A stretch of DNA of 64,000 nucleotides from Blastocladiella emersonii ATCC 22665 (GCA_025594325.1 JANHCV010000008.1:806001-870000), one strand, 5' to 3'. Shown: positions 1 to 64,000, counted from the first letter of the stretch. Made by a program: numbers and translations. The notes: a model not told the origin generated them from the letters alone.

Positions 1-672
1 GAGAGTGGTCGGTCGGACTGTCGCGCGATGCGATCAGATGGTCGAGGCACACACAATGGGTTTCTAGCGCAGAGCGCAGGGCGAGCGAGCAAGTGGTGAG
101 TGATCGGCCGTGTTCACGCGGTATTCTACCCAAAGCGACACGCCCCAGGTCGAGGTTGACCTACGACCCCGCCGCGTGACGCTCGCCGCCGACTTGAGCT
201 GGTCGTGCGCGTCGCGGCGCGTCGTGTTGTGGCTGGCCGGAGCTTGGTGGTCGTCGACCGACAGGGAAGACCACCACGCGCGCGTGATGTTGCCGCGGAA
301 CTCGCGGAAGTCGAGTCACAATTGCTGAGAGCATCGTGTTGAGCGTGAGCTTGGCCATGAACCGCAGTCAATGATCGAGATGACAACGGGCGTTGCAGTT
401 CTGGAGCGACCAACGTCGAGGCGCCCTGCCGCTTGAAGCAGTTGAAGCAGAGGAAGTTGAGCGTCGACGACGACAGCAAGTACGTGAGGCCCGGCGCGGC
501 CCAGCACGACCTGGCGGCTCGTACTGTGTTGTCAGCCGGAAGTCGTTGCGTAGCACTCGCCCTAGGTTCGAGCGATGCGTCATGATTCTGCGAACGGCGG
601 CGGGTTCCTTCGCGTACCGAATGATGCCACTCGCTCGCCGCGGGCTTGGCGCGCGCGTGAGCTCGGGGATGG

Positions 673-2520
673 ATGAGTATGGCCATTGGCGCCGCCACGG
701 CTATTTCTACTTGCTCCGCGAGTAAAGACGGCGCTCCGACGTATAACGCAATTGTGCCCGAGTCGCCCGAGCAATGCGCGCTGCTCGAGGTCATGAACTG
801 CCGAGCCAGGACTTTTCAAGCTATTATGCACTCCCGCTTGTCAGCCTTGGGGCCGGCTCAACCACCGCATGTGATGGATCTAACGCGCAAGCTCCTTGTT
901 GTGGAACAAGCGCATGTTCGAGTGGACCTGCTTCCGTCTCCAGCTGCTCATTCGGCTCACACAGATGCACTTGCATCGCCGTGTGATCCTCAAAATACGA
1001 AGCCTGACATGCCACTTGGCTTTGAAGTACCTCCGCCTGCTGCTCCTCGGTTGGCTCGCGCGGATGCGGTTGCCTCGCCTTCCGCTCATCAAGAGACAAA
1101 GCTTGACACACCAAATGGCTCTGACTTGCCTCTATCGTCCCCTCGTCAGCCGTTTCGCGCGGATGCGCTTGCCTCGCCGTCCGCTCATGAAGACACACAG
1201 CTTGACGAACCGCGTGATCTTGAATCGCATCATGCGACTCCTTCACACATAACTTCCGATACGAGTAACAGCAGCGTAACCCCTCTCGCTCAGCCTGCGC
1301 TGTCGACGACTTCAACTCGTACTTTGGAGGCAATCATTGATGCAGCGGATTTCCAGTTTACGACCTTCCAGCCGCTTTCCGATCGCGCTGGACCGGAAAT
1401 CAAAGCCATGATTACAGCACTAACCACGGCCAGCGTCCCGCCCGGCCAGCTAGCCCGCGCGCTGCTCTTGACTCGATCCCTTTCCCGAGTTCCGCGCAAC
1501 ATTTACCATGCTTTTGCGATCGTTTTGGATCCAGATATGCCCGACGACTACGCGCGTGATGCTGTGCTTGCCGTATTCTGTCCGCGGCGGCCCAAGTGGG
1601 TTTCCCAGTGGCTCGAGTTTCGCGTCGAGCGCGGCGCGGATCGCTTGAGCGCACTCGAGCAAACTCGGTCGATTCTGCGCAATGTTCCCGGATGGAGCCC
1701 GGCCCGCGAGCGGCTTCCGCACGTCAAACGGCTTGTTGCGGAGCGGATTGACGGCGCGAATTTCAACAACTTGTTTGACGTTTTCATGGATCGGGATCAG
1801 ACGCTTGGTGACCTTTTTACGGCTTGTCTTGGGGCGACTTCTACACGCGCGGGCAATGCAGCCAACGATCGCCCGGTGCGGGAGATCAAGGTTCAATCAC
1901 GGACTGCCAGTGAAGCGATTTCAAACTCCGCTGAACAATGGCCAGCGAAACGGTCTCGCTGGCTCGCTTCGCCGCGACCTTCGTCGCCGAGGATCGCTGA
2001 GCCTGCGACTGCTGAGCCCGCGTATGTATCAATCGCGGCGCTGCGCCCATCGCCGGTCCCCGGCCTTACCTGCGTCTACTGCATCGCGCGGTTGAGCCTC
2101 AGCCCGCTACCCAACCCGCTTCTGCATATTCGCCCGCACTGCGAAGTGACTTGCTGGCAACTATCAAACGTCCAGAATGTCTCGATCGCTATCTACCAGG
2201 CACTGCGCTCCCTGCCTGAACCCGAGCGGATCCTGATCCGACTGCCCCCGAAGCAGGATGGTTTGGCCAAGCTGCGCGAGTATTTGCGCACGCTGGAAGT
2301 CGAGCTCGCGCGAGTGAGCACCACACGCGCGCAGTGGCTTGCGCACGCTGCAATTGCAGCGATGACACGGCTTCCGCAGAGACCGCTCATGAAAATTGCA
2401 CCCCGCGTCTTGCTGCTTGTGGAGGGCATGCAAACGTCCCGAGACGATCAATCTACTCGGGCCGCGTTCAAGGTCGGCGCGGACTATCTCGCGCAGCAGC
2501 AGCGCGCTGGACGGCTGTGA
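673..2520 (+). CDS. Family C copy 1: intronless Gag-like protein with a CxxC-x18-H-x4-C zinc knuckle
   Basis: 615-aa ORF. Aligns by eye with 54776..56392 and 61976..63637 in the EQxxL..M..R block, the VPxxIYxxF...EMPD block and LPHVKxxxxERI. CVYC...HCEVTC at 2071-2154. The Gag assignment is inference. Confidence 0.6.
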   Translation: MSMAIGAATAISTCSASKDGAPTYNAIVPESPEQCALLEVMNCRARTFQAIMHSRLSALGPAQPPHVMDLTRKLLVVEQAHVRVDLLPSPAAHSAHTDALASPCDPQNTKPDMPLGFEVPPPAAPRLARADAVASPSAHQETKLDTPNGSDLPLSSPRQPFRADALASPSAHEDTQLDEPRDLESHHATPSHITSDTSNSSVTPLAQPALSTTSTRTLEAIIDAADFQFTTFQPLSDRAGPEIKAMITALTTASVPPGQLARALLLTRSLSRVPRNIYHAFAIVLDPDMPDDYARDAVLAVFCPRRPKWVSQWLEFRVERGADRLSALEQTRSILRNVPGWSPARERLPHVKRLVAERIDGANFNNLFDVFMDRDQTLGDLFTACLGATSTRAGNAANDRPVREIKVQSRTASEAISNSAEQWPAKRSRWLASPRPSSPRIAEPATAEPAYVSIAALRPSPVPGLTCVYCIARLSLSPLPNPLLHIRPHCEVTCWQLSNVQNVSIAIYQALRSLPEPERILIRLPPKQDGLAKLREYLRTLEVELARVSTTRAQWLAHAAIAAMTRLPQRPLMKIAPRVLLLVEGMQTSRDDQSTRAAFKVGADYLAQQQRAGRL

Positions 2521-2901
2521 GAGTCCGACAGGACGGACTGAGAAGTATATAATGGAAATATATTGAAGTACCCTCACCCTTCTACGAACAAACCTCAGCC
2601 TCTAGACGTGGCCATCATTGGTGTGGCGAATACGCGATGCGCCACATCACGTGTGGCTCCGCCCCACGCTCGCGGACGCGTTTCTCGTTTCGAACGCGTC
2701 CCTCGCAAAAAACGTCTTCTCTCATCTCCCCCGAATACTGCTATGAAGACTTCGACGAGACTCCTTGCATTATGTCGACTGGATCACTGTCAAGCGAGGG
2801 TTGGAGCAAAACGGCAACTTGCGACCAACGTTGATCGCGCAGGAGGCGGCCCTTCGCGCCACGTTGAATCGTGGCGCATCGCGCATGCAATCCGCTTCGA
2901 C

Positions 2902-2937
2902 GTTGCGACTTAATTCTAGTTGCGACTTAATTCTAGT
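2902..2937. repeat. 17-bp perfect tandem duplication (gttgcgacttaattcta x2)
   Basis: Read directly from the sequence. Confidence 0.9.
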
Positions 2938-4848
2938 GCTTCTCCTCATGTGATCTCGGGCCTTGGCATGTTCGCGAACCAGGCCAGCACAGATCACGCT
3001 AGCGTCGCCGGCTCTTCCGCTCATGATGCGACCGAACTCCGAGCCTCAATCAATCAACCAAACCCCGGCTCGACTTACTCTGCTCTATCTTCGTTCTCGC
3101 GCGTCCCTTCGAGAATCACACATCGGCCACAGCGGTTTCGCGCGCGTCTGGTCATCGCAAAACGGGCTCGCTTGACAGGGTGGGAAATTTTCAGCAAGCG
3201 GCTCAACGGGCTGGAGCTCGGCCGAGAGTGGGCAAGCACGAGGCTGGTGCGGCCGCTCTTCGTCATCCTTGACCAAGCTTGAGAGGCTGAGTGGCGAGTG
3301 TGGCTGAGCGTGACGCAACTTGAGGAAATGCGTTGCAATCTCACCCAAGCACGGCGAAGCTAGGCCCAGCACGGTGGCGAGCGGGACAAGGACGGCCAAG
3401 GATGAGAGCGGGTCGCTCAAGCTTGGCGAAGCTTGCCCAAGGATGGCTCACTTGGTGCGAAGCTTCCGTGGAAGGGGCTTCAGACGGAAATCGCGGGGAC
3501 GCGGTCCTTTCTTTGTGACATTGCTGTGATTGCCAAATCCGACAGAAAGAAACGGAAACAGGTGAGTTGCTGCCTCGCGAGATGCTGTCAAAAAGTCGCG
3601 ACGCGCCACACACGTGAGGGGTCGGGACGCGTTTCCCTCGAAGCAGATCCCGCGTGTAATACCGCGCAACTCAAACGCCAGTGGCTGAAGGAAGTTGGGA
3701 CAGCTGAGATATGTCTTGTGCAAGCATCAAACGCGCATGTATCAACTTTCTGTCAAACTCGGGCGCTTCCGATTCAATCCTCCTCCCGAAATGACCGCGG
3801 TGATTCAGGGCTCCAAACGACCACAACACAACACAACACAACATATCAGAGGCGCCAGCGTCGTCGGTAAATGAGCGATATTCGCGAAAACACAGGGCGC
3901 GGGTCAACTGGGGCAAAAGCGAGTGCGTGCGATGGCGACAGTAAGACGTGACTCGCACACGCGGCGCGGACTTTTCACGGCGCCCGTACAAGTCTCGTCG
4001 ATGAGAGGGGCCTATCGCAAGCAATCGCAGCCCAATTCAAGCAGTGTCGATGATGGACAGCAAAGAGTTACGATACGCTTCACGAGTCAAGCTTGAGCAG
4101 GGCAAGACCAATCGCGCTGAATCCGTGAACGAAGTAACAGGGATGAGCTTGGCTCTTCATGCGAAGATGTCGTAGTGAAAGTATGCCCACGCAGACCAAT
4201 CAGTGGTCAACGGAGGATATTTGACCCGAATGCGGACGAGACCAAGGCAATGATCGAACCTGGGAAGATTCTTTGGATGGCATTGAAACGTCACATGCTA
4301 CCAATGTTATGCGCACAGGGTAGTGAACATGCGCGACGGTGAACACGGTCGTCCACATAGACAAGTCCACCACCGTGCGGTGAAGTAGCGTGGAAACAGT
4401 GCCGCCGAGTGTGCACGCTGGTGCGCAGTGAGCCTGCGGCCTCGAGAAACGAAAGTTGCACTTCGGCCAAGAAGATTGGACCCCGGCGATCAGAAAACAA
4501 CTCGAATCAACGACATCAACCGAGTAAATCAGCTGATCACCTTCCGCCTTCGAACCGCTGGTCGATGCGCGTGTCGCGGCGAGAGTCGCGGACTCGTCGC
4601 CCGCCAAGTTGGGCCAGAACGTGCAAATGTGGCACTGATGGTGACCAGAAGCCAGTCTTGAACATATTGCAGCAAGTCTAGTTCATTGGATTCCGTGCAA
4701 AGCAGATATTCATGGGGGGTGACTGGTGAAGGGACTCGACACGGCGACCGCAGCTCGCAAAGTTCACCGCGGCGCAGTGCTGGCTCCTCCCATCAGAACA
4801 CTATCCCTCCCGTCAGCCAGATCCTCAGCACGCGATTGTATCCATCAA

Positions 4849-5857
4849 TCAGACACGCTCCCCGCGAAGCCACGCGTCGATCCCCATGACCTCGGCGTCC
4901 CATTCGGTGGCCAGCACCAGCTGCTCGTCGTCACGCTCCGCGAACGAGTCATTCTCCATCGGCACGTCCAGCAGCTTGGTGATGATCAGCGTGAGCGGCG
5001 GTGGCGGGGTCGACGTGTCCTGGAGGATGCGCGTCGTCATCTTGGATTCGAGAGACTTGAGCAGGTCCTTTGGCGACAGGTCTCGCGGCGCGTACTGAAC
5101 GAGCTCGCTGCGAGGCGCGTAGTGGACGGGCTCGAAGGGCGGCGCGTCCAGTTCGGACTCTGGACTCGCACTTAGCGAACTACGACGTGAATCGCTCGGA
5201 GAACCGCATTGCGGACTGCTGCTTGGCGAACCCGGCGAACTGCTTAGTGGGCTGGGCGGCGCGGTGTCGAACGAGTCCAGGAGGGACCCCATGCCCGCGA
5301 GCATCCCCTGGATCCCAAACCCGCCGCCCTGGTTGAGCGGGAGCCAGTAGTCCACGGGCACGGGCTGGAGCTTGACCTGGACAGGATGGCGGCCGGGCGT
5401 GTCGGGCGCATCGTTGTCGATGCCGTGGGCGGCGGCGAACCTCGCGTCGAACGTGTAGATGTGCACGTCGAAGCGCCACGGCGCGCCAGGCGGCAGCGGA
5501 GCGAAGAACACGCGCGCGAGGCCGGCGGTCCACGCCTGGTCGACGACGTAGACGGGGATGGTGGTGACGGTCGAGCCCGTTAGGGCGGGCATCTTGGCGA
5601 GGCGGGCGAGCAGCTTGCGGGTCAGCGGGACGCGGTCAGTCGCATGGTCCGGCGGGATCACCATGTTGGCCATGAGGGAGGTCGGGTCGACGCCGGACTG
5701 CGCGCTAAACCGGCGAGATGATGCATCAGCTGTGTGCTCGGTGGTACGGCCCCTCAAGAATCAACACGTACGCGACGGTGAACAGGTCGTCGCGCGTCGT
5801 GCACCGCGGGCGCGGCGGCCAGTTGAACGCGACGTCGGGCGCAGCGGAGCTCAGCAT
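4849..5857 (-). CDS. Family B copy 1: orphan protein, 2 exons (5857-5772, 5704-4849), ~313 aa
   Basis: Open frame across a GT-AG intron. Near-identical N-terminal half and conserved C-terminus shared with 17731..18610 and the copy ending at 13996. Confidence 0.7.
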
Positions 5858-6720
5858 GGTTGATTCGTTGCAGTATGTGTGTGGGTTTGAGACGTTACGT
5901 CGTGCTCGCGTATCGGTGAGCGAGCGCTCGCTGGTCGCAGCTCGAAGCGACCTGGCAACGCAGTCAGCTGACCACGCGTCGATCACTTTCGCCTCGCGGC
6001 GACGGCTCCGCGGAGCCACCTCGCGCCACCCTGTTGCGAGGCCCTGCCCAGGCGCGGTGTGTAGAACCCGTTCATATTCACCTTCAAGACCAGCTTGTAA
6101 CGCAGCCCGCGATGCTCCACATCAAGCGAACGTTGAGGCCGGACGCACCACCAATCCTCGCCAGCAGCAAAGTCCGGTCAGAACCCCTGGTCCGGTTCAA
6201 CGCGACGCGCCGAGCACCAGAAGCGTCGATGACACGGTGCGCCTTCCTCGAACAATGGCTCGATCACGCGGCGCCGCCGCTCATGCAAGTCGTGCGCGAG
6301 CGTGCATGGGTCATGCGGCCACGTTTCCGCGTCCACGCGACCTATCTGGGGAGCTCCGTTGTCCGTGACCTGCCCCGTGAACAGTTGTCCGCGCGACCTT
6401 AAGTCCCTTCCTCAAGTCATGCGGCCAGGTCAGGTCGACTCGGCCGAGTGCGCACGCGCAAATCGTGGCCTCTACGAGCACACGCACGCGAGTTCGTGGT
6501 CCATGTGGCCGACGCGTCGACCTCGCGCGCGCGCGCGCTCCCGGTCGGTGACCTCGCCCCATGATCCGGCGCAGCAGCGAAAACGTGGATTTGCGCGAGC
6601 GAGGCGCGATGGACAGTCCCAGTGCCGAACCGATAAATACCGGCCGCCCCCCGCTCACTCCCCAAGTCGGCTCGACACAAGCAATAGAGCAGGCTCGACC
6701 GCTAGAACCCATAGACACCC

Positions 6721-6748
6721 CACCACCACCACCACCACCACCACCACC
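6721..6748. repeat. (CAC)9 microsatellite abutting the subtilisin ATG
   Basis: Read directly from the sequence. Confidence 0.95.
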
Positions 6749-7942
6749 ATGCAGATCAAGGCCCTCATCGCTGCGCTCGCGCTCGTTCTCGCCACGGCCT
6801 CGTCGACCGAGGCGGCGCCCAACAACGGCGTGCGCGCACCCGTGTCGCTCAAGGACCGGTACATCATCACGCTCAAGCGCGACACCGACTTCAAGACCTT
6901 CTCGCGTGCGCTCAAGGCCGAGGTCGCCGCCGAGAACGCGCGCGAGTCGAGCAACGGCGGCGTCGTGTCCAAGATCGACCACGAGTTCCAGATCTCGGGC
7001 GACTTTAAGGGCTACGCCGGCACCTTCGCGCCGTCGCTCATCAAGCGGCTGCAGGCGCACGGCAAGGTGGCGGCCGTCGAGGCCGATGCCACCGTGTACG
7101 CGACGGCGGTGCAGTCGCCCGCGGGGTCGTGGGGCCTGACGCGCATCTCGCAGCGCGACCTCAACCTGTCGGCGGGTTACGAGTACCCGGACCGCGCGGG
7201 CGAGGGCGCCACGGCCTACGTCATTGACACGGGCGTGCTCGTCTCGCACTCCGAGTTCGAGGGCCGCGCCAGCTTCGGGTTCAAGGCCGACGCGTCGTGG
7301 TCCGACGGCGACGGCAACGGGCACGGCACGCACGTCGCGGGGACGATTGCGTCCAAGCGATTCGGTGTCGCCAAGGCCGCTTCGATCGTCGCGGTCAAGG
7401 TGCTCGGCGATGACGGCAGCGGCACCAACTCGGGCGTGATCGCCGGCATCAACTGGGTCGCGGCGCAGGCGCGCGACGCGGGCCGCACCGTGGTGGCCAA
7501 CATGTCGCTCGGTGGGGGCAAATCGGCGGCCATGAACGCGGCCATCAAGTCGCTCGTCGAGTCGGGCGTGGTGGCGGTCGTGGCCGCGGGCAACGAGTCG
7601 CAGGACGCGTGCAACGTGTCGCCGTCCTCGGAGCCGTCGGCCGTCACCGTGGCGTCGTCGAACAAGGCCGACGCGCTGTCGTCCTTCTCCAACTACGGCG
7701 AGTGCGTCGACATCATCGCACCCGGGTCTTCCATCACTTCCACGTGGAACAACGGCGGCACCAGCACCATCTCGGGCACGTCCATGGCGTCGCCGCACGT
7801 CGCGGGCGCCGCGAGTCTGATCCTCGGCGACAACCCCGAGTTCTCGGTCGACGAGGTCGTCGCGCAGCTGGTCGGTAACGCCACGCCCAACAAGATCAAG
7901 GGCACCAAGAACTCGGTGAACAAGCTCCTCTACGTGAACTAG
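6749..7942 (+). CDS. Secreted subtilisin-like serine protease (S8A, proteinase K type) with I9 prodomain, 397 aa
   Basis: Signal peptide MQIKALIAALALVLATA. Catalytic motifs VIDTG, HGTHVAG, AAGN and GTSMASPHVAG. Strong GC3 codon bias. Confidence 0.95.
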   Translation: MQIKALIAALALVLATASSTEAAPNNGVRAPVSLKDRYIITLKRDTDFKTFSRALKAEVAAENARESSNGGVVSKIDHEFQISGDFKGYAGTFAPSLIKRLQAHGKVAAVEADATVYATAVQSPAGSWGLTRISQRDLNLSAGYEYPDRAGEGATAYVIDTGVLVSHSEFEGRASFGFKADASWSDGDGNGHGTHVAGTIASKRFGVAKAASIVAVKVLGDDGSGTNSGVIAGINWVAAQARDAGRTVVANMSLGGGKSAAMNAAIKSLVESGVVAVVAAGNESQDACNVSPSSEPSAVTVASSNKADALSSFSNYGECVDIIAPGSSITSTWNNGGTSTISGTSMASPHVAGAASLILGDNPEFSVDEVVAQLVGNATPNKIKGTKNSVNKLLYVN

Positions 7943-8347
7943 AGTCATCTCGAGCTTGAATACATGTGTTGCATCGAGTCTTTGTAATCACCGACGACTT
8001 TGTGGAAGCTTCAGGGGGAGAAGAGGAGGGCGAGGCGAGCAGAAGAGGGTGGCGGTGGCGCTCACGAGACCTGAGACACGCGTCGCTTTCCTTCGCGGCT
8101 CGCGGCCGAGCGCGCTCTCTCTCTCTCATGCTGGCGTCAATGGAACCGAATGGAAATCCTAAACTGAAGCAAAACTTGATGCAACCGCACACTGGCCACG
8201 GGCAGCCCGCTTCCTCGCTCAAGCTGCCCAAAGACTTTGAGTCGATTCTTGTTCATGCCGCGAACCTGTGCGCGTACTGCGACAAGCCGGCCGATCTTGC
8301 CCGCTTCTCTCGCGTCATGCTGCGTCGGAATGCTCCCCGCGTCCTTG

Positions 8348-9609
8348 ATGCCATCGTCGGCCGGTGATAAATTCGACGTGTACGCAGCAATCGAGCGCGA
8401 GGACTTGGTCCGCCTGCGGCTCTGGCACGCGGCGGGTCACTCGTTTCCCGATGATCTCATGGAAGCGTTGGAACAGGCATATAGAGACGGCCAGTTTGCT
8501 TTTCTCGACGCGTGGCGCGCGGCTAAGCGCTTCCCATCTCACCCGCCCACTTTGAGAGCCTCTTTTACGTCTTCATTCACGAGGTGCGCTGCGATACTCT
8601 ACCACGAGAATTTTGCACCACAGAGTTCTGACTTTCGGGACCCCGCTAGTCGCAATCCGGTTACTGGAACGCAGGTGACTACCGCGCGAGGCAAGGGCCA
8701 GGAGGCGTGGTCAGCGATACCCTGATCGACATGCAATTCGTCCGCATTGAGCTTCATGAGATAAACTTAGCGCACAAGCTTCTGTTCAACTCTCGCGTGG
8801 TCTTCACACGCCTCGCGCTCGTAAACTGCTGTATTCCCCTGCCCTTCCTTGCCAAGTTGGCCGCTGCAACCTCGGGCCTCCTGTCGCTCAACCTGAGCTA
8901 CACTCTCATTCACCCGTACGGCGATATCAAGGAAGGTCAGGACTGGCTGCCCGATTCCATCACCCATCTCGTTTTCACAGGCATTCAGTTTGGTGGCGAA
9001 CTGTGGCCGTTGCGCCGTCTACCTGTCAAGCTCGAGGTGCTCAAGCTCAAGGAGCGCCGCTTGTTGGATCCTCGGGTCGCGCTCAATCTTGCATTTCGCC
9101 TGCCCGCATCGCTTAAAACTCTCGACATGCCGTTCGCTGAGTGGGACGCCGGTTCTGCTGCAGCGCTCGCAGTTTGCATCCCGCTGACGCTTCGAACGAT
9201 GATAGCAAGCGTGACCCTCATGACGGGCGAGTTGGGAGCTCACTTCATTCCCCTACTTTCGCCGTCTCTCAAGGAGTTGACTCTGTTCGGCGCCTCGGAC
9301 GTCCCAGTTCAGCACGTCTTTCCGGGTCTCACCGACTTACATGTCATTGCTGCGGGACTGAGTGGTCCGAGTCTCAAATGGCTTGTACCCAAGCTCCCGC
9401 AATCCCTTTGCACTCTCAATCTCAGCAACAACCGCCTCACGTCCTTAAATTACGCCGCGCTTGCATCGAACATCCCGCGCGGCCTTGCCAAGCTCGAAAT
9501 CAACGACACGGACATGGACCTGTCTGCCGCGCAACAAATCGCCAAACAAAAATCGGAAATCGGAAATCGCGGATCGCAAATTGTGCGGCCAGCTGCAAAT
9601 TTTCACTAA
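8348..9609 (+). CDS. LRR (RNI-like) protein with an N-terminal helical/ankyrin-like part; probably frameshifted and 3' truncated
   Basis: LRR units LLSLNLSYT, LPASLKTLDM, LPQSLCTLNLSNNRL and LAKLEINDT in ORF 8707..9609. No splice solution found that joins it in frame to ORF 8348..8725. LRRs stop abruptly near 9540. Confidence 0.55.
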
Positions 9610-9830
9610 ATTCTTGGGCCAGGTCGGGTGAGGGTTGAAATTTCGAACATAGATTTCCGTTGAATCCGATATATGAGCGTGGTGGGGAGGTCAGGGGGAT
9701 TTTTCGCTGGTGGTCGTGGTGGTTGGAGTTGCCCTTCAAGAAAGTTGGACTTTTCACCACAACGGCTCAGTCGATTGCACTGTTCTCGACGGTGATTTAG
9801 GACGAATTCAAGGCATGTATCACGGGGAAA

Positions 9831-11296
9831 TCACTTCTCCTCGCGCCTCTGGATGAAGGTAGCGAGCGGGAGCCCCGTCATGGCGTTGCGCGGGGCCTGA
9901 CCCAGATTGTTGCGGGCCGATGCGACGCGCATCTTGTCAAGGAGGGTGTAGGAATCCTCGGCAAACTGCTCACGGAGCACGCCGTCTTGATCGTGGAGCG
10001 CAGTGATGGCCTCGTTGTAAAAGGGCTCGAGCGGCGGGCGGCGGTACGAGGCCACCCCTTGGTGCGATGCGACGCCGCCACTCGCCTAATCGTCGGCGTG
10101 AGTGTAAGCCATAGTAGAAGGCGCAGACGCAGCGGCGGACGTACCAGTGTCGCGAGAGCCACCATGATGCACGGCGCGAGCTGCTGGAGCGTGAAGACCT
10201 TGGCTCCGGTCCCGTTGGTCCGAGCCACACGTGCGTTGAGCCGCGCAATGTACTCGTCAATGGCGTCAACCCAGTTGCCTAGATCACGGATGAGTTGCAC
10301 TCTGAGAGATTTAAGTTTCGAAAGAAAGCCGTACCGTCTCGCCAGTTGGTACACCGCTCAATGACTTGGACGAGAAACGGGTGCAGGTGGTGCAGCCCGA
10401 TACTGTCTGGCTGAATCTGGACCATCCAGTGCTGGTTGAAGTCGAGGGTGCGAGCGACACCGACGGACTTGACGGCGGGCAGCTTAGGGTGGATTCGGGC
10501 GAGGCGCTTGTCCTTGAGGATGGCCGCCGCCGTCTTCATGAAGCTGGTTCGAGCCGCGGTGACAGTTTCGGCGAAGCGCTTGCGATACTAGATTCTCAAG
10601 GCAAGCGTTAGTTTTCCTTGCAATCACACGGCGATGGCTCGTTGTACCTCGTCAAACGCAACGGCGGGTATGCCGTCGTTGCACGTCTCGAGGTAGTCGG
10701 CGTAGCAGTGCGCTTCAAGGATCTCGGCATCGACAAACGGGCCGTAGACAAGGATACTCACGCGGAGCTGCATCCGGAGACTCGGCGAAATGGTGCGCAA
10801 GGTCGTGCTCTCAGTCCGGCGGCGTTTGGCCGTACTATTGAACGTGTACCGCAACAAAAATGTTGGATCGAGTGTAAGACAGCGGGCGTGGAGGAACTAA
10901 GAAGCCGACGCTCCGATGAGGACCATCGCTCAACTCGTCCTCTTCATCATCACTCTCATTTTTTTCGCTCCCATCACCCCCATGTTCGTCCGAGTCCGCG
11001 TTCGCGCCTCCATCCTCGCTCTCAGCGTCTCTAGAGTCCTCTGGCGCGCCGCGGTCACTAATTTCCTCATCGACCTTGGGAGCTGCTTCTGGCGCAACAG
11101 AACCGGTGCTCGACCGTCTGGCCCCGGGCCGCAGACGTGGCCGAGGCTTGTCCGCGAGGGGAAGCAGGCTGGGTCGGGGAAGCAGGTTGGGTCGCGAGGC
11201 GGCGGCGAGGGGCAACTCCGCCTGCGCGGCACTGGCCACAGCGCGCTCGCGAACACGATTGCTGCGCCGCACGGGTTCCGTTGCATCAAGTTCCAT
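9831..11296 (-). CDS. Family A copy 1 (multi-exon; may be damaged)
   Basis: RRSNRVR, LVYGPFVD..HCYADYLE, LARIHP, LHPFL, FTLQQLAP and PPLEPFY motifs across ORFs 10835..11314, 10624..10857, 10279..10539, 9878..10354 and 9831..10055. The first splice donor seen in the paralogs looks altered here. Confidence 0.55.
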
Positions 11297-11490
11297 GGTG
11301 GTGGTGCGTCGCATGCGCTCCGTTTGAACAGACTTGGTTGGAGCCTGAGGCGAAAGGCGAACGAGCGGTGAGCCGATGTGGCGTTCCAGCTGAGTGGCGC
11401 TTCGCGTTGGGTTTCAGGCCCTCCCGTTCATCGGCGCAGGATCACGAAGAAGAACGGGTTCAATGGTATATGATAGACGTTTGAAACGGT

Positions 11491-12799
11491 TCACTCCTCG
11501 CGCTTGATGTGCGCCACAAGCAGGAGCCCCGACTCTGGGTCGCGCGGCAGGTTTGTGAGCCGGGCGTGCTCGGCCACGGACTCGTAGAGCTGGTCGACGA
11601 GGGCACGGCAGTCTTCCACAAAAGCGTCGCCGAGGACGCCGTCGCGGTCGTTGAGCGCCGTCATGACCTCGCTGTAAAACTGCTCGAGCGGCGGGAGCCG
11701 GTTCCAGTCGATGCCCAAGTGCGAGACGATGCCAATGCTCGCCTGAAATGTGGGTGGTTGAGTCGGCCGTCGTCTGGAACGGTCGCGAGATGAGAAACGT
11801 ACAAAGGTGGCGATCGTCAACACGATCACCGGCGCGAGCTGGTGCAGCGTGACGACATTGGACTCGCCGCCCTCGACCCGCGCCACGCGCGTGTTGATGC
11901 GATCGCGCTGGCTGTCGACTGCGGCAAAGCCGTTTCCTAGTAGCATTAGTGCAGTGAGTCTCAAACGAGCGAGGGTTCGGGAGTAGCAGCCGAGCGCGCA
12001 CCTTCAGTCCAGGCCATGGCCTTGCGGACGACCTGCGCGAGGAACGGGTGGATCCGGCGCGCCGTGCCGCCGTCGGTCGGCGGGTCGAGCATCCAGTGTA
12101 GGTTGTAGGCGAGGGTCCGAGTCTCGTCGGCCGACTTGGGCGTGGGCAGCGTCGGGTGAATCGGCGCCATGCGCTTGCACGAGCGGATCTTGGCCACGAC
12201 CTCGCGCGCGTAGCTCCGACGCCGCCGGACCAGGTCCGTGAACAGCCGCTTGTACTACCGTGTGAGCGTGACGGTTTCAGTCCGTCGCATCGGAGCGGCA
12301 CGCGGGTGCGAGATCGTACCTCCTCGAACCGCAGGTTGTCTGCGCCACAAACCTCGAGGTAGTCGGTGTAGCAGTGGTGCTGGAGCGTGCTCGAGTCCAC
12401 AAACGGGCCGTACACGAGCATGCTCGACTTGACCTGCGCCTTGGTGACCGTAGGCAGGTTGGATTGGCGCATGTACTGCCGTAGCGGTGCCACGGGCCTG
12501 ATAACGAGCGTTTAGCGGTGAGACGAGGAGTTCGACAGGAAGACGTACCCGACAGTCTTGTCCGCTCCGCTATCTTCGCCGCCCTCCTTCCCGTCAGAAC
12601 CATCATCATCGCCGGACGCGCCACCACTTCCATCTTCCTCGGTGCCAGGTTCCGCCTTGATACTCAGCCCGCGCGGCTTTCGGCGCTGCGGTGTCCGAGT
12701 GGCGGTTGCGCGACGAGCCGGCGGCGTCGCGGACTCGGCCGCGGCGCGCTGGCGGATACGCTCGCTGCGGCGGGCTGGACCATTTGCATCAGCTTTCAT
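11491..12799 (-). CDS. Family A copy 2 (multi-exon orphan, putative chromatin protein)
   Basis: MKADANGPARRSERIR start. GT-AG intron after KTVG. Same motif series as the other copies. Ends LLLVAHIKREE. Confidence 0.7.
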
Positions 12800-12907
12800 T
12801 GCGGTTACGCTGTGTTTGGTGGTCCATCGGGGAGCCTGAGGTCGTCGGGTCGGTCGGCGGGTCGCTCGCGACGGAGGTGCGCCGCGGCGGTTTCAGCCCG
12901 ATCAGCT

Positions 12908-12919
12908 GAGTGGCGCAAC
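12908..12919 (-). promoter_or_regulatory. Shared upstream motif (plus-strand gagtggcgcaac), family A copy 2
   Basis: ~110 bp upstream of the ATG at 12799; recurs at a similar distance before many A and D genes. Confidence 0.55.
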
Positions 12920-13189
12920 ACGTTTGGTCTCGCCGCCGGTCGGCTGGCGGAACCTTCCTCTATGAAGTGGGGCACTTACATAGCGCTGGGAACAGCATCG
13001 ATCTACATGCAGTACACTCAAAGATCACGCTTGGGGGCCAAGAACGGGCGGAAGTTCCCTACCTTGATCGAGGGACCGCTCCTTGACGTCGAAGTGGTGC
13101 TTATTGAGCAAGTCCATCAGGTTACGTGGGCCTTGATCAAGTGTATTTTCAGCGACACAGTTTGGCAGCCAGCAAGGTGAAGTGATCGG

Positions 13190-13996
13190 CGCGCACGCGG
13201 TGCATGACGCGTGACGACCTGTTCGCTGCCGCGTACGCCTCGCCCGAAGCTCAAGCAAAGCGCTGAAACATAGACTGACAGATTTTCTCGCCGAAATAGC
13301 GCGCAATACGGCGTCGACCCGACCTCCCTCATGGCCAACATGGTGATCCCGCCGGACCACGCCACCGACCGCGTCCCGCTGACGCGCAAGCTGCTCGCCC
13401 GCCTCGCAAAGATGCCCGCCCTAACGGGCTCGACCGTCACCACCATCCCCGTCTACGTCGTCGACCAGGCGTGGACCGCCGGCCTCGCGCGCGTGTTCTT
13501 CGCTCCGCTGCCGCCTGGCGCGCCGTGGCGCTTCGACGTGCACATCTACACGTTCGACGCGGGGTTCGCCGCCGCCCACGGCATCGACAACGATGCGCCC
13601 GACACGCCCGACAGCCATCGCGTCCAGGTCAAGCTCTTGGATGCTCCCATGGACCGGTTTCGCCCGCTTCGCACAGCAAACCGCGCGGCACGGATTTGTC
13701 GAGCACGGTCGCAGTATTTTTGGTCAAGCGAACGCCAGGAGATCGTCCGGAACACGCCGCTCAACCTGTCGCCCAAGGACTCGCTCAAGTCGCTCGAATC
13801 AAAAATGACCGTGCACATTCTCTGCGACACGTTGACGCCGCCCCCGCCGCTCACGCTGATCGTCACCTAGCTGCTGGACGTGACGATGCAGAACGACTCG
13901 TTCGCGAAGCGCGACGGCGAGCAGCTCGTGTTGGCCACTGAGTGGAACGGCGAGGTCATGGCGATTGACGCGTGGCTTCGCGCTGAGCGGGTTTGA
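13190..13996 (+). pseudogene. Family B copy 2, pseudogene
   Basis: TAG at 13868-13870 replaces the AAG (Lys) of the paralogs, and homology continues in frame to WLRAERV* at 13996. The 5' part of exon 1, including the ATG, is missing. Start coordinate is approximate. Confidence 0.75.
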
Positions 13997-14565
13997 TGGG
14001 TGGACTGAATTGTGTGGACGCTGATTGATGATTCGAGAGGAACTTTGCATCAAATCGCTCTGTGTCTGCTCCGCGAAAGCTCGGAAAAGCACGCGAACAA
14101 GCCAGCGCCTCAGCCGAGCACCTGAGCATAAGGCCGGTAGCAGTCCAGCGGCCAAGCACTGCGATTATGCCGGTCGCTGTTGCCTCGCAAGTGAGAAACT
14201 CAAAACATGAAGCAGCATGGCAAGCTCGACGTGCGTAATGAGTCCCCGCGACATCACTCGGGCATATTGCAAGAAGCACTCGGCGTGGTCGCTCTCGTCG
14301 TGCAGCTCGATGGCAGCGACGAAGATCCGCTCAATGACCTTGGGTACGAGCACGGATTCAGACATGTTTGCATCAAGTTACAACATCAGCGATGATGGCA
14401 GTGCTTGGAGGAGAGAGGAAGCTGCCGGTCTGCGCGCTTGTGACGCGTAAAGTGGTCGCCCGCACGATGCCTCCCTCATTTGCCTCCCAGCGTGGACCGC
14501 CAACCACAGGGACGTGTCGATTCATGGATTATTGATACTTGGGTCATACACAACGAAACACCGCA

Positions 14566-15915
14566 CTACTCCTCGCGCTTGACGTGCGCCGCGAGCAGGA
14601 GCCCCGACAGCGGGTCGCGCGGTAGATGCGCCGCGCTCACCCGCCCCTTAGCCGCGGGCTCGCACAGCTGATCAACGAGGGTGCAGCAGTTGGCGACAAA
14701 CTGACGACCGAGCGGACCGTCGTCGTCGCCGAGAGCCGCGACCGCCTCGCCATACAGCTGCTCGAGTGGCGGAAGGCTTCTGTGGTCGATCCCGAGGTAC
14801 GACACGATCCCGACGTTGGCCTGTTCAGCGCGCGGGCGCGGATGAGTGAGCCATCGGATCTGACGTCGACGAGTAGCAGAAGAGAGTGGACGTACAAAAG
14901 TGGCGACCGTCAATACGATCAGCGGCGCAAGCTGGTGCAGCGTGACTGCCTTGGACTCTGCGCCCTCAGTGCAGGCCATGCGGGTGTTGAAGCGGTTCAC
15001 GTACGCCTCGACCGCCGCAAAACCACTTCCTTGGACCCGGAGCGAAAGCGAGAGTCAGCAGGTGCTGAGAGCTCGAGGATGATGGTGGACGCGTACCCTC
15101 GCTCCAGATCATGGCCTTGCTCACAAGTTCGACGAGGAACGGGTGAAGTCGAGACGTGGTGGTGCCATCTGCGGACGGCTCGATCATCCAGGTCAGGTTG
15201 TACGCGAGCGTGCGCACCGTGTCGTTCGACTCGGGGGCGGCGAGTCTCGGGTGGATCGCGGCCAGGCGCGAGTTCTTCATGATCTTGGACACGAGCTCAG
15301 CTCCGTAGTTCCGGCGTTGTCGTACAATGTCCGTGAAAAGCCTGTTGTACTTAAGGAATCGCGGGCCATTTAGTTTCTCGAGTCGAATCACGCGCACGCT
15401 GTAGCGACGGGAGCGTACCTGCTCAAATGTCTTGACCGTGTTGCCCGAACCGAATAGCTCGAGGTAATCGGCGTAGCAGTGCTGGCGGAGAGTGGTCGCG
15501 TCGACGAACGGGCCGTACACGAGCACGCTCGATCTCAGCTGCGACGTGAGGCCCGACGGCAGGTTGATGCGCGACATGCTCCACCGGTGCTGCGTCGAAT
15601 AGCTAAAGAAGGTGGTTGCAATCGATGGGTGAGTCCGCGCGCTTCGTTAAACACACGAAAGCGGAACGTAACCCACCCGTGATTGCCGTGGTTCACGTCG
15701 CTTGCCTCGCAGTTCTCGCCCGAGTCAGTTTCGCCGCCAAATTCCACTCCAGGCTCCACCTTCACGTTGCTCATGGTGGTAGCTGCCGCCCGAGGGGCTG
15801 GCCGAGGGCGGGCGGCCTTGGCGGAGCCCGATGTGGGCCGAGCGGCTCCAACCGGCCCAGTGCGGGCGCGGATGCGCTCGCTCCGTCGCACAGAAGCGGT
15901 TGCATGAGGTTTCAT
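14566..15915 (-). CDS. Family A copy 3
   Basis: MKPHATASVRRSERIR start. VKVEP, LVYGPFVD..HCYADYLE, LAAIHP and LHPFL motifs. Ends LLLAAHVKREE. Confidence 0.7.
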
Positions 15916-16021
15916 GGCGTGTGTGCTTTCATCAAGGTTGCATCGGGTGAGAGGAGGGGTCGGTTCGCAGCGAAGGCTGGCCAAAAACGGCGCGGCGCCA
16001 CCGGTTTCAGCCCGATCAGCT

Positions 16022-16036
16022 GAGTGGCGCAACGCG
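16022..16036 (-). promoter_or_regulatory. Shared upstream motif (gagtggcgcaacgcg), family A copy 3
   Basis: ~107 bp upstream of the ATG at 15915. Confidence 0.55.
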
Positions 16037-16114
16037 TCCCGCCGCTCGTCCACAGCGACAGGCCAACCTCATGGTGGAAGTGGCATGGAACTGCGTATTT
16101 TACTAAATGGCGAT

Positions 16115-17378
16115 TCAAACTTCATGCTTGATGGACCCGGAAAATGCGGGGCCACCTATCTCGCCACTGCGAGAACCACTCAAGCAATCGCTTGCGGCCG
16201 AAGGGGTACTGCGCAGCGATTCCACGATATCGCGCGCGTCTTGAGCAAACTGACCACCGAGACATCTGTTCCGGTCGCAAAGCGCTTCTATGGCCTCGAT
16301 GTAGAGCGGTTCCATGGGAGGGCGGCCGTGAGCGCGGAGGCCGAGATACGACGCGACGCCAGCGCTTGCCTACACAGCAAATCGTGAGTGTCTCGATTTC
16401 CAAGGTGGTGAGTGCGAGCGGGAACTGCAGTGTACAAAGGTCGCAAATGCAATGACCATGACCGGCGCGAGCTGCGCCACTGTGATAATCTTGGTGTCCA
16501 CGTCCGACGACTGAAGCAAGCGCACGTTGAGCCGCGCGACATACTCTTCAATAACATCGATGCTGTTGACTACAAGTGCGCGCCATCAGTTACTCACAAA
16601 TCGGTGAGGCTTAGAATTAGCGTGCACGCACCGTGCCAGCTCATCCCGCTCTTGAAGACTTCGGCCAGGAACGGGTGCAAGCGAGGATTCCCGCCGTCCT
16701 GTCCCGGCGCCTCGACCATCCAGTGACGATTGAACTCGAGGCTACGGATATCGGTGGCCGAGTCGACGGCAAGAAACGGCGGGAGACGCGATGCAGCGCG
16801 GAAGCTGGCGATTGTTTTGGGCGTGATGATGTTTTGAGTACGGCGAAAATAGAACACCATCTTTGCGACAAGGTATTGGTACTGGAAGCGAGTGCGCGGG
16901 TTAGTTCTGCATTCCCGCTCGCTACCATGACCATGACCAAGGCTTTGCGCACCGATGCAAAATCAACCACCGACTCGCTGGCTCCAAGGCGTTTGACATA
17001 ATCGGCGTAGCAGTACTGCTCGATGACCTCAGATGCCGCGAAGGGCCCGTACACCAGAACGCTCTCGCGAAGCTGTAGTTTGAGATGGCGTGACGCGGTG
17101 CAGAGTGACACCGTTTGCGGGCGGTTCACCCTATCACCATCGCGTTCGAGCGACTCTTCAACGTCGCCCTCCTGTTCACCGTCGTCGCCATGAGCTACAC
17201 TCTCAAGTTCCGTGGCACCGAGCGATAAACTGCGACAGGCTTTCGGACGGCGCACTCGCTTCCGCGAACGTGGCCGCCAAGGGTTCACGGGCGGCTGTTT
17301 GGAATTCGACTTCTCAGCTGCTTCAATCTCGCGGATGCGCTCGCTGCGGCGAACGGACTCCGTTGCATGAGGTTCCAT
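16115..17378 (-). CDS. Family A copy 4 (more diverged; may be damaged)
   Basis: MEPHATESVRRSERIR start. LVYGPF..YCYADY, RSLEFNRHWM, LHPFL and PMEPLYIEA motifs. Ends IKHEV. Exon boundaries not fully resolved. Confidence 0.55.
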
Positions 17379-17730
17379 GGTGGGGCGAGTTACATTCGGG
17401 TGTGTGACAAGGAGGAGCTAGGGCGGCGGACCTTGTTTCGGGCAGTGGCGCACCGCGTAGGCGCGACCGCACTTGAACTTCTTTCGGGGACGACGGTCGC
17501 TCTCGCCCCATCGATCAACCAAAAATCAACTCTGATTGAAGAATGGCCGAGGGACCTGATGGCTGCCCTCGGCTTTCGTACGATCGCACGCGAGAAAGGA
17601 AGTGATCGACGCGAGGTCAGCTGACCGCGTTGCCAGGTCGCTTCGAGCTGCGACCAGCGAGCGCTCGCTCACCGATACGCGAGCACGACGTAACGTCTCA
17701 AACCCACACACATACTGCAACGAATCAACC

Positions 17731-18610
17731 ATGCTGAGCTCCGCTGCGCCCGACGTCGCGTTCAACTGGCCGCCGCGCCCGCGGTGCACGACGCGCGACG
17801 ACCTGTTCACCGTCGCGTACGTGTTGATTCTTGAGCGGCCGTACCACCGAGCACACAACTGATGCATCATCTCGCCGATATAGCGCGCAGTCCGGCGTCG
17901 ACCCGACCTCCCTCATGGCCAACATGGTGATCCCGCCGGACCATGCGACTGACCGCGTCCCGCTGACGCGCAAGCTGCTCGCCCGCCTCGCCAAGATGCC
18001 CGCCCTAACGGGCTCGACCGTCACCACCATCCCCGTCTACGTCGTCGACCAGGCGTGGACCGCCGGCCTCGCGCGCGTGTTCTTCGCTCCGCTGCCGCCT
18101 GGCGCGCCGTGGCGCTTCGACGTGCACATCTACACGTTCGATGCGGGGTTCGCCGCCGCCCACGGCATCAACAACGACGCGCCCGACACGCCCGGCCGCC
18201 ATCCTGTCCAGGTCAAGCTCCAGCCCGTGCCCGTGGACCGGTGGCGCCCGCTTCCTCAGTTCCCCCCGCGTTCCCCGCACGCCGGATACTCGTTTGTGAC
18301 CATGTTCCACGAGGTGCGGGCGTCGATTCAACAGATGCGAGACCAGAGACATGAGCCCGTCCAGTACGCGCCGCTCAACCTGTCGCCCAAGGACTCGCTC
18401 AAGTCGCTCGAGTTCAAGATGACTACGCGCATCCGCCAAGACACGTCTACGCCGCCGCCGCCGCTCACGCTGATCATCACCAAGCTGCTGGACGTGCCGA
18501 TGCAGAACGACTTGTTCTCGACGCGCGACGCTGAGAAGCTCGTGCTGGCCACCGAGTGGGACGCCGAGGTCATGGGGATCGACGTGTGGCTCCGTGCGGA
18601 GCGGGTTTGA
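17731..18610 (+). CDS. Family B copy 3, 2 exons (17731-17816, 17884-18610), ~270 aa
   Basis: Open frame across a 67-nt GT-AG intron; paralog of 4849..5857. Confidence 0.7.
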
Positions 18611-18615
18611 TTGAA

Positions 18616-18630
18616 GGGCCCGTTTGGTTC
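18616..18630 (+). repeat. Left TIR of the PIF/Harbinger element
   Basis: gggcccgtttggttc. Confidence 0.9.
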
Positions 18631-18749
18631 CGGGGTGAATCAGGTGGATCAATCGATTTTACACGGTCCGGTGTTCACCCAGCTGAAACGTGGCATTTTC
18701 ACCCCGTCGCGTTCATCGCGGCGTTTGGGTCGACCCCCGGATGAGCTGA

Positions 18750-19214
18750 ATGGAACCCTCGTCGCTGAATTGCCCGTCTGCTCGCCCCCGAAACCTTCAG
18801 GCTGTGCTTCCCGGCCTATATAAACGCTGTTTTCCTTCGTGGGGCAGCTCGACCACCACCGGCGAGTACTCGCACCTCGAGCAGGACGGCAAGGAGTCTG
18901 GTGACGTGGAAGGTGTCGATGGTCAAGACGACGCGGCCCCCGCCAGCAAGCGCAGCCGCACTTCGGACAGCAGCTCGCGTCGCCTCTCGGACTCGGAATT
19001 CCTCATGGGCATCAAGGAGGTGTTCCAGAGCGTCGCGACCGCCGACTCCAAGCCCGTTCTGACCGCCGCACTTGAATGGGTCCAGGACGCGTACAACGAC
19101 AATGAAGAGTACCAGATCGACGTCGCCACCCGCCTGACCGGGGATCAAGCGCTTCGCGTCATGGCCGTGTCCGAATCGAAGCGCAAGCGCGTCCTCGAGT
19201 TTTTCATTCAGTAG
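18750..19214 (+). pseudogene. PIF/Harbinger ORF2 (Myb/SANT-partner protein) remnant; only the C-terminal part is recognisable
   Basis: Host-like codon bias from ~18850, a basic patch (ASKRSR) and helical C-terminus, lying inside the TIRs and convergent with the transposase. No Trp-spaced Myb repeat visible. Confidence 0.55.
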
Positions 19215-19527
19215 CTCTCTCGCACATGTCCCCCTCCCCTCGCGTTGCTTCCTGGCCTTGTTCTCGCCCATTTGTGTCCAATACATCTGGCTTTGTGTCC
19301 ATCGTATCTTCAATCGTTACCCTTCGCTCGAAAATGACGCGACTCGTTGAGAAACGCGTGGTTCGCAAAGTGTCTCACACGTCACGTGATTGATCGACGC
19401 GTCTCCACCGATGCGTTCTGACCTCAGCGACGCGTCAAATCATCTAGAATCGCTTATATAACATTATAGTACTTGACAAATCAGTATATTACAGCATGCA
19501 TGCGGGTACAACAATTATTTCGCGCCT

Positions 19528-20845
19528 TCAAAGATGGGTCCCACGAGCGGCCATGACGCGCCTGTACTCGGTCCAAAGAACATTTGCGATGCGGTTCCGA
19601 AGCGAGATACCGCGCTGACGAGCTCCGTCCAGCGAGGCCTCGAGGACAGCGGCCTCGTCGTCCTCCTCGTTCTCGTCGTCCAGGGGCTCGCGCCCACGCA
19701 CACGCGCCTCACGCGCCGCGTCCCGCGCGCGCCGGAGCTCCGTCTCGGCGTCGCGAAAGAAGGCGTCGCCGCCTTGGTTCCACCTGTTGATCATGTTGTG
19801 CAGCGTGCAGAGCGCGTACACAAGCTTGACTTGAGTCTTGATTGGGTAGGCCGCGCCAATCGAGAGGACGCGGAACCGCTTCTTGAGCACGCCAAAGATA
19901 CGCTCAACAGAGTTGCGGAGCGACGCGTGACGCAGATTGAAAAGCTCCTCGCGGTTCTTAACTCTACGTACGTTGATGAAGCGGATGAGATGGCGCCAAC
20001 GTGATGGTCATGGCAGTGAGAACGTACCCATCCTTGCCGCGGGCAAACTCGCGAAGATGATAGCGGGTACCGCGGAAGGGCACGATGATGGACGTGCGGT
20101 TTGCGTAGCCGCCGTCGGCGAGGTAGAAGCGGCCGGCGGGGATCTTGAACCCACGGGCGAAGGCGTCCGAGAGCACGCGCGAGTCATGCGCCTTGCCCTC
20201 CCACCCTGCGAGAACGTAGGTGAAGTTCAAGTCAAAGTCGCAGGCAGCGAGGACATTTGAGTATATGGTCCCCTTGCGGTTTCGGAACGAGTCGTGAAGC
20301 TTAGTGGGCACAACAAACGGGATGTGCGTTCCGTCAAGCGCGCCGACCGCGTTCTGGAACGGAGCGTATTTCGGGTCGTGGGCGATGCGCTCATGCACGG
20401 GCGTAGAATCGGACGGCTGGGCAATGAACTCGGGCATCAGGCGGTACAGAGCGTCGATCACTTTCTTCAGAACGCTGGACGCGGTCTCGCCAGAGATTTG
20501 GAACCGCTCCCTGAGGTTGCGGTTGGTGCTGCCCTCGCTGGCCATGACAAGAAAAACCATGAAGCGCGCCTCGACGGACAGCTCGCGGCCGTCGGCGAGA
20601 AGGCCACGGTCGCGGAACAGGCGGCAGATGGCCTTGAAGGTCTCGCGGGGCATACGGGCGATTTCCGAAAAACGCGTTTCGCTGTTGCACGTCAGCAGCT
20701 CTTAAACCCACGACTCGCCAGAAAGCGTGGACGTGCGGATAGGCTCCCACGAGCGGCGCTCGTTGCGAGCAGCGAGACGTCGCAGGAGAGCGAGGGCGGC
20801 TGTGAGCATTAGGCCGCGCAGCTTGCGGTTGTATCCCTTGCCCAT
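19528..20845 (-). pseudogene. PIF/Harbinger transposase (DDE_Tnp_4), 2 exons (20845-20028, 19963-19528), with an in-frame TAA at codon 48
   Basis: Motifs GALDGTHI, YLADGGY and LRNSVERIFGVLKKRF. TAA at 20704-20702 is in frame with the ATG at 20845. Confidence 0.85.
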
Positions 20846-21041
20846 GTTGTTTGAGGGCTCGAGAACACGATGCGTGAGGTTAGGTGTTGATTCGTTGCAA
20901 TAAGTGCGGCTGCAAAGAGGTGGGAAAGATTTTATTGCGGGGGGGGGGGTTCATCCAGCGGGGCGTTTGGTTCGCACGGCCGCTGAGATGAACGGGGGTG
21001 AGGTGAAACGTGGCAACTTCTTCAGCTGATCCACCTGATCT

Positions 21042-21056
21042 GAACCAAACGGGCCC
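21042..21056 (-). repeat. Right TIR of the PIF/Harbinger element
   Basis: gaaccaaacgggccc, the exact reverse complement of 18616-18630. Confidence 0.9.
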
Positions 21057-21788
21057 TTAGTGTGAGTGTGCGCGTGCCGGGAAGTCGTGTAGGCGAAAAC
21101 GCATGCGAGCGACCGCGATGTTCACGAACGCCGTGGTGGTCGCGTCGAGATCCCTCACCCGTCACTCCTCGGGTTCTTGACCATGCATGAAATCCAATGA
21201 ACTAGACTTGCTGCAACGCGTCCAAGGCACTGTCTGAATGACCAATACATGCCCGTTTGCGCTTTATGACCCGACTCGGTGGGAGACCAGTCCGCCTCCG
21301 TCCACGCGACACGCGAACTGGCAAGCAGCCCGAAGCCGCGAAGTGGTAACCGAATGCTCTCTCGTTGTTCATTGAGCGACTCGTTGTCTTTGATCCTCGG
21401 AGTTTTGGTCTCGCATGCTTGAGTCGAAGCTTCCCGCGCCAAAACAAAGCAGTCGTGCTCCGTTCCACCGTTGACGACCACGATGTACATGTTGACTTGG
21501 CATTCGTCGCGGGTCATCGCATATGTTCGTCGCCTTGGTTGCCGTCTTGGGCCGAATCTCGACGCTCATGTCCCGAATCGCGGAACAGGTGACACTCAAC
21601 CAAGGCATTGACATTCATCGCGTCTCAAGTCAGTCGTCGTCTGCGGCCATCGAGCCGAGTATTTGCTAGCTTCCGCGCATCACATTTCCGTCAACTAAGT
21701 GTGCTCGCCTCACTTGCAAGTCCGTTCTGTGGAGCACCCGAGCACGCTGTAGCATCACTGAGATGAAAATCCATCTCCAACTCTGTAA

Positions 21789-22672
21789 GTGCCTGTCGTT
21801 GCCATTTCTGAAGCGAGACAAGCGAACAGTTTATCACTCTGTCCGGGTCTCAGACTACCTTTATCATTCACCTCGCTCGACCTCGGCCGCCACTCTTGTA
21901 CAAACGGTCGTCATTCCATCCTCTTCGCACTCGTAACGGTCCGGCGAGCCTACTTGTCAAACACCCACGCTGGTGAACTCGGGCAGCAACCGCTTGCGAA
22001 ACTCCGATCTCTTTGACGCGACTTGCACGAGCGCCGTGAAAAAAGTCCGCGTCACCCGTGCGAGTCGTGTCCTTGTGTGTCGCGATCGCATGGACTCGTT
22101 GTTGTCCCAGTTGACCCGCTTTCTCGCGACTCTTGCTCAATTGTCGATGACGCTGAGGGATCTGTTGTGTAATGATCGCGCGATACATCTGGTCCTTGCG
22201 GCCCTGAATCGCCGCGGTCGTTGTGAGAGATGAATCGACGTGAGAGTGCCCGAGTTCGACGTAACCCCGATCCACGCGCGTTTACATGCGCACGCGAGCA
22301 TGCCTGACTTGTCTCGTCATCCGGGAACTGTCCATGCTCGAGCCGCGCGACATTGGACGCGAGATCAGCTTCAAGGCAAACGCGTTCCGATCCTCACGTG
22401 TGTGGCGCGACGCGTCCCTCGGACTGCGCCGTGCGAGTAAGCGATCCGTCGGCTTTGGTGCTTTCCCGACGGATGTGGGCGTGAGGGGGATCGACCGCGG
22501 TCTCGGCCACCGCCGTTCTCGCCTCTGGTCGCTTGGGCCGACGACCACAGCACCCGCTCGCTACTTGGCGAGGGAAGCTGACCCTCATAACCTCGCGTCC
22601 ACGGATCGTTTTGTGCTTCGGTACCCGTCCGCTCGCTTCGCGTCCCTCAAGCACGCTAGATGTTCATGGTGA
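21789..22672 (+). pseudogene. Degraded LRR (RNI-like) gene
   Basis: LRR-like fragments in different frames (RLPLSFTSLDLG, LAQLSMTLRDLLC, PTDVGVRGI...RLWSL) resembling 8707..9609. Confidence 0.4.
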
Positions 22673-22924
22673 GGTGCGCGTCGCGGTCGCGCGAGGATAT
22701 GCGGCCGATCGGCGGCGGTCATGGCCGCTACTCATGCCGGGCTTGCCTCGCACAACGGCACGAGGTGAATCGCAAGGTACGGACAACTTGAAGGCCGTCG
22801 CACGCAGGGGTGAACCGGGGGAGCGGTTGGGCGAGGCAGCATGGTGGATCACAGCGGGCCGAGGGGCGATCGTGCGGCACGGTGGAACACCATGGGAAGT
22901 GAGCTGTAAACCCCCAAGATGTGA

Positions 22925-23223
22925 CTCAAGAATCGGGATCCAAGTGCTGAAGGTCCTGCGTACGATACGGTCGTAGAAGCTTGATGGGAAGTCGGGCCCG
23001 CGTAGGCAGGGTGAGATCGATCGAGAAGGCCAAAGTAGCAACACATCCCCGAAGGGCAAATGAAATATCGAGCGTGCGCCAAAGCCGGGCCGACACTGAC
23101 ACAAGGACGGCACAGCTTGGTATGCACCCCCGGCGTGGGCGCTGAATCCCGCCCCACTCCAGGATTTACTCCACAACTGGTATGCGGGTAAGGCAGACGG
23201 GGGACTAGATTGATATCTCTGAG
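22925..23223. ncRNA. Candidate ~300-nt structured non-coding RNA; family and strand unresolved
   Basis: The ends are complementary (22925-22934 with 23212-23223). Internal helix 22990-23000/23086-23094. CCC-UUCG-GGG hairpin on the minus strand near 23047-23056. Palindromic tttataaa at 23257-23264. No family motif matched. Confidence 0.25.
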
Positions 23224-23385
23224 GAGCAGAAGGTAGGGAATCGGGGCGCGGCGCGTTTATAAAGCGGGTGTGGCTGAGCCGCGGTGGCGCGAGGCGGGCG
23301 GTGCGGGGTGGGTCAGGTGGGGACACGGGACTGGTTGCTATATTTCGAAAAACTGTTTTCACTCCTGTTGCTGCGACGAGGTCGC

Positions 23386-23678
23386 CTACTGCGACGACAC
23401 GGATGATGGGGACGCGCTCGCGACGGAGCCGTCGGCGGAAGCGGCAGCCGCGGCGGCGGCGCGCTGGGACTCTTCCATCTTGGCGATGCGGTGCTTGGCC
23501 TCCATCTCCTGCGAGCTACGCGGTGCGGGTCAGTGAGCTTTCGATGCGTGTACGAGAAGGCGAGAAGCACGGACTTGCGGGCAATCTCCTCGAGGGCGGG
23601 CTGGAAGATGTAGACGCCCGAGATGACGCCGGCGGCGGCGGCGAGGAAGTAGGGGAAGCGGGCGGTGAAGTAGTTCAT
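23386..23678 (-). CDS. PIGBOS1-like single-TM microprotein, 2 exons (23678-23575, 23515-23386), 77 aa
   Basis: MNYFTARFPYFLAAAAGVISGVYIFQPALEEIAR resembles the PIGBOS1 TM segment (GIAGGVYIFQP, recalled from memory). 59-nt GT-AG intron with a ctgac branch site. Confidence 0.65.
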
Positions 23679-23972
23679 TCTGATGATCGGTTCTCCTCGG
23701 TGGCCGGTCAAGGTTGCATAGAGTGTGCGTTGAGCGCGGGCGGAGACAGCGGGGCGAGAAGGGGGAGACAGTCCTCGATCGGCGCGCGTCAACGCGTGCG
23801 GCGGCGGGCGTCACCTGACGCAACATCACTCTGCTGCCGCTCGCCTGAGTCGCGGGGACTTCGCATCGGCGACGGGCGGCCGCCGTAGTGCGGGAAGCGA
23901 AGCGCGACGACGCACCCACGAAGCAACGAATCGACTCCGTGCAACGCAACGCATTCCCCCGAACCCACGAAA

Positions 23973-24312
23973 ATGGCCGGCACGTCCTCGACCAACTTCC
24001 ACACCGAGTTCCGCGTGGTGCAGGCGTCCAAGTGGCACCGCGGCACCGCCAAGGCCATGGGCGCCGTCATGTGGTTCTGGATGATGTACCGCGCCAAGCA
24101 GGTGCGCTGCGTGGTATCGTGGTTGCTGGGAGAGGCGGGAGACTAACGCCTTGTTTCCGTGTGCGTCTAGGACATGCCGTACCTCCTCGTACGATCGCTG
24201 CAGGCCTCCTCGCCGCCGACCGCGCGGCCCGATCTCACCGTGCCTACCCGCCCGCCGCCCATGCGTGTAGACCAAGCACAAGCCGTGGAACGAGCGTGCC
24301 CACGCCCACTAA
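23973..24312 (+). CDS. NDUFB2: NADH:ubiquinone oxidoreductase subunit B2 (AGGG), 3 exons (23973-24101, 24171-24188, 24271-24312), 62 aa
   Basis: KWHRGTAKAMGAVMWFWMMYRAKQD.PYLL...PW matches the family motif. Two GT-AG introns; gactaac branch site in intron 1. Confidence 0.85.
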
Positions 24313-24747
24313 GTCCGCCCTCACCCTGTCGATATTCTGCCTGTCCCTCTCCCCCATTCTTTCCGCGCTGCCCCACTATAACAAACGTAAGCTTTCTGAA
24401 CGGGACTCGGTCGAAAGATGAGGTGAGCGTGCGTCCGCGTCACTGGCGTGAGGGGTGGATGAGGCTGAGCCAATACGCGGCGTAGCAACGCATCACATTC
24501 CGTCACATGGCCGCGCGCCGTCGCGTCCGGTCCTCGCTCTCCCCCGAGGTTGCTCGAGCCCGCCGTCGTGACGCCGGCTGGTACTTGCCAATATTCGCAT
24601 GCAGCACACCGCAACGTCAACGACCACACGCTAACCGTTCCGCCATCCCATCCACGCGCTGTGCGTTTTCTCGCCGTCCAGTCCACTTCTCCCTCCCCGC
24701 TGGTCCCTGACGCCCCGCTCCGTTCGCAGCGTAGCGTAGCAGCGACC

Positions 24748-27700
24748 ATGGAGATTGTCGACTTTTGCTTCGACCTGCGGGGCCCCGTCCGCGCCGTCCT
24801 CGCCGCCGCTTCGGGGGTAACGGCCAGCGGCTCCGCGGCGGCCATCGCCGTCACCAGCAACCGCGGCCATGACGCCCTCTCCACCCTCGCTTCCCTCTTC
24901 CCCGAGTCCGAGCCAACACCGTCGCTCGACCGCCACGCCAAGGAGGCCGCGCTCACCGCGCTCGCCGCCGTGCTCGCCGACCCGCGCTTCACCCGCGCCG
25001 TCGTCGCCGCGTGCCGCCCGCTCCTCCTCGACCTCGTCGCACGCATTGTGCACGCTTCCCCGCAGACCGAGTCGCTCTCGCGCAGCCCCGCCAAGTCGGC
25101 TCCCGGCAAACGCCGCCGGAGCTTTAGTGGAGATGCATCTGAGGATGCCAACGGTACGCACCCTTCGCCGCGCGCGCACAGATCTTGTCGCTGATCCCCG
25201 AATTCGGTCTTCCGTCTAGCCATGGACGTGGACATCGACACCGCGCCGCCGACCTCCCTCGCCACCCTCTCAACGCACGAGTCGACGTGCATCGCGCTCG
25301 CGACCATCGTCCTGATCGCCCCGCAGTCCCGCCTGTTCGTCGCCCGCTACTTTGCCGCGCACCCGCCGCCGACCGACCGCCTCGCCCTGCACCTCCTGAA
25401 CGGCGACTCCCCTAACCCCAACACCCTCACCCCCGCCGAGCACGCCAACATCGAGGCCGTCCTCCTCGCCACCCACCGCCTGCTCGCTCACGTCCCCGCC
25501 GTTCGCGGGACGTGGAACCTGCACCCGCTGCACGCGCTCGTCGACGCGCCCGTCCTCGCGCCCCGGTCGCGCGTGATCGTCGCGCATATCCTCGCCGAGT
25601 ACTTTGCGGTCGCCGACGCCGAGCGCGCGGCGATCGTCCGCCGCGTGTCCGAGACCGACGCGTTTTTCGCGCTCGAGGAGCTCGCCGTCGTCCGCGCACT
25701 CCAGGACGAGCTCGCCGCGCCCGCCCCCGCACATGCGGTTGAGGCGGCGGGCGAGCCCGTGACGGTCACCGCCGACTACCTGTCGCCGTACGTCGTCGAC
25801 GTGTGCGGGATCCTGCTCCCGACCGACGCTGCGCCCGCCGCCGACCGCGTGTCGACGCTCGTCGAGACCCCGACCACGCGCCGCAACATGTGCGCCATCG
25901 CCATGGCCGCGTCGCTCGGGTCGCCCGTCCTCCTCGAGGGCATCACGGGCTCGGGCAAGACGTGCCTGATCGAGGACCTCGCCGCGCGCCTCGGCCGCGC
26001 CTCCACCCTGACCAAGATCCACCTCGGCGACCAGTCGGACGGCAAGACGCTGCTCGGCACCTACGTCGCGACGTCGACGCCCGGCCAGTTTGCGTGGTCG
26101 CGCGGCGTCCTGACGCGCGCCGTCATGGACGGCCACTGGCTGGTCCTCGAGGACATTGACATGGCGTCCAAGGACGTGGTGTCGCTGCTCGTGCCCTTGC
26201 TCGAGAAGCGTACCCTGTACGTGCCGCAGCGCGGGCAGGAGATCGCCGCGCACCCGAACTTCCAGCTGTTCGCGACCACTGCGCTCGACCCCTTCACCCT
26301 CGCCCCGCGCATGTCGGCCGCGCAGGGCCTCGGCGCGTCGCTCTGGACCCACGTCCGCATCGCGCAGCTCGGCCGCGACGAGCTCCTGCACGTGCTCGCG
26401 CGCCGGTTCCCGCGGCTCGCGCCGCTCGCGGACCTGCTCGTCGCCGCGTTCGAGCAGGTCGCGCACTTCTACCACGACCCGACGTACCGCTCGTCGTACC
26501 AGTCGGGCGGGCGGTACATGTCGACGCGCGACCTGATCAAGTGGTGCCACCGCGCGCAGATGCTCGTGGCGCCCGGCACCGGCTTGGGTTACGACGCCGT
26601 GACGCGCGACGAGAACGTCATCGAGCCCCTGCTCAAGGAGGCCATCGACGTGTTCGTGTGCATGATCCCGAACGCCGACCTGCGCCGCCGCGTCCTCGGC
26701 GTGCTGTGCGACGCCCTCGACGTGCCCGCGGCCAAACGCGACTACTTTGCGACCCAGTACGCGCCCGAGCTACACCTCGGCGACACCACGTTCGCCGTCG
26801 GCCGTGTCGCCTTGCCGCTCCCGCCGCACGCGCACGGCGGTGCGGGGCGTAAGTCCTCGCGCCACCCGTTCGCGACGACGGGCCACGCGAAGCGGCTCCT
26901 CGAGCGCATTGCCGTGGCCGTCGCCATGACCGAGCCCGTCCTGCTCGTCGGCGAGACCGGGTGCGGCAAGACGACCGTCGTCCAGCACCTCGCCCGGACC
27001 CTGCACAAGCGGCTGCACGTCATCAACCTGTCGCAGCAGACCGAGTCGTCGGACCTCATGGGCGGGTTCAAGCCCGCGTCCATGGCCGCGCACGTGGCGC
27101 CGCTCGTCGAGGAGTTTTACGCGCTGTTTGCGGCCACCTTCTCGGTCAAGAAGAACCAGGCGTTCCTCGACGCCGTCCGCAAGGCCCACGCCAAGTCCAA
27201 GTTCGAGCCGCTCGTCGTCCAGTTCATGAAGGCGCTCAAGATGGCCCAGGACCGGTTCGACAAGGCCGACGCCGCGTCGGCGGGTGCCAAGGCGATCCCG
27301 CCGCAGGTCCGCCAGGACTGGAAGGAGTTCGGCGCCCGCGTCGCCGACCTCCGCAAAATGCTCGGGTCCGCGGCCAAGCTCTTCTTCTCGTTCGTCGAGG
27401 GCACGCTGGTGTCGGCGATCCGCAAGGGCGACTGGGTCCTGCTCGACGAGGTCAACCTGGCGTCCGCCGAGACCCTCGAGTCCCTGTCGGGTCTGCTCGA
27501 GGAGCACGGGTCGCTGCTCCTGACGGAGCGCGGCGACGAGGAGGTGGTCCCGCGGCACCCCGAGTTCCGCATCTTCGCATGCATGAACCCGGCGACCGAC
27601 GTCGGCAAGCGCGACCTGCCGATCGGCCTGCGCAACCGGTTCACCGAGATCTACGTCGAGTCGCCCGACAACTACCTCGACGACCTCACCCTGATCGTCG

Positions 27701-30700
27701 GGTCGTACCTCGCCACGCTCGCGCACGCCGACCCGCACGTCGTCGGCGACGTCGTCCAGTTCTACCTCGACGCGAAGCGGCTCGCCGAGTCGAGCCTGTA
27801 CGACGGCGCGGGGACCCGCCCGCACTTCTCGCTGCGCACGCTGTCCCGCGCGCTGAGTTTCGTCGCGGCGGTCGCGCCCATGTTCGGCCTCCGCCGCGCG
27901 CTGTTCGAGGGCTTCTCCATGACGTTCCTGACGCTGCTCGACCTCGCCTCGCAGCGCACCATGCTCGAGGTGATCCACACCACGCTCCTGCGCGGCAACG
28001 CCAAGCTGCTCAAGCACCCGACGCCGGCGCCGGCCAACCCCGACGACTACGTGCAGTTCGAGTCGTTCTGGCTCCGCCGCGGCCCGCACGAGTACGCCGG
28101 CGAGCCGCCCGCGTACATCCTGACGCCGTCGGTGCACCGCAACCTGCTCAACCTGGCGCGGTCGGTGATGACGGCCAAGTACCCGGTGCTGATCCAGGGC
28201 CCGACGTCGTCGGGCAAGACCAGCATGATCGAGCACCTGGCGCGCGTCACGCACCACCAGTTTGTGCGCATCAACAACCACGAGCACACGGACCTGCAGG
28301 AGTACCTCGGGTGCTACGTGTCGGACGACACGGGCAAGCTCGTGTTCAAGGAGGGCGCGCTGGTGACGGCGCTCAAGGAGGGCCACTGGATCGTGCTCGA
28401 CGAGCTCAACCTCGCGCCCACGGACGTCCTCGAGGCCCTCAACCGCCTGCTCGACGATAACCGCGAGCTGTTCATCCCCGAGACCCAGCAGGTCGTCCGC
28501 CCGCACCCGCACTTCATGCTGTTCGCGACACAGAACCCGCCCAGCTACGGCGGCCGCAAGGTGCTCTCGCGCGCGTTCCGCAACCGGTTCCTCGAGCTCC
28601 ACTTTGACGACCTCCCCGACGACGAGCTGCACACGATCCTCGCGGGCCGGTGCGCGATCGCGCCGTCGTACGCGAAGGCCATCATCGCCGTGTACCAGGA
28701 GCTCCGCAAGCGCCGCATGGAGTCGCGCCTGTTCGACGGCAAGGCCTCGTTCGCCACGCTCCGCGACCTGTTCCGCTGGGCCAACCGCCCCGCCCAGACG
28801 TACCAGGCGCTCGCCGAGAACGGGTGGATGATTTTGGGCGAGCGCGTCCGGTCCGCCGCCGAGCGCAAGCTCGTCATCGAGGTGCTGCAGGGCATGAAGA
28901 AGGGCATCGTCATCGACCCGCCCGCGCTCTACGCCCGCACCTTTGACCAGTTCCGCGGCGCGCTGCCCGATACCGTCGTGTGGAACAACACGATGAAGCG
29001 GCTGTTCGCCCTCACGGTCGCGTGCATCCAGCACCACGAGCCCGTGCTCCTCGTCGGCGAGACCGGGTGCGGCAAGACCACCGTGTGCCAGGTCCTCGCC
29101 CAGCTGTTCGCCACGCCCCTCGTCATCGTCAACTGCCACCAGCACTCGGAGACGTCCGATTTCATCGGGTCGCAGCGGCCCGCACGCGGTTCGGCCGGCG
29201 ACCACGACGCCGAGGGTGCCGCGAACGAGAAGCTGTTCGAGTGGCAGGACGGCCCGCTGATCCAGGCCATGAAGCACGGGCACTACTTCCTCCTCGACGA
29301 GATCTCGCTCGCCGACGACTCGGTCCTCGAGCGGCTCAACTCGATCCTCGAGCCCGCGCGCACGCTGCTCATCGCCGAAAAGGGCGGCGACGTCGAGCAG
29401 GTGACGGCCGTCGACGCGTTCCGGTTCCTCGCCACCATGAACCCGGGCGGCGACTACGGGAAAAAGGAGCTCTCGCCCGCGCTCCGCAACCGGTTCACCG
29501 AGATCTGGACCGACCAGGTCGACGACTACGCGGACCTGCACGAGATTGTCGCCGCCAAGCTCCGCGGCGACGCGGCCACGGCCGCGACCATCCTCGACTA
29601 CGTGACCTGGTTCAAGGACCAGTGCCGCCACGATCACGTCGCGTGCGTCATCTCGATGCGCGACCTGATCGCGTGGGCCGAGTTCGTCCTCGCGTCCGCG
29701 CCGCAGCTCGGACACAACAACGCGGTGCTGCACGGCGGCGCCATGGTCCTCCTCGACGGCCTCAAGTCGCCCGCGTTCGCCGCGCGGTGCCTCGCGGAGC
29801 TCGAGGCGCGGACTGGTGCCGCCGTCGAGAGCATGACGGACGTCGTCGACGCCGACGGCCGGTTCGGGATCGGCGCCTTCACCATCGCCCACGGCAGCCA
29901 CCCCGTCAAGCCCGCCCGCCACACGCTCAACGCGCCGACGTCGCGCGAGAACCTCCTCCGCGTCCTCCGCGCGCTGCAGATCCCCGCCAAGGCGATCCTC
30001 CTCGAGGGCAGCCCCGGCGTCGGCAAGACGTCCCTCGTCTCCGCGCTCGCGCAGCTGTCGGGCCACGCGCTCGTCCGCATCAACCTCAGCGAGCAGACGG
30101 ACCTCATCGACCTGTTCGGCAGCGATCTGCCCGTCGAGGGCGGCGCCGCCGGCGAGTTTGCGTGGCGCGACGGCCCGTTCCTCGCGGCCATGAAGGCCGG
30201 CGACTGGGTGCTGCTCGATGAGCTCAACCTCGCGTCGCAGTCGGTCCTCGAGGGCCTCAACGCGTGCCTCGACCACCGCGGGTCCGTGTACCTCCCCGAG
30301 CTCGACCGCAGCTTCGACAAGCACGCCGACTTCCGCATCTTCGGCGCGCAGAACCCGCTCGAGGAGGGCGGCGGCCGCCGCGGCCTGCCCAAATCGTTCC
30401 TCAACCGGTTCACCCAGGTCCACGTCATGCCCCTCACCGACCACGACCTCATGACCATCGTCGCCGACATGCACCCGAACGTGGCCGGCGACGCCGTCGT
30501 CTGCCAGATGCTCGAGTTCAACTCGCAGCTCCACCACAAGACCATGGTCGCCCGCGAGTTCGGCATGGCCGGGTCGCCGTGGGAGTTCAACCTCCGCGAC
30601 GTGCTCCGCTGGCTCGAGCTCATGGCCAAGACGGGCGCGGCGGACCCCGCGGCCTTCCTCGACGTCCTGTACCTCCAGCGCATGCAGTCGGACGCCGACC

Positions 30701-33700
30701 GCGCCAAGACGCTGGCCCTGTGGAGCGCCGTCACCGGCGCCGACCTCACGCCCGCCAACCCGGACCTGCTCGTCACCCCCGAGTCGGTCGCCGTCGGCAG
30801 CGTCACCGTCCCGCGCGCCACCGGTGCGGGCGCCGGCGCCGGCGCGGCGTTCGCCGCCCAGCACGTGCTCGTCCCGCACTCGATGCTCCGCCCGCTGCAC
30901 GCGCTGCTCACGAGCGTGCACGCCGGGTGGATGTCCATGGTGATCGGCCCCTCGGGCAGCGGCAAGACGGAACTCGTCCGCGCGGCCGCCGCGCTCACGG
31001 GCAACGCGCTCGTCGAGTTCGCTATGAACTCGTCCGTCGACGCCCTCGAGCTCCTCGGCGGGTTCGAGCAGGTCGACCGCACCCGGTGCCTCGAGCAGCT
31101 CATGCGCGCGCTCGCCGCCGACTCGCGCCGTGTTTTGGCAGTGGTTTCGGGCGTCGCGCCCGCGCTCGCCCAGAACGTCGAGCACGAGAGTCTCGCGCAG
31201 CTCGCCGCGTACGCGCACGCCGAGCATTTGACGGTGGACCAGCTCCGCCACTGGACCGACCTCCTCGCGTACGTGTGCACCGCCACGGGCCAGCCCGACC
31301 ACCAGCCGCACCACGCGCGGCTCGTCGCCAAGTACGAGCAGCTCGCGAGCGTCGCGGGCAAGTTCGAGTGGGTCGACGGCGTGCTGCTCGACGCGGTCCA
31401 GAACGGGAAGTGGATCCTCCTCGACAACGCCAACCTGTGCTCGCCGTCGGTCCTCGACCGGCTCAACCCGCTGTTCGAGGCGTCCGCGCACCGGCACCTG
31501 CTCATCAACGAGCGCGGGCAGACGGACGACGGCGAGTTCGTCACGGTCGAGCCGCACCCGAACTTCCGCATGTTCATGACGCTCGACCCCAAGTTCGGCC
31601 AGATCTCGCGCGCCATGCGCAACCGCGGTGTCGAAATCTCGCTCGTCGACGGCCAGTGGATGCGCGACGAGCACGTCCTCGCCCAGCTGCTCGAGGTCAA
31701 GGGCATCCGCGATGCGGGGCTGCGCGAGTCCATGCTCGCCCGGTTCGCCCGCGCCGGCCACCACTCGGCCCGCGAGTTCGTCATGGCCACCGACTACGTC
31801 GCCGACATGCTCCAGCGCGGGTTCGACGCCGACCACGCCGTCGCGTTCGCTGCGCACAACACCCAGGCCGACCTGCACGCCGTCGTGAGCGGGTTCGCTG
31901 CCGTTCCCTCTGCACCGGTTTCGGACGGCCCGATCGTCCCGCACCCGCCGCTGCTCCTGCACCACTCGCTCGCGTCGCTCGTCGAGGCCAAGTTCTCGTA
32001 CCTCACGTCGCAGCTCGTGCCCGACGCGCACCTCGCGGCCGCCGCCGACTGTTTGGTGGAGCGCGCCGACGTCGCCCAGTGGCGCCCGCTCCTCGCGGCG
32101 TGGGTGGACTGGCGCGCGCAGAGCCCCGCGCTCGCGCCGCTCCGCGTCAGCGGGGACCACCTCGCGGTGCTCCTCGACCGCATGGCCGCGGCCGATTTCG
32201 CCCGCGACAACCACGTGCTCGCCAAGGCGGTGCTGCTGTTCATCAAGCTGCAGCTCGCGCAGGAGTCGGTCTTTGACCAGACGGCGAACCTCAAGCTGTC
32301 GAAGATGAACGTCGTGCAGCGGTCGCACTGCTTCACCGCGCTCCCGCACCGCGTGTCCAAGGTCGAGATCCCGCCCGTCGTCGTGCCGCTGTACCCGCTG
32401 CTCGGCGCGCTCGAGGCCGGCATGGCCGCCGCGATGCTCGATTCCGCGGCGTCCGCCGAGACCGCGCTCCCCGTCCTCCTGTGGGCGTGGTCCATGTGGT
32501 CGCAGTGCCTCGTGCAGCACGAGCTCAACCTCGACCTCCTCGACGCGCACGTCTCGCAGCTCATTGACGCGACCAAGGCCGCGCCCGCGTTCGCGCAGCT
32601 CCACGCGCACCTCGTCCAGCTCCAGCGCGTGTACGCCGGCGACATGGAGGCGTCGCAGGCCGTGTGGGTCCGGCTCCACCCGTGGGCCGTGCGCACCGCC
32701 GAGCTGTACCAGCACGTCATGGACCTGCTCGCCGTCGACGTGCGCCGCCTGCCCGTCGACCTCCGCAACCTCGCCGTCGACGCGCTCACCAACGTGTTCC
32801 TCGGCGACGCGACCCAGCAGGCGTCGCTCAACGAGGACCTCCCGCGTCTCGTCGCCCTCATCGAGCCGCACCTCGCCGCCGCCGCCGCTCCCGCTCCCGC
32901 TCCCGAGCAGCAGCTGCCGCGCGACGCCGACGATCTCATGGTCGTCGAGCCGCAGGCCGCCGAGGAGTCGGTCCGGTCGCTTGTCAAGGCCGCGTTTGAC
33001 GCCGAGACGCACCGATCGCACGCCGTGTCCAAGTGGGTGTGGTCGTCGATCATGGTCCAGGGCCTGCTCCGCGCGCACCGCTCCGGCGCCGGCGCCGTCG
33101 CGTCGCCCGCGACCGTCCGCCTGCTCGAGGCCCACACGCCGTCGCTCGCCGAGGCCGTGCACCTGCGCCTGCTCCAGTGGTCGCTCGGCGAGAACCGCGC
33201 CGCCGAGTCGGCCGACCGCAGCTGGAACATGCTGTACACGGACGTGCAGCGCGTGTTCCTCGACCAGTCGCTGTGGCGCCCGCAGCCCAAGGCGCTGTCG
33301 GCCGAGCTCATTGCCGCGGCGCCCGAGGCCTCGGTCATCGCCATGGAGACCATCACGGCGCGCCTCAAGTCGACGGCCATGCTCATGCTCGACCACCAGG
33401 ACCTCCTGCAGCTCGACCTCGCCGCGCTCGAGCGCGACCTCGTTGCCGCGCGCATGCACCTCCTGCGCGACGTGCCCGCGACGCCCCACGCGGAAGCGCG
33501 CATCGCGAGCGCGACCGAGATTGTCGCGGCCGAGACGTCGAACCTCGAGCAGCTCGGGCTCGCGTGGATCCACCTCGGGCTCGCGTTCATGGAGCTCGCG
33601 GTGCCCACGTCGCCGCTCGACCCGGCCACGCGCTTCTCGCTCGTCCACCACTACACGCGCCAGCTGCAGGGCAACCTTGAGCTCGAGCTGCAGGTGCGCC

Positions 33701-36700
33701 TCGCGCTGCAGGTCCGCGACAACGGCATGACCACGAACCCGACCATCGAGTGGCTCCGCGCGCGGCTCGCCGCCGTCCGCCGTGACGTCGAGGACTCGGC
33801 CCGCCAGCTGTACCTCCGCCCGCCCAACGCGGCCGACCAGATCAAGCAGCTCCACGGCGAGTTCCAGTCGATCCTCGCCTCGGTCTCGCACCCGGAGGCC
33901 TTCCTCGCGCAGCTGCTTGGCACCCACGGACATTCCGCGGGCCCGGTCCCGGCCCACCAGCGCGCCGCCGCCATGGACGTGGTCAAGACGTCGCTCACCA
34001 TGTTCGTCGCGCGCACGACGAAAAAGTTCCCCCTGTTCATGGATGTGCTCGAGCCCGTCTACTCGGGCATCTACGACGTGCTGCACGGGCTCTCGCTCGT
34101 CGCCATGGCGCAGGCCGAGATCGCGCACGAGCAGGTCGCCCTCGCTGCCCTCCCCGCGCTGCGCCACGAGTCGCTCGAGTCCCTCGTCGAGTACGCCGGC
34201 AACGAGCACAACGCCGACGGGCTCGCCCACGCCGTCGCCCTGCTCGAAGCCATTGCCGCGCACCGCACGCTCACCGGGCGCGCGCCTGCGTTCGATGCGA
34301 CCGTGCTGCCGCTCGTCCGGATCGTCCGCGCCCGCTACCAGCAGGTGCGCAACGAGGAGGCGCGCAAGCGCGAGGAGGACGAGCAGGCGTTCAAGTACAA
34401 GACGAAATCGGTCGTGATCGAGGACGAGGAGCTCGACTGGTTCGACGTCGACGACGACCCGCACACGGCGGCGCTGCGCGAGGACCCCGCCGACGCGTTC
34501 AACGGCGTCGCCGAGTCGGACCTCACGCAGTCCGAGAAGCTCGCGGTCGTCGACGCGGCCCAGGCCAAGCGCGACGCGCGCGCCGCCAAGGACCGGTTCA
34601 ACGCGCTCGTGTTCCGCGCGTTCGCCGTGTACCAGGAGCTGTTCGGCGAGCAGTCGGCGCAGCACCGCGTCGACGCGGTCGTCGCCCCTGACGCGTGCCC
34701 CGCCGAGTCGTCGGGCCTCTCGCACGTCGTCGCTCTGCTCGCGAGCCACCGCCGCATGACCGAGCCCGTCGACGCGGCCAAGTACGACTTCTACCGGCAC
34801 GCGAACCTCGCCGAGGTGGCGCGGCTGAAGGAGGTGCTGGTGCGGCTCGACGAGCGCGTCAAGGTGCTGCTCGACCAGTGGCCCGACCACGCGGTGCTGC
34901 AGCACCTGGTCACGGTCGCGCACCGCATCGCCGTGTTCCCGGCCACGATGACGCTCATCAAGTTCGTGCAGTCGCTCGAGTTCCTGCTCGAGAAGTGCGA
35001 CGAGTGGGAGAAGTTTGCCGCGTCGCACGTGTCGCTCCGCCAGGAGATGGACGCGATCACGGCGCTGATCATCGACTGGCGCCGGCTCGAGCTGTTCAAC
35101 TGGGGCGGCCTGCTCGACTACTACGACCTGCAGCAGCGCAAGGAGGGCGCGCCCGTGTGGCTGCAGCTGTATGCGGTGGTCGAGGTCGCCGACGGGATCG
35201 AGCCCGCTGAGCTCGTGGCCGCGCTTGAGGAGTTCATGGTCGCGTCGTCGGTCGGCCAGCTCGCGCTGCGCCTCGAGATCCTGCGCGCGCTGCACCGCCA
35301 GTTCAAGCTCGACGCGCTCATCAACCTGCACGACTACTACGCGCAGTACCTGCCGCACGTCCAGGCCGACCTCGCGCGCCAGCGCGCCGTCATCGAGAAG
35401 GAGCTCAAGGACCAGTTCAAGATCGCGTCGTGGCGCGACGTCAACGTGTACGCGCTCAAGCAGTCGGCGGCGCGCACCCACAACCAGCTCAACAAGTCGC
35501 TGCGCAAGTACCGCATGGCGCTCGCCGAGCCGCTCCTGCCCATCATCACCCAGAAGAGCGACGCGCTGTTCCACGACCAGAAGACGCCCGACGTCCCCGC
35601 GCCCACCACGCCCGCGCTCGGCCACGCGCTCCACCACTACCCGGAGCCGTGCGCCACGCAGCTCGCCGCCGCGCCCGCGTACCGCGATTCGCGCGACGCC
35701 CGACTCGGGCCGATCCTGTCCCGGTCGGTGCAGCTCGCGCGCGTCGCCGAGGTGCCGCTCCCGCTCGCCGAGTTCACGGCGGAGCTGATCGAGGCGGTGG
35801 CCGAGTTCAAGGCCGAGACGGACAAGCTCGGCGAGAAGAAGCTCGCCAAGCACGAGGCGTCGACGCTGCTGCAGGTGCGCAAGAAGGCGCTGGCCGACCT
35901 GCTCAAGCACTTCCGCGACATGGGCCTGTCGTGGCGCCACGCGCACATCCCCGTGTCCAAGGACGTGGTCGTGCTGCCGCCCGTCGCCGTCACCCCGCGC
36001 GTCGCCTTCAAGCCGCTCGTCGACGCGGCCACCGTCTACCACCTCCGCCTCGTCGCGCTCATGGAGACGACCGCCGAGGTGCTGGGCAACCGCTCCCACG
36101 ACATCCAGCACAACCAGGCCGAGCGCGCCGTCGGGTACGCCGCCGACCTGTACAAGCTCGTCGTCTCAGAACGCCGCGCGCTCGCGCCCGCGCTCGCCGA
36201 GCTCGACGCCGTCCTCGCCCTCGTCGCGGACCTCGACGCGCTCACGGCCGTCGACTCCCCGTCGGGCCACTGGACCGCGGACCCCGCCATCGTCCGCGAG
36301 CTCCTCGCGCTCAGCTCGGTCGTGCTCGTCACCAAGCGCGTCCTCGCGCTCGACCTGCTCACGCCGCGCGCCGCGCCCGCCGTCTCGGCGCTCCGCGACG
36401 CCGCTACCGACTTCCTCGCCCGGTTCCGCGCCGCGTACCCGAGCAACACGGACGCGGTGCGTGTCCTCGACGCGGCCGTCCTGCGCGAGTGGATCGCGGC
36501 CAAGGCCGCGGCCCGCGCCGAGCTCGAGACGCTCGCGCGCACGTCGCCGCGCGACGCGATTGTCGTCGAGGATATCGTCACGTACCTCGCGCCCAGCGAG
36601 GAGATGGTGATTGGCGCGTCGGACGCGTCCGTCGACGACCTCGTCGCCGCTGCCCAGGCGGCGCTCGAGTCGGTCATGGTCCAGCTGCAGCACCTGCACG

Positions 36701-39700
36701 CGTTCAATTCGGCGCAGCTCCACGCCGCCGCACCCGCGCCCGCGTCGGACGACGAGGCCGCGGTCGATGCGGCCAAGGTCAAGGAGATTCACCGCGCGTT
36801 TATCGACATGCTGAGCAAGCTCACCGCGTCGCCGTCGGTCGTGCGCGCGCTCGCCGCCATCCCCGCGTCCGCGAACCCGACGCTCGCGTTCCACCAGCTC
36901 AAGCGCGCGGCGCCGCTGATCCGCAACCTCGCGCACGCCCTGCACGGCACGCTGTACCAGGCGGCGCGCCACCACAAGACGCTGGCCAAGGCCGCATACG
37001 TGGTCGCGGTCAACATGACGAAGCTGGTGCGCCAGGGGTTCGGCGTCCCGCACGTGTCCGACGACGACGACGACGATGCGGGCAAGCAGGGCGACGGCAA
37101 GTTCGAGGAGGCGGTCGACGGGACCGGCATCGGCGCCGGCGAGGGCGCCAAGGACGTCTCGGACGAGATCGAGGACGAGGAGCAGGTGCTCGGGACCAAG
37201 GACCAGGACCAGGGCGACGCCGCCGACCAGGACCAGCAAAAGGAGAACAAGCCCGACGAGGGCATGGAGATGGAGAACGATTTCGACGGCGCGCTCGAGG
37301 ACCTGAACCTCGACGGCGACGACGACCGGCAGCAGCAGGAGGAGGAGTCGGGCGACGAATCGGGCGACGAGCCCGACGAGACCATGGGCGAGGTCGACAA
37401 GCCCGACGACACCAAGGTTGATGAGTCGCTGTGGCAGGACGACGAGGAGCAGGAGCTGCGCGAGGCCGACCTCGACAACGAGAAAGTCAACCGCGACACC
37501 CACGACGTCGAGCAGCTCGAGGACGACCAGACCGACGCCCCCGAGCAGCAGCAGCAGGACGGCGCTGACATGGACGAGAACTACGAGGGCCACATGGACG
37601 AGCAGGATTCGGACGTCGACGACCAGGACGACGAGACCGACCGCCGCCCCGACGCCGCCGATGCCAAGCCCAAGACCGAGGACCTGCAGGAGCAGGACGA
37701 GGGCATGGACGAGGACGCCGCCGACAAGCCCGAAGTCCAGGACGACGCAGCCAAGGACGAGGACATGGCCGACGCCGACGCTGACGAGTCGGCTGACCTG
37801 CCCGATGCCGCGGACGCCGAGGCCATGGACGAGGACGACGAGGCCGATGAGCCCGTGGGCGACGACGACGTGACGCGCGATCCCGCCGACGAGTCCACGG
37901 AGCAGCTCGAGGAGGAGAAGGAGGCCGCCGCCATGGACGTGGACGAGAACTACGACCAGCAGCAGGAGCAGGAGTCCGAGCAGCCCGAGAAGGAGGAGGA
38001 CGCGGCCGCGGATGGCGCCGACGAGGAGCAGCAGAAGCCCGAGCAGCCCGAGCAGGAGGACGAGGACGCGGCCGACGAGCCCGCGCCGCCGCACGAGACC
38101 CCCGCGGCGGGCGTTCCCGACGAAGCCGCGGGCGACGCGGCGGATGATGAAGACGACGCGACCGAGGTGCAGAAGCCGATGCCCGACGACGCCGAGGACA
38201 AAGTGCAGGTCGGCCTCACGAACAAGGACGACGGGCAGGACGACGCGCAGCAGCTGACCGAGGACGTGGCGGAGCGGTCGGGCCAGGCCGAGCAGGAGCA
38301 CGCCGACTCGCGCGCGACCGCGCAGCACGACGACGCGAGCGACCAGCACCAGGACCAGCGCAAGTCGCTCGGCGACGCCATCAAGGAGTGGAAGGAGCGG
38401 CTCAACATGATCGAGCGCCAGCAGAACGACGGCGCCGACCAGCCCGACCACCCGCCGCCGCCTCCCCCAAAAGACGACAAGGACCAGGAGTTCGAGTACG
38501 TCCAGAACGACGAGGACGAGGCCCACGACCAGACCATGGGCGCCGCCGAGGACAAAGACCAGCACGCGGCGATGCCGCAGTTCCCCGACGACGACGAGGA
38601 GGGCGACGCCATGGACCAGGACCCCGAGCCCGAGTCGCAGGAGCAGCCGCAGCAGCCGCCGCAGATCCCGCCCGCGGGCGCGGCCAACCCGGCCAGCGCG
38701 GCGCGCGAGTCGCGCGGCGACGACGGCGCGCAGGACGAGGACGACGACGACACGCCGTACCAGGTGCAGGCCAAGACCGACGAAGACGAGAAGCGGCTGA
38801 CCGAGGAGGAGGAGGCGGCGCTGCGCGAGTCGATCGCGGCCAAGGTGGCCGAGTGGAAGCAGGAGGTCGGGCACCACCACGGCTCGGCGCCCGAGCTGTG
38901 GCACCAGTACAAGGCGCTGACGCACAACTACGCGCTGCAGCTCACCGAGCAGCTGCGGCTGATCCTCGAGCCGACGCAGGCGGCCAAGCTCACGGGCGAC
39001 TTCAAGACGGGCAAGCGGCTCAACATGAAGAAGATCATCCCCTACATTGCGTCCGACTTCAAGAAGGACAAGATCTGGCTGCGCCGCACCAAGCCCTCGA
39101 AGCGCACCTACAACGTGCTGCTCGCCGTCGACGACTCGCTGTCCATGTCCGAGAACCGCAGCATCCAGCTCGCCTTCGAGTCGGTGTGCCTGCTCGCGCG
39201 CGCCATGACGCAGCTCGAGGTCGGCCATCTGGGCGTGGCCGCGTTCGGCGCCGACGTCGACATGGTGCACCCGTTCGAGCAGCCCTTCTCGGACGACGCG
39301 GGCGCCCGCGTCCTCGACCGGTTCACGTTCGCGCAGCAGCGCACGCACATGGTGCACCTGCTCGAGTCGGCGCTCGCCTCGTTCGAGCGCGCGTCGCTGT
39401 CCACCGGCGGCGGCGGCGGCGATACGTGGCAGCTGATGCTGGTCATCTCGGACGGGATCTGCGACGACCACGCGCGGCTGCGCAACCTGGTGCGCCGCGC
39501 GGCCGAGAAGCGGGTCGTGGTCGCCTTCATCGTGCTCGACCAGAAGCCCGAGGACGAGTCGATCCTCAAGATGACGTCGGTCAGCTTCGACGGCGGCAAG
39601 GTGCACATGAAAAAGTACATGGAGTCGTTCCCGTTCGACTTCTACGTCGTGCTGCGCGACGTGGCGCGGCTGCCCACGGTCCTGTCCGACGCGCTGCGCC

Positions 39701-39726
39701 AGTTCTTTGCGTTTGTTTCCCAGTAA
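24748..39726 (+). CDS. MDN1: Midasin/Rea1 AAA-ATPase, 2 exons (24748-25153, 25220-39726), ~4970 aa
   Basis: Six AAA modules (GITGSGKT, GETGCGKT, GPTSSGKT, GETGCGKT, GSPGVGKT, GPSGSGKT), long linker, D/E-rich region and C-terminal MIDAS/VWA (LLAVDDSLSM...ISDG). The intron restores frame (G+CC ATG). Confidence 0.98.
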
Positions 39727-39767
39727 TTTCTAGTTTTGTTCATTATATATTCATTAGTAGCGCTTTA

Positions 39768-41586
39768 TTATGCCACCCCCGCTCCCGCCGCCAACGCCCG
39801 CGCGATCCCGCCGATAATCGCGTCGACGACGGGTTGAACGTGCACAACGCCCGCGTGCCCCGCAGCCCAGTGCACGACCTTATCGCGGTGCCGCTCGAGC
39901 GCGGTGCGCATCCGCTTCTGCTTGTCCGGATCCGCCCTTGCCGCGCCCCAGAAGTGGCGGAGCAGCTCGGTCGCCGTCGCGTGCAGCTGCGTGAGCTCCT
40001 TGGCGGGACCCGCGGGGACCCCCAGGACGTCGAGCGACGCGACGGACCGGCTGGCCGTCGCGTGGTTACGCAGGAGGGAGGCGAGGTCGGCGGCCGCCGC
40101 GGCGCAGTCGTCGGCGCGGATCGCGGCGCCGAGGGAGAGTTTCGAGTGGGTGAAGGAGTCGGCGTACGCGGTGGGGGAGGTGGAGGAGGGGGTGGGGAAG
40201 CGGTACGCGGGGCGCGAGCCGGGGAACATGTGGCGGTCCGCGATGCGCAGCGGGATCAGCTCGTTGCGCGCGGGGAGCGACAGGTCGTCGATCTCGACTT
40301 CGTGCGCGAGGAGGTCGGATGAGGTGATCGGGTGGGTGCGCTGGTGCTCGCTACAGCGGCGGGGGTTAGAGTGCTGGTTGAGGGGAAAGGAGGACAACGT
40401 ACAGGACGGCCTTGAGGACCTGGGCCGAGTGGCGGTTAAAGTTGCGCAGGAGCGAGACCTCGGGGTCGAGCGGGTTGAAGGTCATCATCTTGTCGGGCGC
40501 GTTGCCGTTGATCTACACAATGACGCACCAGTCAGTCCCAGCCCTCCTCAACACTCCTTGGAAACGCACCTCGAGCCGGTCATTGAGCGTCGCAGCGAGA
40601 TCGAGCGTGAGCCGCACGTCGCCCGTGTCGCCCTTGCGGTTGAGCTCCTCGCGCAGGCACCGGTCGAACATGTCGTCGCTGTCGTCGTCCTTGCCGGCCG
40701 CCGCAGGCGCGGCCGATGCGGCGTCGGCGGGAGCGTTGGCGGTCGGGCGCAGCTTGTGCAGGAACTTGGAGCGGACAAACTGCGACCAGAAGTCGGCCTC
40801 AGACAGCTTGTCGGGGACCGTGTCGCGGTACATTTGGGCGACTAGACGGGAGGGTGAGCGCACGAACGTTCCCGAAAAAGAAGAAGCGCGTACCCGAGGG
40901 AAACTGGGTGAAGATAGCGTTGATGATCTGCGGGGTGAGGGTGTAGACGGACTTGTTCTCGACCGTCTTGGGCCGGACGTCGTGGAGCCAGGCGGATTTC
41001 GGTCCGCGGGCCTGCGACGCCTCGAGGGCGGCGCGCTCGACGAGGTCGCGGCGCGCCTCCCAGAACTCGGTCTCGGAGACCAGCTTGCCGTCCTTGACGA
41101 GGTCGCGGTGCAGCTTGGCGAGCGTGCGGTGCTTTTTCAGGAGCTCGGACCGCAGCACGAGCTCCTGGTCGAGCGGCAGGCTGGTGACGGCGCGGAGGGG
41201 TGCGGTTTCCGCGGGGGAAGCGAGGCGGCGCGCCATGAACGCGACGATCGCGTCCTTGACGGCGGCGCAGTGGCCGGCCGCGACGTCGGGGGAAGAGGCG
41301 GTGAAGTGGAACGTGTGGTCGTCGCCGGCCGTCGTGATCAGCTTGAGTACCGGTTTGCCCTTGGCGCTCTGCATCTGCGCTGCACTTGATGGTGGCGCGT
41401 GAGAGACGCGACGGGTCATGAGGGCGCAGAAAACGCACTCTTGACGTCGGCGAGCGCGACCTCGAGGCGGCGGACGGCGCCGTCGTCGCGCGCCTGCTCG
41501 AAGACGAGCCGGTCGTCCGCGGTCAGGGCGAGCGTGCCGTCGCGCTTTTTAATGCGGGCGGGGACGGCGAGGATGGCTGATGACAT
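39768..41586 (-). CDS. TFB1: TFIIH subunit Tfb1/p62 (PH + BSD domains), multi-exon
   Basis: N-terminal PH-like IKKRDGTLAL...GKPVLKL, BSD motifs SETEFWEARR and LSEADFWSQFVRSK, and C-terminal ATELLRHFW. First intron 41438-41380. Confidence 0.85.
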
Positions 41587-41821
41587 GTTGCATGAGCTTT
41601 CGTGGGTGGTTATTGCTTGATCGTTGAGGGAGGGAGGGGAGATGAGCGCGGAACGCGACCGGGTCAAGTCGACGGCGGCGGCTGCCACGGCAATCAGCGG
41701 GGCGCGGTCAGCTGACGCACGGCGCCACGAGGCCGGCGCGTCGCCTTCGCCACGTTCTTCGGCGAGCGCTCTCTCTCCCCGTCAAGGAAGCAACCCCCAG
41801 TAACCGCAACGCATCAACACC

Positions 41822-42861
41822 ATGGGCTACTACGACGGCGCCGACGCCGTGATCGTGCTGGACCCGGCGATCCGCAACTGGGTGCTGTTCCCGATCCTGG
41901 TCGTCATGCTGCTCGTCGGCATCCTGCGCCACTACGTCACCTCGTACTTCGGCACCTCGACGGGCCCCGCCAAGCAGGACTACGCCGACACGCGCCAGCT
42001 GCAGTCGGTGCTGCGGTCCGTCACCCTGCGCCGCCACGCCGCCCACGTCCCGCCCGCCGCCGTCGCCGCGCGCAAGGAGTACCTCGCCAAGGCCTTCAAG
42101 GCCCGCACCTACCTCAAGCTCAAGCAGGAGGTGGCGGCGAGCACCGACCCCGACGCCCCGCCCATGCCCGACATGTCGTCCATGGACGGCATGATGGACA
42201 TGATGAAGAAGAACATGGCCATGATTGTCCCGCAGACGCTGATCATGTCGTTCATCAACGCGTTTTTCTCCGGTTTCTTGCTCAGTCCGTTCTTCTACGC
42301 TTTATCTGCGCTTCGTTTGCCGCTCACACCCGTTCGTGTAGTCAAGCTCCCCTTCCCCCTCACCGTCCGCTTCAAGTCCATGCTGCAGAGCGGCATCGCC
42401 ACCCCGGACCTCGACACGGCCTGGGTCTCGTCGCTCTCGTGGTACTTTCTCAACCTGTTCGGCCTCAACCCGATCTTCCGCTTGATCCTCGGCCAGAACA
42501 ACGGTACCCGTTTCCTCCCCTACCCTCTCGCCCCACCCCCACTCACCCCCTCCCCACTCACCGTGTAGCCGCCGACGGCGCCGCCGCCATGGCCGCCATG
42601 AACCCCATGGCCGCCGCCGGCGCATCCGCCGCGTCCTCGTCGGGCCCCGCTGTCTCGGGCGACGTGCCCATGCCCGAGATGCCGACCCAGGCCATGCCCG
42701 GGATGCCCGGCATGCCCGGCATGCCCGGCCAGGACAAGGGCTTCGAGAAGACCTTCGACACCGAGACCGAGTACCTGCAGCTCATGGACGCGGGCGCCAA
42801 GTGGATGGGCGACGGCATCGAGCGCCGTGTCATTGACCTGCTCAAGGCCACGTCCGCGTAG
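41822..42861 (+). CDS. EMC3: ER membrane protein complex subunit 3, 3 exons
   Basis: LDPAIRNWVLFPI, PQTLIMSFINAFFSGF, KLPFPLTVRFKSMLQSGI and VSSLSWYFLNLFGL motifs; two GT-AG introns. Confidence 0.95.
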
Positions 42862-42903
42862 GGTTGGTGACCAAGTATATAATCGTTGACATGCATGTAT
42901 TGT

Positions 42904-43362
42904 TTACTCCGCGACCTGCTCGTCCTCACCCGCACCGCCCGCCGCCGCAGCGGAGCCCTCCGCCTTCTGCTCCTCGACTGCCCGGCGCGCGTGCACAAAC
43001 AGCTTGCACACCATCCGCTCCATGGTCTCAATCGACTCGGCCTCCTTGGCGGGCAACTCGACCCCGCTTGTCACCTCGCGGATCGTCAGCAGGCACCCGG
43101 ACGCCGCCTGCAGGTGCGGCAGGATCGACATGGCCTCGTCGGCCGTCTCGAGCGTCTCGCCCAGACCGAGCGCCTGGATCGATGCCAGGTGGCCGAGGAG
43201 CTCGGCGAGCGGGCGGGCGTAGATGCGGTCGCCGCCGGCGGAGGAGGGGGGGTTGGCGGTGGGGAGCTGCAAGGGAGTAGTGGACGGCGTCGCGGCAGCA
43301 GCGGCGGGCTTGCGCTGCGGACGCTTCTTGCGCGCGGCGGCACGTTGCGCGTTGAAGCCCAT
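42904..43362 (-). CDS. Family D member 1 (152 aa)
   Basis: MGFNAQRAAARKKRP start and ILPHLQ core. Confidence 0.7.
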   Translation of the reverse strand: MGFNAQRAAARKKRPQRKPAAAAATPSTTPLQLPTANPPSSAGGDRIYARPLAELLGHLASIQALGLGETLETADEAMSILPHLQAASGCLLTIREVTSGVELPAKEAESIETMERMVCKLFVHARRAVEEQKAEGSAAAAGGAGEDEQVAE

Positions 43363-43570
43363 GGTCTTGGCCGAGTGTCGAGGAGAACGAGCAGGAACGT
43401 CAAGTGCGTGAGCGCGGCGGCCGAAACGAGAAACGAGACGTCCTCGCTGGTGTGCGCCAGGCGCACTAAAAGCATGGCGCACATGTGTGGCGTCGCCTCG
43501 ATCAATTTCGAGTTTGCTTCCCTCTAGCATCCCTTCGATGGGTGATCATAGTGTCCAGTCTCTGATCTAG

Positions 43571-43833
43571 CTAAAAATCTTGAGGTTGTAGACTTGGACT
43601 CGTCCATTTGAAGAGGCGGGGATCGCTTGCGCACAAGTGCTCCGCTTGGATCAACTCTCCCATCACGACGCGCAAGCCGCTAACGCTCTGCGACGTTCTG
43701 CTGATCGAAGCCATGGTACACTCAAGGATGAAACTGCGTTCAATGTCGTCGTGCGCCAACTTGAAGCGTCCTCGCGCGCCCTAGGGAGAGCTGGATCGGC
43801 CATCGTTTCCGCACGCGTTCGGCGTTTGGTCCA
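43571..43833 (-). pseudogene. Possible degraded family D remnant
   Basis: ccATG context followed, one base out of frame, by PNAERVRKRWP, which resembles NAQR...KKRP; a helical fragment lies downstream. Confidence 0.3.
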
Positions 43834-43989
43834 TGGTGATGGCCGTGGCCAGATCTCGTTGCCTTTCCGGGTTTCCTAAGCTTGTGAGGAAGATGCGCTG
43901 TCCACAATCGCCAGTATGATCCTGCTCTCAACAAGCGACCGTAAGCACTGATCTACAAGCTTAGAGTATGCAATCTGAACGTTCATTCA

Positions 43990-44442
43990 TTACTCGTCGA
44001 CCTCAACGATCCGCGTCGTATCGTCACTTGCGCCGCGCACTGGAACCGCCCGGCCCTCCACGATGCGGCGGAATTTGGCGATCAGGTAGCGCATCGACCG
44101 CTCCGTGCCGACTAGGTGGCTCAGATCCGGCGGAGGGATGACGGCGAGCGGGTCGTAGTTGTCGCGCAGCTCCCGAAGCTGCTGGATACACCTGGCCGCG
44201 GACTCGAGGTGCGGCAGCAGGGCCGCGGCTTTCTCGAGCGATTCTGCGGCAGTGGCTGGGTCGAGTTGTTCGATGTTGGTCAAGTGAGCATGCAGCTCGC
44301 CGAGCGGGCGCTGAAAGGCCGCAAACGCGGCCGTGTCTTCGAACCGCTGCGGAGGCGTCGCCGGCTTGCCTCGCGCCTGGGTCCCAGGTTTGCTCCGCGG
44401 ACGCTTCTTCTGGGCAGCGGCACGTTGCGCGTTGTAGCCCAT
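43990..44442 (-). CDS. Family D member 2 (150 aa)
   Basis: MGYNAQRAAAQKKRP start, LLPHLE core, ends DDTTRIVEVDE. Confidence 0.75.
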   Translation of the reverse strand: MGYNAQRAAAQKKRPRSKPGTQARGKPATPPQRFEDTAAFAAFQRPLGELHAHLTNIEQLDPATAAESLEKAAALLPHLESAARCIQQLRELRDNYDPLAVIPPPDLSHLVGTERSMRYLIAKFRRIVEGRAVPVRGASDDTTRIVEVDE

Positions 44443-44681
44443 GGTCTTGGTCAAGTGTCGAGGAGGAAGAGGGGTGGCCGAGGGAGGAGAAGCGAGTCTC
44501 GAACACAAGTGTGACGGTCGACTTGACGCACGCCCACGTGTGTGTCGCAGGCCTGGCGCCCTTTCGCCTCGCCTCGCCCATCGGCGGCTCACGAAGTCGC
44601 GTTCTGGTCACCAAGACGACGATATATACAAACGAGACTCTCGTGTCGAAACACTGCAGACCCACCAGCTCGGCCCGCGCG

Positions 44682-45110
44682 TCACGGCTGGTTCTCAATC
44701 CCGGGCTGCTCGCGGCGCAACCTCTCCATGCCGGCCTTGATGTCCTCGATCTGGTCGCGCAGGATCGCCTCGTGCTCGGTGAGCTGAGCCATCTTGGCGC
44801 GGTACACGGCGGCCTGGGCCGCGGTCTCGCGGCGAGGCCGGGTGGCCGCGAGCGTCTCCATGACGACGTGCATCGACGCGAGCGTCGTCTCCATGGGCGG
44901 CAGCGCGGCTGCGATTTGCTGGTAAGTCATGGTGCACGGAGGCTGGTTCGCGGTGGTCGCCCCGATGGCGTCCAGCTGCTGCACCGCGGCCGTCAGCGGG
45001 CCGACGGACTCGCGCAGCACGCGCGTGTGGTTGGCGGCGGGCGCGGCGGTCCGTGGAGCGCGCGGCGGGCGCTTCTTGGTGGCGGCAGCTTTTTGCGCGG
45101 TGTATCCCAT
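44682..45110 (-). CDS. Family D member 3 (142 aa)
   Basis: MGYTAQKAAATKKRP start, LPPME...RPRR...EHEAILR core, strong GC3 bias. Confidence 0.75.
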   Translation of the reverse strand: MGYTAQKAAATKKRPPRAPRTAAPAANHTRVLRESVGPLTAAVQQLDAIGATTANQPPCTMTYQQIAAALPPMETTLASMHVVMETLAATRPRRETAAQAAVYRAKMAQLTEHEAILRDQIEDIKAGMERLRREQPGIENQP

Positions 45111-45221
45111 TGCAGTAGGTCAAGTTGATTCGTGCAGCAAGGAGAGGGAGGGATCGCTCGAGCGGGGCCGGGCGAGGAACGCGCGCGAGCGATCGGCGGC
45201 TGACGCGCGCTGGTCAGGTGA

Positions 45222-45236
45222 GTGTGGCGCAACGCG
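45222..45236 (-). promoter_or_regulatory. Shared upstream motif (gtgtggcgcaacgcg), D3
   Basis: ~112 bp upstream of the ATG at 45110. Confidence 0.55.
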
Positions 45237-45729
45237 ACGCAGAGGCGCGAAGCGACTCGCGCACGCTCCTGCCGCCCCCGCTATGGATGATATGGGCGTC
45301 CAATGGATCATTTGCTGCCTGCAAACATATTTTGGGACCTCGTGACAAGGTAAAATTACGTCGTTTGCAGTCACGGTCAAGCCGCTGCCTTGGCGCGTGG
45401 TGCTCGTGACGGCTCGATCGCCGGCGCCGACTCAACTCGATCCGTGACGCTCAACAATGAAGCGATAGATGTTGCTGCGATGGTGACTGCGGTCCGCGCC
45501 GTGTCGAGCTGAGGCCACTAGATGTGGAGCGTCTGCGCATCGCCGGCCAGGTTGAGTGATGGTGCCACCTGTTTCGAGCGCGGGAGAGTTGAGCGTCGTG
45601 CCATACCTCGCGCCAACGCGTACAAGTAAGATGCCCGTTGCACTCGCACGCCCGAAGAGAGACGCTAGGACAACTGTTCGTTCAGTAATGCAAGTATTCA
45701 GACCAGCGCACGCGCGCACTTTGGTCCGC

Positions 45730-46248
45730 CTATTCAAGCTCCTCAATCCGGTCCTCGGTCGGCTTCCTGCCCGACTCTGCAGCCTGCTGCTTCTCCACCA
45801 GCATCTTGCGAGCCTTCTCGAGAATCAACCCCATGGCCTCATCCTGCTTGCCCACCCGATTGAGATCGTTGATGTGGGCGATCGCCTTCTGCAACGTTGA
45901 GGGACCAGCAATTGAGACTTGGAGGTACAGGTACTTGCGCTGCAAGTGCGAGACAAGGGCCTCGAGGATTGAAATCATCTCGATGAGCTGCTCGGTCGCT
46001 CCACGCGTCGGCAGCGGTTTGCCGTTTGGGAACAGCGCATCCAGCGCGTGCACATGTCGCATCGTGACGGGGTCGGTTTCGCCAATGAAGCCAGGTGTAA
46101 ACCCGTTTGGGTGAGGCGGCAGGGTGGGATCTGTTGATTCAGGTGCTGATGGTGCAGGAGGTGTGTACTTGGATGGCGTCGGTTCGGGGGCGCGCGGGCG
46201 ACGGGCACGTCGCTTGGTCGCTGCAGCCTTTTGCGCACTGTAACCCAT
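45730..46248 (-). CDS. Family D member 4 (172 aa)
   Basis: MGYSAQKAAATKRRARR start, ends TEDRIEELE. Confidence 0.7.
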   Translation of the reverse strand: MGYSAQKAAATKRRARRPRAPEPTPSKYTPPAPSAPESTDPTLPPHPNGFTPGFIGETDPVTMRHVHALDALFPNGKPLPTRGATEQLIEMISILEALVSHLQRKYLYLQVSIAGPSTLQKAIAHINDLNRVGKQDEAMGLILEKARKMLVEKQQAAESGRKPTEDRIEELE

Positions 46249-46480
46249 GGTGATGATACGTGGTTTGCAGAGAGTAGATGAACGAGAGCTGCGGACCTGG
46301 AGGACAAAGGCTCGACTCAATGCTCACGCACTCCTTGAGCGCGAAAACGCGACGAAGTCATGTGGCTGCGCCACTCCTGATGAGCGCGCGGCGCCTCACG
46401 CTCACCGCGCGATGCCGAACCACGGAGTCCAGTTCAGATCACAAGAACGGATATATTTATGTTGAGCTTCGTGCGTCGCA

Positions 46481-46942
46481 TCAAGCCGACGCACCCGCTG
46501 ACGCGTCGCGGCCCTGAAGCAGCCCCGGGTGCTCGCGGTTCACCTGCTCGATGGTCGCCTTGATATGCGCAATCTGGGCACGCAGGTGGGCCTCGCACTC
46601 GGCGACGTGCGCTACCGTTCTCTTGTTTACGAGCGCCTCCGAAGCCGACATGCGCCGCGGCCGGCATGCGGCGTAGGCCTCCATGATCCCAGGCATCGTC
46701 GCCACTGTTGCTTCCATGTGCGGTAGCCCGTCCACTGCTTGTTCGAACGTCATGGAGTCGTGCGGCAGGTGCGTGTTGGCCGAGGACATGGCGTCGAGAA
46801 ACGCTTCGGCAGCCGCGAGCGGGGCAGCCGCCTCCCGCACGTGCAGCGCGGCCGCGGAGCTCGCGTCTGGCGGCGGGGCGGGCCGGAACGAGCGCCGTGG
46901 ACGCTTCTTGGTGGCGGAAGATTTTTGCGCGTTGTATCCCAT
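46481..46942 (-). CDS. Family D member 5 (153 aa)
   Basis: MGYNAQKSSATKKRP start, LPHME...RPRR core; closest to D3. Confidence 0.75.
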   Translation of the reverse strand: MGYNAQKSSATKKRPRRSFRPAPPPDASSAAALHVREAAAPLAAAEAFLDAMSSANTHLPHDSMTFEQAVDGLPHMEATVATMPGIMEAYAACRPRRMSASEALVNKRTVAHVAECEAHLRAQIAHIKATIEQVNREHPGLLQGRDASAGASA

Positions 46943-47040
46943 TGCAGCAGGTGAAGATGATTTACACGGAGAGGAGCGAGCTCGAGCAGGACGAGCTTGG
47001 GAAAACGCGCGATCGGCGACCGACGCGTCGGTCAGGTGAT

Positions 47041-47054
47041 TGTGGCGCAACGCG
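47041..47054 (-). promoter_or_regulatory. Shared upstream motif (tgtggcgcaacgcg), D5
   Basis: ~100 bp upstream of the ATG at 46942. Confidence 0.55.
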
Positions 47055-48366
47055 ACGAATGGGGCTACTCGACTCAACCCGCGCTTTCCCTGGCAGCCAG
47101 TTCAAGAAAGTAAATATCACTTGATGCATTCGCCGCTTCTTGCAAATGCAGCTAGTGATCCGTGGCCGGCGTTGCCTCGCGTCCAGGGGAGAGATCCCGT
47201 CGTTGCGGTCGCTTGGGCGGTCGCTTCATGACGAAGTAATCGCGTCGACTTTGGTCCTCGACTGATCTCGTCCCACCTGGTTTATCTCGGCAGTCATTTT
47301 CAACCGGAGAGAACCTGGACTACTAGAGATGACGTGCGGGCTCGCTGCTGTCGGACGCGTCCTGATATCATGTGGGTGCGGCGTGACGCGGTGGAGACGA
47401 AGATCGCGATGCGAAACGGGCGGCGACTTGGATGCCCGCCGACTTCCTTCTGCTACTTGCCCAACCGTGTTACACCACAGAACTTCATGTAACTCCATGC
47501 AAGCCGCATATCGGGTTCCGAGTAGCGACCTGATAGCTTAACGCAGTGATCGGCTCGCAGTTTTCGCACCGGGAGGCCCGCGTCGCAGCCGCCCGCCGCG
47601 GCGGCGGACTGTCGAGCGCTTCACAAGCATACATTGCTGAACCTTATGACACTGCTACTTGAATCGACTCGCTCCATCGCTTCATTTTAGACTCGCGCCG
47701 GAACTGAGAGCAAAGGACACGTGCAGCATGTACGTCCTGTTGGACTACGTCTTCGGGCCTTTGCGATCCGGACCCGGTTCGCAAGAGTTCTCAGTGGGTA
47801 AGGAGGCATCGAAGTAGCGCTACATACAGAGCCCGCGTCTCGACCGCTCCCACGGTCGCTTTTTCTCGTGCAGCCGCCAAACCGCTGGCGCTCCGCGGTG
47901 TGTAACCAGTCACCGGACTGTGATGATCATCAGCTTTGGTCATCCGCGTTTCCTGGCTTCTTTGTTCGCTTGTTGAACAGCTGTCATCACCATCACACGC
48001 TGCTAGCTGCACCTCGTTCCGATGTACCCCACGCTGCTTGAATGATGCTTCCAAGGCGCATTATCCAGCGCCACCTCGTGCCTCAGTGCTTTGTCGAACG
48101 GGAGACAGCGTGTCCTTGCGTCAGCGCACTGCTCGCAACAGCAAGCGACGCAGGCCGCGAAGCTGTACACTCATCGAACAGGCTTTACTCGCAGAAAGGT
48201 TTACACTTGCTCAAAGATGACGGGAGCGACGGGCACGGCTGCACTTCAGATCTTGCTTCAAAGCGGGTACTCGGATTGATCAATCACAACTGCAGATGCA
48301 TTCAATCACACACTCGCGCGCGCGTGATCGCTACCGCGCGCTTCTCTTCAATGCGCTGTCACCGCC

Positions 48367-48888
48367 TTACACGCGCCCGCGCTGGCGCTGGCGCGCGGCA
48401 AGCGCTTGGCGGGACCGCTCGATCGACTGGCGCGAGGTGCGCTCCTGGAGCAGCAGCTGGTTGAGGCAGTCGGTCAGCGCAAACGCCGTCTCCACGGTCG
48501 CGACCCCGAGCGTCCACGACTCGAGCGTCTGGCGCTTCTGCTGTACGTGCGCGAGCAGAGCCTCCTGGTGTGTGATCAGCACGGCAATGTCCTGGGCGGT
48601 GAGGTTGCGCGGCGCTGCACCGGGCCCAGCGCTGGCCCCAGTGATGGCGTTGATGGCGTTGACGTGGTGCAGGATCACTGGGTCGTTGTCGGCATCGAGT
48701 GCGGCCTCAACGCCGTAGAGCGGACTCGTGGGCAGGGCCGCCGACCATGCGGGCGTGACTGGCGCACAGCCCGGCGGACGAGGACCCACGGCAACGCGGG
48801 CAGCCGATGCGGGCGGAGCCGACTCGGAAGGGCGCGGGCGGCGCGCGCACCGCTTTGCGGATGCATTCTTTTGCGCGTTGAATTCCAT
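48367..48888 (-). CDS. Family D member 6 (173 aa)
   Basis: MEFNAQKNASAKR start; RPPGCAPVTPAWS...LYGVEAALDAD block shared with D10 and D11. Confidence 0.75.
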   Translation of the reverse strand: MEFNAQKNASAKRCARRPRPSESAPPASAARVAVGPRPPGCAPVTPAWSAALPTSPLYGVEAALDADNDPVILHHVNAINAITGASAGPGAAPRNLTAQDIAVLITHQEALLAHVQQKRQTLESWTLGVATVETAFALTDCLNQLLLQERTSRQSIERSRQALAARQRQRGRV

Positions 48889-49005
48889 GGTGTCGATGCG
48901 TTGTTTGTGGTTTGGGTGGCGGAGAGAAGGAATCGAGCGGGTCGCCGATTTCCTCGACAAGTCGGCCGAACGCGGAGTTGACTCACGCGGCTGGCCCACA
49001 CGCGC

Positions 49006-49024
49006 GAGTGTGGCGCAAAACGCG
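49006..49024 (-). promoter_or_regulatory. Shared upstream motif (gagtgtggcgcaaaacgcg), D6
   Basis: ~120 bp upstream of the ATG at 48888. Confidence 0.5.
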
Positions 49025-49099
49025 TTCGGCGATGGGAGTGACGGGAATTGTGGCTGGGCGCGACGCGTCTCATGTCTCGCATCCCCAAGCGACGCTGAC

Positions 49100-49293
49100 G
49101 CGTCGCTGTTCAGAACGGCATCTTTACGAATGGAAGACACAACGCTTCCCTTGTCAACTTTATGCAACGCGTCCGACACCGCTCCAACTTGCTGATTTAC
49201 GACTGGTACCTTTAAGGCTGATAGCGCGACCGCCAGCGTGCTTCGCCAAGTGTGCCGTTAGTAGGCGAAGGCCCTTGCCGGGTTGAAGCCCAT
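49100..49293 (-). pseudogene. Family D 5' remnant (MGFNPARAFAY*)
   Basis: ccaaggccATG context like the ccaagaccATG of D1 and D2; TAA after 11 codons. The 3' extent is approximate. Confidence 0.45.
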
Positions 49294-49933
49294 GGCCTTG
49301 GCCGATTACGATACGTCGGCAACAATGATATCGAGTAGCGCAGCTTCGCGAACGAACGAGCAACACGCTGCTCATCGCGCGAGCGCGATCAAGCAGGAAG
49401 CGCGTGCTACGCGTGTTTATTTGGTGGTTTGATCCTCGTGCGAGCGCATCGCGACATACGAATGAGATCAACCGATCCGAGTCCCGCATGTTGGTTGCTG
49501 GGATCGGGCTGGATCGCTGTCCAACAAATTCGGGACAGGGAGGAGCAGCTCTAAGTGATGGAGCACACCCGCGCCTGTCGTGCAAGGCCGCGCTGCAGGC
49601 GTTGAGTACTTTCTCCAATAAATTCAAGCCATCTCGGTTACGTTTTTAGCGCAAGCGAAGGTCTCAGTCGACTACGAGATGGGCGGACGAAACCGGTGCC
49701 ATTGATGGAGCAAAATTACCTGTTTGTCCCGAGCCTGATTTGAGGAGAAGACTACCCTGCGAATCCCTGCCCGCTTCAACGTAGGTGAAGGACGAGACAA
49801 TCATGCATGTTACAGTGTGCTATCCATTACAAACAACAAGACCATGACGTGACACGGGAACGGCTTGCGACGGATGCAGAAGGTGTGCGCGTCACGAGCA
49901 CCATAAAGTCAGGGATTCGACTTAGTTGATCTC

Positions 49934-50383
49934 CTAGATGCGGCTACTGTCGCCGTCAGGGCTGGAGCCATCTCGGAGCGGGAAATCCCGCTCGGCCACC
50001 CGTCGGCGGAGCTCGACGAGGTTCTTGCGTATTTCCTCCTCGTTCTTATCATCTTCGATAAAAGCAGTGGCGAAACGGGGGTCGAAGCGTGCCAACTTAA
50101 CGCGGATTTGCCGCATGGCCTGTGCATGTGCCAGCGTGCCCTCGAGGTGTGGAATAAGTGCGGCAACGTCCTCCAGCTTCAAGTCCCGAGCATCTTCGGG
50201 CATGAGCTCTCGGAACGCTGCGTGGTGGAGGCTCACCTCGGGGCTCATTCGAAAGAAGACCCCGGCGGCACGGTCAATGCATGCTTCGGCGGGGCCACCA
50301 GGCGGCATCGGCGCAGACTTGCTTGCGGGCTTGCGCCGAGCACGCTTCTTAGCGGCAGCTGCCTTTTGCATGTTGTTATTCAT
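49934..50383 (-). CDS. Family D member 7 (149 aa); C-terminal motif cut by a TAG
   Basis: MNNNMQKAAAAKKRARR start, LIPHLE core; the tail reads SRI*EIN*. Confidence 0.7.
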   Translation of the reverse strand: MNNNMQKAAAAKKRARRKPASKSAPMPPGGPAEACIDRAAGVFFRMSPEVSLHHAAFRELMPEDARDLKLEDVAALIPHLEGTLAHAQAMRQIRVKLARFDPRFATAFIEDDKNEEEIRKNLVELRRRVAERDFPLRDGSSPDGDSSRI

Positions 50384-50748
50384 GGCCTCCAGTCAGGAGG
50401 TGCGAGTGTGGAAGTCGGCGGTCGGGAGCTGGGAGCGCCCGCGAACAGGTCGGCAAAGAGCTGAAACGACTGCCCACGAAGCACGTGTGTGGCGCAGGCG
50501 CGGGCGCGGGCGCGACCACGACGACGCGCGTCGACGCGCGAGACACCGTACTCGGCGTTCTCCAATGGAGCGCGCTCATTCTAGGAGCGCGGATCACTGC
50601 CGTGATTAAAAATGCGTTTAATATAGTCACGCTTCACAACTGCTTGCAGAACGCGCAAGCCCTCGCTTACAGCAAGTCGCTGGCTCATGGTCACGCAAGA
50701 AAATCGAGCGAAAACGCCGACTGCATGTATCCCAAACATTGAGCCATA

Positions 50749-51137
50749 CTAAACTTCCGTGATCCGCTCGTCTTTTGGCTCTACGGTGCCAGCAGCGACG
50801 GCGCGCTCACGCTGACGTTCCACAAGCGATTTTTGAAGCGCAGCGCCTTTTGAAGCGCAACGACCATCGATTCCGCAGACTGTTGCTGCACCAGCGTCTC
50901 GTTCAGGGCCGCGGTCAGCGCAAGCGTTTCCTCCATCGTCGACTTTAAGTGCACCCCTGATCCCGGGTTCCACGCCAAGAGCGCCTCGTGCTTCTGCTGG
51001 GCGAGATCATCAGCTTCCAAATCACTCGAGCTTGTGATCCGTCCATCTTTGGGCTCGGCGTCGGCCGCCTCCGCGCGCTTGCGCATTCGTATCGCTAGCG
51101 TCACTTGATAATGTTTGAGAGCCGACTGCGTGGGCAT
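50749..51137 (-). pseudogene. Two adjacent family D 3' remnants, both frameshifted
   Basis: Removing a 17-nt duplication restores VALQKSLVERQRE...EPKDERITEV*. Restoring one G at ~51031 gives EPKDGRITELE*. Confidence 0.6.
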
Positions 51138-51446
51138 GTTTCAAGCAACATCTAGTGTAAGGCTGCGAGCCAACAAGACCACTTTGCTCACCATCGAGTC
51201 CCAGTCCGTCGCGGTTGGCGGAGTCCACACGATAATAGTTTACCTCTTGCGCAGTGAGTGGCGTAGTACACGGTAGCCCGAGTTCGCTTGTTCAACCAGC
51301 GGGGCTCGGGCCAGCAACTAAGCGACCTGATAATCGCAGTGCCATCTGGAGCTCACATGCTTCGCCTCTCGCCCTCAAGATTGAAAGTACGTCAAGGCCT
51401 TACATTTCGTGACACAAACGGACAGAAGGCTCGCGCAGCAGCAAAG

Positions 51447-51935
51447 TTACTCGAGTTCGAGGATGCGGCCCTCGTCACTAGACCCAGCACTGCCGCCCTG
51501 CTCGCCCTCCTTCTCGAGTCGCGCCGCCAGCTCCTTGCGGAGCCGCTCGACGTTGGCGCGCATCTCCGCTTCCTTGGCCGCCGTTGTGGCCAGGTACGCG
51601 TTGTACTCGACCAAATCGGCTGCCGACAGGTTCCGCGGCCGCATGTCGCGGAACGCCTGCTGCATGGCCTGCATGTGCTTCACCACGCCCTCGTAGTGCG
51701 GGATCACCTGGACAAGTTCTTCCGTCGTCGCATGGCGGTCGCGGGGCGTGATGGCGCGGAGGGCCTTGAGGTGCTGCTCCATGCCGTGGGTCGCCACGTC
51801 GATGGGCGAAATGGCGGACGTATGGTTCGACAAAACCGTGGTCGCGGCCGTCGCCTTGGCCGCGGGAGTAGCAGCGGTATTGTTGCGGCGGCCACGCTTC
51901 TTGGCGGCGGCGGCTTTCTGCGCGCTGTAGCCCAT
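51447..51935 (-). CDS. Family D member 8 (162 aa)
   Basis: MGYSAQKAAAAKKRGRR start, VIPHYE...MRPR core, ends DEGRILELE. Confidence 0.75.
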   Translation of the reverse strand: MGYSAQKAAAAKKRGRRNNTAATPAAKATAATTVLSNHTSAISPIDVATHGMEQHLKALRAITPRDRHATTEELVQVIPHYEGVVKHMQAMQQAFRDMRPRNLSAADLVEYNAYLATTAAKEAEMRANVERLRKELAARLEKEGEQGGSAGSSDEGRILELE

Positions 51936-52865
51936 GTTTCGGATGGATTGCACCAAGTGATCTACGACAGCACTGTCAAGTGGGGCGGAGGGGCGAGAGG
52001 AAGAGGAAGCCCGACGCTGGCACGGCGGAAGTCGCTGTGCGAATTTTCGGCGCTGGCTGAGGATCACGCGAGTGGCGCAGCCACGCCCGATCGCGTCTGC
52101 TGCTTGCTGTGCGCGACCAAGGTGTCTGCCTTGTTCGTACTGGGCGTTGGTACACGTAGCCGCCTGGCACAGCAAAATCATCAATAATCTTTGTTTCCGA
52201 TGCTGGAAACTCCATCCAAGTTGTCAGGATTTCAGGGCCGTTCTCGCACGTTTGAAGTTTCGCGTTTCCTGCCGCCAAAGATTGTTGTGTACAAGCACCT
52301 CTGCTTTCAAGCGTCCGTCGTCGATCGACGGCTCACCCCCGCAAAGGTTCACATCACGCATAGAATTTCTCATGCGAGACTCCTCACTTGTCTTGGATTT
52401 TAGCCACGGCAACCAACAGCTTGTGAGCTCGCGTCGTCACAAACTGATGGCTGTACTGATCGCCCAACGTTCGCGGGTTTCGCCTTTCATTGACACCTTT
52501 CAAGCGAGCATCAGGTTCATTCCACACGTGCTTAGTAAAACGGATCACCTTTGCGTCCCAAGAAACGCTGCTTGTGGGAGTTGGCGCCAAAACGCGCTTG
52601 GGATTCCGCTCTTTCGCAGCTCATTTTGCAAGTCCCTCATTGCTGCTGCGTGAAAACACGCGTCCTGATCAGCAGTCAGCATGTCCTGTGGCTGTGCCGT
52701 GCGTTCCGAACGTGGTGGTGCTGAAGTTGTGGCGTAACGCGTCCAATATGAAAGGGCACCGATCGCTTGGTAAAGTAATATCTTGAGAGCGAGTAGACGC
52801 TGAGCACCTTGCGAGCAATCAGTTTTAGCTGAACCGCATGTATCTCCGAGGCACGAATCGCGCGC

Positions 52866-53348
52866 TCACTGCTCATCATCGCCACACTCCTCAATGCTAC
52901 CGCCGCCGCCAGTGGAACCGGCACCAGCAGCAGCCGCGGACCCAGCGCCGCGACCAAAGACGCGGTACATCATCTCGAGGTTGGCGCGCATCAAAGCCTC
53001 CTGCTCGATGAGGTCCGCGAGGGACGCGTTGAACTGGGCCACTTCGGCGGCCGTGGCGCGCTGTGGGCGGATCGTATACATCTCGTGCCGCACACGCTGG
53101 ATGTTTGTCAGCATCGCCTCGACGTGCGTAATTACCTGGAACGGGTCGGCTTGAGGACCGCCGAGAACGCTCTGCATGACGAGGGAGCGGATTCTGTCAA
53201 AGTTGTGCTCAAATTCGTCGCTGGCCGCGTCCATGGTTGCAAGCGCCTTGCGAACCTCAGGCGCAGAGGTCGAGACTTGCGAGCGGACCGCCGGCCGGCG
53301 CCGCGCGCGCTTCTTGTTGGCGGCAGCCTTTTGCGCGTTGTATCCCAT
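52866..53348 (-). CDS. Family D member 9 (160 aa)
   Basis: MGYNAQKAAANKKRARR start, ITHVE...IRPQRAT core, ends SIEECGDDEQ. Confidence 0.75.
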   Translation of the reverse strand: MGYNAQKAAANKKRARRRPAVRSQVSTSAPEVRKALATMDAASDEFEHNFDRIRSLVMQSVLGGPQADPFQVITHVEAMLTNIQRVRHEMYTIRPQRATAAEVAQFNASLADLIEQEALMRANLEMMYRVFGRGAGSAAAAGAGSTGGGGSIEECGDDEQ

Positions 53349-53447
53349 GGTTTCACTGGATCTTGAATAATGAAGGGGAGCGATAGTCGCGAGGAGACCC
53401 TCTCGCGCGAAAGGCGCGTCCCTTCGAGGGTGGGAGAAGGGACACGT

Positions 53448-53462
53448 GAGTGGCGCAACGCG
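53448..53462 (-). promoter_or_regulatory. Shared upstream motif (gagtggcgcaacgcg), D9
   Basis: 100 bp upstream of the ATG at 53348. Confidence 0.55.
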
Positions 53463-53918
53463 CGACACTTTCTCCACGCGCCACTTCGCATCGGCCGTTC
53501 GATCACAAAGCGACGCGAATCCACTGCTAGGGCGCCGTTCATACCCGGCTAGCTCTCGTGTAAATGCATGGCCGTCGTGCGGTCGCCTAGGTTTGTGCGA
53601 AAATGGAGTGAGTTCAGCTCACCTTGCGGCATCAGTGGACGCGATAATAGATGTAACCTTGAGCGGTACACGATGATGTTGGTGTTCCTATTAACGTGAT
53701 CGATGCATATGCTGTTACCAGCGATAGAGAGTGTATTGAGCTGTACTACACGCGACTCGCAACAGACGCAACGGGGTTCCACACAACCTTGCGCAGTTCA
53801 TCAAGCGCTGAGCGCCGCCGGACCTTCTCGTCCGCGACGTTGTCGATGCATGCATTGTAACGCAACATGTCGGCGGCTGTCGCGCACACGGCATGTCTGG
53901 CCAGTCTACGATGCGTTA

Positions 53919-54639
53919 TTATTCAAAATCTCGCGTAAAACGAGCCGTTACCTCGTCACGCTCGTTGGCCAAAGTAAAGAAGTGAGTGTAGCTCGTGTTG
54001 ACCGTGTGTTTTTGACGGCGCCGCGTCATACTTGTGAAGCACGCGAAGAAGCGACTCGGGCAGGCTTGTTGCGTCGAAGCGTGCTCACAGTTGGAAGGCA
54101 CGGCGAGACGGTTGGTGCGCGCATTGAGGAGATCCGCCAATGCATCGAAGTGCGACAGCCTGTCGCTCGGAGCACCCGCAACCCGCTACGCGCCCTTGAA
54201 ATGACGGAAGGCAAGTTAAAAAACCACGAGCCGGTTCGAAAATGGGCTTGGCGCGGCCAAGCGCATTGCCGAGCGAGTCCAATAGTACGAGTATTGGTGT
54301 TTAGGTACAAACTGTCGCGATTCGGGCGTGCCAAAGTATAGGGCTGACATCAACGCACAGGCACGATTCAAGCGGTCTACGCGGCTCTTCTCGCAAGGAT
54401 GCGTGTTGCTGAAGCTAGCGCAAGGTAAGGTTGGGAGCGGCCCCAATCGTCGACCGGTCGCATGTGTCTGCTGCTCGCTTCGGCCACTGGTGAGGTCAGA
54501 CTTGCGCGTCGCACGGCACCGTCTGAGCCCCTTCATCCCACATCGCAACGTAGGATCGCGGAGCGGGTTGGACCGCGGCAAGCCGTTGCTGCAAGACTTT
54601 CATGTAGTTTGCATCAGGTTCCTTTCTTTCGCGGGACAT
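53919..54639 (-). pseudogene. Possible unrelated small or degraded gene, divergent from family C copy 2
   Basis: ccaccATG at 54639 (MSRERKEPDANYMKVLQQRL) with the shared motif at 54712-54720. Downstream frames are interrupted. Confidence 0.25.
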
Positions 54640-54775
54640 GGTGGGAGACTGCAGGGAGACAAAGCGTCGTGCGGGTCGGGCGGCGGGATGACGCGCGGGG
54701 AAGCGAATCAAGTGTGGCGCCGCCGGCGTGATCGGTGCTCTCTTCCTCAAACATGTATCGTTCTCGCTCTTTGCA

Positions 54776-56392
54776 ATGAATACACGCAGATCAACTCCAT
54801 GCAATGCACTTCTTGCTATATCGCCGCCCGATCCTGAGCCCGACCTGGGGCCGGCCGTCGCCGCGATCGATCGCGTCACCGCCGCGGGGAATCTCGGGCA
54901 CTTGCCCGCCGTCGACCTTGCCGTCCTTGAGCAAGGGGCACTGTGCAACCTCATGTCGCGCCGCATCGGCTTGATTCGCGCTGCCTTGCGCCCGCGTATT
55001 GCGCCGCCGGGCGAGCCTATCTTGGCCGAGCCGATCGTGGAAGCGTCCCTTGGCCTGTTTCACGCCCGTGCAGCGTACACTGGGGTTGCGCAGCTTGCTG
55101 TCCATGACGCTGCGGTGCACCCTACGCATGTACGGGAGCTTGAACCGCCGCCTCGCGTTGAGTATCCGCCCCAAACCGTTGATGGTCCGCAGACCGCAGA
55201 CCTGTTCGAGACTCGTGTTCCCGCGCGCCCGCTCGCAGTCGAGACCGCCCCGCTTCATTTCTCGCCCGAACCGCGTGCTGCTCCGGAGTCTTTGACGCTT
55301 CCAGCTACGAAATCCGACTCGACTCGCACGCACTCCCAATCACTACCCGCAGCTTGCGCGACACTCGCAGCCATGATCCGCGCTGTTGAGCGAGGCGATA
55401 CCGGAACGGTGACGGCCACCGTCGACTTTGCCGAGGTCGCCCGCGCCGCCGAATCCATGCTCAAGATCCTCGCCAACGGGGTCGCACCAGGCAAGCTCGC
55501 TGACGCGTTGATTCGCTCACACGACCGCGTTCCGCCCGCCATTTACCGCGTCTTCGCGATCGCCCTGTCGCCCGAGATGCCCGACACCGCAGCACGGACC
55601 GCCTGTGTTTCCGTCTTTTCATATCCGCGCGCCTTCTGGATCAAGTTTTACATAAAGCCCACGCGCGGCGAGCATCTCCGCGTCAAGCGGCTCGTCGCGG
55701 ACGCGACCAAGGCCGTGGGCTTGAATGAATTCGATTACGCGGATCGCACGAGGCTGCCGCACATTAAGGCGCTGTTCGTTGACCGGCTCAACTGGGTCGA
55801 TCCCGAGTCGCTTGCCCAGCAGATCAACGATCCCGCGTGTACGCTCGAGAATCTTTTGAAGATTGCCGCGTACTCGTACGCGCCAAACGCGCCGTCGATT
55901 CCTGCCCGTAGCTCGGCGCCATGGGGGCCCGCCCACGCTGCTGTTGAAACGCACGCGGTTGACCACGTACGCCCGTCAACTGCGGACAACTTGACCCACC
56001 TCCACGCCCATCGGCAGCAGGCCATTGGGTGCACTTACTGCGCCGTCCTCAAGAGCCACCGCATCCCTCCGCACACGGAGACTGACTGCGTGCGGCTCTT
56101 TGACGCGCAGGAGATGGGAACTCGCATTGGCAAGGCGGCCGCTGCGATGGCGCAGCCGTTCAAGGTCGTTCCGCTCCACGGCGGGCACGAGGACGCGGCG
56201 CTGGTGACGCTCGCGACGCAATTGGGGTCCGACCATGCCAATCGGTTTGTGGAACTCGAGGACCGGCGGGCACTCGCTGCGCTGCACGCGCTGATGCGGA
56301 TCCCGCACGACGCAACGCGGCACGACCGGATCCGGCGGATCTTTGCGTGGGCGCACCACTCTCAGCAGAAGCAGATGATGCAGTCTACTTAG
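54776..56392 (+). CDS. Family C copy 2: Gag-like, CxxC-x10-H-x4-C
   Basis: Within the 554-aa ORF 54728..56392. EQGALCNLMSRR, VPPAIYRVF...EMPD, LPHIKALFVDRL and CTYC...HTETDC (56030-56089). Confidence 0.6.
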   Translation: MNTRRSTPCNALLAISPPDPEPDLGPAVAAIDRVTAAGNLGHLPAVDLAVLEQGALCNLMSRRIGLIRAALRPRIAPPGEPILAEPIVEASLGLFHARAAYTGVAQLAVHDAAVHPTHVRELEPPPRVEYPPQTVDGPQTADLFETRVPARPLAVETAPLHFSPEPRAAPESLTLPATKSDSTRTHSQSLPAACATLAAMIRAVERGDTGTVTATVDFAEVARAAESMLKILANGVAPGKLADALIRSHDRVPPAIYRVFAIALSPEMPDTAARTACVSVFSYPRAFWIKFYIKPTRGEHLRVKRLVADATKAVGLNEFDYADRTRLPHIKALFVDRLNWVDPESLAQQINDPACTLENLLKIAAYSYAPNAPSIPARSSAPWGPAHAAVETHAVDHVRPSTADNLTHLHAHRQQAIGCTYCAVLKSHRIPPHTETDCVRLFDAQEMGTRIGKAAAAMAQPFKVVPLHGGHEDAALVTLATQLGSDHANRFVELEDRRALAALHALMRIPHDATRHDRIRRIFAWAHHSQQKQMMQST

Positions 56393-56585
56393 AACTAGAT
56401 CCATCGTGCTCGTTTTGTTTGCAAGGTAGGGTGCGATCGGGTTGAGATTCACCTCATTCATCGCTCCTTCGCGCGTCTTCATGATGTTCAAGCGCAACGG
56501 TCGATGTATCCTAACATGAACACGCGCCTGCTCCATCGACGCCACGCGCGCACCTCCTCCTTCTCCTCGGCGCGCATCCAGCAGC

Positions 56586-57134
56586 CTACGCGCGCCCGCG
56601 CTGGCGCTGCCGCGCGGCCAGGAACGCGCGCGTCCGCTCGAGGCCCTCGCTCATCTCCCGCTCCTCGTAGACCAGCTGGTTGAGGCACTCGGTCTGCGCG
56701 AGCACCGCCTCGATGGTCGGGACGGGCGGCGTCCACGCCTCGAGCGTCTTGCGCTTCTGCTGCACGTGCGCGAGCAGCGCCTCGCTGTGCGACATCAGCG
56801 TGGCGGCGACGTCGCTCGGGGCGGGGAGCCGCGCCGCCGAACCGCGTCCAGCGCTGGCCTCACTGATGGCGTTGATCGCCTTGACGTGGTACAGGACGAC
56901 AGGGTCGTGGTCAGCATCGAGTGCGGCCTCAACACCGTACAGCGGGCTCGTAGGCAGCGCCGCCGACCACGCGGGCGTCACAGGCGCGCAGCCCGGTGGA
57001 CGAGGACCCGCGGCAGCGCGGGCAGCATCCGACGCGGATGGAGCCGGCGCGGGGTCGGTCGACGCGGCCGCGCGCGGAGGAAGGCGACGCGTGCGCTTCT
57101 TGGTCGATGCGTTCTTTTGCGCGTTGAAGCCCAT
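56586..57134 (-). CDS. Family D member 10 (182 aa)
   Basis: MGFNAQKNASTKKRTRR start; close paralog of D6. Confidence 0.75.
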   Translation of the reverse strand: MGFNAQKNASTKKRTRRLPPRAAASTDPAPAPSASDAARAAAGPRPPGCAPVTPAWSAALPTSPLYGVEAALDADHDPVVLYHVKAINAISEASAGRGSAARLPAPSDVAATLMSHSEALLAHVQQKRKTLEAWTPPVPTIEAVLAQTECLNQLVYEEREMSEGLERTRAFLAARQRQRGRA

Positions 57135-57153
57135 GGTGTCGATGCGTCGTCGT

Positions 57154-57222
57154 TTGTGTGGTTTGGATGATGGGGAGAGAGGGAGCTGATTGTGTGGTTT
57201 GGATGATGGGGAGAGAGGGAGC
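57154..57222. repeat. 33-bp direct duplication (36-bp period) in the D10 5' region
   Basis: ttgtgtggtttggatgatggggagagagggagc x2. Confidence 0.9.
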
Positions 57223-57330
57223 AGAGCGCGGGCTCCGGCCGGTGTTTGAAGGAGTCACGAACGGTCGGCGCCGGCGTGGGCGGTGCTCCCTCCCTCACAA
57301 CATGAAGGATCGCCGCTTGCCGCGATGGGG

Positions 57331-57560
57331 GCTCCATGCAACCTGCTTCTTGCTCTATTCCAGGTTGATCTTGAGGCCGGGCTGGCTCCGGCCGACGTTG
57401 TGCTCGATCGCGTCACGGCGGCACGGATCCGCGGCGAGTTGTTGACGCAGCGAGCTAGCCGTTCTTGAGCAGGGCATGCCTCGTACCCGTCTCGCGCGTC
57501 GTTCCGGCCTGGGCGAGGCTGGTTCGCGCTCGTACATCGCACCACGCACATCTGTGTCAC
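57331..57560 (+). pseudogene. Family C 5' fragment
   Basis: PCNLLLAL...LDRVTAA...VLEQG...RR.GL...IAP matches the N-terminus of copy 2 (PCNALLAI...IDRVTAA...VLEQG...RRIGL...IAP), with a frameshift. Confidence 0.65.
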
Positions 57561-57998
57561 CTGAGTCGGTCGTTGAGGTGACATCTAGAGAGCCGGCCCG
57601 CTTGAACGGCGCCCAGCCCCACGGGCTCTGTCGCAACCGCGCACACGTCCTCGGTGGTGGCCGCTCTACCACTCGCCCTCACACGCGACCTCGGGCGACA
57701 TTGAGGCACAAAGCACGCTTGTTACGATCTTGAGCATCCGTGCGCTGGTCCAACTCTTTCACCCCGACGAAGCGCTCGTTCCCATATGACTGCCGTGCTC
57801 TCAATCTTTCATGTGTGGCAGTCATCGCTCGCGGCAAGCGTTCCGACCTGCAAGCGCTCGCGTCCGCATGGTCGGATCTCACAGCTCAGAGAACAGCCCT
57901 TTGCTTCAACAACGCAACGTCGAACTATTCGATCACACACTGTCGTGCACACTCGGACGCGGACGCACGTCCCACGATCTCGATGATCGGCCGGCAAC

Positions 57999-58430
57999 CT
58001 ACCCGCGCCCGCCCGTCATAGCCGCCAGCGCGCGGCGCGCCGTCTCGATCCCCTGTCGCATGGCGTTCTCGTGGCGCAACGTGTGGTTGAGGGCGTCCGT
58101 CAGCGCGATCATCGCCTGGACCGGGTCCACGTTCCCGGTCGGCCGCCACGACTCGAGCGTCTGCCGCTTGCGCTGCACGTGCGCGAGCAGGGCCTCCTGG
58201 TGCGTGATCAAGGAGCGGCAGTCTTGGGCCGTCATACGGCGCGGGGTCGGCGGGTTCGCCGAGGCACCGGTGATGGCGTTGATGGCGTTGACGTGCTGCA
58301 GGATTACCGGGTCGTTGTCGGCGTCCAGCGCGGCCTCGACGCCGTACAGCGGGCTGGTCGGCAGGATCGCCGACCACGCGGGCGTCACGGGCGCGCAGCC
58401 AGGCGGGCGTTGGGCGGAGGGACCGGGCAT
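57999..58430 (-). CDS. Family D member 11 (143 aa), lacking the N-terminal NAQK/basic motif
   Basis: The ATG context (gcatcaacaccATG) matches D6/D10 but runs straight into the RPPGCAP block. Confidence 0.65.
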   Translation of the reverse strand: MPGPSAQRPPGCAPVTPAWSAILPTSPLYGVEAALDADNDPVILQHVNAINAITGASANPPTPRRMTAQDCRSLITHQEALLAHVQRKRQTLESWRPTGNVDPVQAMIALTDALNHTLRHENAMRQGIETARRALAAMTGGRG

Positions 58431-58581
58431 GGTGTTGATGCATTGCGAGTAGAGTGGGTGAGGGGCAGGAGAGAAGAAGCTTCAACGGGGTGCTCGAGCG
58501 AGTTTCGCCCAACCGATCGAAGACGTCGTCGTCGACTCACACAGCTGACTCACACAGCTGACCCACGCGCGAGTGGCGCTG

Positions 58582-58653
58582 GGGCTTGACGACGGGGGTG
58601 GCAGGATTGGCAGCCGGGCTTGACGACGGGGGTGACAGGATTGGCAGCCGGGC
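58582..58653. repeat. 34-bp tandem duplication with one mismatch, upstream of D11
   Basis: gggcttgacgacgggggtg(g/a)caggattggcagcc x2. Confidence 0.9.
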
Positions 58654-59141
58654 GCGACGCGTCTCATGTCTCGCGCTCTCGCGGGACGCCGGCACTTCAC
58701 GGCGCATTCGGTTAACTATTAAGTAAGCCCTTCGATTCAGTTCGCAGACTCGATTCACGACACCGGCCGCCGTGACCCTCAACTCGCTTCATAGCCAGCA
58801 GGAGCTACATAATGTGAGCATGCGATATGAGCTTGCATAGGATTGCTATCCTCGTCTGGCTCTTGAGTACTCGGTGATGGGGCCATCATGGCCGCGATTG
58901 AGACGGCACTCCACGAAACTGCAACATTTCTCAGCATCCCTCTACTTGTCGTGTGATTCGCACTCTGATGAGCCCATTCGTGCGGTTTTCGCCCAGCTCG
59001 ATGAGCCTGTGCGGCGGGAGAGTGATTTACACTTGCAGCACTGGACCAGGACCTGCGAGTACACGTTCACGTCTCGCTTCGGAGTCGATAAGGTTTGGTT
59101 TCGAACGAAAACGAGAGGTATTTATGGTGAGGTAGCGGACC

Positions 59142-59675
59142 TTACTCGAGCTCAACAAACCGGCCGTCGCTTGACCCCGCAACACCCGAACGCGGAATCG
59201 GGAACGGCGCGCCGCGCTCGACAAAGATACGCTCGAGCTCGTCAACTGCGCGATTCGCGTCCTCCTTGGGTCCGAACATCGCGCTCACGAACGTGCGGAG
59301 CGTATCGAGGATGGAGTTGAGCGTCGCCTCGTTCCGGGTAAGTCGCGCGAGCGATGCGTGGTACTTGGCCATGTCGGCCGCGGTCGTACGCTGCGGGCGC
59401 ATCGAGCCCATCTCCTGGCGCATGCGCTGGACGTCGGCCAGCATCCGCTCGAGATTTGACATCGCCGTGAGCGCCTCGGCGGGGTCCGCACCTTTCGTGC
59501 ACCGCTCGGCCATGGCGAGGAACTCATTGGCCTGCTGCTCCAAGTCGCTCTTGACGGCGTCGGCGGCGGATAGCGTCTCGCGGAGCTGCGGCGCCGACGA
59601 GGCCGAGGCCCTGGCGGCCGACCAGCGCTTGGGGCGCTTCTTGGTGGTGGACGCTTTCTTCGGATCGAATCCCAT
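59142..59675 (-). CDS. Family D member 12 (177 aa)
   Basis: MGFDPKKASTTKKRPKR start, ends SDGRFVELE. Confidence 0.75.
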   Translation of the reverse strand: MGFDPKKASTTKKRPKRWSAARASASSAPQLRETLSAADAVKSDLEQQANEFLAMAERCTKGADPAEALTAMSNLERMLADVQRMRQEMGSMRPQRTTAADMAKYHASLARLTRNEATLNSILDTLRTFVSAMFGPKEDANRAVDELERIFVERGAPFPIPRSGVAGSSDGRFVELE

Positions 59676-59791
59676 GGTTGCCTCAAGTTGCATCAAGTGT
59701 GAGCGAGCGAAGCAGCCGTTCGGGATTGCGATGACACTGCGCGAGAGAGGGCGGGTCGAGTCGCGCGTATGCGCGATCGAAGCGCGCACGT

Positions 59792-59806
59792 GAGTGGCGG
59801 AACGCG
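59792..59806 (-). promoter_or_regulatory. Shared upstream motif variant (gagtggcggaacgcg), D12
   Basis: ~117 bp upstream of the ATG at 59675. Confidence 0.5.
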
Positions 59807-59974
59807 ACCTTCAGGGCACTCCCGACAGCTGTCAAGTGCAAGGGTTTCTCGCAGGACTGGCTGTTACACTGGACAAGGACCCGCGGTCGAGCGTCCGTGT
59901 CAAGTTTCGGTGTCAAACGAGTTTTTTGTCGAACGTAGACGGGGATTTATTCATGACTGATGAGAAAGAGGTCC

Positions 59975-60508
59975 TTACTCGAGCTCAACGAAGCGGCCAT
60001 CGATTGACCCAGCACCACCCGAACGCGGAATCGGGAACGGCTCGCCGCGCTCGACAAAGATGCGCTCGAGCTCGTCAACTGCGCGATTCGCGTCCTCCTT
60101 GGGTCCGAACATCGCGCTCACGAACGTGCGGAGCATATCGAGGTTGGATTTGAGCATGGCCTCGTACGCAGCAAGATGCGCGAGCGATGCGCGGTACTTG
60201 GCCATGTCGGCCGCGGTCGCACGCTGCGGGCGGATCGCGCCCGCCCCCTGGCGCATGAGCTGGGCGTCGGCCAGCATCCCCTCGAGATTCGACATGGCCG
60301 TGAGTGCCTCGGTGGGGTCCGCGCCGTCCCTGCACCGCTCGACCAGGGCGAGGAACTCCGTGGCCCGCTGCTTCAGATCGGTGTGCGCGGCGTCGGCGGC
60401 GGAAAACGTCTCGCGGATTTGCGGCGCCGACGGGGCCGATGCCCTGGCTGCCGACCAGCGCTTGGGGCGCTTCTTGGTGGTGGACGCTTTCTTCGGATCG
60501 AATCCCAT
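59975..60508 (-). CDS. Family D member 13 (177 aa), tandem duplicate of D12
   Basis: Same length and termini as D12; ends IDGRFVELE. Confidence 0.75.
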   Translation of the reverse strand: MGFDPKKASTTKKRPKRWSAARASAPSAPQIRETFSAADAAHTDLKQRATEFLALVERCRDGADPTEALTAMSNLEGMLADAQLMRQGAGAIRPQRATAADMAKYRASLAHLAAYEAMLKSNLDMLRTFVSAMFGPKEDANRAVDELERIFVERGEPFPIPRSGGAGSIDGRFVELE

Positions 60509-60634
60509 GATTTAGTTCCGTTGCATCAAGTCTGGGCTCTTGACGAAGACGTTTGGGTTGCAATGGCACTGCGCGAGGGAGAGCGGGTCGAATCGCGGGT
60601 CGGCGCTGCGTCAACGCGTTCGAAGCGCACACGT

Positions 60635-60649
60635 GAGTGGCGGAACGCG
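60635..60649 (-). promoter_or_regulatory. Shared upstream motif variant (gagtggcggaacgcg), D13
   Basis: ~127 bp upstream of the ATG at 60508. Confidence 0.5.
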
Positions 60650-61025
60650 GGGCTCCGCGCGAGCAGTCCTCGAAGCAGCAGCAACGCATGGCACGGCAAC
60701 TCCGAGCTCAGCAACACACCCGTCCGCCGTTTAAGTTAGCACCAGCGGAGAGTTCACGCGAAGTTGAGCGCGCTCGAACGCTTCAAACGCACGATTGAGC
60801 AGGTCTGCGAGGGGCTCGGAGGAAAGCGAAATCTGCGTGCATCGACTGCAAGTCGCCGTCATTCGAGTGGCGACGCGGCTCGTCCAACCTTTGTCATGCA
60901 TGACATATGCACGCGTGCGTTGTTCCGCGTCAACCACTGCTGTCCACTCATCTAATCCTCAAACAGTGCGCCCGGGATCGCCACGATATGAAATGTATTG
61001 CAAGCCTACTCGAGCGCAGCGCAGC

Positions 61026-61577
61026 TCACTCGATCTCAACAATGCGATTGTCGTCGCCAGTCATCTCCGCACCAGCGCTCAGGACAGCAACAGAAACAGC
61101 GCCAGCCGCGAGCCTCTCCGCTTCGTCATTCTCCTTGCGCATGGCCATCCGGGACTTGATGCGCGCAATGAGGATGTTCAACTGCTCCTCCTGGTGCGCG
61201 AACTTGGCCAGGCCCGCGTCGTAATTGGCCATGCTAGTCCTCGACGGCTTGTGGGCGAGGAGCGTCTGTCGCAGCGCGCGCAGTTCCGCCGCCGCGGCTT
61301 CCATGTGCGGCAGCTCTGCAACCTTCTGATCGAGATTCGAGTCGCTGTGACGGACGCAGCGCTCGCGAGTGGCGACTAGGGCCGTCATGTGGTCCTTGGT
61401 GCGGTCGATGGCCGCTATCACAGCCCCAAACTCGTCAAAGGGGCCCGTGACAAGGCCCGCCGTCACCACCAGTGCCCCGCTTGAAGCCAAGCCAGACGCT
61501 GGTCCCGCCCCGGCATGCGCGGTGCGCCGCGCCCGCTGCTTCTTCTTGGCCGCGAGTTTCAGTGCATTGGATCCCAT
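61026..61577 (-). CDS. Family D member 14 (183 aa)
   Basis: MGSNALKLAAKKKQRARR start, LPHME core, ends DDNRIVEIE. Confidence 0.75.
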   Translation of the reverse strand: MGSNALKLAAKKKQRARRTAHAGAGPASGLASSGALVVTAGLVTGPFDEFGAVIAAIDRTKDHMTALVATRERCVRHSDSNLDQKVAELPHMEAAAAELRALRQTLLAHKPSRTSMANYDAGLAKFAHQEEQLNILIARIKSRMAMRKENDEAERLAAGAVSVAVLSAGAEMTGDDNRIVEIE

Positions 61578-61975
61578 GTTGCTAGTAGGTTGCGATGGGT
61601 GGGGAAGAAGAGCGAGAAGAATCCCGTCGAGACGTGAGGGGGAGTGCTTGAGCTAGACTCCATGTTTATGCGTGGTTCGCCGGATTGGAGTCAAGGTCAA
61701 GGCGAGCGTGGGAGCGCGTAGTCACCGTTTCGCCTCGCCTGCCGATCGACCCAACGCGCGAAATATGAGGGAAAGGGTCTCCAGTATACGGAGCAGGTGA
61801 AATCGAGGTCTTAGTCCTTGCGGTCGGTAGGAGGAGTCGCTCGGCGTGTGTTTCGACGCGTTCCGATATCATGTGAGCTGGGCGTGACGCCTGCGAGACT
61901 TGAGTCCCGTCCCTGAAACGGCAGCCACCTTGACCAGCTCTCCACGCTACCCACCGCTACTCATGAATCATCGCT

Positions 61976-63637
61976 ATGAAAACACATGTAACTCCACGCA
62001 ATCCGCTCGGTGGTCCCAGCTCTACCCACAATGCCCCGATTCCAAGCGCGGGCTCGCCGTCACCCGTGGCCGCTGGCCCTTCACCGCCCTTGCCGGCCAC
62101 GGCTGCCGGGCGCCGCGTGCTTCACGAGCAGTCCTTGCTGAAGGTCATGGACCTGCGCATCCAAATGATCCGCTCGGCTCTTCGGCAACGGAAACCCACT
62201 TTGCAGCGCGACAAGCGGGCGGAGCTCGAGCGGCAGGGTCTGCGCACCGCCAAGCTTATCGAGGAACTTGAACATCTTGTCAACCGGCTTGAACGCGCTG
62301 ACGACTTTGACGGACTTTCAGCCCTTGGTGCACCTGCGACCGAGCGGTTCGCTAGCGACGTTCCTCCTTCGCCAATAACGTGCCCGTCAAGCGTTACACT
62401 GCCAGAGCTGTTCCCAAATCGCATATCGCACTCCGAACCTCGAGATTCTCGAGATCCTCCAGATGCCCAAGATTTACGAGAGCCACGCGATCCTCGAGGG
62501 CCTCGCGATCCTCGGCGTCGCCCTTCACGCGACAGCAGCCTCTCTCGCAGCCGACCACGATCACGATCCCGCTTACGGTCCCACTCGCGTGCTCGCGCGC
62601 CTTCTCGTTCGCCCGAGCGCTTACCCCACCACCCGCGCAACGACCTGCCCGCGCGGCAGCTGACCATCGACGAGTTCCGCATCCTCTTCCACCACATGCG
62701 CGACCATGGGCCACGCTTTCGCCAAGTCGAGACGTGTCCGCGCTCCTCGACCAACGACCCGCGCCAGTTCGTCGAATGGGCGCGGCGTGCCGCTTCCGCA
62801 CCCGATTGCCAGCCGTGCCCCGTCACGCTCGCCCTCGCGCTGCTTGCTTCCAGCTCCAATGTGCCGTGGCGCGTCTATCACCTGTACTCGGTGTTCCTGC
62901 GCACCGAGATGCCCGACGAGCGCGCCGAGCGCATCTTCCTCGACGCGGTCAACCCCGCCCACCCGCAGTACCGCGACTGGGCCGCGCGGTGGCTCAACAT
63001 CCCACGGATGCCCGGCACGCCCGTCTCGGCCTTCTACACGGCGTACCACGCGCTACTCGAAGAAGCCGCGCCGGGCCGCGCCGACGACCTCGAGGGCTCG
63101 TGGCCCATCAAGCTCGCCTTCGCCGAGCGCTTATTCAGCTTCGTCGACCCGAACCCGCAGCACCTGCACCCGATCATCTGGCACCATTCGGGCACCGTCG
63201 AGCACATGAACGAGGTCCTGCGCGGCGTCGTGTTCGCCGACAACGAGCTGACGCGCGGGTACGCGGATGTGCGGCGCGGCGGCGACGGGTGCTGGTTCTG
63301 CCGCCACTTCGTCGACCTGTGCCCGCCATCGGCTCGTACTCATCCGCGCACCGCGTGCCCGCTCATCATGCACCCGTACGCGCTGTCCGAGGCCATCGTC
63401 GCCGCGATGCGGGTGGCGGAAATCGACTGGCCGCAGCTGCAACGCGACGCGCGGCCCGACAAGGCGGCGCTCGCGCGGGTTCATTCGCGGCTCGCGATTC
63501 TTGCACCGCAGTTCCCCGCCGTCAAGCCAGGCAAAGCGGTGCTTGACGCGGTCGGCCAGATGGGCGACCAGCTGCGCGGGCGGCTGCTCAGTTTGGTGGT
63601 GCCCACCATTGACGAGCTGTGGAAGAAGAAAGCATAG
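61976..63637 (+). CDS. Family C copy 3: Gag-like, CxxC-x13-H-x4-C, with an RS-rich insert
   Basis: 553-aa ORF. EQSLLKVMDLR, DPRQFVEW, VPWRVYHLY...EMPD, PRMPGTPVSAFYTAYHAL (MHR-like), PIKLAFAERL and CWFC...HPRTAC (63290-63358). Confidence 0.65.
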   Translation: MKTHVTPRNPLGGPSSTHNAPIPSAGSPSPVAAGPSPPLPATAAGRRVLHEQSLLKVMDLRIQMIRSALRQRKPTLQRDKRAELERQGLRTAKLIEELEHLVNRLERADDFDGLSALGAPATERFASDVPPSPITCPSSVTLPELFPNRISHSEPRDSRDPPDAQDLREPRDPRGPRDPRRRPSRDSSLSRSRPRSRSRLRSHSRARAPSRSPERLPHHPRNDLPARQLTIDEFRILFHHMRDHGPRFRQVETCPRSSTNDPRQFVEWARRAASAPDCQPCPVTLALALLASSSNVPWRVYHLYSVFLRTEMPDERAERIFLDAVNPAHPQYRDWAARWLNIPRMPGTPVSAFYTAYHALLEEAAPGRADDLEGSWPIKLAFAERLFSFVDPNPQHLHPIIWHHSGTVEHMNEVLRGVVFADNELTRGYADVRRGGDGCWFCRHFVDLCPPSARTHPRTACPLIMHPYALSEAIVAAMRVAEIDWPQLQRDARPDKAALARVHSRLAILAPQFPAVKPGKAVLDAVGQMGDQLRGRLLSLVVPTIDELWKKKA

Positions 63638-64000
63638 TATAAATTGCTCATTCAACTCGGTTCGTTTGAATCGCAGCGAGTACAATTTTGAGCACACCAT
63701 CATCGCGTCCTGCGGACGAATCTTGGGCAGTCAGCGCAACCCGAAGAAGACGGACCCCCGCGATTCACTGAGAGTGTCCGGCGTGTGAGCAATGCACCAG
63801 CACGTGGTCGGCCGCGGTGACCCGCAGCGCTTCGAAGTGCGCGCAGTGGGTGCGTGGGCGCAACTGGAAGGGTTGGTGGCTCATTTGGGCGCCGAGAGAT
63901 ATCAGCGGATGGTGCAGTGGTCGCGGCTGTGGCCACCGGGTATTGAGAAGTAGAGCGAGATCGGCTTGGGGACAAGCGGATGACGGGAGTCGAGATTGAG

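Follow-up and report, generated by a model that had tools for sequence, protein, structure and literature searches.

An array of 14 small genes, here called family D, was identified in a 64-kb stretch of the Blastocladiella emersonii ATCC 22665 genome, which is referred to as the window. The genes are intronless ORFs of 142-183 amino acids that all lie on the minus strand between positions 42904 and 61577. The family is undescribed, with no Pfam match, no sequence match to solved structures and no specific fold match, and as far as sequence comparison reaches it is a multigene family without a detectable relative outside one species. The family is specific to B. emersonii, in which it has been amplified in tandem; as a tentative reading, its members may be co-regulated nuclear adaptors bearing an Hsp70/Hsp90 EEVD-like tail.

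ORF listing and translation of the window recovered the 14 same-strand ORFs that had been described in the first-pass annotation, and a family D profile HMM run against the six-frame translation matched exactly these 14 frames (E 1e-34 to 1e-51), the next-best frame having an E value of 1.8. D1 (42904-43362; 152 aa; HMM E 1.9e-39) carries the basic N-terminal module and the acidic variant tail EDEQVAE, D2 (43990-44442; 150 aa) ends in RIVEVDE, and D3 (44682-45110; 142 aa) is without an acidic tail. D4 (45730-46248; 172 aa; tail RIEELE) is fused in the NCBI annotation with D5 (46481-46942; 153 aa), which also lacks an acidic tail. D6 (48367-48888; 173 aa), with an additional conserved P-rich segment ahead of helix 1 and the basic end QRQRGRV, forms a subgroup with D10 (56586-57134; 182 aa; short tandem duplication in the 5' region) and D11 (57999-58430; 143 aa). 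A stop codon cuts the tail motif of D7 (49934-50383; 149 aa; RI-stop-EIN), which is absent from the NCBI annotation, as is D14 (61026-61577; 183 aa; tail RIVEIE). The remaining genes are D8 (51447-51935; 162 aa; tail RILELE), D9 (52866-53348; 160 aa; variant acidic end IEECGDDEQ), D12 (59142-59675; 177 aa) and D13 (59975-60508; 177 aa), the last two both ending in GRFVELE. Short-read unitigs from three DNA runs of the source sample span 56.4-62.0 kb, nearly all without differences; the only discrepancies come from the low-depth run X3, with one substitution and a deletion of 1 nt. The near-duplicates D12 and D13 were found on separate unitigs.

When 1.84e9 representative proteins were searched exhaustively with hmmsearch, 11 true matches were obtained, all from assembly GCA_025594325.1, and family D was thus detected only in B. 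emersonii ATCC 22665. Two further proteins matched marginally, with E values of about 1e-4, and were not counted as members: one is tape-measure-like and comes from a phage, the other is an algal repeat protein. Three extra copies were located outside the window (L001:10001-10519, L002:10001-10483 and L002:7006-7485), giving 17 in all. No Pfam family passed the cut-off in an hmmscan of 10 members, and no solved structure matched family D by sequence. The earlier description of an undescribed multigene system belonging to no known family is upheld by these searches.

Most of the genes share a promoter motif, as had been noted previously. In 11 of the 14 genes the ATG is preceded, at a distance of 104-149 nt, by the element GCGCCAC(A/T)C(A/G)CGTG or a near match to it. 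Its layout is bipartite, with a CGCGT box separated by 9-11 nt, within which GCCAC falls, from a following E-box-like CACGTG or CACCTG, as exemplified by the D9 element CGCGTT-GCGCCACT-CACGTG (53443-53462, minus strand). The other elements are at 43480-43491 (D1), 44535-44546 (D2), 45215-45236 (D3), 47033-47054 (D5), about 49003-49016 (D6), 50482-50493 (D7), 52065-52076 (D8), 58566-58577 (D11), 59787-59806 (D12) and 60630-60649 (D13). No element was found upstream of D10 or D14, and D4 has no clear one. The 12-mer core of the element matched 13 times in the window versus 4.0 expected, a count reached in 0 of 100 shuffles. A shared bipartite promoter of this kind would allow the whole array to be switched on together.

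The encoded proteins begin with a basic head of 17-19 residues, MG-aromatic-N-A-Q-K followed by KKRxRR, that is joined to the helical core by a P/A-rich, disordered linker. Of the 14 window copies only D11, in which the HMM match begins at profile position 19, lacks the basic module, while an MG(Y/F) start is seen in 10 of the 14. Net charge over the first 22 residues is +6 to +8 in 15 of the 16 head-bearing copies and +4 in D6. Mean pairwise identity is 0.55 at the N-terminus and 0.31 in the tail versus 0.21-0.26 in the helices, in agreement with the earlier observation that both ends persist around dissimilar, fast-changing cores. Identical terminal residues are encoded by freely varying codons, and pooled N-terminal dN is 0.35 versus a dS of 0.95 (head omega 0.37); it is thus the amino-acid sequence of the two ends, rather than their codons, that is conserved. 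The start codon lies in an ACC-ATG-G context, a possible partial source of the MG start.

Classical monopartite nuclear localisation signals follow the consensus K-(K/R)-x-(K/R) within a basic cluster. The strict K-[KR]-x-[KR] pattern occurs in 12 of the 16 head-bearing copies, and we infer that the head may act as a nuclear import signal by which the protein would be carried into the nucleus. Several copies have no acidic residue across their 30-45 N-terminal residues, so that this region could instead be a cleavable presequence of small proteins targeted to an organelle, either the mitochondrion or a zoospore-specific compartment; the richness of head and linker in Ala, Arg/Lys, Ser, Thr and Pro would suit such a destination. 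However, the run of five or six basic residues in KKRxRR looks more like a monopartite nuclear signal than like an amphipathic presequence, the N-terminal region holds few hydrophobic residues, and AlphaFold2 predicts almost no N-terminal helix, which together make organelle targeting very unlikely. N-myristoylation signals (PROSITE PS00008) combine Gly2 with a third residue that is small and uncharged and with Ser/Thr/Ala/Gly/Cys/Asn at position 6. Of the 16 copies, 13 have Gly2, position 3 being mostly Tyr, Phe or His and position 6 Gln or Lys; the aromatic residue after Gly2 and the Gln at position 6 do not conform to the signal.

The AlphaFold2 model of D8 (mean pLDDT 79.9; core blocks 83-97) has helices at residues 44-62, 71-97 and 105-147, and the core is confidently predicted to be a three-helix bundle of about 100 residues, consistent with the roughly three-helix core noted previously. 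The hydrophobic pattern of the core is retained while its sequence drifts fast. The first-pass annotation had also raised the question of a BAG-, MIT- or Habc-like bundle; the three-helix bundle was recovered, whereas no specific family was, the matches being generic only. Foldseek probabilities against generic bundles reached 0.98 and target-normalised TM-scores reached 0.70. The top match was the spectrin repeat 3uum (E 0.076; TM-score 0.34/0.41), and one member scored 18.2 bits with the spectrin-repeat family PF24615, short of the cut-off of 28. The MIT domain (PF04212), a compact bundle of three helices and about 80 residues, gave no Pfam match, and its structures 3eab and 4zey had E values of 0.17-0.36 with TM-scores of 0.6-0.7 by target and 0.38-0.40 by query. 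The BAG domain (PF02179), whose three helices bind the Hsp70 nucleotide-binding domain, had no hmmscan match in 10 members at E up to 1, and 5aqs_D ranked 25th in Foldseek with an E value of 0.51. For the syntaxin/SNARE Habc domain, which precedes a SNARE motif and a membrane anchor, there was no SNARE motif, transmembrane segment or Pfam match, and Foldseek E values were 0.3-0.5. A viral fold library likewise yielded generic bundles only. A three-helix bundle is too generic to point to any function, and this counts against the adaptor proposal, under which the bundle would hold a partner.

Codon-level comparisons indicate that the family D genes are under selection. Eight pairs gave whole-gene NG86 dN/dS values of 0.32-0.69, with a bootstrap upper bound below 1 for five of them, and GC3 is 0.81 versus a GC content of 0.59 in intergenic DNA. 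Values near 1, which together with a lack of transcription had been named in advance as evidence that would overturn the original proposal, do not hold for the whole gene, although helix 3 by itself comes close to 1 (about 0.7-1.1, never significantly above 1); the helices as a whole gave 0.34-0.98. The accompanying claim of a diversifying interaction surface was not borne out: no region or partition had a dN/dS significantly above 1 by pairwise counting, which has low power on saturated paralogues, and exposed-like columns showed no consistent excess over buried-like columns. The fast core would be equally well explained by weak constraint. These data bear on the idea of a conflict-driven family, concerned with allorecognition, antiviral or anti-transposon defence or a drive/suppressor system, whose helical surface would be under diversifying selection. 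Constant ends around a variable middle, tandem amplification, copy turnover and species restriction are all in keeping with it, as are the other expanded species-only families and transposon relics that adjoin family D. Given the selection results, and the fact that no typical fungal incompatibility, killer or defence domain was found with Pfam or Foldseek, we consider such a conflict improbable.

Birth-and-death evolution of family D, as originally suggested, is supported by tandem duplicates with their flanks, damaged copies and a nested dispersed copy. The segments containing D12 and D13 (59039-59806 and 59867-60649) are tandem duplicates with 83% DNA identity, promoter included, and one dispersed copy falls inside the D12/D13 clade. 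Besides the headless D11 and the D7 stop, there are two weak remnants on the minus strand: a probable decayed D6-type copy of the helix 2-3 region at 50841-51269 (tblastn E 0.003-0.009; hhalign E 0.002, probability only 13%) and a possible helix 3 remnant at 53755-53883 (tblastn E 0.009-0.1 to D13, D8 and D9).

Such damage would also be expected of a young orphan family that has hardly any specific function or none, its genes being expressed through a common inherited promoter, tolerated, and subject to near-neutral drift and turnover, in which the conserved ends would serve only the needs of translation, stability or harmless localisation. Helix 3 values close to 1, the lack of relatives in any other organism, a GC3 below the 0.95 of a housekeeping-type gene in the window, and the position of the array beside transposon relics in an accessory block of lower GC all favour this account, to which the start-codon context may add. 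Set against it are the whole-gene dN/dS, significantly below 1 in most pairs, the retention of head and tail at the amino-acid level across a dS of about 1, a confident common fold obtained from only 17 sequences, and a C-terminal motif kept at three separate loci. On balance, an orphan family of this type is rather unlikely.

Certain neighbouring genes were also considered as signs of a domesticated or decayed mobile element, of which family D would be an accessory gene encoding a small MG plus basic-patch helical protein that acts like a retroviral matrix protein. D genes and CCHC-motif ORFs (earlier termed Gag-like) alternate along one strand in L002, which holds two of the former and six of the latter as well as a PIF1/Helitron-like fragment. 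Two further CCHC-motif ORFs lie inside or beside the window array, and D14 is head-to-head with the CCHC-motif ORF at 61976-63637. However, a CCHC neighbour is missing for 12 of the 14 copies in the window and, within 10 kb, for the L001 copy. The CCHC-motif ORFs are unrelated to family D (hhalign probability 0.2%), and the CCHC ORF has no Pfam or PDB sequence match, a poor domain model (pLDDT 62) and no capsid match. Neither repeated non-coding flanks nor terminal repeats were found around the D genes, Gly2-aromatic and Gln6 are unlike the myristoylation pattern, and a retroelement Gag or matrix identity is not supported on these grounds together with the generic viral-fold matches and the absence of a Pfam match. 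A mobile-element origin is very unlikely.

The C-terminal pattern R-[IF]-x-E-[LVI]-[DE] is present in 6 of the 14 window copies and in 9 of 17 overall. Acidic tails, which the first-pass annotation had ascribed to many members, were thus confirmed for some copies; D3 and D5 have none, and D6 has a basic end. Across 683 ORFs of at least 80 aa in 105 kb of sequence the pattern occurs in nine, all of them family D members. In all 9 intact tails the motif forms the last 5-6 residues ahead of the stop codon and follows a short disordered acidic stretch. Since 8 of the 17 copies are without an intact tail, some members at least can do without it. Of the 9 intact tails, 8 terminate in Glu and one in Asp, and one copy ends in IEELD, a single-residue difference from the IEEVD of Hsp70.

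Because the tail has the layout of the Hsp70/Hsp90 IEEVD/MEEVD ends, it is proposed that a TPR protein with a carboxylate clamp would accept this peptide. Proteins other than chaperones can bind TPR clamps directly through EEVD-like ends, as reported for ELP1 (LSLLD) with PP5 and a tau proteoform with CHIP (PMC11259706), and for Rpn13 with SGTA (PMC5101480). In the PP5 study, changing the terminal Asp to Ala abolished binding, and the peptide library kept this Asp constant (PMC11259706). The family D tails, here regarded as putative TPR ligands, share the free C-terminal position of such peptides, and most of them carry Glu in place of the terminal Asp. The incomplete tail distribution and the possible presequence weigh further against nuclear adaptors, as does a helix 3 dN/dS near 1, which would be odd for a specific binding surface unless partners differ per copy. 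A more elaborate form of the adaptor proposal, which is speculative and in our view improbable, is that a constant import signal and an Hsp90/Hsp70-like peptide flank a variable three-helix "reader", such that the paralogues would each deliver a different nuclear target to one common TPR partner (a phosphatase, ubiquitin ligase or co-chaperone), or compete with chaperones for that partner, in one zoospore life-cycle stage. If true, this would mean that the EEVD docking code had been taken up outside chaperones, and diversified, within this lineage.

In comparison with known systems, the core of family D shares an up-down-up layout of about 100 residues with the spectrin repeat (utrophin 3uum), MIT (spastin 3eab, NRBF2 4zey), syntaxin Habc (1ez3), BAG (5aqs chain D) and bMERB bundles. 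It differs from them in sequence (7-20% identity) and in fit (best E 0.008-0.08; query-normalised TM-score 0.3-0.5), and the basic head and C-terminal motif are no part of these families. The tail resembles Hsp70/Hsp90 EEVD-type peptides, and the EEVD-like ends of non-chaperone proteins, in lying at the extreme C-terminus behind a disordered segment that is acidic or Ser-rich. Further points in common are an acidic final residue, Glu two places before it, and hydrophobic residues in the second- and fifth-last places. The family D tail differs in its predominant terminal Glu, in a fourth-last residue that is usually Val or Leu rather than Glu, and in a conserved Arg at the sixth-last position.

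The 14 minus-strand ORFs found between 42.9 and 61.6 kb (42904-61577) by ORF listing and translation of the window form a single family, henceforth referred to as family D, with members numbered D1–D14 in window order. The family is real, undescribed, arranged in tandem and lineage-specific, and its fold is generic. Counted from their ATG codons, the members encode 142–183 aa. A family D profile HMM searched against the six-frame translation of the 64-kb window matched exactly the 14 frames of these lengths reported in the first-pass annotation, with E values of 1e-34 to 1e-51 and a next best match at E 1.8. The basic N-terminal module is present in 13 of the 14 window copies and lacking in D11, and an MG(Y/F) start is found in ten.

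The window is GC-rich (0.57–0.72). It spans positions 806,001-870,000 of the 1.8-Mb Blastocladiella emersonii ATCC 22665 contig JANHCV010000008.1 and so sits mid-contig, away from the contig ends. The interval 56.4–62.0 kb was covered by unitigs from three source-sample DNA runs, which are not independent of the assembly, nearly all of them without differences; the low-depth run X3 held the only exceptions, one substitution and one 1-nt deletion. D12 and D13, which are near-duplicates, lie on separate unitigs, so the array is not an assembly artefact. Run listings for a 2.2-kb stretch and for one gene gave these DNA runs alone and no RNA run. Comparison of 24000-42000 with 42000-64000 showed that a block of GC 0.68–0.72 stops at ~42 kb, the DNA of the array having a GC of 0.57–0.65. 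An EMC3 gene (41822 onward; Pfam E 1e-47) adjoins the array on one side. Elsewhere, the accessory part of the window holds a further duplicated family of unassigned kind, with two near-identical inverted ORF copies of 260–300 aa without a Pfam match at 4849-5757 (minus strand) and 17831-18610 (plus strand).

Homologue searches returned proteins from two further copies in the same assembly: a solo copy on another contig amid housekeeping genes (stretch L001, local positions 10001-10519), and a copy ~128 kb further along the same contig (stretch L002, local positions 10001-10483). A third outside copy, at L002:7006-7485, is unannotated. With the 14 window copies, at least 17 copies of family D exist. 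Relatives outside assembly GCA_025594325.1 were absent from a word-indexed profile search of 5.8 billion proteins, and none was accepted from an exhaustive hmmsearch of 1.84 billion cluster representatives. Two marginal matches in the exhaustive search (E about 1e-4), a phage tape-measure-like protein (P0014) and an algal repeat protein (P0015), were rejected as relatives. The NCBI annotation places 11 gene models in the array, omits D7 (49934-50383) and D14 (61026-61577), and uses a predicted intron to join D5 and D4 (45730-46942) as the 238-aa protein H9P43_006790. Overall, three of the 17 copies are uncalled (D7, D14 and L002:7006-7485) and two are fused, so further unannotated copies elsewhere are likely and the family is probably under-counted across the genome.

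The anatomy of the protein was derived from an alignment of the 17 members and an AlphaFold2 model of D8 (mean pLDDT 79.9, 83–97 in the core blocks; pTM 0.61). The model contains a basic, disordered head (residues 1–19), a disordered P/A-rich linker and helices at 44–62, 71–97 and 105–147 that pack into a three-helix bundle, in agreement with the three-helix core proposed from the sequence. The (L/I)-P-H-x-E motif contributes its near-invariant Glu to the start of helix 2, R-P-x-R occupies the loop that joins helices 2 and 3, and a disordered Gly/Ser/acidic stretch separates the bundle from the C-terminal motif. The head carries a net charge of +6 to +8 in 15 of the 16 head-bearing copies and contains K-[KR]-x-[KR] in 12 of them. 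R-[I/F]-x-E-[L/V/I]-[E/D] forms the C-terminus of nine of the 17 copies, with one extra Glu in D2. This pattern occurs nine times among 683 stop-to-stop ORFs of at least 80 aa (105 kb), and all nine occurrences are family members. The tail motif of D7 is interrupted by a stop codon (RI-stop-EIN), D3 and D5 have no tail, and the D6/D10/D11 subgroup carries a basic QRQRGR end in place of the acidic motif. The same subgroup has a specific Pro-rich segment of ~35 residues preceding helix 1 (48700-48800, 56950-57050 and 58300-58420). With dN of 0.04–0.10 against dS of 0.47–0.58, this segment stands out as far better conserved than other parts of those proteins and may be an extra short docking motif.

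The first-pass annotation had recognized no known family, and the database comparisons agree. A Pfam scan of ten members gave sub-threshold noise alone, with no model passing. Foldseek searches of PDB, AlphaFold DB clusters and viral models, together with an Atlas shape search, returned no specific fold match, only generic bundles (spectrin repeat, MIT, syntaxin Habc, BAG, bMERB, CorA and tape-measure segments; best E 0.008–0.08). The ESM Atlas feature search was not informative (best score 0.66). The sole sequence match to a solved structure, the DC-SIGNR neck (3jqh, E 1e-7), was rejected as a coiled-coil repeat artefact, since its score adds up three weak hits to a coiled-coil repeat of 23 residues, whose individual E values are about 1. 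The fold is therefore ordinary, says nothing on function, and is assigned to none of the matched families.

Family D is under selection. Pairwise NG86 estimates with bootstrap intervals gave whole-gene dN/dS of 0.32–0.69 across eight pairs, with an upper limit below 1 in five and about 1.0 in two. Whole-gene ratios thus stayed below the value near 1 that, together with a lack of transcription, had been named as refuting the first-pass interpretation; helix 3 alone approached it, at about 0.7–1.1 with broad intervals in seven of the eight pairs. Constraint is much looser across the helices than in the head, whose amino-acid sequence is conserved (pooled dN 0.35 against dS 0.95); the earlier description of fixed termini around a fast core is thus upheld. 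Identical head residues are encoded by freely differing codons between copies, so recent gene conversion does not explain their conservation; the young D12/D13 pair, in which the first 18 codons are identical, is the exception. The D genes have GC3 0.81, GC1 0.69 and GC2 0.52, and intergenic GC is 0.59; GC3 of the subtilisin-like gene at 6737-7942 is 0.95. The diversifying interaction surface proposed in the first-pass annotation found no support in pairwise counting, which has little power on saturated paralogues: dN/dS in helix 3 was not significantly above 1 in any of the eight pairs, and exposed-like columns showed no consistent excess over buried-like core columns in a noisy and partly circular partition. 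The main rival to a defined role is an orphan family under weak constraint that lacks a sharp function. The lax helices sit easily with such a family and the preserved head does so less readily; overall, we consider it somewhat improbable.

Birth-and-death evolution, as suggested earlier, is supported by tandem sisters, a dispersed copy and decaying members. Four groups are well supported in the tree: D1/D2, the L002 pair, D4 together with the D6/D10/D11 subgroup, and D12/D13 together with the L001 copy. A fifth, comprising D3, D5 and D14, has less support. D1/D2 and D12/D13 are sister neighbours, and the D6 subgroup is scattered across 10 kb. The solo L001 copy, on another contig, nests within the D12/D13 clade, indicating that dispersal occurs too. 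Paralogues resemble each other at the DNA level only in the coding region and at most 100–150 nt of flank, and their comparison revealed no repeated flanks or terminal repeats around D genes. When decayed copies were sought by tblastn, low-complexity P/A matches predominated, and only two weak candidates were kept (50841-51269 and 53755-53883). These remnants and the damaged D11 and D7 fit turnover.

The genes probably share one regulator. GCGCCAC(A/T)C(A/G)CGTG or a close variant lies 104–149 nt 5' of the ATG in 11 of 14 genes, matching the common promoter motif described before, and is usually preceded by CGCGT(T) to give CGCGT-N9-CACGTG, or N11-CACCTG in D3 and D5. Its 12-mer core occurs 13 times in the window, where 4.0 matches would be expected, and none of 100 shuffles reached 13. 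Perfect cores (GCCACACACGTG) also occur at 3605-3616 (plus strand) and 22395-22406 (minus strand), far from any D gene, the latter (22381-22414) with CGCGT upstream; they presumably stand before other families. Closer to the start, CACTTGA occurs 14–47 nt 5' of the ATG in six copies (D1, D2, D3 as AACTTGA, D8, D12 and L001, there 29 nt upstream of 10001) over a background of 0.06 per 200 nt and could mark the start site or belong to the core promoter. The context ACC-ATG-G surrounds most starts and may add pressure for Gly at position 2.

Neighbouring ORFs of 550–760 aa, all sharing an invariant C-x2-C...H-x4-C motif and some also bearing long Arg/Ser tracts, lie on the plus strand of the window at 673-2520, 54728-56392 and 61976-63637. 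Six more occur in L002, at 3-1310 on the minus strand and at 1671-3143, 3195-5063, 7445-9721, 10793-12970 and 13621-14714 on the plus strand; two D genes are interleaved with the L002 ORFs in the same orientation. Nearby CCHC-motif ORFs carry looser combinations of the CGCGT and CACGTG boxes. Their earlier Gag-like label is unsupported: there was no Pfam or PDB sequence match, and their C-terminal domain gave a poor AlphaFold2 model (pLDDT 62) that matched no capsid in a structural search. A homologue search with this family was swamped by Arg/Ser-rich words and returned the window's own protein alone. Profile-profile comparison found no kinship with family D. Most D copies have no CCHC-motif neighbour, and co-occurrence is read as shared residence in accessory, lower-GC DNA. 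This DNA further contains the relic of a Harbinger-type transposase (19964-20653, minus strand; DDE_Tnp_4, Harbinger/PIF-type, Pfam E 1.5e-11) and, beside the L002 array of CCHC-motif and D genes, a PIF1-like helicase fragment (L002:16736-17926, plus strand; Pfam E 2e-6) that is possibly a Helitron relic.

The array is a compact example of a family born and expanded within one early-diverging fungal lineage, in which selection maintains two short terminal motifs around a folded middle that drifts. Our tentative composite reading, possible although short of probable, is that the proteins are nuclear adaptors. The head would act as a monopartite nuclear signal, the C-terminal carboxylate would itself be part of the recognized tail signal, and the tail would dock into a carboxylate-clamp TPR reader. 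SUMO- and Atg8-interaction motifs need no C-terminus. The tail invariably occupies the free C-terminus, so recognition probably involves the carboxylate, which favours a carboxylate-clamp reader over either motif; the SUMO-interaction core fits only five of the nine tails and the Atg8-interaction core only three. Nearly half of the copies lack a tail, which counts against the adaptor and TPR reading, and the docking step taken alone is improbable. If the ends are docking signals, family D shows new proteins plugging into old machinery (nuclear import and TPR clamps) and offers 17 natural variants for testing docking by the ends; should it prove largely neutral, it would remain useful for calibrating the annotation of orphan genes.

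There are precedents for non-chaperone proteins that dock directly on TPR domains (PMC11259706, PMC5101480). The last residue of the family D tail is Glu in eight of nine copies, a difference from the IEEVD/MEEVD ends of Hsp70/Hsp90 that counts against TPR docking. Like those ends, the tail runs hydrophobic-any-Glu-hydrophobic-acidic and then reaches the C-terminus, and one family D copy ends in IEELD.

Follow-up and report, generated by a model that had tools for sequence, protein, structure and literature searches.

When unrelated proteins carry one short label at their C-termini (EEVD, KDEL and SKL are examples), this usually signals a dedicated recognition pathway. Among described systems, those closest to the peptide reported here are the chaperone tails, MEEVD in Hsp90 and IEEVD in Hsp70, together with those non-chaperone ligands of carboxylate-clamp TPR domains that resemble EEVD. 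The clamp takes a C-terminal Asp and, less readily, a Glu, and is anchored by Asp(0) and Val(-1) (PMC6212638), the terminal Asp being the main anchor and Glu being less well tolerated (PMC6212638, PMC11259706). Its non-chaperone ligands include Tom20 (DDVE), Hsp104 (DDLD) and Rpn13 (DMSLD) (PMC6212638); PP5 favours Leu at P2 and P5 and binds ELP1 through LSLLD (PMC11259706), and CHIC2 binds CHIP (10.1101/2023.07.17.549407). The idea of chaperone-independent EEVD-like ligands is thus already published (PMC6212638, PMC11259706, 10.1101/2023.07.17.549407).

The window, by which we mean the whole 64,000-nt stretch of Blastocladiella emersonii DNA that was analysed and to which all positions of family D genes refer, contains 13 intact family D genes between 42904 and 61577, every one of them on the minus strand (Table 1). 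These genes, as read from the sequence, its ORFs and an alignment, share the N-terminus MG(Y/F)NAQKAAAxKKRxRR. At the opposite end, six of the 13 (D2, D4, D8, D12, D13 and D14) finish in R-[IF]-x-E-[LIV]-[ED](E), and annotated gene models terminate at tails (P0001, P0002, P0006 and P0017-P0023). All tails and remnants quoted in the first-pass annotation, which had read them as mimics of the Hsp70/Hsp90 EEVD motif, are present in the sequence (D2, D4, D8, D9, D12, D13, D14). On the other hand, the tail is absent in five of the 13 intact members, namely D3, D5, D6 and D10, plus D1 with its purely acidic end, and in the truncated D11. The tail is therefore dispensable for some paralogues, which counts against the docking role proposed below.

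Table 1. Family D genes and remnants in the window.
Feature	Position	Strand	Length (aa)	C-terminus and remarks
D1	42904..43362	-	152	intact; acidic end GEDEQVAE, without R-phi-x-E-phi core
D2	43990..44442	-	150	tail TTRIVEVDE, core followed by two acidic residues
D3	44682..45110	-	142	N-terminus and core of family D, no tail; end QPGIENQP
D4	45730..46248	-	172	tail EDRIEELE
D5	46481..46942	-	153	no tail; end DASAGASA
D6	48367..48888	-	173	no tail; end RQRQRGRV; same subgroup as D10 and D11
D7	49922..50383	-	149	in-frame TAG breaks the tail: SRI-TAG-EIN-stop; position also read as 49934-50383
Two overlapping remnant ORFs	50749..51137	-		decayed tails retained
Remnant ORF	50749..50973	-		tail ...KDERITEV
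Remnant ORF	50781..51137	-		...KDGRITSSSDLE; tail ...KDGRIT...LE out of frame
D8	51447..51935	-	162	tail EGRILELE; member folded by AF2
D9	52866..53348	-	160	divergent acidic end SIEECGDDEQ after a Gly/Ala linker
D10	56586..57134	-	182	no tail; end RQRQRGRA
D11	57999..58430	-		N-terminally truncated, D6/D10 subgroup, no tail; gene model P0012
D12	59142..59675	-	177	tail SDGRFVELE
D13	59975..60508	-	177	tail IDGRFVELE; codons unlike those of D12 (CGC/CGG, TTC/TTT)
D14	61026..61577	-	183	tail DDNRIVEIE; last 30 residues used as peptide in complex prediction

Described earlier as a feature of family D, the tail proved to end 12 of its 19 members and also a second family (family X, below). The six further tailed members outside the window finish in SRYVELE, GRFVELE, GRFVELQ, SRIVELD, GRIVELE and DRIEELD, and some of the paralogues that carry the tail are 17-30% identical and lie 140-180 kb or a whole contig apart. 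Conservation of the family D tail is far beyond chance: identity among the 12 tail-bearing members is 73% in the tail core, compared with 30% over the whole protein and 20% in the 10 residues that precede the core. The motif is invariant at Arg(-5) and Glu(-2), and conservation is lowest at the terminal position; position -4 (I, F, Y, L or V) and position -1 (L, I or V) each hold in 12/12 D tails and 43/44 X tails, with Ile at -4 in 7/12 and 39/44, respectively. Exactly one acidic residue follows the aliphatic position in 10 of the 12 D tails, whose endings are E (8), D (2), DE (1) and Q (1). D copies use different codons for Arg, Ile, Val, Glu and Leu as well as different stop codons, and their 3' flanks are unrelated, which shows that selection works at the level of the peptide.

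Family X consists of at least 45 DUF4470 proteins of about 1150 aa that are unrelated to family D (hhalign comparisons of the two gave probabilities of 0.1% and 9.6%) and that end in the core D-x-R-I-V-E-[LIV]. This core closes at least 44 copies, with R in 43/44 and E in 42/44. The long annotated copies mostly end in ...RIVELD or ...RIEEID, and what follows the core across the family may be D, DD, DE, nothing, A, N, Q, K, DR, DC or a longer extension. Counted over the 44 copies, the suffix is D or E in 20, DD or DE in eight, missing in four and something else in 12; the 27 copies that were found by homology contribute three with a single acidic residue and all of the DD/DE (8), missing (4) and other (12) endings. 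Decay is evident in some of the X copies that have odd suffixes, so this variability may in part be noise rather than tolerance. A search of the genome for the coding pattern plus stop gave 31 matches versus 6 in a reversed control, and D-x-R-I-V-E-phi-[DE] without a required stop gave 23 versus 1. Of these 23, 22 were read directly as D or X ends and the last (contig C19, 455624) was placed by position inside a family X array; no D-x-R-I-V-E core was found in the genome outside the two families. The motif is independent of family and confined to C-termini. Both families are lineage-specific, having been found in B. emersonii alone, and copies of both share islands on contigs C7 and C20. Sequence comparison thus indicates that peptide-level selection keeps the tail at the extreme C-terminus of two unrelated families.

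Predicted structures place the tail on a flexible segment in both families. In the AF2 model of D8, a disordered basic N-terminus (residues 1-43) leads into a three-helix bundle (44-147, pLDDT mostly >90) and then into a disordered stretch (148-162, pLDDT ~60) that has no secondary structure and leaves the tail undocked. The C-terminal domain of family X is folded over residues 51-276 of its AF2 model, and its last 50 residues are disordered (pLDDT <50). The linker and tail are accordingly disordered in the models of D8 and X, and the architecture proposed at first pass holds: AF2 and the alignment show a variable core that is folded, followed by a flexible linker of G/A/S and a conserved peptide at the C-terminus. 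Both families start with basic, K/R-rich, NLS-like N-termini and have no signal peptide.

We consider it fairly probable that selection maintains the tail as a modular short linear motif, a docking peptide read by one shared, predicted partner. The core of this motif can be written as [DE/x]-x-R-[I/F/L/Y]-x-E-[L/I/V], as a rule followed by 0-2 mostly acidic residues and the stop. Carried on a disordered linker, such a tail would dock on one shared partner, and the presence of the same plug at the end of the unrelated family X suggests that both families are wired to the same socket. A common partner is predicted from the shared motif, and the D and X tails may instead have converged on two different readers. 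A useful comparison is offered by the ER-retrieval label KDEL/HDEL, present as HDEL at the end of BiP and Grp94 in this organism, and by the PTS1 label -SKL: these, too, are very short chain-end peptides common to unrelated proteins and presumably read by one receptor, as we suggest for the D/X tail. Unlike them, the D/X tail has a different sequence, sits on proteins with NLS-like N-termini rather than signal peptides, and is found in two private families, not proteome-wide.

The leading named candidate for the reader is the carboxylate-clamp TPR domain (Hop/Sti1, PP5, CHIP, Tom70, Sgt and others), and we judge it unlikely on balance. As EEVD-like ligands, D proteins, and X proteins too, would recruit TPR co-chaperones or titrate them with no need of a chaperone, and the variable core of D proteins may, as proposed at first pass, choose the targets. 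Both the Hsp90 tail (SRMEEVD) and the Hsp70 tail (PTIEEVD) of this organism are matched per position at R(-5), I/F(-4), E(-2), L/I/V(-1) and D/E(0), where Arg(-5) corresponds to the Arg of the Hsp90 tail. D tails also share with EEVD ligands the extreme C-terminal location, the disordered linker (as modelled for D8 and X) and the acidic last residue; in 10 of the 12 a single acidic residue follows the aliphatic position, in the EEVD register, as in most long annotated X copies. The genome encodes a Hop that is complete, having TPR1, TPR2A and TPR2B, and non-chaperone ligands have the precedents given above. The likeness claimed in the first-pass annotation thus stands for these positions, but it falters at the anchor: the terminal Asp with its free carboxylate, which matters most in EEVD peptides, is the least conserved residue here (Glu in 8/12 D tails), whereas the invariant R(-5) and E(-2) are positions at which EEVD peptides are tolerant. 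In family X the end is variable, doubled, absent or extended, and the EEVD register holds in 20/44 copies overall and in 3/27 of those found by homology. No TPR_1 match above the family cut-off was found on contigs C20, C7 and C19, with one weak match nearby (C21:1693953). In a single complex prediction, the organism's own Hop (residues 255-525, TPR2A-TPR2B) was paired with the D14 tail (30 C-terminal residues); the score was 0.12 against a mark of 0.34, and the tool gave no answer. Overall, the tail appears to resemble that of Hsp90, and its conservation pattern would fit a TPR ligand in part.

Other readings fare worse. SUMO-interacting motifs combine a psi-psi-x-psi hydrophobic core with acidic flanks, and cores such as I-V-E-L, I-V-E-I and I-I-E-L, preceded by DD and followed by D, DD or DE, match this form; strings of the type [VI][VI]x[VIL] or [VI]x[VI][VI] occur in 36/44 X tails (I at -4, V/I at -3) and 5/12 D tails, and an acidic flank is present. 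Nuclear D and X proteins, a location to which their NLS-like N-termini lend some support, would then dock on SUMO or SUMOylated partners, and a motif that tolerates residues after its core and keeps no fixed distance to the chain end would explain the variable X suffix. We nonetheless find this improbable, since an invariant Arg just before the core is unusual, the F/Y variants (5/12 D tails) and I-E-E-L variants misfit, and such a motif need not be terminal, yet all tail copies are. Slimmer still is the case for a homotypic or heterotypic pairing element, by which the R-phi-phi-E core of the tail would bind another tail or the internal G-x-R-V-V-E-L strand of X, so that D proteins would cap or regulate X proteins directly. 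The X C-terminal domain does contain an invariant internal G-x-R-[VI]-[VI]-E-[LF] (G126, R128 and E131 in alignment A3), predicted by AF2 as a beta-strand at residues 129-135, and the restriction of the motif to D and X and their co-occurrence in the C7 and C20 islands are in line with pairing; however, the resemblance spans five residues and may be chance, and neither the D8 tail nor the X tail is docked in the AF2 models, including in cis on the X C-terminal domain. Very unlikely, in turn, is an Atg8-interacting or clathrin-box-like peptide. AIM/LIR motifs follow [W/F/Y]-x-x-[L/I/V] and are flanked by acidic residues or Ser, clathrin boxes follow L-phi-x-phi-[DE], and both lie at the extreme C-terminus in some proteins. 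The Theta-x-x-Gamma spacing and acidic flanks of D/X tails are similar, with F-V-E-L and Y-V-E-L after S-S-D-G in the D12 subgroup fitting an AIM and L-V-E-L-D in three X copies fitting a clathrin box. Most D/X tails, however, have Ile at the key first position, which is aromatic in 5/12 D tails and 0/44 X tails and Leu in 0/12 and 3/44, so that the vast majority lack the residue that defines either motif. Finally, D12 and D13 and the pairs on contig C7 are recent duplicates, and a functionless tail could have been carried along by such duplication or by gene conversion. We regard this as almost certainly wrong: the tail is kept among 17-30% identical paralogues next to a scrambled linker, codons vary between copies with no mobile 3' DNA module of conserved nucleotide sequence shown, and the non-homologous family X has the same tail.

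Returning to a docking motif for a shared reader, the features most likely read are Arg(-5), the two hydrophobic residues and Glu(-2), presented near a chain end by a peptide that is extended or forms a short helix; a clamp on a terminal Asp carboxylate in fixed register is probably not involved. A D protein could then be viewed as a small adaptor or competitor with four parts: a disordered N-terminus that is basic and NLS-like, a three-helix bundle that evolves fast, a flexible linker and, last, the plug. More tentatively, the plug and socket may be private to Blastocladiella, the reader being a dedicated protein other than a TPR clamp, SUMO or Atg8, or the family X domain itself. By mimicking the tail, the small D proteins would then be decoys or adaptors in competition for the reader with the large X proteins, which number about 45, and a new motif-reader pair would join two orphan, rapidly expanding families. 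About 55 genes in two families, known from one early-diverging fungus alone, carry a label that is under selection while all its surroundings diverge. Should the reader be a TPR co-chaperone, no larger genome-encoded set of Hsp90-tail mimics would be known, and expanding gene families may tap or titrate the chaperone network; should it be something else, the tail would define a new motif-reader pair. Either way, two orphan families without annotation become testable.

The tail that closes the family D proteins is a short linear motif of the C-terminal, family-independent type, a class of feature already known. A motif scan of the window found 13 intact D members of 142-183 aa, and a whole-genome profile search added further members at about 948, 1005, 1008 and 1033 kb of the same contig (C20) and on contig C7. 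The proteins begin MG(Y/F)NAQKAAAxKKRxRR and are 23-38% identical to D8, the member we modelled, along the full alignment. In the AlphaFold2 model of D8, built from an 18-member alignment, residues 1-43 are disordered, residues 44-147 form a three-helix bundle (pLDDT mostly >90) and the final 15 residues are again disordered, a predicted flexible end that supports the linker-plus-tail architecture proposed in the first-pass annotation. No Pfam family scored above cut-off with the D proteins, and Foldseek of D8 against the PDB returned generic three-helix bundles only (spectrin repeat, MIT, syntaxin Habc; E 0.1 or worse). The N-terminus opens with Met-Gly, and the adjoining KKRxRR could pass for a nuclear localisation signal; N-myristoylation disfavours an aromatic third residue. 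One gene model, P0006 (238 aa), uses a predicted intron to fuse D5 with D4, probably a mis-annotation because each of the two is a complete family member on its own. An ATACA / TGTATATA-like element, which may be a polyadenylation signal, recurs 20-40 nt downstream of D stop codons in flanks that are otherwise unrelated.

All the tails quoted in the first-pass annotation could be located in the sequence (TTRIVEVDE, EDRIEELE, EGRILELE, DGRFVELE twice, DNRIVEIE and SIEECGDDEQ), as could the remnants DERITEV and DGRIT..LE. Members outside the window end in SRYVELE, GRFVELE, GRFVELQ, SRIVELD, GRIVELE and DRIEELD, and in D7 an in-frame TAG breaks the tail (SRI-stop-EIN-stop). Overall, 12/19 intact members bear R-[IFY]-[VEL]-E-[LVI] followed by one or two residues. 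Identity between the tail-bearing members is 73% in the five-residue core, 30% over the whole protein and 20% in the ten residues upstream of the core. Tail codons vary between copies (Arg CGG/CGC, Ile ATC/ATT, Val GTT/GTG/GTC, Glu GAG/GAA, Leu CTC/CTT), all three stop codons (TAA, TAG, TGA) are used, and the 3' flanks are unalignable. Since codons and stops vary and the flanks do not align, conservation lies in the peptide, and comparison of the copies argues that selection keeps the tail at this level and not at that of DNA or RNA.

The tail had been described as a feature of family D, but it is not private to it, as the same core ends the unrelated family X, whose proteins are about 1100-1200 aa long with a constant N-terminus (MKQKK[GNP]K...) and a DUF4470 domain close to it (PF14737, E = 3e-12). 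Across the assembly searched (32.65 Mb in 21 contigs, the number also published for B. emersonii; PMC9730499), scanning for the coding pattern R-[IF]-x-E-phi-[DE]-stop gave 31 sites versus 6 for a reversed control, mostly in non-D genes, where the pattern ends family X. With no stop required, D-x-R-I-V-E-phi-[DE] was present at 23 sites versus 1 in the control; 22 of these could be read directly as D or X ends, and the remaining one lies in an X array. At least 45 copies of family X are spread over contigs C19, C20, C7, C21, C6 and C17 (e.g., L062:6590-10000 and the genome pieces L047, L048, L059 and L060). AlphaFold2 places the tail of one copy within about 50 disordered residues that follow a folded alpha/beta domain (last 330 residues modelled), for which Foldseek found no structural match in the PDB. 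Common ancestry of D and X was considered and rejected, as hhalign detected no relation between the whole families or through a possible shared 3' module of the D12 subgroup.

Both families appear only in this organism in the databases searched. For family D, a word search of 5.8 billion proteins and an HMM search of 1.84 billion representatives recovered, besides unrelated repetitive helical proteins, only proteins from this genome, and an ESM Atlas feature search gave no usable match. For family X, the database search yielded B. emersonii proteins only and its C-terminal region searched alone gave no match; a literature search with the tail strings matched unrelated words only.

The islands of families D and X also house a third expanded family, the ORFs called 'Gag-like' in the first-pass annotation, which have no Pfam match and number at least 70 copies with a score, from 247 candidates, nearly all on C20; this contig has the look of a nursery for private gene families. 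On C7, D-like and X copies are near-identical and oppositely oriented (510639-511016 (+) versus 622567-622944 (-); 544830/721739; 834934/871491), an arrangement indicative of a large inverted segmental duplication; in a duplicated D pair, one copy ends in VELE and its twin in VELQ. A trypanosomatid origin, which the gene arrays on one strand and the lack of introns in midasin had brought to mind, was dropped, as a search for the spliced leader gave no match and the Hsp70 genes contain short introns.

Features of the window (window coordinates)
Feature	Position	Strand	Remark
Midasin (MDN1)	25222-39726	+	one intronless ORF, 4834 aa, within a 70% G+C stretch
All family D genes	42904-61577	-	
ATACA / TGTATATA-like element, examples	43955-43985; 61000-61020		
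Gene model P0006	45730-46942	-	D5 + D4
D7	49934-50383	-	
Two D remnants	50749-51137	-	
'Gag-like' ORF	54728-56392	+	third expanded family
N-terminally truncated D member	57999-58430	-	
'Gag-like' ORF	61976-63637	+	third expanded family

What might read such a tail? The foremost named candidate, albeit one we hold to be unlikely, is a carboxylate-clamp TPR domain that would take the tail as an EEVD-like ligand, in keeping with the earlier proposal that D tails mimic those of Hsp70 and Hsp90. The organism's own chaperones end in PTIEEVD (Hsp70) and SRMEEVD (Hsp90), and tails such as RIEEID, RIEELD and RIVELD match RMEEVD in residue class at each position, including Arg(-5), counting back from the terminal acid. 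(BiP and a Grp94-type ER Hsp90 are also encoded, and both end in HDEL; L024, L036/L037; C21 about 27-29 kb, C15 about 95-97 kb.) A single acidic residue follows the aliphatic position in 10/12 D tails, the genome encodes a complete Hop/Sti1, and clamp ligands other than chaperones are already established: Tom20 DDVE, Hsp104 DDLD and Rpn13 DMSLD (PMC6212638), ELP1 LSLLD on PP5, with Leu preferred at P2 and P5 (PMC11259706), and CHIC2 on CHIP (10.1101/2023.07.17.549407). In those known ligands, however, the terminal Asp is the anchor whose mutation abolishes binding (PMC6212638, PMC11259706, 10.1101/2023.07.17.549407), and the clamp takes Glu less well (PMC6212638), whereas here the final residue is the least conserved position of the tail and is Glu in 8/12 D tails. 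Homology, and hence a route independent of the stop-anchored pattern, led to 27 X copies; the core is followed by a single acidic residue in only 3 of them, by DD or DE in 8, by nothing in 4 and by a different suffix in 12 (A, N, Q, K, DR, DC, NDS, DDYDFC or a 17-residue extension). The invariant positions are instead Arg(-5) (55/56 tails) and Glu(-2) (54/56), and no TPR_1 match exceeded the family cut-off on C20, C7 or C19. The only complex prediction paired Hop 255-525 (TPR2A-TPR2B) with the C-terminal 30 residues of D14; its score of 0.12 weighs neither way. The conservation pattern agrees with a TPR clamp only partly.

Three further motif types bear a likeness to the core. I-V-E-L with acidic flanks resembles a SUMO-interacting motif, yet the F, Y and I-E-E-L variants break that pattern, which also leaves the invariant Arg and the strictly terminal position unexplained. 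Variants with F-V-E-L and Y-V-E-L recall Atg8-interacting motifs, and those with L-V-E-L-D a clathrin box, but by our tally the great majority of tails lack the defining first residue, aromatic or Leu, respectively. Finally, the tail might pair as a strand with the X C-terminal domain, in which an invariant internal beta-strand, G-x-R-[VI]-[VI]-E-[LF], resembles X's own tail (L058:2029-3018, residues 126-131 of the C-terminal alignment A3); against this idea, docking in cis was sought in the AlphaFold2 models of D8 and of the X C-terminal region and was not seen.

The best-supported reading is of a modular C-terminal docking peptide under selection, through which families D and X, private and unrelated to each other, would connect to a common reader, with the D proteins as what would be small adaptors or competitors.
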